Source of the DNA: a virus
Taxonomy: Duplodnaviria; Heunggongvirae; Uroviricota; Caudoviricetes
DNA length: 34,818 nucleotides
Virus record (IMG/VR): IMGVR_UViG_3300042519_001716
Strand: one strand, 5' to 3'
The translations under genes were made by a program, and so were the position numbers. Shown here one piece after another: positions 1 to 34,818 of this stretch. Numbering within the stretch: position 1 is the stretch's first letter; each line of letters begins with the position of its first letter. The notes beneath the pieces are model-generated. The model worked only from the letters and a program-made list of their open reading frames with translations. It searched no databases and was not told where the DNA came from.

Positions 1-190
1 AACAAAATGTGGCACCCCTGAACACACCAACCTCAAGATAAGTTGCGTTATCCAGACTACATATGTTATTAAGAAATGATCTCACTTTATTACTTGTAAT
101 CCCATGAATATCTAAAATGTCTTGTGTTAATTTAGATACCTCTAGTTTACCCCATTCAATTGAATCCTCAATATGTTTAACTAAGTCCAT
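1..190 (-). CDS. Class I SAM-dependent methyltransferase (Methyltransf_24-like), N-terminal part; runs off the window edge
   Basis: Not in the ORF track. Manual translation from ATG at 190: MDLVKHIEDSIEWGKLEVSKLTQDILDIHGITSNKVRSFLNNICSLDNATYLEVGVFRGATFC. YLEVGVFRG is SAM-binding motif I. Overlaps the stop of the U32 gene by 14 nt. Confidence 0.8.
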   Translation of the reverse strand, partial: MDLVKHIEDSIEWGKLEVSKLTQDILDIHGITSNKVRSFLNNICSLDNATYLEVGVFRGATFC

Positions 191-1217
191 ATGATTTCTT
201 TTTGTGGTCAGCAACTACATCACAATAGTTACAATCCCAACATTGAAATTTACATTTCTTTATTTTATTTCTCCAACCTTTTAATTCTTCATGTGGAATA
301 CCATCAAGATAAAGATTCGATGTTTCAGATAAAATTTCATTACCTGCAACATATGAATCCACAATCTCTATTGTTTCATTTAAACGATTAAAGCTATCTC
401 TACCATGCATTTTAAAGACATCAATATATTCTAATAACTCATCAAACTCTTCTTTAAATGGTGGTATTGTTGCGGCTTTAAAAAAGAATGCATTGATCTC
501 TTTTTCCCATTTGTATTCACATGTTACTTTAGATATCTCATGATGAAAATATGGTAACTCATTAGGTTGTCTAAGGTTATTATATGAATAGTGTTCATCC
601 ATTACTGGGCATCTACCTAGACAACCTTCATTAACTAAAAGTGATAGTTTAACATATCTACCCTTCTCTTCGTAATATTTTAATTGAGCTCGCTTAATGT
701 TTTTAAGCTCCTCAATATCTCTCATTAAAATTCTATCAAGATTAATATAATCAAATCCTTGATCAGCATTATACCAAAAGTCTTGTCCGGTTGCTACTTT
801 TCTTAATATGGTATTTTTAATTTCCATTTCTGGAAAATGTTTCTTTAATCCCATTGCAACCCAATGACCATGAGGAATGGTTATACACCTTAATCCCTTT
901 TCATATAATGGTTTTAAATTATCAACAAACAATTTATAGTTCTCATATTTTGGAGAAACATTAATATTATTGAACGTTGCACTAATTCTAATACCTAAAG
1001 CCTTTTGTATAATCATTGCGTTTTCAAACACAATGTCTCTATCCTCTTCTCTAAAGATAGCACCCATCGCATCTTGTGTGAAAGGTGGTATTCTACAGGT
1101 AAAATAAATGTCATAGATTGATTCCTTGTTCCTTTCCAGGAATGGGTAGAACTCTTTCAAGAATACTTCTTCCGATAGCATCGGATTAAACGGTATTGAA
1201 AATATTTTATTTGTCAT
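177..1217 (-). CDS. Peptidase U32-family (UbiU/UbiV/TrhP/RlhA-like) Fe-S protein
   Basis: LLVNEGCLGRCP Cys motif, YINLDR, FKMHGR (cf. KIEGR of U32), and C-terminal CKFQCWDCNYC. Start moved to MTNKIF (1217), which forms an ATGA overlap with the upstream stop. Confidence 0.7.
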   Translation of the reverse strand: MTNKIFSIPFNPMLSEEVFLKEFYPFLERNKESIYDIYFTCRIPPFTQDAMGAIFREEDRDIVFENAMIIQKALGIRISATFNNINVSPKYENYKLFVDNLKPLYEKGLRCITIPHGHWVAMGLKKHFPEMEIKNTILRKVATGQDFWYNADQGFDYINLDRILMRDIEELKNIKRAQLKYYEEKGRYVKLSLLVNEGCLGRCPVMDEHYSYNNLRQPNELPYFHHEISKVTCEYKWEKEINAFFFKAATIPPFKEEFDELLEYIDVFKMHGRDSFNRLNETIEIVDSYVAGNEILSETSNLYLDGIPHEELKGWRNKIKKCKFQCWDCNYCDVVADHKKKSYGLS

Positions 1218-2215
1218 TTGGTTCCCTCTAAACAACCACCACAAATTCCATTACATTCTGTCTTGTAAAAAACACAATCTAAACATCCTTGTGGTATTGA
1301 ATAATTTTTATGGTTTTCTATATAAAGTTTATCGAACTCTTCTCTAAGACCTAATATACCATTTTCTCCCGATATTTCCAAAACATTACTGATCTTTACT
1401 TTATCTTCTAATGGATAACAATGAATAGAACTACCATCTGGAAATATATCCAATGGCATAAACCCACATATTGTTTCATACTCAGGTATTTTAAACGTAG
1501 CAAAGTTTAATGAGTTTTCCATCACAGCCCCTTTTGTTTTACCCTCCCAAAGACATGGTGGGACTTGACAGTCTGAAGTTATTTTAATCTCATTATAACG
1601 CCCAAATTTAAGTATTTTGGTCATCTCAACGCCCATCTCTTTATTGTTGATCAGATAGGTACCAGTAAGGTCTAAACCTAGTCTTATGGCGTTTATATTA
1701 CCATCTAACTCGTGGTATAACCATTTGATATATTCATAAAAATTTCTATCTTTCCAATCACTTGACATTGTTAGTGCCAAATATAATCTTGGGTGGTTAT
1801 CGAATCCCCATGTGTTAGCATAAGCCTTATAGATTTCTAAATAGTTCTTTTTAAAAACAACCATTCGGTTTTTCTCATTGAGTTCCGCGGCGTTAGGAAA
1901 GGCCCATCTAATGTTTTTAATATTATCTATAATATAATCTCTAGTTGTTTTTCCAAAAAGAAAATTACTAACTAGATTTACCTTATAACCTCTAGAGAAA
2001 ATGTGATCCATTATCCCAATAAAATTAGAATGTTGTGTTGGTTCACCTCCGAGTATTGTGATTTCTTCGTTGGAGTTGTTTAGATGAAAATGGTCGATAA
2101 CTTTATCGACCATGTTTATATCCATTTCTCCGAGTGTGTGTTTTAGTCTTGCGTCTTCTTTTGTGAAACAAAATGAGCATCCTTTGGCACACGTCCCGTT
2201 AATAGCTAAATTCAT
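1214..2215 (-). CDS. Radical SAM protein with C-terminal SPASM-like domain
   Basis: CAKGCSFC (CxxxCxxC), ILGGEPT, and C-terminal HCYP...CLDC...CNGICGGC. Confidence 0.9.
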   Translation of the reverse strand: MNLAINGTCAKGCSFCFTKEDARLKHTLGEMDINMVDKVIDHFHLNNSNEEITILGGEPTQHSNFIGIMDHIFSRGYKVNLVSNFLFGKTTRDYIIDNIKNIRWAFPNAAELNEKNRMVVFKKNYLEIYKAYANTWGFDNHPRLYLALTMSSDWKDRNFYEYIKWLYHELDGNINAIRLGLDLTGTYLINNKEMGVEMTKILKFGRYNEIKITSDCQVPPCLWEGKTKGAVMENSLNFATFKIPEYETICGFMPLDIFPDGSSIHCYPLEDKVKISNVLEISGENGILGLREEFDKLYIENHKNYSIPQGCLDCVFYKTECNGICGGCLEGTK

Positions 2216-2955
2216 TAAAAATCCATTTTCAATGTGAGAGGTGTTGTTGGAATATTTTCATCTTCCCTTTGTTGTTTGCTCAATGCAACACCAAATTTTT
2301 CGTGCTTAAGTCTGTGGCAATCTGCGATGTTTACACACGCCTTAATTCTTTCTTCTAATAGTTGTTGTTCTAATAATAGATTTGCTAATTTAACATTATA
2401 TGCTGTAACATTGTTAATTATCTTTTGTACAAATAATGTTTTATCTATATTTCTACCCGCACATAATATATCAATAATTGGAGTTTGATAATCTTGGTCA
2501 GCCATCCAACCAAACGCTTCTCTTTTTTGTTCTTCCCAAGTATCTTTTTCTAAGATGGAAGCATCAACCATCAGCTCTTTATATCTTTCAGAAAACCTGT
2601 CAGCAACAACTTTTTTCATTACCGCTTTATTAAATAATACACCAGCTAGTTTATCATCATCACTAAGAAAATGTTTTACCTTTTCTGCTTCTGTTTCGCT
2701 AGATTCCGCTAACTGAGGAATCTCATCCATGATATTTGAATTTGTTCTAACACTAATATAATCTTTATATATGTCAGCAAAAACAAATCCTTTAGCAATC
2801 TCTTCTGGAATAACTATTGCATCGAGTTTATTTAACTCAACTCTCATGTCGTTATATTCATCGGCGATTCTTCCGTAGTTATAGTTTAGATACATACCTA
2901 TCACTTGAATGTATCCAGGAACATTACCTTGTAGTTTAAAAAGAATATGTGTCAT
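2215..2955 (-). CDS. Hypothetical protein, tail-fibre assembly/chaperone-like
   Basis: EKDTWEEQKREAFGWMADQDYQTPIIDILCAGRNID resembles the 'TW..Q..EA....D....TP.I.......R.I' pattern recalled from phage tail-fibre assembly proteins; predicted helical. Confidence 0.4.
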   Translation of the reverse strand: MTHILFKLQGNVPGYIQVIGMYLNYNYGRIADEYNDMRVELNKLDAIVIPEEIAKGFVFADIYKDYISVRTNSNIMDEIPQLAESSETEAEKVKHFLSDDDKLAGVLFNKAVMKKVVADRFSERYKELMVDASILEKDTWEEQKREAFGWMADQDYQTPIIDILCAGRNIDKTLFVQKIINNVTAYNVKLANLLLEQQLLEERIKACVNIADCHRLKHEKFGVALSKQQREDENIPTTPLTLKMDF

Positions 2956-3719
2956 TATAATAATTTTTCTGTTTCTGTTTTATTTGGTTCACTTAATCTT
3001 AACTGATTTTTTAATGACTCTTCAATTGTAAAATTGTTTGTTGTTGCTTCTGTCATTAATTGGTTTATATTTTTATCGGTTGAGATAGTGTATGCTGACG
3101 CTAATGCTAACACTTGTTTTTGTTGTTCTGGGTCCATCATAAGAATTGAATCTAAGTTACCGGTACCAATTCTACCATATGAAATCATATCTAACATAGC
3201 TTGCTTTGCCATACGAACGGTCCAGTATTCGTGTTCATATTTTTCTTCTAATTCTGGATTTCCAAATACATCGATTAATTTCGTTCCGTTAGGTAAAATC
3301 GCCTGATCAGATTCCAAGAATTCTTTTATCAAATCAATAAACCCTTGTCTTTCTCTATATGCGTCTTTAAGATTTCTATTAAACTTTCTTAAATCAATCA
3401 TTTTATCAGCAATGGTTATATTAACCATTTCTTTTCTTTTGGGGTCGGTTATAAATTCTTTACTTTCTTCATCCATTTGGATTTCAAGTTCCATCTTTCT
3501 AACAGTATATTCCAAATGTTCTACCGCATCTTCTCTACCTCTTAGCTCTAATAACCACTGTTTTAACCTCGCGTAAGGTGTGATTTGCGCTCCACCCACA
3601 AAGTTATATGCTTTATATTTTGGTAATGCAAAAGACATGCTTTCAGAAATTTGCATTAGTTTTTCATCAAATGGGTTATTGATAAAATTAGATCTATCAT
3701 ATTTGTAACCTTGTTCCAT
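2955..3719 (-). CDS. Hypothetical coiled-coil phage protein (ends KLL)
   Basis: 254-aa ORF with charged heptad-rich segments; preceded by a promoter-like element; TAATG-type overlap with the next gene. Confidence 0.6.
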   Translation of the reverse strand: MEQGYKYDRSNFINNPFDEKLMQISESMSFALPKYKAYNFVGGAQITPYARLKQWLLELRGREDAVEHLEYTVRKMELEIQMDEESKEFITDPKRKEMVNITIADKMIDLRKFNRNLKDAYRERQGFIDLIKEFLESDQAILPNGTKLIDVFGNPELEEKYEHEYWTVRMAKQAMLDMISYGRIGTGNLDSILMMDPEQQKQVLALASAYTISTDKNINQLMTEATTNNFTIEESLKNQLRLSEPNKTETEKLL

Positions 3720-3738
3720 AATTAATTTGTTTTCATCT

Positions 3739-3767
3739 AATATACTTAAAAATATTCATAAAGTCAA
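3739..3767 (-). promoter_or_regulatory. Sigma70-like promoter TTGACT-N17-TATATT
   Basis: -35 at 3762-3767, -10 at 3739-3744, exact 17-nt spacer, in the 51-nt intergenic gap. Identical hexamers occur at 20406-20434. Confidence 0.65.
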
Positions 3768-3770
3768 ATG

Positions 3771-4880
3771 TTATCTCCAACCACAATGTCCAGATGATGT
3801 CCCAGCGTTAACCCGTGGTGCTAATCCCGTAATGGCATTTGAACCTGTGTCGGTTGCGTAAACCATTATCCAAGACGTATTGTTTTGTCCTGTTCCATCA
3901 TAATTTCCTAACATATATTGCCAGTCTTGTCCTAATGCGAAGTTTTCTTCACCACAGTTGGCATGTGGCTTTGCAACATTACCAAGATTCGTATCCGTAG
4001 AATTACTCCATCTTCTTAAGTTGTAACCACCATTATATGACCCCTCGTTACCACAATAACCTTTCCCAACTTTAGATGGTATACCTTTTTGTTGTGCGTG
4101 TGCTCCCCATTGTGTTGATGAGCTTGGTGTTTCATTTGAAAAATTAAATTTTATACCCGCAGATGTTGTCCACGCATATCCAAAACTTTCATCATAAAAT
4201 GCGCCGGCACCATCGTTACCGCTTATTGACGTTACACCAAATCCACTTACATAACTTTCGTTAGATAGGTTAAATTTTTCAATTGTTGTTGATCCACCCG
4301 AAATTAAATAGGCAAACTCTGTTTCTTTTTGCATAGTTGCAACGTCACTTCTAGCAATACCTGTGTTAAATTTAGCTTGATGAGCATAGTTTGTATCGTT
4401 AAACAAATTAATTGCTGATGTCCGAGTCCCATGAATACTATCTGGACCTTTCCATGCCCCATCATCATTTACTGACCAAATAAACAATATTGTTTTATTA
4501 CATGCACCAGATGTATATGATGCGGGATAATCTAACAATTCACCGACGTGTGTTGTTTGATTCGTTGAGTTTGTTGTTTTATGTACGTTTCTCCAAGGTG
4601 ATGAATCTTTATAACCACCAGCCAAATATGTGTATGATAAAACTTGTCTATATTTAAATGCTATTGGAATGGTTTCTTGTGCCGCAATTCTCTCCCATCC
4701 GTTATCAATATTTGATACGCCGGTATATAACATTAAAAAGCTACCACTAGTGGATTCTTCCAAATATAAAGAACCAGATAATGGTGAACCAGGTCTGCTT
4801 GCTCTAACACCTCTAGGTGGTCTATTAACCACCCTATCTGATGTTAAACTACCACTAACTTCTAAATTCTCGTATATCAT
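3771..4880 (-). CDS. Beta-propeller-like (Kelch-like) putative virion protein, paralog 3
   Basis: N-terminal PRGVRASRPGSPLSGSLYLE fibre-type motif; repeats starting YLAGGY/YLISGG/YMLGNY; ends GTSSGHCGWR; aligns end to end with the two neighbours. Confidence 0.55.
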   Translation of the reverse strand: MIYENLEVSGSLTSDRVVNRPPRGVRASRPGSPLSGSLYLEESTSGSFLMLYTGVSNIDNGWERIAAQETIPIAFKYRQVLSYTYLAGGYKDSSPWRNVHKTTNSTNQTTHVGELLDYPASYTSGACNKTILFIWSVNDDGAWKGPDSIHGTRTSAINLFNDTNYAHQAKFNTGIARSDVATMQKETEFAYLISGGSTTIEKFNLSNESYVSGFGVTSISGNDGAGAFYDESFGYAWTTSAGIKFNFSNETPSSSTQWGAHAQQKGIPSKVGKGYCGNEGSYNGGYNLRRWSNSTDTNLGNVAKPHANCGEENFALGQDWQYMLGNYDGTGQNNTSWIMVYATDTGSNAITGLAPRVNAGTSSGHCGWR

Positions 4881-4894
4881 AATTTAATTATTTT

Positions 4895-6001
4895 TTACCC
4901 TCTCCATCCACAATGCCCAGATGATGTTCCAGCATTGACTGCGGGGTTTAACCCACTTACACTGGTTGTTCCTGTATCTGTTGCATAGAAGAATTTCCAA
5001 CTTGTATTATTTTGTAGCCCATCATAATTACCTAACATATACTGATGATCTTGACCCATGGTAAAATTTTCTTCACCGCAATTAGGATGAGGCTTTGATA
5101 CGTTTCCAATGTTGGTATCATTAGCATTACTCCATCTTCTTAAGTTGTAACCACCATTATATGAACCTTCGTTTCCAGCATAACCTTTTCCAACTTTTGA
5201 ACTAATTCCTTTTTGTTGTGAATGTGCGCCCCACATTCCACTTGATGTAATTGTTTCCGTTGCAAAACTCATTTTAATACCTGCAGATGACGTCCAACCA
5301 TATCCAAAGTTTTCATCAGAAAATGCTGAACCACCATCACTACCATCGATCGTTGTTAAATGAAAACCAGTTGCTATTGTTTCTGTACTTAAATCAAATC
5401 TTTCAACGACAGTACTACCGCCGGTAAACATATAAGCCATTTCTGTTTCTTTATGCATGGTTCCCAAGTCACTTCTAGCATTGGTAATATTGAATTTTTG
5501 ATTATGTGTATAGTTTGTGTCATTAGCCATATTAATTGCTGAGGTTCTAACACTATCTACAGTACTCGGTCCTTTAAATGTATTATCTGTATTAACCGAC
5601 CAAATAAAAAAGATATATTTGCTACAAGCTCCCGATGTATATGATGCTGGATGATCTAACAATTCTCCAATGTGTGTTGTTTGATCTGTAGAGTTAATTG
5701 TTTTGTGAACATTTTTCCAAGGGGATGAATCTTTATAACCACCCGCAAGATAAGAAACACTAATTATCTGTCTAAATTTAAAACCAACATTGGCATTTAC
5801 TTGAGAAGATACCCTAACCCATCCACTATCACTATTACTTAAACCAACATAAACCATTAAAAAACTACCACTAGTTGCTTGTTCTAAATATAAAGAACCA
5901 GTTTGCGGACTGCCAGGTCTATTTGCCCGTGTTCCAATTGGTGATTTTATCACACCTTGTGCTTTTAGGGACCCACTAATTTCAATATTTTCGTGTAGCA
6001 T
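4895..6001 (-). CDS. Beta-propeller-like putative virion protein, paralog 2
   Basis: Same architecture as 3771-4880; ends GTSSGHCGWRG. Confidence 0.55.
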   Translation of the reverse strand: MLHENIEISGSLKAQGVIKSPIGTRANRPGSPQTGSLYLEQATSGSFLMVYVGLSNSDSGWVRVSSQVNANVGFKFRQIISVSYLAGGYKDSSPWKNVHKTINSTDQTTHIGELLDHPASYTSGACSKYIFFIWSVNTDNTFKGPSTVDSVRTSAINMANDTNYTHNQKFNITNARSDLGTMHKETEMAYMFTGGSTVVERFDLSTETIATGFHLTTIDGSDGGSAFSDENFGYGWTSSAGIKMSFATETITSSGMWGAHSQQKGISSKVGKGYAGNEGSYNGGYNLRRWSNANDTNIGNVSKPHPNCGEENFTMGQDHQYMLGNYDGLQNNTSWKFFYATDTGTTSVSGLNPAVNAGTSSGHCGWRG

Positions 6002-6005
6002 ATCT

Positions 6006-6015
6006 TATAAATATA
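6006..6015 (-). promoter_or_regulatory. TATATTTATA motif (candidate phage late/structural promoter)
   Basis: Lies in an 18-nt gap just upstream of an ATG. The same 10-mer is at 15981-15990, and the TATTTAT core is at 12129-12135 and 14227-14234, all intergenic. Confidence 0.35.
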
Positions 6016-6019
6016 AATT

Positions 6020-7159
6020 TTATGTTCTCCAACCGCAATGGCCTGATGATGTTCCATCATTTACTCCTGGCGCCAAACCACTAGGGTTTACTGTACCAGT
6101 ATCCGTAGTGTAACCAAATTTCCAACTAGTATTTACCTGTGCACCGTCATAACAACCTAACATATATTGATGATCTTGTCCCATTGTAAAGTTTTCTTCT
6201 CCGCAGTTAGGGTGTGGCTTTGCTACATTGCCAATATTTGTTTCTGTGAAAACATTCCATCTTCTTAAATTATAACCTCCGTTATATGTTCCTTCATTTC
6301 CCGCATAACCTTTACCCACCTTTGAACTAATACCTTTTTGTTGACCGCTCGCACCCCACTGCTGATTATTTGTGAATGTATCATTTGCGAAGAATAGTTT
6401 TGTACCACTTTGTTGTGTCCATCCATAACCATAATTCTCATCTGAAAATCCTGATGCACCAGAAGGGCCACTACCCGTGATTGATGATGTTGTTGTAATG
6501 TATGGGACACCTGCTTGATAGTAAACACTATACATTGTCTCGTTTGTTAAATTGAACTTCTCGACCGCAGCAACTCCAGCACCAAATATCCAAGCAAATT
6601 CCGTTTCTTGGTGTAAAGTACCACAATCATCTCTCGCGTTTGCTAAATCCCATTTGGTTTGATGAGCGTATGATGTTTCGTTTACCATATTAACACCACT
6701 TGTCCATGTTGAATGAATGGTGCTATCTCCTTTAAATGTACCATCGGTATTTGTTGACCATAGAAATAAAATACTTTTACTGCAAGCACCAGATGTATAT
6801 GATGCTGGGTAATCTAATAATTCACCTAAGTGAACCGTTTGGTCTGTTGAATTTGTTGTTCTATGAACATTCTTCCATGGTGATGCGGATTTATAACCAC
6901 CAGCTAAGTATGAGTAATTAATAACCTGTCTATATTTAAATCCTGTTCTATCTGTATTTTGTGAACCAACTGGTTCCCAACCACCATCATAATTTGAAGA
7001 TGCAGTATATGTAACTACAAAGCTACCACTAGTAGATTCTTCCAAATATAATGACCCAATATCAGGACTAGATGGCCTATTTGCTCGTGGCCCTCTTGGT
7101 ATAATATATTGTCCACTAACATTTAAGGACCCACTAACTTCTACATTTTCTCTTAACAT
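6020..7159 (-). CDS. Beta-propeller-like putative virion protein, paralog 1
   Basis: Same architecture, with an ~11-aa insertion (VYYQAGVPYITT region); ends GTSSGHCGWRT. Confidence 0.55.
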   Translation of the reverse strand: MLRENVEVSGSLNVSGQYIIPRGPRANRPSSPDIGSLYLEESTSGSFVVTYTASSNYDGGWEPVGSQNTDRTGFKYRQVINYSYLAGGYKSASPWKNVHRTTNSTDQTVHLGELLDYPASYTSGACSKSILFLWSTNTDGTFKGDSTIHSTWTSGVNMVNETSYAHQTKWDLANARDDCGTLHQETEFAWIFGAGVAAVEKFNLTNETMYSVYYQAGVPYITTTSSITGSGPSGASGFSDENYGYGWTQQSGTKLFFANDTFTNNQQWGASGQQKGISSKVGKGYAGNEGTYNGGYNLRRWNVFTETNIGNVAKPHPNCGEENFTMGQDHQYMLGCYDGAQVNTSWKFGYTTDTGTVNPSGLAPGVNDGTSSGHCGWRT

Positions 7160-7178
7160 ATTATATAATATACGGATT

Positions 7179-10100
7179 TTATCTTACAACTACAACCCTA
7201 CCTGATCTAGAAGATGAAAAAGTTATTGTAACCACCGATGTGCTTGTTGTAACAATTGATGATGGCCAGAACATATTATCTGAACTGTCATAAACAAATA
7301 CTGCCACATCTTTTGTTCCTAAACTATGTGTTACCGTTACTGATGATACACTACTAAATGTTGTTGAGTATGATGAGTTTGAATATGATTTAGCGGTACT
7401 TCCACCGATAGTTAATGCGGTGTGGAAATTTGGTATACCACCTCCACTAATTGAAAATATATACCCGGTATTTGTTCCATCATTTTTATAAATGTAAAAT
7501 GGCGTTGCATCTGTATTAGATCTACCAACTATTTCCCATTTGTTATTTCCCGCAGAGTCTTGGAATTGAATAATGTTACCACTAGTTGAAGCTAACTCTC
7601 TTAATTTTAAAACCCGACTATCGGTATCACTGGTAAATATCGCAGCCTTAAATGTAGGTACTGCCGATGTTGCAACTGATTGTCCTATGGATACGGTAAC
7701 CGAACCTGTTGTTGTGTCAACACCAACACCAGTTCCCGCATTAACCGCAGTTACTTTAGCCGCGGTATATGTTGTTGATATTGAACTACCATTCCAAGTA
7801 CCACTTGTAATTGTACCAACCGTTGCTAAATTCGATAATGACGTTAATGATGTATTTGAACTTGCTGTAATGTTTGTTGCATTTCCAGTTAATGTACCAA
7901 CAAAATTACCGGAGTTCATTGTTACCCCCGCACTGTCAACGGTCATTATTTTGGTCCAAGTACCTCCACCCGTTCCGGCTGAGTTGTACCAATGAGTTAA
8001 ACCACCAGTACTAAGACTATCAATTGCACCATGTGGAACATTATCACCATTTGCATCTGGAGCTCCCCACCAAACCGATGCGGTTGATGTTCCTCTAAAA
8101 TATACTGTTCTACTCGTATCTGTTGCATTACCACCAAATGAATTACCAAATGTAACACTACCCGCACCAGATGAAAATTTAACAAGATTTGATGTTGCAG
8201 TACCACTTCTTAAATAGGTAGAGGTTACTCCCGCAAATGTTGGTGTTGATGTTGTTGCAATACTTTGTGGTAAACTTAATGTAACACCACCAGTATTTGC
8301 ACTAACCGTTACTTGATTAGTTGTTCCTGTTAAAGATGTCACACCACTATTTGTGACCGTAACGGCACCTGTTGTTGTGTTTACACTTATACCTGTTCCA
8401 GCACTAACACTAGTTACTTTTGCATCTGTATATGTTGTTGAAATCGATGAACCATTCCAAACACCGCTATTAATTGTACCCACTGTGGTGATTGCTAGTG
8501 CGTTTACTCTTGCTAATGTCTCATCCCCAGTATTGGTTCCTGAAGATGCACCACTATGTGTTCCGCTAAAATTAGCTGCGGTCATATTATAACCAAATGT
8601 GGCAACGCCCGTTGTTTGATTTAACGTTAACACGTCAGCCGCAAGTGTTTCACTATAACATATATAATTGTTAGATGTTAAATTTTCTCTTAAACCTATG
8701 AACCACTTAGAACTACCCGCAGTTTGATAATATAAACCAACATAATTTGATGTTGCGGGTCTATTAAGATTTAACCCTCCTGTTGAATTATTAATTATTA
8801 ATGCGGTACTTGTTGTTGCACCTCTACTAGTAACAGTTGATAATGTTTCACTTGTTGCGAGTCCTTGTAATGAACCCGTAAATGCTGTTGACGTAACCGA
8901 AGTTAAACCTGCAAGTGATGTTGACGTTCCACCCAATGTTGTTGATGTGGAACCAATTGTAATTGTTTTATTTGAACCTAATTGTGACCCATCTATTTGT
9001 GATGAACCACTAATAACACCATCAGCGTTTAATTTTGATTTAACACCGGTGGTAAATGTTGCTGACGATGTGTCAATTGCAATATCGTCAGCGTTTACTG
9101 TTATACCATTACCGGCGCCCACATTAATCGTCCGAGTTGCTGAAATATCACCACCTCCCGTTAAACCACTTCCGGCAGTAATTGAAACCGTTGTGTGATC
9201 TATATGTTGATTAGCTACATAATTTGTTGTTGCGTTATGATTCACTTGAACGGAACCACTTATAACACCGTCACTATTTAATTTATTTTTAATCGTTGTA
9301 TTAATAGAACTAGTGAATGAGTTTAATGAACCTGTTGATGTTTCAACATTACCTATTCTTGTAACAGCATTGTTAAATTCTGTTTCTCTTACTAATCTTT
9401 GTTCTGAACCTAACTGACCAGCAACCCAATAATCATTCGTTGAATCCCATAATAAAGATCCTGATATTTGACTTGGTGCTGTTGTATCTTTAACTCTTAA
9501 ACCAGCAAATGTTGCACCACTACCATTCAGATTAATTAAGTTATTATCGACATCAAGTGTTGATGTGTTTACGTTTGTTGTTGTACCCTTAACTAAAAAG
9601 TCGCCCCTAACAGTTAAGTTTGAACCTGTTAATTCTATTGCAGTTAATAACGAAGAGGTAAATGTGTTTAAACTACCTGTGGATGTCTCAATTGCGGTTA
9701 TAGTTGGGCTACTGATAACTTCAGTTACTTTTAATGTACCTGTAACTTCCGTATTTGAATTAATGGATACCTTAGTTCCATTATCAGTGATATTACTATC
9801 GTTTAAGTGTTCTATCCCTGTACCTTTAGGTATACGGTTTAATGTAAGATATGGCTCCCCACCAAGATTATTGTAGGTCTCTGGACCCATTAATAAAACA
9901 GAAGATGTTACTGAAGCTTGATCTTGGTGAACAAATAACCATTGGTTGTTAACGGAATCAAATAACATTGAGCCTGAAACTTGTGGTGATGAACCACTGT
10001 CAATAACAGCTAAACCACCAAATCTTACTGACGGATTAAGTGCGTTAACAGTTATGATGTTATCGGCAATGTTTAATACGGAAGAACTTATATTTTGTAT

Positions 10101-12107
10101 TGATGAAGATCCTCCAACAATTAAATCTTGAGATATATAAAGTGATCCAGTAATTGTTTGATTACCTTGAAATATATTACTACCGGTTGTTGCATAACTT
10201 CCGGTTTTTGCTTCAATAGAATCAACCCTGTTTTTTGTGGTTAATGTGGTTGTTGCAACACTAGAACTCAAACTAACTATAGATGAGCTTAATCCTAATG
10301 TGGTTGTTGCGACACTAGAACTTAAACTTGTTATTGTGCTCGTTAACCCCGATGTTGTTGTTGCGACACTAGAACTTAAATCATTAGTTGTTGTTGCAAT
10401 TGAAGAACTAAATGTACTATAACCAGTTGTACTAGCTATATTAACTTGTACCGAACCAGATAAAACACCATCAGAATTTATTTTGTCTTTTATTGTTGTA
10501 TTAATAGAACTGGTAAATAAATTTAATGAACCGGTGGTTGTTTCAATTGAATCAACTCTATTTTTAATATTGAGAGTTGTTGTTGCAATTGAAGAACTTA
10601 AACTTCCGATTGAACTAGATAATGAGGAACTTAATTCTAACGTGGTTGTTGCAACACTAGAACTCAAACTAACTATAGATGAACTTAACCCTGATGTTGT
10701 TGTTGAAACCGATGAAGATAAATTTCCAATTGAACTAGATAATGAGGAACTTAATCCTAACGTGGTTGTTGCAACCGAGGAACTTAAATTTTCAATTGAA
10801 CTAGATAATGAGGAACTTAATCCTGATGTTGTTGTTGCAACGCTAGAACTTAACGAACCAATACTAGAACCTAATCCACTTGTTGTGGTTGCAAGGCTAG
10901 AACTCAAGAAATCAACACTAGATGATAACCCGCTTGTTGTTGTTGCGACAGAGCCGGATAATGATCCAATACTTGTTGATATACTTGAGCTAAATGTTGA
11001 ATATCCTGTTGTGCCCGTGATTAAAACTTGAACACTTCCCGATATAACCGTTTCTGTGTTAAGTTTATTTTTAATTGTTGTATCAATAGAACTAGTAAAT
11101 GTGTTATATGATGATGTGGAATTTTCAATTGCAAATAACCTACCATCGTTTGATGATGTATATGACTGAAAAGTTGTTTCATCTAATTTACCTGTACCAA
11201 TTGCTTGACCATTTAATGTAATAGAACCAGTTATATTAACTGAGCCGGTAACGTTATGAGATCCACTAATATCGACGGATCCAGTAACAACCAATGATCC
11301 ACTAGTTCTTTGAATATTTGTAAAGTTATTTGATCCTGTTGTGGCAAGTGCTGTTGTATCTACGTTAATCAGACCAATATTAGATTGACCATGTAGAAAA
11401 TCCGAATATACTGTTATAGAATTACCCATCCCAACATGATGGTCACACCAATAATAGAATGTTGCAGCTGTTGCATCGGTAACATCAACCTCAATATAAA
11501 AAGGGTCAGAATTGGTTGTTACTCCAGTAGTATATATTGTTCCTCCATTATGTTCCCCGTCGCTAGTTAACGAGAAAAGTAATGGGTGAGTAGCAATGTT
11601 ATTATAATAAAATCTATATTTGAATCCCTTAATGAAGGATAATCTTGGGGATTTAACTCCGTTTATGTAATATTTCCCACCACCATCTGTTAGGGTCATA
11701 TCAACAATGTTGTTACTACCTAAGTTTACTTTATTAAGTTTTAATGTCCCTGTAATTTCGGTATTTGAGTTAATTTTTAAGCCATTCGCCGAAGAAATGG
11801 ATGCGGTGGCGCTTCCATCCGCAATCCGTGTTAAATTGAGACCTGTAACGCCGCTAGAGGGTATGTTTGTTAGATTACTACCATCTCCACCAAATGAACC
11901 TGTAAACGAACCCGTTGTATAGGATGAGGTAAACGCCCCAAAACTAGATGTTAGTGTGTAGTTTGCTGCGTGTGATGCTGAAACAGCATTTTGCGATGTT
12001 CCCGAAATTGTACCAAATAAGGTTCCTAATACCGTTAAATCGCCTGAAATTTCTCCAGAACCTGATACGGACAGGGAACCCGATATGTGAGGATCAAATA
12101 TATTCAT
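7179..12107 (-). CDS. Large Ser/Thr/Gly-rich tail-fibre/adhesin-like virion protein (1642 aa)
   Basis: SGSLxVSGS/ITGSL motifs, coiled-coil-like SSSVATTT repeats, internal duplications, a cupredoxin-like insert, and a C-terminal TVTHSLG..DVAVFVYD...ITFSS..SGRVVVV module typical of phage fibre ends. Confidence 0.8.
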   Translation of the reverse strand: MNIFDPHISGSLSVSGSGEISGDLTVLGTLFGTISGTSQNAVSASHAANYTLTSSFGAFTSSYTTGSFTGSFGGDGSNLTNIPSSGVTGLNLTRIADGSATASISSANGLKINSNTEITGTLKLNKVNLGSNNIVDMTLTDGGGKYYINGVKSPRLSFIKGFKYRFYYNNIATHPLLFSLTSDGEHNGGTIYTTGVTTNSDPFYIEVDVTDATAATFYYWCDHHVGMGNSITVYSDFLHGQSNIGLINVDTTALATTGSNNFTNIQRTSGSLVVTGSVDISGSHNVTGSVNITGSITLNGQAIGTGKLDETTFQSYTSSNDGRLFAIENSTSSYNTFTSSIDTTIKNKLNTETVISGSVQVLITGTTGYSTFSSSISTSIGSLSGSVATTTSGLSSSVDFLSSSLATTTSGLGSSIGSLSSSVATTTSGLSSSLSSSIENLSSSVATTTLGLSSSLSSSIGNLSSSVSTTTSGLSSSIVSLSSSVATTTLELSSSLSSSIGSLSSSIATTTLNIKNRVDSIETTTGSLNLFTSSINTTIKDKINSDGVLSGSVQVNIASTTGYSTFSSSIATTTNDLSSSVATTTSGLTSTITSLSSSVATTTLGLSSSIVSLSSSVATTTLTTKNRVDSIEAKTGSYATTGSNIFQGNQTITGSLYISQDLIVGGSSSIQNISSSVLNIADNIITVNALNPSVRFGGLAVIDSGSSPQVSGSMLFDSVNNQWLFVHQDQASVTSSVLLMGPETYNNLGGEPYLTLNRIPKGTGIEHLNDSNITDNGTKVSINSNTEVTGTLKVTEVISSPTITAIETSTGSLNTFTSSLLTAIELTGSNLTVRGDFLVKGTTTNVNTSTLDVDNNLINLNGSGATFAGLRVKDTTAPSQISGSLLWDSTNDYWVAGQLGSEQRLVRETEFNNAVTRIGNVETSTGSLNSFTSSINTTIKNKLNSDGVISGSVQVNHNATTNYVANQHIDHTTVSITAGSGLTGGGDISATRTINVGAGNGITVNADDIAIDTSSATFTTGVKSKLNADGVISGSSQIDGSQLGSNKTITIGSTSTTLGGTSTSLAGLTSVTSTAFTGSLQGLATSETLSTVTSRGATTSTALIINNSTGGLNLNRPATSNYVGLYYQTAGSSKWFIGLRENLTSNNYICYSETLAADVLTLNQTTGVATFGYNMTAANFSGTHSGASSGTNTGDETLARVNALAITTVGTINSGVWNGSSISTTYTDAKVTSVSAGTGISVNTTTGAVTVTNSGVTSLTGTTNQVTVSANTGGVTLSLPQSIATTSTPTFAGVTSTYLRSGTATSNLVKFSSGAGSVTFGNSFGGNATDTSRTVYFRGTSTASVWWGAPDANGDNVPHGAIDSLSTGGLTHWYNSAGTGGGTWTKIMTVDSAGVTMNSGNFVGTLTGNATNITASSNTSLTSLSNLATVGTITSGTWNGSSISTTYTAAKVTAVNAGTGVGVDTTTGSVTVSIGQSVATSAVPTFKAAIFTSDTDSRVLKLRELASTSGNIIQFQDSAGNNKWEIVGRSNTDATPFYIYKNDGTNTGYIFSISGGGIPNFHTALTIGGSTAKSYSNSSYSTTFSSVSSVTVTHSLGTKDVAVFVYDSSDNMFWPSSIVTTSTSVVTITFSSSRSGRVVVVR
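10240..10960 (-). repeat. Coding tandem repeats (SSSVATTTxGL / SSSLSSSIGxL units)
   Basis: Exact 41-nt duplication at 10246-10286 and 10642-10682; three near-identical ~47-nt copies starting near 10609, 10729 and 10795 (spacings 120 and 66 nt, multiples of 3). Confidence 0.85.
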
Positions 12108-12183
12108 CTAAATGTGTATTATACATAGATAAATAGTTTGTCCTTTGATTATGGTAATTAAAATATTGGTTTTATAATAGGTT

Positions 12184-12747
12184 TTAAATTAAAGACCTAG
12201 GTTTGTCAATATTAATTCTATATTTCTGGCCATATGGGAACCCAACGTTCTTAACACCATCAATATTAAGGTAATCCACAACCCTTTGAAACCCATTATT
12301 ATAATATAATTCTTCGTATGATATTGTGAAATAATTTTTATTAATATAATTTTCTTTAATACCTTCTTTTATGTCATAAAGATAATCTAACCCTACGGTT
12401 TGTTTTTTTTTCGACTTTTCTTCATAAACCCATGGCCTGTCCCAGTTATTTGTTGCAACAGCGTTTTCCCAGGAGAGTGATTGTTCATCTTCATTTTCTC
12501 TATAAAGAATAATGATTTTGTCTGATATATCTAATAAATCGGTATAATTTATTTCTTTTGAATAAATTTCCTTTATTAATAGATGTTCAGTTGTAAATTC
12601 CCAGTTTTGGGGTGGTATTTTGTTTTTATACCATTCTGACTTAATATTATACGGTTCATATAATACTGTGAAGTCCTTTCTTATGAAAAACCAATTGGCC
12701 AAATTTGTAGATCCACTTCTAGGTTCACATAGTATTGTAATAATCAT
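12184..12747 (-). CDS. Sulfotransferase-like protein (P-loop PAPS-binding fold, Stf0-like)
   Basis: ILCEPRSGSTNL 5'-PSB loop, EPY motif, ILYREN, ISYEELY; ends RSLI. Confidence 0.7.
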   Translation of the reverse strand: MIITILCEPRSGSTNLANWFFIRKDFTVLYEPYNIKSEWYKNKIPPQNWEFTTEHLLIKEIYSKEINYTDLLDISDKIIILYRENEDEQSLSWENAVATNNWDRPWVYEEKSKKKQTVGLDYLYDIKEGIKENYINKNYFTISYEELYYNNGFQRVVDYLNIDGVKNVGFPYGQKYRINIDKPRSLI

Positions 12748-12748
12748 T

Positions 12749-13156
12749 TTATATTAATTTATATTCATGTATATGGTTCTTCCCATAATTACTAAACAAC
12801 TCCTCATTTAATGAAATATCGGCCAACGCTTTAAATGTGAAACAATCAACCGTTCCGTTTTCAAAATTTGTATTAATATAATGATTTGTACAACCATATA
12901 CACACCCATTTGTAAGTTTAACTTTATACGGGTGGCCACGCATTGCTCTTATAAAATCTTGTAATTCCTCTGAAAAGGTATCAAACTCAGCTTTAGAAAT
13001 TTCATATATGCCCGTTTTTCCTTGCCAAAATTCAAAAACGGTTTCACCCTTTTTAATATCTCTAATTGCAAAAACACCAACACCATGTACCCCACTTGGT
13101 TTAATTCTAGTCATTACACAATTTTTTAAAAAATCATATGGTGTTATATAATTCAC
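12749..13156 (-). CDS. SET-domain protein (putative lysine methyltransferase)
   Basis: IKPSGVHGVGVFAIRDIKKGE and ALADISLNEELFSNYG match SET N- and C-terminal motifs; the NHS motif is diverged (NHYINTN); GTG start; ends YKLI. Confidence 0.75.
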   Translation of the reverse strand: MNYITPYDFLKNCVMTRIKPSGVHGVGVFAIRDIKKGETVFEFWQGKTGIYEISKAEFDTFSEELQDFIRAMRGHPYKVKLTNGCVYGCTNHYINTNFENGTVDCFTFKALADISLNEELFSNYGKNHIHEYKLI

Positions 13157-13161
13157 AATAA

Positions 13162-13659
13162 TTAAATTAGTTTTTTATTAAATTCACTTTTATTCCCTTT
13201 TCGTAATCTTTTATCACTATTGACATCATATATGTCTTCATAATAAGTAATTGGAGTGTTAAGTTTATATGATAATTCATTCAAATCCTTATTCCATTTT
13301 ATTACATCATTATAACATAAATCAAATAACTTAGGTGGAACCTCTTCGTAATAATATTGATGATTTGAATTGTAATTTTTATTTTTTGAGAAGTAGGTTT
13401 GATATGCGTGGGATTCTACACATTGTAATATGTTTTTTCTAGATAATAATATTACCTCATCGAATTCTTTACTTAATTCAAAATTATTTGAGTGATGACA
13501 TATGATCGTTTTAAGAACAATATTTTTTTCACCATTATATTTAAATCTACCGCTATTATCGAACGGTTCAAATATAGGAGTAAAGCCCTTTTCTTTTGCT
13601 AATTTATATAATAATGAAGTTGAGCCGGTTCTAGGTAATGCAACGATTAATATACTCAT
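13162..13659 (-). CDS. Sulfotransferase-like protein
   Basis: IVALPRTGSTSL, FEPF, LLSRKN, ITYYEDIY; paralog of 12184-12747; ends KKLI. Confidence 0.7.
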   Translation of the reverse strand: MSILIVALPRTGSTSLLYKLAKEKGFTPIFEPFDNSGRFKYNGEKNIVLKTIICHHSNNFELSKEFDEVILLSRKNILQCVESHAYQTYFSKNKNYNSNHQYYYEEVPPKLFDLCYNDVIKWNKDLNELSYKLNTPITYYEDIYDVNSDKRLRKGNKSEFNKKLI

Positions 13660-14225
13660 ATCAATGTTTTTTCAACTTTACGTTTTGGCCGGTCAGAATT
13701 GATGTTATCCATCCAAACATTTAACGCATATCGCGTACCATTTGTGACTGGTAGAACTCCATGATATGTTTTAAATCCATTAAAAGAAATCATATCGCCA
13801 ATTTTTAAATCATAAGTTGTAATGCCATCCATTTTATTAAAATGAATATCTGGAGTGTTACTATCACTTAATGCGAATTGACCACCTTCAAACCCATTTG
13901 ATAACACAATTACTGATGTTAACTCACTATCCGCATCTTTATGTAAATTTAGATACCTACCATTGTAATAAGATGTTAAACTAATGAGAAAATTCTTTAG
14001 ATTAAAATTATCAAAATCAAACCATAAATTAAAATTTCCAGTTTTATAATTATTCATTAATGAAGTAATTATTTGTTCCTTAAACCCCTCATCATGTATG
14101 CGTCTACAATCCCATAATTCATTTGGGCGATATGAAAAAGGCTTACCGTGTTGAATACAAAAATTAATTATATCAGCACATTCGGTTTCTGTAAAAACAT
14201 TATTATTTATTGAATAATTTATCAT
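13656..14225 (-). CDS. 2OG-Fe(II) oxygenase (prolyl-hydroxylase-like)
   Basis: LHKD (HxD), FEGGQF, YHGVLPVTNGTRYALNVW. Start shortened to MINYS (14225). Ends KTLI. Confidence 0.85.
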   Translation of the reverse strand: MINYSINNNVFTETECADIINFCIQHGKPFSYRPNELWDCRRIHDEGFKEQIITSLMNNYKTGNFNLWFDFDNFNLKNFLISLTSYYNGRYLNLHKDADSELTSVIVLSNGFEGGQFALSDSNTPDIHFNKMDGITTYDLKIGDMISFNGFKTYHGVLPVTNGTRYALNVWMDNINSDRPKRKVEKTLI

Positions 14226-14260
14226 ATATAAATAAATGAACAAACATTCATCTTTTTAAA

Positions 14261-14407
14261 TTATGATAAGTGTTTGTCTTTTATAGCAGTAACAACAGCT
14301 TGGAATGCAGTTGATATTTTTGTCTTTATGTCAGCTGGTAATGAACTAATTATTGGTTTAATAACTGTTGCGGGTCTTTCTTGTCTAATTTTAGGGGTCT
14401 TTGCCAT
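14261..14407 (-). CDS. Unannotated 48-aa basic peptide MAKTPKIRQERPATVIKPIISSLPADIKTKISTAFQAVVTAIKDKHLS
   Basis: Manual translation. ATG 35 nt after the Hint-gene stop, behind an A/T-rich leader; fills the gap to the next gene; falls below the ORF-track length cutoff. Confidence 0.7.
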   Translation of the reverse strand: MAKTPKIRQERPATVIKPIISSLPADIKTKISTAFQAVVTAIKDKHLS

Positions 14408-14442
14408 GATATATTTTTATTTTATATTTTTTATTAAAATTA

Positions 14443-15942
14443 TTAAGGAACAAATTTTTGTTGTCCGCCACCACCCCATGCACAAGTTGGGCAATAATAT
14501 GAATAACAATAATTACCACAATAAGACCAACTACACCAACAACCGTTGTGCATTACACTAAAATCTCCATCCCCAATATCAACTAAGAATAAGTCAGATG
14601 GCGCAAAATCAAGTGTATAAATTGTTTTAGTTTCATATATCATTTCTAAACCACTAATTAGAACCGTTGTTAATTCATTAGTGTTTGAATCGGTTATTAC
14701 CAATTTATCTCCAACATATAAACTATTTACCTTTTCAAATCTGGTTGCTGTTGAATCTTTTTCTTCAATATAATATACACACGCGGGGGTGTCTGACCAA
14801 CTTCTACCATCTTCTAATGTTATTTGTATCATTACCGTTTCTACTTGTGTTGACACCATGTTCTGTAAACCAGACGATACCTGTGTTAATGTGTCGTTTG
14901 ATTGTTGAAGTGTACTATCCCAACCATATGTATTAATTTCTGGTGTAAAAGATGCCGCTTCGTTTTCATTTGAATCTACAAAATTAATAGATCGGACATA
15001 GTCACCTAATTGTATTGTGCTAACATTTGTTAATGTACCATCATAATTCAAAATGTTTGATTCGTCATCTGTGTGATAATCATTTCCCGATCCTTTACCC
15101 ACCTCTTTAGTGATATATTTGTATCTACTTTTTTGGTTTAATTTTTTTGTACCGGAAACGAATTCGGTAGCAGCAAACGAAACTGGGATTACCGCAGATT
15201 GTGTGTACCCACCCATATTAATAATGTCCAAATTCGAACCGTATATAATATCAATTCCTCTTATAATTGAATACTTACCATCTACCAAGTTATCTTCTGA
15301 AAATATAAATTCTTGAACTAAGAAATTATTTTCAGCAGAATTTATTGTGTCAACTAATTCGGTATTATTTGAAACCGCGTATAGCGCTGGATATTTCATT
15401 TTATCATATTGTGGATAACGATATTTTATCAACACATTTGGATTTGTAGTATCACTATAGTCAACATCATCCAAAGTATTTACATTTAACGTATCCGAGA
15501 TACAATGTGTTTTGGGAATATGTTGTGAATCTTTCATTAAATTAAAAAATTCAAACTTATCGGCGCAGTATGTTTCGTCTACTAATGCTGTGGTATCAAA
15601 AGCCTGTCTTAAAATAAATTTATTATTGGCGTCTTCAATAAATGGTACCGTTACTGAATTCATCGGTACTATATGGTCAGTATATGATATGTTATTTTCT
15701 GCACATTTTATTTGTAATATTTGTCTAAATCTATGTGTTTGATTTATAGGGCTATACGCGACGCCTTCTGTCCATATATAATGAAATTCAGTAATATTAT
15801 TACTATTTAATACATCAAATAATGCATCATAATCTAATAAATCCGCTCCATCATTATATATTGTGGTGTTTGTGTTTATCTCCAAAAATTTAACATTATC
15901 ATCTTTTTGTAAAAAATCACTACCAATTATTGTTGCTTTCAT
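14443..15942 (-). CDS. Fusion: circularly permuted ATP-grasp-like domain + Hint (intein-like) domain + 33-aa Cys/Trp/Tyr-rich C-terminal peptide
   Basis: ATP-grasp-like motifs IIGSDFL..KFLEINTN, DKFEFF..IPKT, VLIK, FLVQEFI, IIRG. Hint block A-like SNILNYDGTLTNVSTIQLGDYVRS and block F/G-like IYTLDF..DLFLV..GDFSVMHN. Tail GCWCSWSYCGNYCYSYYCPTCAWGGGGQQKFVP. Confidence 0.7.
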   Translation of the reverse strand: MKATIIGSDFLQKDDNVKFLEINTNTTIYNDGADLLDYDALFDVLNSNNITEFHYIWTEGVAYSPINQTHRFRQILQIKCAENNISYTDHIVPMNSVTVPFIEDANNKFILRQAFDTTALVDETYCADKFEFFNLMKDSQHIPKTHCISDTLNVNTLDDVDYSDTTNPNVLIKYRYPQYDKMKYPALYAVSNNTELVDTINSAENNFLVQEFIFSEDNLVDGKYSIIRGIDIIYGSNLDIINMGGYTQSAVIPVSFAATEFVSGTKKLNQKSRYKYITKEVGKGSGNDYHTDDESNILNYDGTLTNVSTIQLGDYVRSINFVDSNENEAASFTPEINTYGWDSTLQQSNDTLTQVSSGLQNMVSTQVETVMIQITLEDGRSWSDTPACVYYIEEKDSTATRFEKVNSLYVGDKLVITDSNTNELTTVLISGLEMIYETKTIYTLDFAPSDLFLVDIGDGDFSVMHNGCWCSWSYCGNYCYSYYCPTCAWGGGGQQKFVP

Positions 15943-15975
15943 AAAATTTTATTTCTCATTTTCATTTATTGTGTC

Positions 15976-15995
15976 TTAGTTATAAATATAACTAA
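15976..15995. promoter_or_regulatory. Perfect 9-bp inverted repeat TTAGTTATA-AA-TATAACTAA overlapping the TATATTTATA motif
   Basis: Read directly from sequence; lies 33 nt upstream of the ATP-grasp-Hint start, in the largest intergenic gap of the window. Confidence 0.5.
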
Positions 15996-16039
15996 CCACC
16001 ATTTTAAACTAAGTATATAGATATATAGATATATATCGT

Positions 16040-16342
16040 CTAAATTAAAGTGTTCTCACTTTTATCTTCAAGTGGTTTTAAATAGCCTGAATCAATTTCG
16101 CCCCAAAATTTTTCTGGGCACGCATTATAATCTGTTGAAAAAACTTTCTTATTTAGGGGACATCCACATTTATTACAAAAAACACTCCATTTTAACCCTT
16201 TTATCATTTCTTTTCTATGGTCACAGCCTAAACAAAAATCCAGTCTTAGTTTAGCCAATTCTTCTTGTCTGATAGTTGGATTTAAGGAAATCTTCCAAGC
16301 CTCAAATATTTTTTTATAATCAATCTTAGGGGTATTAATCAT
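16040..16342 (-). CDS. Small Cys-rich metal-binding protein (CxxC...CxxCGC...CP..W)
   Basis: CLGC, CNKCGC and CPEKFW motifs; ends NTLI. Confidence 0.65.
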   Translation of the reverse strand: MINTPKIDYKKIFEAWKISLNPTIRQEELAKLRLDFCLGCDHRKEMIKGLKWSVFCNKCGCPLNKKVFSTDYNACPEKFWGEIDSGYLKPLEDKSENTLI

Positions 16343-17067
16343 ATTAATGTTTTATTATTTTTTTGGATATCGTAATAATCATAAATATCGTTATATCTCC
16401 GTATGAAATCGTCATTCAATTTTAAATTACAATCAAAATGTTGACTCCCATTTGATTTTTCCATTTTAAATGGTTTACCAGTTTTATTAGACACCCATTC
16501 TTCCAATTCTTCAAAATTTCCAAATTCGAACCATTTTATTTTTTGATTATTGTTGTGCCAATGTGATATAGGTCTAAATAAAATTAATAACATATTTTTC
16601 ATATAATCATTAAAATATTTTTCAATTTTGTTTTTTTTTGCAAATTCAAACATTAATAATTCTTGAGATTTTATGGAAATTAAATCTAAATCTTTAAAAA
16701 ATAATATGTCCTCTAAACTTAATTTTTTTAATATGTTAGTTAATTCCTTTGGGTATAACATATAAGTTAAATCAATTATATGTTTCCATAATGAAATAAA
16801 TCTTTCATGTTTATTTCGTCTAATTGAAATTATATCATATTCATCACCAAATTTCATAGTTAAATCAACTAGTCTTTCGTGACTATGAACAATATTGTCG
16901 GCCAAATCTTCATTGGTTAGAGATAAATCTATTTTATCTTGGTAACTATCTATTAATAGTTGGTCAAAGTGTTTTATTATAAATCCACTTCGTATGCAGG
17001 ACATATAAAAAGATGTTGATGCGCATCTTGGTAATGATATAAATAAAAATTTATTTTCCACTAACAT
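16339..17067 (-). CDS. Sulfotransferase family 2-like protein
   Basis: FLFISLPRCASTSF, SIRRNKHERFISLW, FEFGNFEEL; ends KTLI. Confidence 0.7.
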   Translation of the reverse strand: MLVENKFLFISLPRCASTSFYMSCIRSGFIIKHFDQLLIDSYQDKIDLSLTNEDLADNIVHSHERLVDLTMKFGDEYDIISIRRNKHERFISLWKHIIDLTYMLYPKELTNILKKLSLEDILFFKDLDLISIKSQELLMFEFAKKNKIEKYFNDYMKNMLLILFRPISHWHNNNQKIKWFEFGNFEELEEWVSNKTGKPFKMEKSNGSQHFDCNLKLNDDFIRRYNDIYDYYDIQKNNKTLI

Positions 17068-17705
17068 TATATTAACGATTTTTGATTTTTAATATAATCA
17101 AACCCCACATTACCGGCCATAACAATTCTGTCCAGTGTTGAATTCGGTGCAGTATTTGGTGAGTGTGGAACATCGGCTTCCATTATGATTAAATCATCTT
17201 CTTCTGGTCTGATCCAATACTCCTTATCATCTTTACCTAAAAAATACAATACACCATCCTCATCATTCATTACGTCTGGCATTTGAATATAATAAACATA
17301 GGTATAATGTGGGGTGAAGAGTTTATTTGATTTATTTATTTCAGTATGTATATGGTGTTTTTTATCTCCATAAAAATTCCCTTGTACCGGATTTTTTGAA
17401 CGAACAACATTAACCCACGCATCCGTATTAATTTTATTATAATTTATGTTTTTTTCATTATAGATTTCTTTACACTTATCAACACCAACCTGAACTATTT
17501 CGTCTAATTTTGTTTCTATTTTAAAATTACCAATAAAATTTAAATTTTCGTTCCATTCTTTTTTATAACCAAACCCATCTGTTTTAACATCAGGTAAAGA
17601 TTCAATAACAGAATATGCTTCTTCTAAAAATAATGGTTTATCTTCTGTGCGATTTAGTTTTGTTTTCCATATATAAGTGGCTTCATCAAAATATATTTTT
17701 TCCAT
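17067..17705 (-). CDS. Putative 2OG-Fe(II) oxygenase (HxH-type cupin fold)
   Basis: AWVNV..HHIH..YTYVYYI..GVLYF..PEEDDLIIM..HSP..RIVMAGNV pattern; ends KSLI. Confidence 0.6.
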   Translation of the reverse strand: MEKIYFDEATYIWKTKLNRTEDKPLFLEEAYSVIESLPDVKTDGFGYKKEWNENLNFIGNFKIETKLDEIVQVGVDKCKEIYNEKNINYNKINTDAWVNVVRSKNPVQGNFYGDKKHHIHTEINKSNKLFTPHYTYVYYIQMPDVMNDEDGVLYFLGKDDKEYWIRPEEDDLIIMEADVPHSPNTAPNSTLDRIVMAGNVGFDYIKNQKSLI

Positions 17706-17706
17706 A

Positions 17707-18324
17707 TTATATTAAATTATTTTGGTTATTATTTTTGGCAACTAAATCAAAATTAATCACATATCTATCAGTTATAGTTGGGTATTCTCCGTAGTGATGA
17801 ATATTACCATCAAATATAACGGCTCTTCCTTTTTTTGGTTGTATTTTATTTAGTGTTTCAAACCCATCAACATTAATACTTTTAAAATTGTGTTGAAGAA
17901 ATTCCCCTGTATTTCCCATTTTATTATTTAAAAAAACGGTATTACCATCGGTGTTATTTATATAATAAACTATAGCAATATGATCCACACTCATATCAAC
18001 ATGAATTAAATTTTTAAAATCATAACTTTCACTTATGGGTGTTGTCCAGTTTATTTTACACCTATAATCTCTTTCAAATTTCATATTAAGTTTATTGAGT
18101 AAATTTAACTTTATGGAATTTATTATATTAATAATATCGGTATTATCAATGTCAACACCTTTTAGTACATTTGCGGGTAATTTTAATGATTCGGTTCCAC
18201 CATAAAGCCCTGTAATATTATGTTGGTAATTCCATTTTAGGTTTGAAATTTTTACATAGTTTTCTAATTTAGTTTGGTCTGATTCTGGAATTATATTATC
18301 AAATACTTGATACCCGTTTATCAT
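17707..18324 (-). CDS. 2OG-Fe(II) oxygenase-like protein
   Basis: IHVD, VYYINNTDGNTVF, PKKGRAVIFDGNIHH, RYVINF; ends NNLI. Confidence 0.75.
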   Translation of the reverse strand: MINGYQVFDNIIPESDQTKLENYVKISNLKWNYQHNITGLYGGTESLKLPANVLKGVDIDNTDIINIINSIKLNLLNKLNMKFERDYRCKINWTTPISESYDFKNLIHVDMSVDHIAIVYYINNTDGNTVFLNNKMGNTGEFLQHNFKSINVDGFETLNKIQPKKGRAVIFDGNIHHYGEYPTITDRYVINFDLVAKNNNQNNLI

Positions 18325-18884
18325 ATTAAATTTTGTTTTTTTGAATCGGTTTTAATTAATCTTATCCAATTTACTAATGAATAACGCACCCCTTCAACTA
18401 TAGGTACCACTCTATGAAGTAACCTTGAATTAAAAATATACAACGTGCCTATTTTATTCTTTATTGGCACAATCTCCCCTTTACTATTTTTAATCTCTAA
18501 TATTCCACCGATATAGTTATCATTTAACTGAATTACTATTGATGCAAATCTATCTCTATATAATAAATCGGTACTATCAACATGCCAATCAAAGTATTCA
18601 TTTTCTTTATATTCGGTGAATTGATAATCACCCAAACCAGTAACCTCCATTCCGTTAATATTGAACGACTCCCTTAATTTGTTTATTAATCTTTCATTTA
18701 AAAATCCCAAATCAGATACCCAAGCAATAGACGATTTCCTACGTATATTTTCAATATTTTCACGATTTTTATTATTATATACTTTAGCTGATTCTAATGT
18801 TAATTCACTCTTACATTTCTTTAAAATGATGTCACATTCTTCAGGTGATAGAAAGTTTTCAAATATGTCTATATTATCAATCAT
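18321..18884 (-). CDS. 2OG-Fe(II) oxygenase (P4H/PKHD-like)
   Basis: YQFTEY..FDWHVD, YIGGILEI, LHRVVPIVEGVRYSLVNW; ends QNLI. Confidence 0.88.
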   Translation of the reverse strand: MIDNIDIFENFLSPEECDIILKKCKSELTLESAKVYNNKNRENIENIRRKSSIAWVSDLGFLNERLINKLRESFNINGMEVTGLGDYQFTEYKENEYFDWHVDSTDLLYRDRFASIVIQLNDNYIGGILEIKNSKGEIVPIKNKIGTLYIFNSRLLHRVVPIVEGVRYSLVNWIRLIKTDSKKQNLI

Positions 18885-19369
18885 ATTAGTGTTTTTTCTT
18901 TTTTTCGTTTTTTATTATAAAACGAAATCAAACTAAAACGTTCGTTTTTTGTTATTTTAAGGACTCGATGCCTAACTTTATTATCGATAAATAAACTTAC
19001 ATTTCTTATAGGTTTAATCTTAAGTAAGTTTTTATTTTCAATATATTCAAATTCTCCTCCGTCAAATGTGTTATTTATGTATGTTATAATTGTTAAATCA
19101 CACGCATCATTATGATATTCATCATCAATATTTGTATTAACAGTTACTTTGTTAACCCATAAACCAAATAACTCATATTCATCGTTTATTAAGTCTTCAC
19201 AATTTTTTTGGTATTCTAATAAATCTTTTTCAATATCTAATATTTTTCTAATGTAGTAGTTATGCTTGTTTTTAATACTATGAGTTTCCGTTTCTACGAA
19301 ATTTATACACACCGAGTCCAAAAAAAATAGTTCTTCTTCAGATAAGAGATTTTCATATGTGCTAACCAT
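18881..19369 (-). CDS. 2OG-Fe(II) oxygenase
   Basis: YHND, FDGGEFEY, HRVLKITKNERFSL; ends KTLI. Confidence 0.8.
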   Translation of the reverse strand: MVSTYENLLSEEELFFLDSVCINFVETETHSIKNKHNYYIRKILDIEKDLLEYQKNCEDLINDEYELFGLWVNKVTVNTNIDDEYHNDACDLTIITYINNTFDGGEFEYIENKNLLKIKPIRNVSLFIDNKVRHRVLKITKNERFSLISFYNKKRKKEKTLI

Positions 19370-19378
19370 AACATTTTA

Positions 19379-19588
19379 CTATTTTTTAAGCCCATACTTA
19401 ATCCATCTATACCATACTCTTTCATGTATATAATATTGGATGGGTTTATAGATCAATTCCGCCACCCCAAATGCAGCACCAAATTTAATTGATCCACTTA
19501 TTAACCACATCAATAAGAATCCAATTAAGGTACTTACAATTCGATATGAGATGGTTTTAGCAATGTGTCTCTTCTTTTCTACTATCAT
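19379..19588 (-). CDS. DUF2061-like small membrane protein
   Basis: RHIAKTISYRIVST...YYIHERVW signature; adjacent to CysC, a commonly seen linkage. Confidence 0.8.
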   Translation of the reverse strand: MIVEKKRHIAKTISYRIVSTLIGFLLMWLISGSIKFGAAFGVAELIYKPIQYYIHERVWYRWIKYGLKK

Positions 19589-19968
19589 TATCCCTTTGTT
19601 TGATCATATTTAATTTCACCGTCGGGTGTCATGTGGCCAGTTCTAATTGCTGTACCACTAATCGTTGCTATCTCAGTTGGTGGTTCGTGGTATATTACAT
19701 CATAACCAACCCCTCTACCATAATTAATGCTCTCAATATCAGGAATAATTGATATGTTAATTCTTTGTGAATTTTCTCTAAAGAAAGGTTCTTCACTTAG
19801 ATCCATCATAACTTGCTGTGCGGTCTTAGGGTTATTTTCATCCGTTGGCACGTTCCTAATTGCAACCCACACATCTTTTCCTTTATCTAATTGTTGGTTA
19901 ATAAGCCATTCGTGGCCCTTATGCCAATTTTGCCAACGCCCCACATACATTGCGTATTTTTTACTCAT
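19588..19968 (-). CDS. Cytidylyltransferase-like (HIGH-motif) nucleotidyltransferase
   Basis: YVGRWQNWHKGH (HxGH) and ISGTAIR (KMSKS-equivalent) motifs. Confidence 0.8.
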   Translation of the reverse strand: MSKKYAMYVGRWQNWHKGHEWLINQQLDKGKDVWVAIRNVPTDENNPKTAQQVMMDLSEEPFFRENSQRINISIIPDIESINYGRGVGYDVIYHEPPTEIATISGTAIRTGHMTPDGEIKYDQTKG

Positions 19969-20399
19969 AATGATAATTTTTTTAACAGTTCATAATATGA
20001 ATCTGTTTCGTTTTTTATTGTTGTGTCTATATCTATAAAATTTTCTAATGGTGGTTCATATTCCTCAACATGGAATTGATTCCTACCTCTATCTTCTGTA
20101 GTGTGAACATAAATCTCAACAACCGATGTGCTGAACTTAAATGCCTCTCTTTGATCTCTATACGGTGAAACTAGGGATACAATAACATTGTGTCCTTTAC
20201 TATGCATAAATTGCGCAATGTATTGTGCTCTCTGGATGTTTAGTCTTCTTCCTGTAATGGAATAGTCTTTATTCTTAAAGATGTCTCTTAGATCATCCCC
20301 ATCGATATGAGTGACCTCATCTTTTGGGAAGTATTCCACCAAGTATTTTGCAAGGGTTGTTTTACCTGCTCCGGGTTGTCCTGTTAACCAGTATATCAT
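19965..20399 (-). CDS. cysC: Adenylyl-sulfate (APS) kinase
   Basis: YWLTGQPGAGKTTLA P-loop, IDGDDLR, VSLVSPY, YEPPL. Confidence 0.85.
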   Translation of the reverse strand: MIYWLTGQPGAGKTTLAKYLVEYFPKDEVTHIDGDDLRDIFKNKDYSITGRRLNIQRAQYIAQFMHSKGHNVIVSLVSPYRDQREAFKFSTSVVEIYVHTTEDRGRNQFHVEEYEPPLENFIDIDTTIKNETDSYYELLKKLSL

Positions 20400-20405
20400 A
20401 ATGAT

Positions 20406-20434
20406 AATATACCTAAAACAAGTTGAAAAGTCAA
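20406..20434 (-). promoter_or_regulatory. Sigma70-like promoter TTGACT-N17-TATATT
   Basis: -35 at 20429-20434, -10 at 20406-20411; fills the 38-nt gap before cysC. Confidence 0.65.
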
Positions 20435-20437
20435 TTT

Positions 20438-21661
20438 TTAATCAATAAAAATATCACCTAACCATGGGCATATTTCCTTATAATCGGTTTTATTAATTTC
20501 GTCAAATCTCCTTAAGGTTTCCGGTAGTGAAATAGTAACATATTTCTTCTTATCTAATAGGTGGCTATAAACTTCCTCATCCTCAGTGTTTCTTAAATAT
20601 TTAACAAATTCAATCAACGTATATCTACAAAGTGATGTTAAATTGTTTATGTTGTTTTCATAAAGTTCTATTAACGCTTGTTTCATGCCACCCTTACAAA
20701 TTCCAGGTGCAAAATAAAAAGGTTGAGTCACAGTATGAAACCTAATGTGATCTGAATGGAGGTAATTTTCTTCAACAAACTTTATGAAATCAAAAGAATG
20801 GTACATGTTTATTGTTGAAATAGTATAATCAATAGAAACTTTGAAATTGTCGTTGGTTTCTTTAAACTTAATTAGCGTTTCCAGATTTTTAAAGAATTTT
20901 TCAGAATTAAATCCTGGTCTTTGATATTCACCAATTTTACCATACCCATCACATGAACAAGAAATATCTACAGTTTTAAAACGTTTAAGTTTATCAAGTA
21001 TGTCAATACCTTTGTATGTTAGTGTGGATAAGTTTGTATTGATTAATATATAAACCTTTTTAGCCTGTTCATCACTGAATCTATCTAACAAGGTAAATGT
21101 TGTTGGTGTTATAAATGGTTCACCACCAGCTAAATAAACTTTACGAATAGAATCAATATTTTCTTCTGAAAACTTATCAAGAGCGTCGTCACCCGCTGTT
21201 AAGTACTTGGTATTGATGGTATCATATTCTGGTTGATTTTGAACATAACCCCAATACTCAAACCAGGTTGATGATGACCCATGAAAACACATTCTACATT
21301 TAAAGTTACAATGATTAGAAAGTCTCAAATCTGTGTAAACAATTTTGTTTACACTATAGTCTTCATTATATAGTGATGGGTCCGCTATTTCTTCTCTAAA
21401 CTCAATGTTACTATGCTCTTTGTGTCTATTTTTATAAACAAAACATTCCGCACATTCAGATGGCGCAATATTAGATAACATCTCTTTTCTAATACGTTTA
21501 TATGGTTCACTATTAATTGCTTCATCAACAGAATTGAAATCCTTGAAATGAATATTCTCTTTAAATGGAGAAGCCACACAACAAGGTGATAGTGTGCCAG
21601 ATGCCCCAACATAAATTGAACCAAAGGGTAAATAACAAAATTTCTCTGAGATGGTATTCAT
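20438..21661 (-). CDS. Radical SAM protein with N-terminal SPASM/twitch domain (array member 6)
   Basis: CYLPF..SPCC..CAEC at the N-terminus; RLSNHCNFKCRMC; AGGEPF. Confidence 0.9.
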   Translation of the reverse strand: MNTISEKFCYLPFGSIYVGASGTLSPCCVASPFKENIHFKDFNSVDEAINSEPYKRIRKEMLSNIAPSECAECFVYKNRHKEHSNIEFREEIADPSLYNEDYSVNKIVYTDLRLSNHCNFKCRMCFHGSSSTWFEYWGYVQNQPEYDTINTKYLTAGDDALDKFSEENIDSIRKVYLAGGEPFITPTTFTLLDRFSDEQAKKVYILINTNLSTLTYKGIDILDKLKRFKTVDISCSCDGYGKIGEYQRPGFNSEKFFKNLETLIKFKETNDNFKVSIDYTISTINMYHSFDFIKFVEENYLHSDHIRFHTVTQPFYFAPGICKGGMKQALIELYENNINNLTSLCRYTLIEFVKYLRNTEDEEVYSHLLDKKKYVTISLPETLRRFDEINKTDYKEICPWLGDIFID

Positions 21662-22959
21662 TACAATAATTTTACATTATCATCTTTTGGTAATTCAATG
21701 ATAACATTTGGATCGATAAAATCTCTAAACTCAGTAAACACAGAAAAGAAATCATCACCTCTGAATGTGTCAACCATGTCTGTCATTTTTAAAAACTTTT
21801 GGAACATTTCTTCGTCTCTTTCTTGATTTAACAAGTCTATTACAAATTCAAATTGTCCTATATCTCGTTGTGCTTCACTGTTATCCGCTATGTTATTTTT
21901 TATCCAAATTATAAGGTTATTATACAATATTCTAAGAACCTCTTTATGTCTTTCAGGTAGCATTTTTATCTGAAGGTGTTCTGGATGTGTCAATAAATTA
22001 ATATGAATTTTACCAGGAAGTAAGTAGCCATTTTCTATCCAATTTTTATATAAATCAATTATGGTATAGCTATTCATTATGTTAATTGTTGGTACAATTC
22101 CAAAAAAAGTATCTGGTAGTTCTCTCAAAAGTGTTTTTCTATTCTCAACTATTTCAGACCATTTTGATCCACTTCTAAGATATTGGCCTCTCTCTTCAAA
22201 ACCATCTATACTTGCTGTTATCTCAACGGCTTTGAACTTCTTCCACATCTCAATTATATTATAATCTTTATAATATAATTTTGTGAAATTGGTTGTAACC
22301 CACACTGTTATATTTTTAGCATAGTCATTGTCTATGCAGTATTGTAATATTTGATAATGTTTATCTTGTGTTAATGGTTCGCCACCAGCAAAAAATAATG
22401 ACTTAACATGCTTTAATTGGCTTAAAATAAAATTAAACTCATCATCATCAACCGACATACTATATGGTTGACCATAATCTTTAAAATTATTGAAGCCTAA
22501 CGCTTTATACTCTTTATATAATGATGATGAAAAACCGGGATTACAAATCCTACATTTTAAATTACATTTATTATCAAAACGTAGATCTAAGTGTTTAAAT
22601 TGTATTATTTTTAATGAAAAATCTTCATTTGTGTTTTCCACAATGTTTTCTATTTCATCTTCAAACTGTTTGTTTAAATTAAATCTGTAACTATCAACTT
22701 GGCTCTTCCCTTTTGAAACCTCTTCTCTATACCAGCAAATTTGACACTCGTTTATCTTCTCACCATTCCACAATCTTTTTCTAACATCCTTTGCAACATC
22801 AGAATTATACATTTCATTTAATGGAACGCCTTGCTTAAGTTCTCCGAAAACTCGTTCTTGTTTATATAAACAACAAGGTACAACATTTCCAAATGTACTT
22901 AAATGTGAAGCAATCCATGGAGCAACACAAAAGGTTTCTTCGTTATAATTTTTTTCCAT
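21661..22959 (-). CDS. Radical SAM protein with N-terminal SPASM/twitch domain (member 5; ends KLL)
   Basis: CVAPW..VPCC..CQIC; RFDNKCNLKCRIC; AGGEPL. Confidence 0.9.
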   Translation of the reverse strand: MEKNYNEETFCVAPWIASHLSTFGNVVPCCLYKQERVFGELKQGVPLNEMYNSDVAKDVRKRLWNGEKINECQICWYREEVSKGKSQVDSYRFNLNKQFEDEIENIVENTNEDFSLKIIQFKHLDLRFDNKCNLKCRICNPGFSSSLYKEYKALGFNNFKDYGQPYSMSVDDDEFNFILSQLKHVKSLFFAGGEPLTQDKHYQILQYCIDNDYAKNITVWVTTNFTKLYYKDYNIIEMWKKFKAVEITASIDGFEERGQYLRSGSKWSEIVENRKTLLRELPDTFFGIVPTINIMNSYTIIDLYKNWIENGYLLPGKIHINLLTHPEHLQIKMLPERHKEVLRILYNNLIIWIKNNIADNSEAQRDIGQFEFVIDLLNQERDEEMFQKFLKMTDMVDTFRGDDFFSVFTEFRDFIDPNVIIELPKDDNVKLL

Positions 22960-24432
22960 TTAATTTAATTCATTTTTTTGTCTGGCATTATTTCTAGCCA
23001 TAATGTCTGGTTTATACTCACCAAGCTCCCAACCTTCCATACCACCACCAGACAATTTAACATCTGGTATATAGTTGTCTATTTGAATAGAATCGTACCA
23101 ATCAACTAACATTGGAAATGTTTTTCTAAAGTCTTTGTTCCTTCTGATATCATATTGTACATAAAAACTTTTGAAATCATGGAAGTGTTTATCTTTATCG
23201 AACTCAGCTCTAGCGTGTCCTTGATCAACAACATCAATGTAATCAATTACTCTTTGAGTTTGTGTTATCTCATGTTCTAATAATAAACCAGAATCTCTGT
23301 TCTTATCTAACCAAACTTGAATTTTATTTTTAGCTTCAATCTTAATATTATCTGGTAAATTTAATGGTGACATAAATCCTGGCCATCTTAAGAAGTTAAG
23401 ATCCATTGTTGGTTTATTAGGGCCATACTTTTTCTTTAACTCCAACATATCATCCATGAACTCAGTAATAGACATTAATGATAAACCAGTCACAGTCATC
23501 ATGATTACAATTTGTCTAATGTTCGCTTCTTCAATCATTCTAACAACATTACCTCTCCATTTTGGATAAATCAAACCATCTCTAAGATATTCAGCATGAT
23601 CACCATATGATTCACAACTTGTATAGATATCATATGATTGAATATCTAATTCGTGTGTTGTTCTAATTAATTTATCGATCAATTCATCTTTAACACCTAA
23701 ATTAGAATTTATTGATAGATTCAACTTAGGATATGATTGGCCCTTAATTTTATCTAGGAATTTCCAAAAGTTATGACTCGTTGATGGTTCCCCGCCAGTG
23801 ATTCTTAATGTTTGTAAATCTTTTGATAAGTCTGGCCACCATTCTAGGAATGCCGTAACGTATGGGTTATCACCAATAAATTTATTTTCAGGATCTGCCC
23901 ATGAACCATTTTGTTGATATGCACCGGCAGTTAATGTTTTAAACTTTTGATATGGACCATGTTCGTCAATATCTCTACCCCAAGTTGTTGAATAACTTGG
24001 ATTACAATATGAACAAGCAAAATTACAACTTCTATCAAATGATAATTCAACAGTTCTTAAATTAACATCAGCATCCCATGGTAGATCTTTTAACATGTCA
24101 ATATCTTCATGTTTATATTCCATGCTTCTATATACTCTATCTGATATGTTATTTCTACCAATATCTTCTACCTTCCAACAATAAGAACATTCGGCTGGTC
24201 TAATACCTGATAACATCATTCTTCTCATTTTCTTTTTATGTGAAGTATTATGTAATGCCGATGGGTTTGTTTTAATTTCCTCCAAATCAATTGGGTGAGG
24301 TAATGGTAGGAAACATGACCTACTATACCCACTACCTAAATCAATAGTTGCGTTATACCACTTGGCAGGACAGAAGCTACAGCTAACTGAATCTAATTTT
24401 TCTTCTTTAAATTTTAATAGTCTTTCTGACAT
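22960..24432 (-). CDS. Radical SAM protein with N-terminal twitch-like domain (member 4)
   Basis: CSFCPAKW..SC..CSYCW; FDRSCNFACSYC; TGGEP. Confidence 0.9.
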   Translation of the reverse strand: MSERLLKFKEEKLDSVSCSFCPAKWYNATIDLGSGYSRSCFLPLPHPIDLEEIKTNPSALHNTSHKKKMRRMMLSGIRPAECSYCWKVEDIGRNNISDRVYRSMEYKHEDIDMLKDLPWDADVNLRTVELSFDRSCNFACSYCNPSYSTTWGRDIDEHGPYQKFKTLTAGAYQQNGSWADPENKFIGDNPYVTAFLEWWPDLSKDLQTLRITGGEPSTSHNFWKFLDKIKGQSYPKLNLSINSNLGVKDELIDKLIRTTHELDIQSYDIYTSCESYGDHAEYLRDGLIYPKWRGNVVRMIEEANIRQIVIMMTVTGLSLMSITEFMDDMLELKKKYGPNKPTMDLNFLRWPGFMSPLNLPDNIKIEAKNKIQVWLDKNRDSGLLLEHEITQTQRVIDYIDVVDQGHARAEFDKDKHFHDFKSFYVQYDIRRNKDFRKTFPMLVDWYDSIQIDNYIPDVKLSGGGMEGWELGEYKPDIMARNNARQKNELN

Positions 24433-24433
24433 C

Positions 24434-25708
24434 TTATATTAATTTTGTTGTTTTTGTAATATTATATATTTCTTCTAAATCCGCAAATGTATCAGCAAAA
24501 GATTCATTCCTTAAAATGTCTAATGCTAATGTTTGTCTCTTAAATTCTTGCCAATCGCCTTGTGTACCCTCAACAGGTAATTTTAATGTGTTTATAACTT
24601 TATGTGCTTGCCTCATTACATCCCTTCTATATTGTTTTTCAGAATCATCTATTGTTGTATCATCATTAATTTGTAAAATCCTAAGATTATATTCGGATTC
24701 AAGTTTTTCTAAAATAAGTTTTTTACACTTCTCTGGCATATATCCAATATGTAAGTGTCTAGGGTTGTAAACAAAAGCTATCATTAATTTTAAATGATTC
24801 TCAATAACAAAATCAACCATCTCAAAAACATAAAGAACATTTAGCATTGATATAGTACAACACACCTCAAAGATTATTTTATGGTCTGGAATTAATTTAA
24901 CTTTATTTTGCCAAATATTAATATTTTCACTAACCACATCCCATTTACCAAAATGTCTTAAATAGTTGAATCTTTTACCAACACCATCAATACTAAAACC
25001 AATTCTACACTGTTCAAATGAGCTTAAAATATCAATATATTTCTCATTTATAATTGTGCCGTTTGTATTAAAACTCATTTGTTGTGTTTTAGAATATCCT
25101 AACTTAACGGACATTTCTAAAATCTCCCATTGCTTTTTCATCAACATTGGTTCACCACCATATATGTCTAAACTTCTAACTTCAGGAAGTATACTCATTA
25201 ATTCAGCCCAAACAATACTATTGTCTCTAAATGCTTTTGAATATTTATCTACATAATAGTCTAATCTTTCTTCGGTCACATCGGTTTCTGTTACATGATG
25301 AAAGTCTTTCCATTTTGATGATGCAGATATATGACATATTCTACATGCGAGATTACATGTGTTACCAAGATTTAATTCTAAAAAAAATAAATCAGAATCT
25401 TTTCTTTCTGGATATAATTCAAGAGTAGTCTTATATGTTTCATTATCTCTTTCTCGTTTGCTAACAAATCCAGCATCTTCTGCTGACCAACAAACAACAC
25501 AAGCCGGATGCCTAATATCATTTTTAAAATCATCTAACATTTTCATTCTAGTTGGGCTTTTTAGCCCTTCTTCAATTGAATGTGTGCTAGCTAACATTTC
25601 ATCACCATTTTCATCTTTAAATGGGTTATTAAACGTGTGACAACACGCAAAATAGCCCCCAGATGTTGCTATTCTAAAACCGTTTGTTAGATTTTTACAC
25701 TCAATCAT
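24434..25708 (-). CDS. Radical SAM protein with N-terminal twitch-like domain (member 3; ends KLI)
   Basis: CKNL..ACC..CVVCW; LGNTCNLACRIC; YGGEPM. Confidence 0.9.
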   Translation of the reverse strand: MIECKNLTNGFRIATSGGYFACCHTFNNPFKDENGDEMLASTHSIEEGLKSPTRMKMLDDFKNDIRHPACVVCWSAEDAGFVSKRERDNETYKTTLELYPERKDSDLFFLELNLGNTCNLACRICHISASSKWKDFHHVTETDVTEERLDYYVDKYSKAFRDNSIVWAELMSILPEVRSLDIYGGEPMLMKKQWEILEMSVKLGYSKTQQMSFNTNGTIINEKYIDILSSFEQCRIGFSIDGVGKRFNYLRHFGKWDVVSENINIWQNKVKLIPDHKIIFEVCCTISMLNVLYVFEMVDFVIENHLKLMIAFVYNPRHLHIGYMPEKCKKLILEKLESEYNLRILQINDDTTIDDSEKQYRRDVMRQAHKVINTLKLPVEGTQGDWQEFKRQTLALDILRNESFADTFADLEEIYNITKTTKLI

Positions 25709-26727
25709 TATTCAATTGTTAAATTATGTCTAATATTATTTGAAACTGGTAATCTATGGTATATTTCAACCATATCTTTATAATTAGGATGTTCAGGATT
25801 ACCAACATCAACAATTTTAAATGTTTCACTCTGGAATGTTCCCCAATTAACTACCCTATTAAAAAATATCTGCCAATTAATGTGTGTGTCATCGAATATC
25901 TCTTCTGACATTTTATAAAACATTTCCATTTCTTTATAGTTTGAGTTTTGAACAACAAACGACATGGTAACATATTCTAGATTGGGTAATGTTGCAATAA
26001 ATTTAAGATTGCTTTGAATGTCTTCCCATTTGCCACCTAAGCGTGTATAATTTTCATACGTGTCTTTTGTTGCTGCATCAACAGATATCTCAGCAGACTT
26101 AATAAATCTATGCACATTTGTCATTTTAGACCAGTTAGATTCGTTCCAAAGAGTACCGTTGGTATGTAAGTGTATACTTTTTAAATTCGGGTACAGGCTG
26201 GGCTTAAATGTCATCAACCACTTTTTAAATGTTCTTGAAAAAAAGGGATCACCAGATCCGGTACATTCAATATGTTCAAGTCCTTCAGATAATTGTTCTT
26301 CAATACTTTGTAATATTAATTCGGTTCTTGTTCTTTCTTCACCACTATAATTTATTTTTTCTAAACGACAACTAGGGCACTGTAGGTTACAGCTTTGATC
26401 AAAATTAAATTTAACACTTTTGGGTACCGGGTCTTTAAACTGATCGATTTTTCTTAAGAACTCTTCCTTTGGCATAAAGCCTTCGCTTTTACCTTCTTTT
26501 AACCCCGTTAATTTAGGACATCTAGCTTCAATACAATATTTGTAACTACCATCTATCATACTTTCTCTGACCTTATTTGCTAGATCAGAAACCCAAGTGT
26601 TTTTAATATCTATTGGATCACCTAAATCAACAGGTAACCAATTTGGACAACACATATATGTTTTATAATCAAAGAATTCGGTGAACTCAAATGGTTGTAA
26701 ACAAACAAAATCTTTTTTATCTAACAT
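25708..26727 (-). CDS. Radical SAM protein with N-terminal twitch-like domain (member 2)
   Basis: CLQPF..MCC..C....CP; FDQSCNLQCPSC; GSGDPF replaces GGEP. Confidence 0.88.
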   Translation of the reverse strand: MLDKKDFVCLQPFEFTEFFDYKTYMCCPNWLPVDLGDPIDIKNTWVSDLANKVRESMIDGSYKYCIEARCPKLTGLKEGKSEGFMPKEEFLRKIDQFKDPVPKSVKFNFDQSCNLQCPSCRLEKINYSGEERTRTELILQSIEEQLSEGLEHIECTGSGDPFFSRTFKKWLMTFKPSLYPNLKSIHLHTNGTLWNESNWSKMTNVHRFIKSAEISVDAATKDTYENYTRLGGKWEDIQSNLKFIATLPNLEYVTMSFVVQNSNYKEMEMFYKMSEEIFDDTHINWQIFFNRVVNWGTFQSETFKIVDVGNPEHPNYKDMVEIYHRLPVSNNIRHNLTIE

Positions 26728-26732
26728 AAATT

Positions 26733-28091
26733 TTAGTTTTCGGTTGTTTTAGGTATTTCATTAGGTGGGTCAGGTAAACTTCTATCTCTAAAGAAAAACT
26801 CTTCAGTCTCATAGTTTTTAACTGTTGCTCTAACCTCTTTAAACCAGTCTTTATATTGCGGATTAACATCTAAGAAATTTTCATTTCTTCTAACATCTAA
26901 TATTGTTGTAACTCTGAGTAGTTCTCTTCTGCTGATTTGTAATTGTAATAAATCTATATTAATTTCAGAATAAAGAAAATGAACCCAGGCACCGATTGCT
27001 GACCCAATAGCGTTTTTGTATGCGCCTTCTGGTAAGTTCTTGTGATATGATTCTAACTTATTCATTAATTCTTCTTTTAGATCTTCAGGTAAGATTCTTA
27101 TATCATAACATTGTGGATCTGTTAAAAAATTATTGAAGATAATATATGAAGGTTTGATTCCTAATTTAACGATTGTATCAAATAAGTCAGTAACATGAAA
27201 GACGTTTAGTATACTAATTGTTGGGGAAACAAAAACCTCAACACCCAACTTGAGTGCAGTTTCAATATTTTTATAGACGTTTTCCCAAACAGTGCCATGT
27301 CTAGCTAATTCTGCAACAGGTCCAACAGCATCTAACGACGCAAATAATTGCACTCTACCTTTTGGATTTTTAGCACAATTAATAAATGGTTCCCATAGTT
27401 TATTTAAATCCCATTTTTTAAATTGTATGTGACTAAAATTTGTATTATATCTTAAAATTACATCTGTTCTACCTGCAGCAATTAACTTTTCTAAAATAAT
27501 ATAATGTTCATCCATGATCAGTGGTTCACCGCCAGCAAAATAAATCTCTTGGACATCACCAATAAATTTATCTACATAGTTCATGATATCTTCTCTGGAT
27601 TCACTTCTGAAATTCATTAACCCATTATTGGATTGACCATGAATAGCCATCTCATCATCCGCCCATTTACTACTAGCAAACGTTCCACACATTCTGCATT
27701 TAAAATTACAAATGTTAGAGAATCTAAAGTCCCAATACTTTAAAGAAAAATCATTATTGTGGCCAGTTTCTCTATTTGTGTTTGCAATCATTTTATCAAC
27801 ATCAGCACCAAACTTTTCAGTCATGTTAACTCTAGGACTAACCGCACCGTTATCTTCCATCATGTAACATCTATTACAAAGCATAGGTTTTTCTCCCTTT
27901 AACATTTTTTTACGAATGTTCTTCATAACAAATCCGTTCCACACTTCCTCTAAGGTATCTTCTTTGGTGTTACCGATTGGCATATCATGTGGGGTCATGC
28001 AACAAGGTTGTATATTACCATTTGGTTGTATCATTAAATGCGTCCATGGTAAGATACAGAAAGTATCACTTACGGGTGTTTTTTTGCTCAT
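26733..28091 (-). CDS. Radical SAM protein with N-terminal SPASM/twitch domain (member 1)
   Basis: CILPWTH..QPCC..CNRC; RFSNICNFKCRMC; AGGEPL. Confidence 0.9.
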   Translation of the reverse strand: MSKKTPVSDTFCILPWTHLMIQPNGNIQPCCMTPHDMPIGNTKEDTLEEVWNGFVMKNIRKKMLKGEKPMLCNRCYMMEDNGAVSPRVNMTEKFGADVDKMIANTNRETGHNNDFSLKYWDFRFSNICNFKCRMCGTFASSKWADDEMAIHGQSNNGLMNFRSESREDIMNYVDKFIGDVQEIYFAGGEPLIMDEHYIILEKLIAAGRTDVILRYNTNFSHIQFKKWDLNKLWEPFINCAKNPKGRVQLFASLDAVGPVAELARHGTVWENVYKNIETALKLGVEVFVSPTISILNVFHVTDLFDTIVKLGIKPSYIIFNNFLTDPQCYDIRILPEDLKEELMNKLESYHKNLPEGAYKNAIGSAIGAWVHFLYSEINIDLLQLQISRRELLRVTTILDVRRNENFLDVNPQYKDWFKEVRATVKNYETEEFFFRDRSLPDPPNEIPKTTEN

Positions 28092-28094
28092 TAT

Positions 28095-28934
28095 CTAAAT
28101 TGTTACAATTTTATCTCTTAAGACATCCCATTTTGAATAGTCATTAAAGTTAATATACGAAAAATTATCTAGTTTTTCAAATAAAAACTCAGGTTTATTA
28201 ATATCTACGATCCACTTGTTCTTTTCTAATTCTTCATATAATTTTTCATACTCCCAGAACCAAGTATAATCAATTCTAGTATCCGCAACCTCCTTAATTC
28301 TGGCATTACATGTTGAATCCCATTTAAAGTGATGTACTTGTGTGAAAACAATATCAATTGGCATTCTTTTTCTATGCCATCTACCCCAACTATTCTTATT
28401 ATTACCAAAATCAGCATAATGTTGGCCAGATGTAACATCTTGAGAACCAAGCATTAGTGTAACTTTATTGGGGCACGCATTTGACATTGGATATCTGAAA
28501 AATCCAGCATATGGGAATAGCTTATGTATATCACTATCTCTTTCAACAATTGGAAATGTTCCACCTTCCCCTAGTCTATCTAAAAATCCACCGGTTACAA
28601 ATGTAAAATTATTTTCTTCACATTCTTTAATAATATCTCTAATATCATATGGATACACTTGTAGCTCATCATCATCTGAAACGATCCACCATTCATTCGG
28701 TTTAGTTCGCTTAATGGTATTATACATTTCAGTTACCTTATTCCAATTATACTTTGGTTCAGTAACAACTATAAACGGTTCAATACCAAGATTTCTAACT
28801 TCTTCTAAAATACCATCGTTTTCGTGTTGTCTATAAACACCAACATATATCTTATCTACCATACCTTCATAGTGTTTTAGCATATGAGGTAATATGTGAG
28901 TGTTTCTTCCAACTACTGTTACAAGGTTAAGCAT
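28095..28934 (-). CDS. Glycosyltransferase family 2-like protein
   Basis: LPHMLKHY..VDKIYV, WWIVSDDDEL (DxD-type), GGFLDR, KVTL, HHFKW. Confidence 0.7.
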   Translation of the reverse strand: MLNLVTVVGRNTHILPHMLKHYEGMVDKIYVGVYRQHENDGILEEVRNLGIEPFIVVTEPKYNWNKVTEMYNTIKRTKPNEWWIVSDDDELQVYPYDIRDIIKECEENNFTFVTGGFLDRLGEGGTFPIVERDSDIHKLFPYAGFFRYPMSNACPNKVTLMLGSQDVTSGQHYADFGNNKNSWGRWHRKRMPIDIVFTQVHHFKWDSTCNARIKEVADTRIDYTWFWEYEKLYEELEKNKWIVDINKPEFLFEKLDNFSYINFNDYSKWDVLRDKIVTI

Positions 28935-30336
28935 AGTTGGTAATCATTTTAACATTTATAAATTTAGTATTAGGGTATAGTGTCTCATCAACATTATCAA
29001 TTTCTAACACTTCTAATATTTTATTTAATCCGTCTTCTTTATAATTTAATTTACCTTGTTGCATTTCTGTAACAAAGCGTTTTTCATTTTTTGCTGTTGT
29101 TTCACCTTTAGCCCAATTACCATTAATAAACCCTTCATCAATATGTGGTAAACAATAAAATCTACCCTCTCTTCTAAAGGGAACAACATTCTCAAAGATT
29201 TCAATGTCTTCGTTAGTTAAGTTTATGTTTTGTTTAATTATACTATCACTTGTTAGATCCATTTCTAATACCAGATTTTCTTTATTTTGTGATATTATAT
29301 TTATATCACTAAAATACTTATTATAAATTTTAAAATCAGATATTTTACCTTTAAATCTGGTGTTTACATGTGAACAAAATCCTAGCAAAAACGGCTTTAT
29401 TGAATCATGTGTTTTAAGATCATTCTTTACAAGAAATGGTGCGTTTTGTTTTATACCACTTATTTGTGAAATCAACTCATCATTAATATAAAAATATGCA
29501 TTCTTTTCTTCACTACTATAACTAAAAGTAACCTTTGTCCACATACCCTCAAATCTTTTAGCCCAGTTATAATGATTTAAACCATCTCTATCAAATAACG
29601 CCATAGTAACAGCTCTAGAATTGTTAAATGAAATTCCCCAGGTCCAACTACCATCTTTTCTTAATATTGGATATTCTATGAATTTTTTATTCTTATCACC
29701 AACTCTAAAAATGGGAACTTTATCATCTTGTTGTTCAGCGTTAAAGGTTAATGTTATTGTATGATCATTGTGTAAACACGAACTGATCTCACGATTAGTT
29801 GGTATATAAATCGCAGAATCATCACCATTGAAATTTGCAATGAGTTTGTTTTTTTCAGTGTCTATAACCCTGCCAGTTGTCATCCCTTCAAAATGACATC
29901 TCCAAAATAAATCATCATCTTCTTGACCCCAATCCCAATACTCATTTGAATAACCGTTAGTTTTATATGCTTGTTCTTTTGTGAATAATACCACACCACC
30001 AAAGTATTGATCATAACCTAAGGTATAATTGTATTTTGATAACTTTGTTGAGATATGAATCGGTGTATCATCTGAATATGAATAATCAGATTCCTCGTGC
30101 CCAAGCATATCGACATCATGCCAAGCCACATAATCACAACCATCTTCAAATGCGTAATGAGCTGCAATATTTTTCATTGCACCTCGATTAAAAAGTTTAT
30201 CGTCTATTTGATGCCCAACATAAAATGCGTGTTCAATACCTTTTTCATTTAAATGTTTTGTTAAATGAGGTATTAACCTTTCAATGTGATCCTTTCTGTT
30301 TCTATATGGTATACAAATACCTAATTTATGACTCAT
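28927..30336 (-). CDS. GT7-like (beta-1,4-galactosyltransferase-type) glycosyltransferase with inserted LamG/ConA-like domain
   Basis: IPYRNR, FNRGAMKNI, HDVDML, YFGGV, NGYSNEYWDWGQEDDDL, then ~230 aa of LamG-like sequence, then RREGRFYCLPH..KRF..DGL. Confidence 0.8.
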   Translation of the reverse strand: MSHKLGICIPYRNRKDHIERLIPHLTKHLNEKGIEHAFYVGHQIDDKLFNRGAMKNIAAHYAFEDGCDYVAWHDVDMLGHEESDYSYSDDTPIHISTKLSKYNYTLGYDQYFGGVVLFTKEQAYKTNGYSNEYWDWGQEDDDLFWRCHFEGMTTGRVIDTEKNKLIANFNGDDSAIYIPTNREISSCLHNDHTITLTFNAEQQDDKVPIFRVGDKNKKFIEYPILRKDGSWTWGISFNNSRAVTMALFDRDGLNHYNWAKRFEGMWTKVTFSYSSEEKNAYFYINDELISQISGIKQNAPFLVKNDLKTHDSIKPFLLGFCSHVNTRFKGKISDFKIYNKYFSDINIISQNKENLVLEMDLTSDSIIKQNINLTNEDIEIFENVVPFRREGRFYCLPHIDEGFINGNWAKGETTAKNEKRFVTEMQQGKLNYKEDGLNKILEVLEIDNVDETLYPNTKFINVKMITNYA

Positions 30337-31760
30337 ATTCCAACTATTGCTTGATACGTATTATTGTCTTTAATGAATGCGTGTTGAACAAATTCCACAC
30401 TTGATACCCCATCATCAATCATTAAATTATGGTTTAAAGAAACCTCATTATGAAATCTTAATTGATTCCATCTGGTATTATCATCTTTCCATCGGTTCCC
30501 CAAAAATCCATTTTCCTCATGTTTAATTGATTTAAATTTTGATTTTCTTCTATGCGGAACTTTTAATTCGGTATATTCTGGATAGTTTTGTTTTATTATT
30601 TCACAATTAAATATTTTACCTTTTACACCATTATTACTTAAATCAACTAACTGATAATTTTCAATAAAATCACCATCGTAATAAATTTTAAGATCGTTTT
30701 TAGATTTATATTCCCCAAAAGATTCATTCAAGTAAAATGTTTTATTATTAGAAATTTCTTTAATTTCTTCTTCTGACAACATCTTATCGAAGTAGGCGAA
30801 ACTATCTATTGTTCCTTTAAAGTGATTTGGTATCTTTTCCCTTTCTGGCTTTCCGGCGCCTAGATAAAATTTTGGTTCTTTTTTATAATATAAAAGTCTT
30901 TTAAAACATTCTGTTTTTCCAATTAACTCACCGTCTTGATACACCTTGATATATTTTTCATCTCTATTAAAAACAACAACCATGTTTGTTTTGTAGTTGG
31001 TTTTAATTTCTGAATTAACAAAATGTGGAGTATGTTTACTATCAAATGCACAAAAATTATATCTACAAAAAGAATTATAGGATATCGCAAAATCCCATCC
31101 AGGTATGCTAAAGACAGTAAACTCGTCACTATCTTTTTTATGATCAAATATCATATTTTCTGGGCAAAAGGAAATAAAAAATGTTGCATCATTATTTAAA
31201 TCAATTGTGTTTTCACATTCAACATAGGTGTTTACTCCATTGAATTTTAACGCCTTTCCGTTTTTACCCATGTTCTTTATTTTTAGGGTATTTAATTCAA
31301 TATCATTAATTCTACATCTTAATAATAAATCGGTATCTTCATAACCCCATCCCCAATATTTGTTAGAGTATCCATTAATTTTTTTAAATGCTTCAACCGG
31401 GAATAATGTTACACCCCCAAAATATTCTTCAAAAATTTCTCTTTCTTTTTCCCCTTCTTCAAATTCGAAGTCTGTAGCTAAATGAAGTGGAACGTCTGAA
31501 TATGAATAATCTACATATAATGGTAACATGTCAATATCATGAAAAGCAACATAGTCACAACCACGCTTTACCGCATAGTTAAAACCAATGTTTAATATCA
31601 TGCCTCTATTAAATAATTTTGCACCATCTTGTTCGATAATAAAGATTTCATGATCAATATGTTCTTTTTTTAAAAAATGTGACACACTTCTTTTAAAAAG
31701 ACCAAGTTGATTTGCTCTATTTCGATACGGAACAATGATACCTAATTTATGTTTAGCCAT
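30333..31760 (-). CDS. GT7-like glycosyltransferase with inserted LamG domain (paralog)
   Basis: VPYRNR, FNRGMILNIG, HDIDML, YFGGV, WGWGYEDTDL; LamG-like ALKFNGVNTYV..FKGTIDSFAYFDKMLSEEEI. Confidence 0.82.
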   Translation of the reverse strand: MAKHKLGIIVPYRNRANQLGLFKRSVSHFLKKEHIDHEIFIIEQDGAKLFNRGMILNIGFNYAVKRGCDYVAFHDIDMLPLYVDYSYSDVPLHLATDFEFEEGEKEREIFEEYFGGVTLFPVEAFKKINGYSNKYWGWGYEDTDLLLRCRINDIELNTLKIKNMGKNGKALKFNGVNTYVECENTIDLNNDATFFISFCPENMIFDHKKDSDEFTVFSIPGWDFAISYNSFCRYNFCAFDSKHTPHFVNSEIKTNYKTNMVVVFNRDEKYIKVYQDGELIGKTECFKRLLYYKKEPKFYLGAGKPEREKIPNHFKGTIDSFAYFDKMLSEEEIKEISNNKTFYLNESFGEYKSKNDLKIYYDGDFIENYQLVDLSNNGVKGKIFNCEIIKQNYPEYTELKVPHRRKSKFKSIKHEENGFLGNRWKDDNTRWNQLRFHNEVSLNHNLMIDDGVSSVEFVQHAFIKDNNTYQAIVGI

Positions 31761-31959
31761 TTATTGTTGGGTCTTTAGGTTGTATTGATTTGTGCCATTC
31801 AGCCAAGTAATGTTGAATTCTATCACTCCATTCTTGTTTATCAACCTCCTCAAACCAAACGGTTAAGGCGTCCATTGAATTTGCAATTTTTTCTAATGCT
31901 TTTACTTTGCGTTGTTCCAAAAGCAATTCTTCTTGTTCTTTTTCTGCTTTAGTACTCAT
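31753..31959 (-). CDS. Small hypothetical protein (68 aa, helical)
   Basis: ORF overlaps both neighbours within the coupled operon. Confidence 0.6.
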   Translation of the reverse strand: MSTKAEKEQEELLLEQRKVKALEKIANSMDALTVWFEEVDKQEWSDRIQHYLAEWHKSIQPKDPTING

Positions 31960-32738
31960 ATTGATGTTATTTTTTTTATTAGTTTATCCCATTTTCTATA
32001 AACTCTATGTTTAGGCATTTCTCCATTACCCTGAATCATAAAATCTGGGTTATTTAAATCTATTTTAAATTTATTTTTTCTTAATTGGTCTGTAGTTTTA
32101 GAATCTAACTTAAAATCATGTACTTGAACTGTGTATGTTTTAGCTATTAATGGATGTTCCCATCCTTGCCACTTCCATGTTGTTTCACCATCTATTTTGG
32201 CATAGTATTGGCCAGGAGTTAATTCGATATGACCTTTCATCACGCAGACTCTGTTAGGGTTTTTTTTACTCATCGGGTGTGCAAAAAAACCCATTGTTGG
32301 GTATTGATCAAATATTAATTGATCTTCAATAATTTGTGAGTATTGACTATCTGTGGAAATTCTATCTATTACACCACCTCTAACTAATTGATAGCCATTC
32401 TCTTCACAATTATCAATCATATAACGGAGATTGTCGTGTGGATATAAATGAAATTCATTAATGTTAGCAATAACCCACCAATCGTTTTGTTTTTGTGATT
32501 TTACAAAATTATATAATTGAGTAGCTCTGTCAACATCATAAGTTTTATTTTTAATCACCTTTACAATCTTAACATTATCTTCGTTTTCAATTAGTTGTGA
32601 AATTTCATTACCTAATAATGGATGTGCATCTGTTTCATAAACAGCAATATTGATTTCATCAACATATTGTCGATAGTGTTTTATGAAGTGTGGAAGTAAT
32701 TCAATTCCGTCAGCAATAACTGTTAAAAGCCTAATCAT
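31956..32738 (-). CDS. GT2-like paralog with degenerate acidic motif
   Basis: Aligns with 28095-28934 (LPHFIKHY, GGVIDR, RVCV, VHDFK) but has WWVIANINEF in place of WWIVSDDDEL. Confidence 0.6.
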   Translation of the reverse strand: MIRLLTVIADGIELLPHFIKHYRQYVDEINIAVYETDAHPLLGNEISQLIENEDNVKIVKVIKNKTYDVDRATQLYNFVKSQKQNDWWVIANINEFHLYPHDNLRYMIDNCEENGYQLVRGGVIDRISTDSQYSQIIEDQLIFDQYPTMGFFAHPMSKKNPNRVCVMKGHIELTPGQYYAKIDGETTWKWQGWEHPLIAKTYTVQVHDFKLDSKTTDQLRKNKFKIDLNNPDFMIQGNGEMPKHRVYRKWDKLIKKITSI

Positions 32739-33480
32739 ATTTCCTATTAATAATGGTTATACCACTAGATGATGGTTTATCCATTAATATACGGAAATTA
32801 TGTAAATTAATCAAGTTCCAGTCAGAATTTTTTTGGAGTTCTTTAACCAGTTTGCTTGGGCCATCAAATCTATGGTGATCTTTTTTTGAGTCTTCGGAAA
32901 CAATTAATGTTTCTTCATATTCATCGTCCGTATCATGTAAGATGATAACACCTTTGGGTGATAATATTTGAGAATAAAGATCAAAATCCTTCTTAACACC
33001 CTCGTATGAATGATCGCCGTCGATAAATAATAAATCTATTTTAATATCTTGTCTAATAAAGAAATTATAAAACGCAGCTTCCGAGGTTTCTTTAATAAAC
33101 CTAGGATTAAAATTTTTTCTATAAAAGGAATTTTTATCATCTAAATCATTTGGCCCTCCAATACCATTACATGCATCAACAACATATGTGGCTCCAATAT
33201 CACCCCAACTATGGTTATCATCACCCTCGAAGATATTAGCGTGATATAAGTCGATTCTAGCCTGTGTCATTATTCTAGGTATAAATCCACCACCAGAACC
33301 AATACATACACAATTTTTGGCTCTCATGTGTTGAATCATAGAATATACAATGATACCATCACCCATGTGTAAATCGGTAGCCCCATGTGTCCAACGATAT
33401 GGTACTGGTTGATCACCGTTGTTGGTAATATTGTTTTTTATATAATCGTTATTCGTTATCATTTCATCCAATTTGGCCAC
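32731..33480 (-). CDS. Class I SAM-dependent methyltransferase (Methyltransf_24-like)
   Basis: VCIGSGGG, LLFIDGDHSYEGVKKDF, GVIILHD. Confidence 0.85.
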   Translation of the reverse strand: MAKLDEMITNNDYIKNNITNNGDQPVPYRWTHGATDLHMGDGIIVYSMIQHMRAKNCVCIGSGGGFIPRIMTQARIDLYHANIFEGDDNHSWGDIGATYVVDACNGIGGPNDLDDKNSFYRKNFNPRFIKETSEAAFYNFFIRQDIKIDLLFIDGDHSYEGVKKDFDLYSQILSPKGVIILHDTDDEYEETLIVSEDSKKDHHRFDGPSKLVKELQKNSDWNLINLHNFRILMDKPSSSGITIINRKYD

Positions 33481-34193
33481 AAATGTCGTGGTGTGTGTAT
33501 TCTACTTATACTTATCATCTTACCTTCTAGTAAACTATACAATTCTAGATCTCTTTGTATTTCTATATTAGCAGATTTGCAACTTATTTGTATTGATATA
33601 CCTTCACCGGCACCACTTATTTCTTTTTTCAAAGGTAAGTCTGAAAATTCTTTTACCACTTGTAATTTCTCATAATAATAGTAAAATGAATTTACATCAA
33701 ATCCATCTTTATTGATTACCAAGAAATATTCCCACATTGTTTCAAGATTAAAGAATGGTGGATATAGTTTAGATGCATATTCAACATATGTTTTCCATTC
33801 GGGATTGGTTTGATTAACCAAATCTTTTACAATACCTTTTTTTGCACTATGATTCAATAAAGTATCAATATATGATACACCTTTATTAAAACTATATGTT
33901 TTTAATGATTCTAAAAATGAATAATCTGTGACGTGTGTGTCCGCATCAAGTAAAATGCAAATATCATGATTTTTTAAGATGTATTTTGGTAATATCATCT
34001 TATCTGAATATGACTTTAAGTGTCTATTGTATTGAATAACATGTACTTGTGGGTATTCTATAAATTCTTCAGGTTTGTCTGTTAATACGTAAACAGATAA
34101 TTCAGCATTTAATAGTTGTTTAATTTTTTCTTTGGTTCCTCGATAATAATAGTCTTCGCCAAAACAAAATATTCCAAACCCTATGTTATTCAT
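33459..34193 (-). CDS. Putative GT-A-fold glycosyltransferase
   Basis: VYVLTD and CILLDADT (DxD) motifs; located in the glycosylation block. Confidence 0.45.
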   Translation of the reverse strand: MNNIGFGIFCFGEDYYYRGTKEKIKQLLNAELSVYVLTDKPEEFIEYPQVHVIQYNRHLKSYSDKMILPKYILKNHDICILLDADTHVTDYSFLESLKTYSFNKGVSYIDTLLNHSAKKGIVKDLVNQTNPEWKTYVEYASKLYPPFFNLETMWEYFLVINKDGFDVNSFYYYYEKLQVVKEFSDLPLKKEISGAGEGISIQISCKSANIEIQRDLELYSLLEGKMISISRIHTPRHLWPNWMK

Positions 34194-34199
34194 AGGTCA

Positions 34200-34228
34200 A
34201 ATATATATAATTTTTATTAAAATGTAAA
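34200..34228 (-). promoter_or_regulatory. Sigma70-like promoter TTTACA-N17-TATATT(TG)
   Basis: -35 at 34223-34228, -10 at 34200-34205, 17-nt spacer, at the head of the GT/radical SAM operon. Confidence 0.55.
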
Positions 34229-34813
34229 TTACATAGCACCTAAAAACATTCCCGTAAATAAAAAGTAATCTGAATAGAATCTACCAACGGTTCCACCGAA
34301 ATATGGTCGAACACTAACATAATCACCTATACCTAAATAAATGATTGCGTGTGTATGAATACCATCTACGTGATTTGCAACGGCACCATGACCATATATG
34401 TTTAATGGGGTATATCCTTCATTCCAAGAGTCTACACCATTTTTACCGAATCCAAAATGGATATATCCAGATGTTGAATTGTTATCATTGTGATAATATG
34501 CTTGTGCGTAAAAATAATAATGACCAGCTAATGGTGCGGTGAATCTACCTGTTGAATTGCTAAAACCAGAACCAACTTGCGTTGATGTATAACCAATTTG
34601 ACTACCAACTTCTCTCCATGCCGTTCCTCCAAAATTACCAGAATATAACCAACTACCAACAGTTCCCGCAGCATTAAAAGATGGTTGTCCCGATGCCCGT
34701 AAATTTGTACCAACACTTAAATTACCATTCAAGGATACTCCCGTATCAAACGCACCTGAGTTTTGATTTATTGTTGATTCAGAATATGTTGTATCTCCTA
34801 CGTATATTGCCAT
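34229..34813 (-). CDS. C1q-like domain protein (putative virion/fibre protein)
   Basis: QPSFNA, FSNSTGRFTAPLAGHYYF, YLGIGDYVSV, FTGMFL match the gC1q pattern. Confidence 0.8.
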   Translation of the reverse strand: MAIYVGDTTYSESTINQNSGAFDTGVSLNGNLSVGTNLRASGQPSFNAAGTVGSWLYSGNFGGTAWREVGSQIGYTSTQVGSGFSNSTGRFTAPLAGHYYFYAQAYYHNDNNSTSGYIHFGFGKNGVDSWNEGYTPLNIYGHGAVANHVDGIHTHAIIYLGIGDYVSVRPYFGGTVGRFYSDYFLFTGMFLGAM

Positions 34814-34818
34814 AATTT

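Follow-up and report, generated by a model that had tools for sequence, protein, structure and literature searches.

An island of C-terminally tagged enzymes around an ATP-grasp-Hint fusion in an uncultured aquatic phage, which probably builds and releases a modified peptide

Why should about ten unrelated modifying enzymes, encoded side by side in one phage, share a single four-residue C-terminal tail? The question is raised by a stretch of 34,818 nucleotides (hereafter the window) from a large, uncultured phage from water, in which the minus strand carries every gene and the cultured kin nearest to the neighbouring genes are cyanophages. Eleven of the 37 window proteins end in Leu-Ile, a number that composition would put at 0.22 (binomial P=2e-16). 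Ten of the eleven are encoded by consecutive genes at 12184-19369, a run broken only by two untagged ORFs, 14443-15942 and 14261-14407, as the initial annotation had stated; the eleventh is a radical SAM gene at 24434-25708. This underlying observation is real and confirmed, and it reaches about 160 related phage loci, while no published description of the gene layout was found in the literature. The features of the island and of the genes upstream of it are the following.

12184-12747, minus strand: sulfotransferase-like P-loop protein, the last gene of the island, tagged R-S-L-I though no gene comes after it (PSSM 9.3)
12749-13156, minus strand: SET-domain methyltransferase ending K-L-I (PF00856, E=1.3e-7)
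13162-13659, minus strand: sulfotransferase-like P-loop protein, tagged K-K-L-I (profile matches)
13656-14243, minus strand: fifth 2OG-Fe(II) oxygenase, tagged K-T-L-I (PF13640, E=2e-8; PSSM tag score 13.1)
14261-14407, minus strand: 48-aa untagged partner ORF (position after the fusion, cross-clade alignment)
14446-14544, minus strand: 33-aa six-Cys tail of the fusion after His-Asn, candidate released peptide (model, alignment)
14545-15084, minus strand: Hint domain of the fusion, aa 287-466, ending in invariant His465-Asn466 (fold and profile search)
15097-15942, minus strand: ATP-grasp domain of the fusion, aa 1-282, of YgiC / glutathionylspermidine-synthetase / glutathione-synthetase type (predicted structure, fold search)
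16040-16342, minus strand: Cys-rich zinc-ribbon-like protein, 100 aa, tagged N-T-L-I (phrog_13558 only)
16339-17067, minus strand: sulfotransferase-fold protein, tagged K-T-L-I (model, VIA)
17067-17705, 17707-18324, 18321-18884 and 18881-19369, minus strand: four tandem 2OG-Fe(II) oxygenases, all tagged (PF13640/PF03171)
19379-19588, minus strand: DUF2061 membrane protein, untagged (domain match)
19588-19968, minus strand: HxGH nucleotidyltransferase-like protein, 126 aa, untagged (generic nucleotidyltransferase likeness only)
19965-20399, minus strand: APS kinase, untagged (PF01583, NCBIfam)
20438-28091, minus strand: six radical SAM paralogues with an N-terminal twitch/SPASM domain (NF033640 for the two scanned)

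Fibre and glycosyltransferase genes adjoin the island in the window.

The enzymes around the core belong to several families. Five oxygenases had been proposed (13656, 17067, 17707, 18321 and 18881), and all of them match PF13640/PF03171, three of the five below the Pfam curated cut-off; the tag is found on 163 of the 173 members of the main oxygenase cluster and on 60 of the 67 members of the 17067 family. The proposed SET protein is likewise recovered at 12749. Its extended tag context is weak (PSSM 0.4) and its family falls outside the 60 largest of the 80-locus set described below, while an orthologue is present in the genome G001, the only one checked for it. The three putative sulfotransferases have no Pfam match above threshold, but the profile of the 12184/13162 family matches the NodH sulfotransferase (E=0.006), Sulfotransfer_3 matches 6 of 24 members of this family below the cut-off, and an N-terminal P-R-x-G-S loop is conserved in the sulfotransferase-like proteins. 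For the 16339 family, the top 13 VIA neighbours of an AlphaFold model (pLDDT 89.5) are all sulfotransferases, with Z of only 6.5-8.3 and Foldseek E of at least 0.03. The sulfotransferase assignments of 12184, 13162 and 16339 are thus moderately supported. Every member of the 16339 family (78/78) and of the 13162 family (75/75) is tagged, as are 66 of the 74 members of the 100-aa Cys-rich family, which occurs in 73 loci and lies directly upstream of the fusion, also in locus L099.

Upstream of the tagged run, a supply of PAPS and six radical SAM enzymes had been read from the sequence. The APS kinase is clear, but the 126-aa HxGH protein is only generically nucleotidyltransferase-like, and a PAPS supply is thereby only half shown; none of the supply families is ever tagged (APS kinase 0/28, nucleotidyltransferase-like 0/38, DUF2061 0/37). 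All six radical SAM genes are present, and the two scanned proteins match NF033640, the N-terminal twitch subfamily, with E down to 1e-112; the product of 24434-25708 is tagged K-L-I and that of 21661-22959 ends K-L-L. However, five of the paralogues were found in just 2 of 80 related loci and only the 25708 family is widespread (21/80 loci, 19 of 23 members tagged), so that the radical SAM array is a lineage-specific addition to the island.

The tag itself follows the consensus K-x-x-K-[ST]-L-I-COOH, with a free carboxylate. In the 80 related loci -LI ends 426 of 1,658 ORFs and [LI][LI] ends 724, and in a distant clade [LI][LI] ends 474 of 2,135 called ORFs, counted for ORFs of at least 60 aa, with a logo identical to that of the window's clade. 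One may ask whether the shared ending is merely a feature of the DNA, such as translational coupling, a junction motif of cassette recombination or AT-rich chance. Many gene junctions do overlap as ATGA or TAATG, and the final Ile is encoded by ATA more often than Ile in gene bodies (0.76 against 0.45). Whatever varies in the last two codons, however, is without exception synonymous or a Leu/Ile exchange, and the Leu codons at position -1 are used as in gene bodies (TTA.64/.62, TTG.17/.14, CTA.12/.11). In addition, 134 tagged genes have no downstream start inside 15 nt, genes unlinked to the island are tagged as well, and only 0.15% of sampled internal 7-mers score as high as the tag. A DNA-level origin is therefore refuted by the codon analysis and we regard it as extremely improbable; selection on the tag acts on the protein. 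In agreement with this, the tag is retained in 10 of 11 orthologue pairs between the window and G001, at 54-97% identity of those genes; mean identity between the two is 82% in the island and 97% in the flanking genes.

The distribution of the tag is just as specific. Within 4 kb of the fusion 76-100% of genes are tagged, the share is at most 13% at 6-9 kb from it (on the downstream side, at 7 kb or more), and at -10 to -11 kb from the fusion, on the upstream edge, it climbs to 19-24%. The enzyme families of the 80 related loci are 85-100% tagged, while the tag is seen on 0 of 81 fusions, 0 of 75 small ORFs and 0 of 103 APS kinases, nucleotidyltransferase-like and DUF2061 proteins together. 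Outside the island, the tagged genes are again for tailoring enzymes: G001 has a PF11397 GlcNAc transferase and a DUF6734 protein, while G003 has a B12 radical SAM enzyme together with a GDSL hydrolase. The variants LI, LL, II and IL are mixed inside every locus, and hence their comparison across loci gave no co-variation signal.

In the model of the 16339 family, the tag sits on an unstructured tail beyond the fold: the last nine or so residues (about 234-242) are of lower confidence, and the alignment to sulfotransferases stops near residue 237. A flexible tail would also suit a degradation signal, by which Clp-type unfoldases of host or phage would clear away the tailoring enzymes at a given stage of infection, the co-occurrence with the fusion then reflecting only that one accessory module is regulated together. 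ClpX recognises the C-terminus of MuA, which is basic and aliphatic, and the tag, with two aliphatic residues behind a basic stretch, presumably resembles such ClpX signals. In G001 there are genes for ClpP and for a ClpC-like ATPase of two rings with a V-G-F ClpP-docking loop, both occur in G002, and ClpP is found in G005. A phage Clp protease is a candidate reader of the tag. Yet G003, which is 100% complete and carries the fusion with seven tagged island genes, has no ClpP and only a weak match, to an AAA_2 protein of 407 aa. The ClpC-like gene is moreover about 50% identical to many unrelated phage and contaminant records, and so is not specific to the tag system, and the restriction of the tag to tailoring enzymes, with its absence from the other ~250-380 proteins of G001 and G003, is not what a general timing degron predicts. 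We consider such a degron unlikely.

The ATP-grasp-Hint-peptide fusion that had been read from the sequence at 14443-15942 is borne out by a predicted structure (pLDDT 88), with the order ATP-grasp, Hint and disordered six-Cys tail, and by two fold searches. Its N-terminal domain has no sequence match in Pfam, PHROGs or PDB, and VIA places it, over about residues 1-282, with YgiC-ADP (Z 10.0), GspS (9.2) and other GspS/glutathione-synthetase-type chains (8.6-9.1). All 58 of the diverse homologues compared keep D9, E21, N23, R112 and D122 unchanged. In the related ligase Cp1B, the D...E-x-N residues make the acyl-phosphate (PMC12568646), their equivalence to those of the fusion being judged from alignment ranges only. 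The domain thus resembles the YgiC/YjfC ligases, GspS, the (homo)glutathione synthetases and fungal Cp1B over ~200 aligned residues (Z 7.8-10), with an invariant D...E-x-N at its N-terminal end, but in the fusion family Gly, Ala or Ser replaces the Arg that lies two residues ahead of the Asp. From model and conservation the domain looks like an active amide ligase, of a branch that activates the carboxylates of peptides or acids as acyl-phosphates.

The second domain matches the NpuDnaB intein at VIA Z 16.1 (rmsd 2.0, 139 aligned) and Hedgehog at 15.4, with Z of 15-16 across NpuDnaB intein, BIL domains and Hedgehog; the Foldseek match has E of about 1e-7, and the family profile matches the KlbA intein (E=6e-5). 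N466, which aligns with the last intein residue, is kept in 58 of 58 diverse homologues and H465 in 56 of 58. On the other hand, the position of intein Cys1, aligned in six structures, is taken by His290 and varies across the family (H/G/I/K/S/T), leaving this Hint without an N-terminal nucleophile, and the +1 residue after Asn466 is Gly here and variable in other members. A splicing intein is ruled out, with Cys/Ser at residue 1 and Cys/Ser/Thr at +1 both missing; the domain could cut solely at its own C-terminal Asn. Behind it, the tail has six invariant Cys with variable positions between them, is rich in Trp, Tyr and Pro, ends in Lys and hydrophobic residues, is disordered in the model (pLDDT about 30) and is hypervariable across the wider fusion family.

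These features of the ligase domain allow a further explanation, in which the tag is a chemical handle: the ATP-grasp domain would phosphorylate the terminal Ile carboxylate and ligate the enzymes covalently to an amine, such as the conserved terminal Lys of the fusion or a Lys of the small protein. The nearest structures are indeed peptide-spermidine ligases and glutathione-type synthetases (PMC12568646), and the catalytic residues do not vary. In almost every architecture the C-terminus of the fusion is Lys, alone or followed by an aliphatic residue, and the small protein is rich in Lys. But the scheme is wholly inferential, one or a few acceptor amines would have to serve some ten competing enzymes, no precedent of covalent conjugates is known for this ligase branch, and the same facts suit a ligase working in cis on the fusion's own C-terminus. 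A covalent handle thus appears quite improbable.

The small partner of 48 aa is basic in its N-terminal half and closes with an amphipathic helix that ends K-x-K-H-L, and its relatives are 43-51 aa long. Its gene is the one directly after the fusion in 74 of the 80 loci from the window's clade, in L099 and in almost every locus of the distant clade, and its sequences can be aligned between both deep clades. A synteny comparison of 80 loci from each clade is strongly positive: fusion, small ORF, tag and the same enzyme families co-occur across both sets. Since, besides this co-occurrence, the supply genes are never tagged and the unlinked tagged genes are those of tailoring enzymes, the proposed division into tagged enzymes and untagged substrate or scaffold fits.

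What the enzymes act on is a different matter. In a sister clade the tagged enzymes and the small ORF are kept and the fusion has tandem Hint domains, with neither a Cys-rich segment in the fusion nor a separate Cys-rich ORF; the Cys-rich tail is therefore not a universal substrate, and it may not be the substrate in this phage either. The adjacent fibre (7179-12107), which had been offered as an alternative substrate, adjoins the island in only 4 of 80 loci and is therefore not a conserved partner. Such facts bear on the view that the tag is a sorting signal, like PTS1 or that of encapsulin cargo, which would take the enzymes either to a compartment or to virions under assembly. A structural protein, DNA or a polymer of the host would be modified there, with the reader encoded elsewhere and the fusion being one more client or a regulator. 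Unlinked genes bear the tag, the system persists where the fusion lacks the Cys-rich tail, and fibre and glycosyltransferase genes lie next to the island here. Against this stand the rarity of the fibre adjacency, the lack of a PDZ domain (PDZ_2) as tag reader in G001, a genome 75% complete, and the prolyl-hydroxylase type of the oxygenases, which is not that of the nucleic-acid-modifying families; also, the fusion and the small ORF are the only untagged genes always accompanying the tag. Sorting to such a destination seems to us improbable.

We favour, at a probability of about 0.5, a tailoring island in which the tag docks the enzymes on the core pair and the tail is modified and then released. 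The fixed core would be the two untagged genes, namely the fusion and its small downstream partner, and the tag would be a short address or docking motif gathering unrelated enzymes on one common partner, most likely this pair. The set here would comprise five prolyl-hydroxylase-type oxygenases, three sulfotransferase-fold proteins, the SET methyltransferase, one radical SAM enzyme and the small zinc-ribbon-like protein. In other phages tryptophan halogenases and GDSL hydrolases join the set, as do a B12 radical SAM enzyme and an enzyme like hydroxyproline-GlcNAc transferases. The likely substrate here is the 33-aa segment behind the Hint domain, which would be hydroxylated, sulfated and methylated while tethered and then freed by Asn cyclisation. 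Trp, Tyr, Pro and the Lys near the end of the tail are residue types targeted by halogenases, prolyl hydroxylases, sulfotransferases and SET enzymes.

Each part of this arrangement has known counterparts. Pretoxin-HINT (PF07591) and A-type BIL domains share the Hint fold, the lack of a splicing-competent +1 nucleophile and a His-Asn right before a variable C-terminal module, so that cleavage by Asn cyclisation would release the module; PT-HINT is also detected in extra Hint domains of 13 fusion-family members. In contrast to them, the system is encoded by phages, the first Hint lacks an N-terminal Cys/Ser and is fused to an ATP-grasp ligase instead of a secretion or trafficking domain, a fusion unreported in the literature, and the payload is not a toxin domain but a Cys-rich peptide of 30-60 aa, further Hint domains or a lone Lys. 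Short address elements include peroxisomal PTS1 (S-K-L-COOH), class I PDZ ligands (x-[S/T]-x-hydrophobic-COOH), encapsulin cargo-loading peptides and cellulosomal dockerins. As with these, one short C-terminal element is placed on flexible tails of unrelated enzymes and marks a functional set, not a protein family, whereas the tag here is viral, lies in a tailoring gene island, spans ~4-7 residues and needs a free C-terminus. Where it is placed, and its free carboxylate, agree with a motif of the PDZ-ligand or PTS1 type.

Cys-rich cores are known from RiPP pathways, the SCIFF/ranthipeptides, and conopeptides are heavily modified disulfide-rich peptides. The likeness lies in six Cys within ~30 residues, a variable core beside a conserved 'leader', and oxygenases, sulfotransferases, halogenases and radical SAM enzymes nearby. 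Unlike in RiPPs, an enzyme of 466 aa and two domains takes the place of the 'leader' and would remove itself, the direction of recognition seems to be from enzyme tag to scaffold and not from leader peptide to RRE domain, and the sister clade has no core peptide altogether. A SCIFF/ranthipeptide assignment was rejected: no conserved maturase stands beside the six-Cys segment, given the few loci that hold the radical SAM paralogues, and NCBIfam puts the two scanned proteins in NF033640, not among SCIFF maturases.

A phage parallel is found in the T4-like cyanophages (Syn9), in which tandem arrays of dioxygenases and tryptophan halogenases cluster the same enzyme families, and for whose bacterial counterparts associations of sulfotransferase and PAPS synthetase were noted; that paper makes no mention of the tag, the ATP-grasp-Hint gene or the small partner ORF (Iyer et al. 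2010, PMC2938197). The arrays of Trp halogenase and oxygenase genes in the cultured pelagiphage HTVC008M and cyanophage P-SSM2 also lack all three. The overall interpretation first given to this locus is partly supported. The island probably builds and releases a modified peptide, and it is probably the local form of a system for tailoring peptides or proteins that is conserved yet evolves fast, carried by uncultured aquatic phages that are distant kin of the T4-like cyanophages, in which the tailoring set around the core changes from phage to phage.

Judged from its sequence, the source is a large uncultured aquatic phage, distant kin of the T4-like cyanophages, since the cultured relatives nearest to the genes neighbouring the tag-bearing island are found there, at about 30% identity. 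Every long ORF is on the minus strand, and the G+C content is about 30%; the nearest record is G001, a 251-kb IMG/VR contig with an estimated completeness of 75%, in which the window region is found at 91% nucleotide identity. Most of the enzymes named in the initial annotation were recovered by Pfam/NCBIfam, namely five 2OG-Fe(II) oxygenases (three of them under the Pfam curated cut-off), the SET-domain protein, the APS kinase and six radical SAM proteins, of which the two scanned against NCBIfam fall in NF033640, a named but uncharacterised subfamily. The same searches gave a DUF2061 protein and, upstream, glycosyltransferases and a methyltransferase. The assignment of three sulfotransferases is moderate, and the proposed PAPS supply stood for the APS kinase, the HxGH protein being nucleotidyltransferase-like in a generic way only, so that an ATP sulfurylase role for it is putative. 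Promoter and terminator sites were no commoner in the island than in shuffled controls. The features concerned are as follows.

12184-19369 (-): island of genes whose products carry the C-terminal tag
14443-15942 (-): untagged fusion of an ATP-grasp domain, a Hint domain and a 33-aa six-Cys tail
14261-14407 (-): untagged 48-aa ORF (the small ORF), directly downstream of the fusion
28927-31760 (-): two paralogues (469 and 475 aa) with glycosyltransferase family 7 N- and C-terminal regions and a Laminin_G_3/ConA-like domain, flanked by two GT2-like proteins with C-termini V-T-I and T-S-I
34229-34813 (-): 194-aa protein with a weak C1q-like match (E=5e-4); three tandem paralogues in G001
177-2215 (-), at the downstream window end: a radical SAM protein (1214-2215) and a 355-aa Cys-rich protein without family match; both G001 counterparts are >99% identical

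The tag is real, and it is a feature of the protein. Leu-Ile is the C-terminus of 11 of the 37 window proteins versus 0.22 expected (P=2e-16), and a chance origin is ruled out by this expectation together with the 0.15% null rate of the position-specific score by which G001 and G003, a complete related genome, were searched genome-wide. In 80 related loci, obtained with the fusion protein as query and with ORFs called by simple longest-ORF selection, 426 of 1,658 ORFs end in -LI and 724 in [LI][LI], and the extended consensus is K(-6), K(-3), [T/S/K/N](-2), [L/I](-1), [I/L](0). A DNA-level motif or translational coupling is ruled out by codon usage and by stop/start geometry: every deviation from TTA-ATA in the last two codons in the window is synonymous, Leu codons at position -1 are used as within gene bodies, 134 tagged genes are followed by no start codon in the next 15 nt, and the ATA excess is confined to the final Ile, where it arises from ATGA and TAATG overlaps. 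The island moreover stands out as hypervariable between two genomes that are otherwise nearly identical, its genes being 54-97% identical between the window and G001 (mean 82%) against a mean of 97% for the flanks (P=5e-5); despite this divergence 10 of 11 tags are kept, the eleventh being -IL. In the AlphaFold model of the sulfotransferase-like 16339 family, the aligned fold stops at about residue 237, and roughly the last nine residues (about 234-242) lack structure.

The tag is concentrated around the fusion gene. In the first 80 loci the tagged fraction of genes is 0.76-1.0 within 4 kb of it and at most 0.13 at 6-9 kb (on the downstream side, at distances of at least 7 kb), rising again to 0.19-0.24 at -10 to -11 kb, the upstream edge. 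The counts by family, in which families of the window are named by coordinate, are listed below.

Tagged members of each protein family (tagged/total)
Main 2OG oxygenase cluster: 163/173
16339 family (sulfotransferase-like): 78/78
12184/13162 family (sulfotransferase-like): 75/75
16040 family (zinc-ribbon-like): 66/74
17067 family (oxygenase): 60/67
Tryptophan halogenase (PF04820): 44/44
GDSL-like family: 65/76
DUF6734-like family: 21/21
25708 family (radical SAM): 19/23
Fusion protein: 0/81
48-aa ORF: 0/75
HxGH protein: 0/38
DUF2061: 0/37
APS kinase: 0/28

By the position-specific score, 13 of 264 proteins are tagged in G001 (nine in the island) and 11 of 389 in G003 (seven in the island). 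The eight tagged proteins beyond the island include four that Pfam can assign, all tailoring-type enzymes (a PF11397 GlcNAc transferase, a DUF6734 protein, a B12-binding radical SAM enzyme and a GDSL hydrolase), the other four having no Pfam match above cut-off. The PF11397 'GlcNAc' glycosyltransferase (G001 27078-28361, plus strand; E=4e-70) lies about 190 kb from the island and bears a strong tag, Q-T-L-I. Its family includes the Skp1 hydroxyproline GlcNAc transferase, and the tagged enzyme suggests hydroxyproline glycosylation downstream of the island oxygenases. Both tag and fusion are missing from HTVC008M and P-SSM2, cultured phages with halogenase/oxygenase arrays. The tag thus marks a functional set, at the centre of which stand two untagged genes, the fusion and the small ORF.

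That the central protein joins an ATP-grasp domain, a Hint domain and a peptide, as proposed at the outset, is borne out by its structural model (pLDDT 88, pTM 0.84; residues 469-499 disordered) and by fold matches. Residues 1-282 are an ATP-grasp domain of the YgiC/glutathionylspermidine-synthetase/glutathione-synthetase branch (Z 9-10), and residues 287-466 fold as a Hint domain, matching mini-inteins, BIL domains and Hedgehog at Z 15-16, in which N466 aligns structurally with the terminal Asn of inteins and Hint domains; the fusion-family profile also matches an intein by sequence. Among 58 diverse homologues D9, E21, N23, R112, D122 and N466 are invariant, K173, R228 and H465 are nearly so, and the position equivalent to intein Cys1 is variable. 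With these ligase residues, and with the R-x-D...E-x-N residues known to make the acyl-phosphate in the related ligase Cp1B (PMC12568646), the ATP-grasp ligase looks active, while the variable Cys1 position predicts a Hint domain capable of C-terminal cleavage only. The six-Cys frame of the tail is invariant in the window's clade, the Trp, Tyr, Pro, Asn and His positions vary, and the tail ends in Lys plus an aliphatic residue; across the wider family it is hypervariable. This family is abundant: word-indexed searching gave 628 close proteins, exhaustive searching gave 279 clusters at 50% identity, and no precomputed Pfam domain was found among these relatives. For the small ORF, an ESM Atlas search returned no usable match and a Rosetta-stone search found no longer protein containing it, which is weak evidence.

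Longer members of the fusion family carry extra Hint domains, all of them complete from Cys1 to His-Asn, and Pfam detects Intein_splicing, Hint and PT-HINT in 13-15 of them. In five homologues of alignment A2 (P0159, P0162, P0165, P0182 and P0198), a Peptidase_S74 domain, a self-cleaving intramolecular chaperone that normally terminates phage tail fibres and spikes, follows the Cys-rich segment. Autoproteolytic modules on either side of the variable segment are therefore a recurring arrangement. A further 80 loci were collected with tail-less members of the family, whose identity to the window protein is 22-28%, as queries, which brought the total to 160 loci; contexts of distant homologues come from IMG/VR contigs only, and P0224 and P0137 as single distant queries gave no loci. 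In the tail-less clade one or two more Hint domains follow His-Asn directly or after 1-15 residues, the fusion ends in His-Asn-Lys, and no Cys-rich segment is found; nor does a separate Cys-rich ORF consistent across loci take the place of the tail. The fusion is again followed directly by the small ORF, 43-51 aa long with the C-terminus K-x-K-H-[L/S], and an identical tag logo occurs on 474 of 2,135 called ORFs (counting ORFs of at least 60 aa), the tagged fraction going from 0.73 at +1 kb from the fusion to 0.28 at +6 kb. Tagged here are 128 of 163 oxygenases, 48 of 59 radical SAM proteins of the 25708 type and 39 of 47 sulfotransferase-like proteins, the NTase and DUF2061 being untagged in this clade too. 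At locus L099 a fusion 28% identical, with a long Cys-rich tail, accompanies the same core. The synteny check thus finds fusion, small ORF and tagged enzymes together in both sets, and the fused peptide fails as the general substrate, since a clade that retains the tagged enzymes and the small ORF lacks it. What is conserved is the system of fusion, small ORF and tagged enzymes, with the six-Cys tail as one of several payloads.

The fusion and the small ORF are the only untagged genes that invariably accompany the tag and are therefore the prime candidates for its reader. Ligases of the ATP-grasp branch to which the fusion belongs bind peptide C-terminal carboxylates. Lineage-specific tag variants gave no guide to a co-evolving reader, as the variants are mixed in every locus and show no co-variation signal, and no PDZ domain was found in G001 (estimated 75% complete). 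It is also plausible that the tag is a degron read by a phage Clp protease, because ClpP and a ClpC-like ATPase that has a ClpP-docking loop are encoded both by G001 and by a second related phage, G002. Clp as an obligatory reader is weakened, though, by G003, a complete genome in which the tag is present and ClpP absent, and the tag is confined to tailoring enzymes. The G001 genes are the following.

G001 64872-66890 (-): two-ring ClpC-like AAA+ ATPase, 672 aa, with a V-G-F ClpP-docking loop and the C-terminus K-T-K-I-I
G001 170509-171201 (+): separate ClpP

The adjacent Ser/Thr-rich fibre, offered earlier as an alternative substrate, is rejected as a conserved one, since it adjoins the island in just 4 of the 80 related loci. 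The fibre's G001 counterpart, shorter at 1438 aa, can be aligned with it over part of the length only (about 66% identity).

7179-12107 (-): 1642-aa Ser/Thr-rich fibre-like protein with many near-repeats of the S-S-S-V-A-T-T-T type and no Pfam match
3771-7159 (-), just downstream: three tandem paralogues of about 370 aa (mutual identity 60-68%) with a common C-terminus S-S-G-H-C-G-W-R plus 0-1 residue; sole match phrog_1417 (unknown function)

Taking the fusion and the small ORF as readers, we tentatively propose, with a chance of about one in four, that a C-terminal code assembles enzymes on a self-releasing scaffold. A four-residue code, readable by the ATP-grasp-Hint protein or its 48-aa partner, would gather a changeable set of unrelated enzymes onto this one scaffold; activation of a C-terminal carboxylate would fall to the ligase domain and release of a clade-specific product to the Hint domain. 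This product may be a modified knotted, possibly cyclised, peptide in the window's clade and, among the tail-less phages, a modified molecule derived from lysine. If true, this would reverse the leader-peptide logic of RiPPs, the docking code here being viral and borne by the enzymes. Tandem dioxygenase and halogenase arrays have been described in cyanophage Syn9, along with bacterial neighbourhoods containing sulfotransferases and PAPS synthetases (Iyer et al. 2010; PMC2938197), but that paper is silent on a shared tag, an ATP-grasp-Hint protein and a small partner ORF. Full-text literature searches for this combination found nothing closer, and cultured phages gave no match by megablast with the island or by tblastn with the fusion and the 16339 protein.

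The faster evolution of the island than of the remaining genome suggests a role in phage-host or phage-competitor conflict. Should the proposal be true, a virus would be using a short C-terminal code to bring unrelated enzymes together in one pathway, which would be a new mode of organising biosynthesis and would offer synthetic pathway assembly a portable tag. The protein would also make its own product, with ligase, self-cutting domain and payload in a single chain, resembling the engineered intein tools for peptide release or cyclisation, and an explanation would be at hand for the target of the long-known aquatic-phage arrays in which oxygenases, halogenases and sulfotransferases stand in tandem, a question since 2010 (PMC2938197).

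Follow-up and report, generated by a model that had tools for sequence, protein, structure and literature searches.

The gene P0001 lies on the minus strand of a window of 34,818 nucleotides (the whole stretch of DNA analysed) whose source is an uncultured giant aquatic phage. Translation of positions 14446-15942 yields a protein of 499 amino acids, in which a predicted amide ligase, a Hint domain and a short cysteine-rich tail follow one another, and a small open reading frame (ORF) is found directly downstream. The features are listed below with the evidence on which each of them is drawn; all are on the minus strand.

14443-15942, minus strand: whole gene P0001, ligase-Hint-Cys tail fusion, 499 amino acids plus stop (ORF list and translation)
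15088-15942, minus strand: predicted circularly permuted ATP-grasp amide-ligase domain, residues 1-285 (VIA-align, Foldseek, invariant residues)
14545-15075, minus strand: Hint domain without N-terminal nucleophile, residues 290-466 (structural alignment, Foldseek, hhalign)
14593-14595, minus strand: Asp450, intein block F position 13 (hhalign register and column counts)
14545-14550, minus strand: His465-Asn466, predicted asparagine-lyase pair, with the predicted scissile bond Asn466-Gly467 (conservation)
14482-14544, minus strand: six-Cys scaffold C-x-C-x4-C-G-x2-C-x4-C-x2-C, Trp/Tyr-rich, residues 467-487 (invariant Cys, dN/dS, parity)
14446-14481, minus strand: Gly-rich linker and Lys-bearing C-terminal end, residues 488-499 (identity, dN/dS, Lys counts)
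14261-14407, minus strand: 48-amino acid ORF ending in K-x-K-H-L-S, predicted partner of P0001 (position directly downstream, co-occurrence, complex prediction)

The earlier note on this DNA had proposed a Hint domain poised to release a short peptide, with coordinates that proved exact to the base: Y-H-T corresponds to residues 289-291, with its first base at 15078, and His465-Asn466 to 14545-14550. The layout, at a length of about 495 amino acids, recurs in aquatic tailed phages exclusively (more than 600 clusters at 90% identity, about 320 at 50%). It is not a product of chance, because more than 628 protein clusters share it, the six tail Cys, Gly476 and the His-Asn pair are invariant in a spread of 19 sequences, and Cys is 25 times commoner in tails than in protein bodies. 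Neither P0001 nor its tail nor the 48-amino acid ORF had a significant match in Pfam, PHROGs or NCBIfam, RimK (E 0.063) being the sole lead; P0001 had no Pfam match at E up to 0.1, and a profile search of PDB sequences returned a chance-level match only (E 0.39). A tblastn search of 50,697 deposited phage genomes gave no match, which leaves the gene without a carrier among the cultured phages of that set, and sigma-70 promoters and terminators between 13600 and 16500 were no commoner than in shuffled sequence. A literature search for ATP-grasp enzymes with Hint, intein-like or cysteine-rich peptide partners in phages retrieved no description, and the combination of a ligase, a Hint confined to C-terminal cleavage and a Cys tail in one protein was found in no paper.

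Predicted domains of P0001 and the small protein encoded downstream

An AlphaFold2 model of P0001 was usable only with an alignment of 143 diverse relatives, reaching down to 21% identity (pLDDT 90.5, pTM 0.85); 19 close sequences gave a pLDDT of 43. In this model the first 285 residues fold as a carboxylate-amine ligase of the YgiC/GspS type, an ATP-grasp enzyme in circularly permuted order. VIA-align placed this domain closest to YgiC (7uka, Z 10.0 over 201 residues, model positions 1-280) and GspS (2io7, Z 9.2), followed by glutathione-synthetase-like enzymes (Z 8-9) and LysX/ArgX (Z 6), and Foldseek retrieved YjfC (7uk6, E 1.6e-5). E21, N23, R112 and D122 are invariant family-wide (E-x-N being residues 21-23), and K173 and R228 are invariant or nearly so. 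The domain thus belongs with the permuted ligases of the GspS, YgiC and eukaryotic glutathione synthetase type at the level of fold only, because there is no Pfam-level sequence match.

The Hint fold proposed in the earlier note, which had suggested structure prediction and profile comparison as checks, is well borne out. Structural alignment of the domain with BIL2 (6y75) gave Z 16.6 and an rmsd of 1.8 Å over 139 residues, with model residues 290 to 466 matching the intein from its residue 1 to its last, and the Hint domains of NpuDnaB, RecA and Hedgehog scored Z 15-16. Foldseek returned TM 0.78-0.80 to Hedgehog 1at0 and the RecA intein 2in0 (E about 1e-7, probability 1.00), and hhalign against the canonical Hints of longer relatives gave a probability of 99.0 with E 5.9e-18. 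These canonical Hints themselves match PF07591, a family that P0001 does not hit directly. By its horseshoe-like beta fold, with both termini meeting at the active site, the domain is a member of the Hint/intein superfamily.

The 48-amino acid ORF is present in 79 of the 81 related loci found with the close alignment, as well as in three distant contexts, with K43, K45 and H46 invariant. The predicted complex of its product with P0001 scored 0.81; among solved complexes 58 of 80 attain this mark, among mismatched pairs 2 of 110, and the best of three controls scored 0.06. The runs shared at least 78% of contacts, the small partner having a pLDDT of at least 76. The 48-residue protein is predicted to be a subunit that clamps both domains, ligase and Hint, over P0001 residues 6-22, 220-251 and 401-409.

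The active site of the Hint domain and the predicted cut

Most of the positions that intein chemistry depends on have been replaced. According to hhalign and the structural alignment, the Cys1 site is His290, and among the 143 relatives this column holds H61/K18/G17/I9/S8/L8, the N-terminal nucleophile being absent. The block-B His position (B:10) is Cys388, in a column of S/A/T/C/N that lacks His throughout the relatives; F:4 is Thr443, with S/T/E/N and no Cys in the family column; and F:13 is Asp450 instead of the usual His, with Asp in 101 and His in 27 relatives. The residue following the domain is Gly467, the family having mostly A/P/Y/V/I/L here. The missing nucleophile in Y-H-T, the replaced block-B His, the Gly at +1 (true of P0001, variable in the family) and the diverged block F had all been read correctly from the single sequence. 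The terminal pair behaves otherwise: the penultimate His is kept in 137 and the terminal Asn in 142 of the 143 relatives, down to 21% identity.

In inteins F:13, G:6 and G:7 serve Asn cyclisation, which is helped by the F:13 His, and Cys1, B:7, B:10 and F:4 serve the earlier steps (PMC4031507). Judged by its residues, P0001 has preserved only the C-terminal asparagine-lyase step, with His-Asn under strong selection, and it is from this conservation only that cleavage is predicted. The class 1 set for the N-S acyl shift (Cys/Ser at 1, Thr at B:7, His at B:10) is missing, as is the Cys/Ser/Thr at +1 used for transesterification and ligation; the His G:6 and Asn G:7 that mediate succinimide cleavage in class 1 inteins and type-A bacterial intein-like domains (BILs) are in place. 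A type-A BIL combines an N-terminal Cys thioester with a terminal His-Asn and no +1 nucleophile, and the absence of Cys1 sets P0001 outside that class. Against the cleavage reading it counts that Asn cyclisation is slow in many inteins without a branched intermediate (PMC4031507), which the P0001 Hint, with these residues, cannot form.

The cysteine-rich tail, its relatives and its neighbours

The composition given earlier for the 33-residue tail (residues 467-499, 14446-14544) is correct: 6 Cys, 3 Trp, 5 Tyr and a Gly4 run; we add a single Lys and an average mass of 3726 Da. Exactly six tail Cys are found in 119 of 120 close homologues, and tails are also enriched in Trp (2.6-fold), Pro (1.9-fold) and Tyr (1.5-fold). 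Across subfamilies the Cys count ranges from 4 to 16 and is even in 80 of 84, so that even numbers are kept while the number itself changes, which would place the tails among disulfide-rich mini-proteins. This parity points to disulfides, not to thioethers or metal clusters, and argues against two roles that the earlier note had offered for these residues, radical SAM thioethers and a Zn/Fe knuckle; of the 80 even counts, 45 cannot be divided by four, and a Zn(Cys)4 or Fe-S knuckle was for that reason discarded as the principal interpretation. The note had also anticipated hypervariable tails with conserved Cys spacing. Variability holds between subfamilies, where the tail is swapped wholesale (21 to 242 amino acids), but in the close family the six-Cys scaffold is under purifying and not diversifying selection (dN/dS about 0.23, 0.18 for the body). 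Residues 488-499 are looser (amino-acid identity 0.31, dN/dS 0.55-0.63), and Lys occurs within the last three residues in 75 of 117 representatives, against 15% expected. The tail has a pLDDT below 50 in the AlphaFold2 model, which thus gives it no fold, and language-model look-alikes of the tail alone all scored below 0.8 and are meaningless.

About a fifth of the subfamilies have no Cys tail, with stubs of 3-7 amino acids or extra Hint domains in its place, and relatives of 265-322 amino acids likewise end without one. The extra Hints of the long relatives are BIL-like, with Cys1, TxxH and VHN followed by K/R/F/Y/A, and show all three features of type-A BILs. In six subfamilies the tail is directly followed by a canonical Cys1 Hint, each of these forms being sister to plain-tail forms; both tail ends would then be self-cleaving junctions, and the tail appears to be a separable unit. 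His-Asn was lost in 4 of 9 stub forms, whereas among the forms that carry a tail or a further Hint the loss was seen in only 3 of 108 (p 5e-4, the lineages not being independent; p-values for this loss and for Cys parity overstate independence because they are counted on related sequences). In the other five stub relatives His-Asn is kept although no more than 5-7 residues come after it, so that peptide release cannot by itself account for the cut.

As had been expected, the homologues stay beside tailoring genes. Within 6 kb, 2OG oxygenases occur in 63-68 and sulfotransferase-like genes in 50-75 of the 81 loci, and distant relatives adjoin APS kinase, 2OG or Asp/Arg hydroxylase, radical SAM and SET genes, with a Trp halogenase in one. 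The window holds seven radical SAM genes, three of them with a SPASM domain, and these radical SAM paralogues are near only 2-24 of the 81 homologues. The enzymes of this island share a C-terminal tag of their own, Leu-Ile within Lys-x-Leu-Ile. Stub and extra-Hint relatives sit in the same island, and a search of stub and Hint-only loci for separate small Cys-rich ORFs yielded antisense noise only.

Interpretation and comparison with known systems

The reading we prefer, at a probability of roughly 0.5, is that P0001 unites a ligase, a Hint domain that would cleave only at its C-terminal side and a tail released as three-disulfide cargo, with the 48-residue protein as a clamp subunit. The N-terminal acyl-shift apparatus would have been lost and the C-terminal set of Asp450, His465 and Asn466 retained. 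After folding, Asn466 may cyclise to a succinimide, breaking the Asn466-Gly467 bond once and so dividing the 56.4-kDa protein into a ligase-Hint part of 52.7 kDa and a peptide of 3.7 kDa whose alpha-amine is free. The tail thus probably comes away as a small peptide knotted by disulfides; Cys parity suggests a mini-protein with three disulfides, which would be oxidised on leaving the reducing cytoplasm at lysis. This peptide would be a variable cargo, like the payloads behind pretoxin-HINT domains, rather than the substrate that the oxygenases, sulfotransferase-like and radical SAM enzymes nearby require, while the small protein is predicted to hold ligase and Hint together. It is tempting to go one step further and speculate that the fused ligase activates the Lys-bearing C-terminus of the tail and joins it to the alpha-amine freed by Asn466 cyclisation, giving a head-to-tail cyclic three-disulfide peptide without protease or thioesterase, or else to a polyamine or a protein lysine. 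We hold this extension to be quite improbable; if true, it would explain why ligase, Hint and peptide are kept in one chain, the conserved Gly-rich linker and terminal Lys, the relatives that flank the peptide with a thioester-forming Hint, and why stubs of 5-7 amino acids can be worth cutting.

A Hint domain that has become structural, with the tail staying attached as a disulfide or metal knuckle, is an unlikely but serious alternative; such a tail could, equally doubtfully, anchor or regulate the ligase or dock it onto the virion. Most intein catalytic residues are gone, F:13 is Asp in P0001, the scaffold is under purifying selection as the body is, and the fixed packing of ligase and Hint (pTM 0.85) together with a partner predicted to bridge both suggests a structural role. 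Yet nothing would oblige a Hint with a purely structural role to retain His-Asn while its other catalytic positions drift, or to lose it mostly where no residues follow; even Cys numbers such as 6 or 10 are not what metal sites would lead one to expect, and wholesale replacement of the tail fits cargo better than an integral element. The idea of a splicing intein is far less plausible still. It was too strong to hold, as the earlier note did, that a Hint without Cys1 cannot splice, since inteins of class 2 and of class 3 do so (PMC4031507), and both Hint termini are in intein register; in such a case the domain would excise itself and join the ligase to the tail. Nevertheless, class 2 requires a Cys at +1 attacking the N-junction, where P0001 has Gly and the family mostly A/P/Y/V, with Cys in one non-Hint form; class 3 requires Cys at F:4 within a WCT triad (criteria from PMC4031507), the block-B His is absent, and no relative has a ligase fused directly to a Cys tail. 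Splicing readings of classes 1-3 failed these residue tests and are close to refuted.

It is also unlikely, in our judgement, that the released tail is the core of a RiPP, modified before or after cleavage by the neighbouring 2OG oxygenases, sulfotransferase-like, SET and radical SAM enzymes, and the proposed decorations (hydroxylation, Tyr sulfation, Cys thioethers) are similarly doubtful. The co-location of oxygenase and sulfotransferase-like genes, the company kept by distant relatives, the Trp, Pro and Tyr enrichment of the tail and the seven radical SAM genes, some with SPASM, speak for it. However, the same island accompanies stub and Hint-only forms that have no separate Cys-rich peptide gene, which indicates that the enzymes are independent of the tail; neither thioether nor metal chemistry would lead one to expect even Cys numbers, the window's radical SAM paralogues are rarely near the homologues, and the shared Leu-Ile tag suggests another organising principle. 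The Hint fold, the lost N-terminal step, the kept His-Asn and the linkage of the RiPP-like precursor first proposed stand, its tail as core for the neighbours being doubtful, although the conserved tight linkage to tailoring enzymes, one Trp halogenase included, still allows tail modification.

Hint domains are known from inteins, from Hedgehog processing and from the release of polymorphic toxins. A Hint that occurs naturally and widely, pared to the asparagine-lyase half-reaction and set between an ATP-dependent ligase and a variable Cys peptide would, if true, be a new use of the fold, and the layout a new viral route to small peptides. If the cut is real, it would supply a single-turnover module for C-terminal cleavage that occurs in nature, a rich collection of knotted peptides made by phages, and an entry point to the C-terminally tagged enzymes of the surrounding island; the predicted clamp protein is a concrete second component. 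Mini-inteins of Mtu RecA and Ssp DnaB with Cys1 changed to Ala, used for tag removal, still cut after the terminal Asn. They likewise lack the N-terminal nucleophile, but they are products of engineering in which the His of block B and that of F:13 are retained, whereas P0001 is natural, has Asp at F:13 and no block-B His, and its cut is predicted; the principle of off-pathway cleavage in inteins is described in PMC4031507. BILs act mainly by cleavage without a +1 nucleophile, and in BUBL proteins two BILs flank a small domain, which is released on both sides and passed to an amine (PMC4031507, PMC8616854). The BIL2 of Tetrahymena BUBL (6y75/6tmm) is the best structural match of the P0001 Hint, and the six subfamilies with a tail between a degenerate and a canonical Cys1 Hint recall this arrangement; P0001 itself has no second Hint, the flanked unit is a Cys-rich peptide instead of a ubiquitin-like domain, and lacking the Cys1 of type-A BILs the P0001 Hint would be left with the Asn step only.

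In bacterial polymorphic toxins, PT-HINT (PF07591) is an autopeptidase between a constant N-terminal part and a variable C-terminal payload thought to be released (Zhang et al. 2012, PMC3482391), and P0001 shares the position of the Hint just before a highly variable payload. PT-HINT keeps its N-terminal Cys, which P0001 lacks; its payload is a toxin enzyme domain and its N-terminal part a stalk or secretion module, in contrast to the Cys-rich peptides of 21-242 amino acids and the predicted ligase of the P0001 family, which is set in a phage with no immunity gene. On the ligase side, the YgiC/YjfC peptidyl-polyamine synthetases and glutathionylspermidine synthetase couple peptides to amines by activating the C-terminal carboxylate of the peptide (Pederick et al. 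2023, cited in PMC12568646). The N-terminal domain of P0001 shares their permuted ATP-grasp fold (7uka, 7uk6, 2io7; Z 10.0 and 9.2) but is smaller, at about 285 amino acids and with no significant profile match (RimK, E 0.063), and, unlike them, it has a Hint domain fused to it and a 48-residue protein as its predicted partner.

The fusion gene and its Hint domain

P0001 is a 499-aa fusion protein composed of a ligase domain (residues 1-285), a Hint domain (290-466) and a Cys-rich tail (467-499), and the positions that the earlier note had given for Tyr289-His290-Thr291, His465-Asn466 and the 33-aa tail were all correct:

14443-15942, minus strand: P0001 ORF, 499 aa (ORF list and translation)
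from base 15078, minus strand: Tyr289-His290-Thr291 (translation)
14545-14550, minus strand: His465-Asn466 (translation)
14446-14544, minus strand: tail, residues 467-499, 33 aa, with 6 Cys, 3 Trp, 5 Tyr, a Gly4 run and one Lys (translation)
14261-14407, minus strand: 48-aa ORF directly downstream of the fusion gene

The computed average mass of the tail is 3726 Da. The layout is common to at least 628 protein clusters (90% identity clustering), 65-94% identical and about 495 aa long; a spread of 19 homologues shows no variation at the six Cys, Gly476 or His-Asn, and the tail carries exactly six Cys in 119 of 120 close homologues. Therefore, the tail is no chance run of Cys codons. The window comes from a large, uncultured aquatic phage; the record nearest to it is an IMG/VR contig of 251 kb with an estimated completeness of 75%, and related contigs reach 316 kb. 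A genome search found no carrier of the fusion gene among deposited phage genomes, and full-text literature searches retrieved no paper describing a ligase-Hint-Cys tail architecture.

Since a Pfam scan of P0001 returned no match, three other routes were taken: sequence relatives, profile comparison and structure. Among 1.84 billion cluster representatives searched, 321 were relatives, many of them 600-770 aa long, with extra C-terminal parts significantly matching Intein_splicing, PT-HINT, Hint and Hint_2. The profile of the P0001-type Hint region (116 sequences) aligned to the canonical Hint profile of these long relatives with a probability of 99.0% (E 5.9e-18), in a register that places His290 at Cys1, Thr385 to Cys388 at the block-B T-x-x-H, Asp450 at F:13 and His465-Asn466 at block G. 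The AlphaFold2 model (143-sequence alignment; pLDDT 90.5, pTM 0.85, disorder only at residues 469-499) retrieved inteins, Hedgehog Hint and BIL domains with Foldseek (E about 1e-7, TM 0.75-0.80 by target), and VIA-align superposed it on the Tetrahymena BIL2 domain (Z 16.6, rmsd 1.8 A, 139 residues) and on NpuDnaB, RecA and Hedgehog domains (Z 15-16), residues 290 to 466 corresponding to intein residues 1 to last. Profiles and predicted structure thus agree that the Hint-like domain proposed from the sequence is real.

In the 143-sequence alignment, which extends down to 21% identity, position 1 is H/K/G/I/S/L, with no conserved nucleophile, S/A/T/C occupy the block-B His position (Cys388 in P0001) and F:4 is S/T/E/N, so that the absent nucleophile and the replaced block-B His claimed by the earlier note are family traits; His465 is kept in 137 and Asn466 in 142 sequences, and F:13 is Asp in 101 and His in 27. 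In inteins the acyl shift and the branched intermediate involve Cys1, B:7, B:10 and F:4, and Asn cyclisation involves F:13, G:6 and G:7 (PMC4031507). Read against these roles, the conserved residues indicate that the family retains exactly the asparagine-lyase half-reaction. The rule that a Hint domain lacking Cys1 cannot splice was too strong, as class 2 and 3 inteins do splice; their requirements (Cys+1 or Cys at F:4) are also absent from P0001, and among the relatives none has the ligase joined directly to a Cys tail. Splicing was therefore rejected. Fold, register and selective conservation give good grounds to conclude that this Hint can cut only at its own C-terminal end, before the Cys-rich peptide; that it actually cuts, we infer.

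The fused ligase and a small predicted partner

Residues 1-285 aligned with YgiC (Z 10.0, 201 residues) and glutathionylspermidine synthetase (Z 9.2) in VIA-align; eukaryotic-type glutathione synthetases and, more weakly, LysX/ArgX and TTL were matched by structural alignment, and YjfC by Foldseek. All these are carboxylate-amine ligases, and the enzymes closest to this domain activate a peptide at its C-terminal carboxylate. E21, N23, R112 and D122 are invariant in 143/143 sequences, including stub forms with only a few residues behind His-Asn; the ligase domain is probably active. YgiC and YjfC are peptide-spermidine ligases according to work cited in PMC12568646. That the fused ligase would re-join the freshly cut peptide, e.g. 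as a head-to-tail cycle or onto a polyamine, we regard as quite improbable. One standalone 291-aa ligase relative, P0143, ends K-L-I.

The 48-aa ORF is present in 79/81 related loci and recognisable behind distant relatives of the fusion gene, uncalled in one case; it always ends K-x-K-H-L(-S), with K43, K45 and H46 invariant. Complex prediction with P0001 scored 0.81, the best control 0.06. Among solved complexes 58 of 80 attained the mark of 0.81, and among mismatched pairs 2 of 110; these counts are only rough here because our own alignments were used. Contacts agreed by at least 78% between runs (partner pLDDT at least 76) and involve one face of the ligase sheet (6-22, 220-251) and the Hint domain (324-342, 401-409, 432-434). 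The 48-aa protein is therefore modelled as binding across both domains, and looks like a clamp or subunit, not a substrate in the active site.

The Cys-rich tail and the enzyme island

Sequence after His-Asn in 117 cluster representatives
84/117: Cys-rich tail, 21-242 aa, that cannot be aligned between subfamilies
6/117: Cys-rich tail, then directly a canonical Hint
16/117: one or two canonical Hints within 8 residues of His-Asn
9/117: stub of 3-8 residues
2/117: other endings

His-Asn is degraded in 4/9 stub forms versus 3/108 forms with something behind (Fisher p 5e-4; about two independent events in the stubs), which argues that it is maintained where there is cargo to release. Lys occurs among the last three residues of 75/117 representatives (15% expected), an excess seen for Cys tails, stubs and canonical Hints (VHN-K, VHN-KK, VHN-KF).

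Tail Cys counts span 4 to 16 and are even in 80 of the 84 subfamilies (six in 33, eight in 33, ten in 11); in tail-plus-Hint forms they are even only without the Hint's own Cys1. Such counts fit disulfide pairing, a parity predicted neither by thioether cross-links nor by metal clusters, and Zn(Cys)4 sites would require Cys counts divisible by four, a rule broken by 45 of the 80 even counts; a tail acting as a non-cleaving knuckle is a weaker reading, and a doubtful one. Cys is 25x, Trp 2.6x, Gly 2.3x, Pro 1.9x and Tyr 1.5x over-represented in the tails. Over 78 unsaturated pairs of the close family (the saturated set was computed separately), dN/dS was 0.18 for the ligase, 0.18 for the Hint, 0.23 for the six-Cys scaffold (0.38 at its non-Cys positions) and 0.55 for the Gly-rich end; the tail thus evolves about twice as fast as the body, yet as a constrained fold. 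Hypervariability of the tails, which the earlier note proposed to look for in homologues, holds between subfamilies, but within the close family these rates are not those of a free-running hypervariable core.

The fusion gene lies in a minus-strand series of small enzyme genes:

neighbourhood, minus strand: five 2OG-Fe(II) oxygenases
neighbourhood, minus strand: P-loop sulfotransferase-like proteins
neighbourhood, minus strand: SET-domain protein
neighbourhood, minus strand: APS-kinase module
neighbourhood, minus strand: glycosyltransferases
neighbourhood, minus strand: fibre protein, 1642 aa
20438-28091, minus strand: six back-to-back radical SAM genes (a seventh at 1214-2215)
19588-20399, minus strand: APS-kinase-like gene upstream of the fusion gene, accompanied by small partner genes (DUF2061 in relatives)
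16040-16342, minus strand: 100-aa ORF immediately upstream of the fusion gene, CxxC-like pairs with six Cys in all, weak match to phrog_13558, Leu-Ile end, kept in 75/81 related loci
3771-7159, minus strand: three paralogues in tandem, each about 370 aa (phrog_1417), between the fibre gene and further uncharacterised phage genes

Most small enzyme genes around the fusion (12184-19369, minus strand) end (K/S/T/N)-Leu-Ile-COOH, as do sulfotransferase-like neighbours of very distant relatives (L083:6605-7198, L083:8752-9369, L086:10074-10775); this ending is absent from both the fusion protein and the 48-aa ORF. The APS-kinase-like module recurs in distant relatives (L083:3476-3910, L083:5322-5543, L086:5856-6299, L086:7184-7396), a sign that the supply for sulfation in the island may be conserved. 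Three of the seven radical SAM proteins carry an N-terminal SPASM domain, its usual place being the C-terminus; most of these genes have counterparts near only 2-4/81 fusion-gene homologues, that at 25708-26727 near 24/81.

The island is linked to the fusion gene: within 6 kb, 2OG oxygenases occur in 63-68/81 and sulfotransferase-like genes in 50-75/81 related loci. This proximity of tailoring-type enzymes upholds part of the RiPP claim, in which the tail is a core for the neighbouring enzymes. However, the stub form P0176, the two-Hint P0261 and the tail-plus-Hint P0129 all sit in the same kind of island (APS kinase, DUF2061, 2OG or Asp/Arg hydroxylase, radical SAM, SET, methyltransferase, once a Trp halogenase), and a small-ORF search of stub and Hint-only loci found no separate Cys-rich peptide gene, so the enzymes do not need a Cys tail. 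With the even Cys counts also against it, a RiPP core is unlikely and weaker than a released mini-peptide, although the enzymes may modify the tail where present. The observation of the earlier note is confirmed and its interpretation partly supported: we give a probability of about 0.5 to a single cut at Asn466-Gly467 that would free a three-disulfide mini-peptide, the variable cargo of a core machine of ligase, Hint and partner.

Extra Hints and known systems

Sporadic type-A-BIL-like Hints, one or two, occur in P0123, P0125, P0129, P0131, P0132, P0134, P0233, P0242, P0249, P0261, P0267 and P0269. The ligase-Hint core tree pairs every tail-plus-Hint form with a plain-tail sister and places stub and Hint-only forms in one mixed clade (support 99); extra Hints therefore seem to come and go like mobile elements, and are always placed just before the terminal Lys. 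With Cys1, T-x-x-H and a V-H-N end followed by K/R/F/Y/A, never Cys/Ser/Thr, these canonical Hints carry the hallmarks of type-A BIL domains, whose main activity is cleavage (PMC4031507). Thus, in six lineages the Cys peptide stands between two self-cleaving junctions, as the ubiquitin-like domain does in the Tetrahymena BUBL locus (PMC8616854), and this position identifies the peptide as a separable unit.
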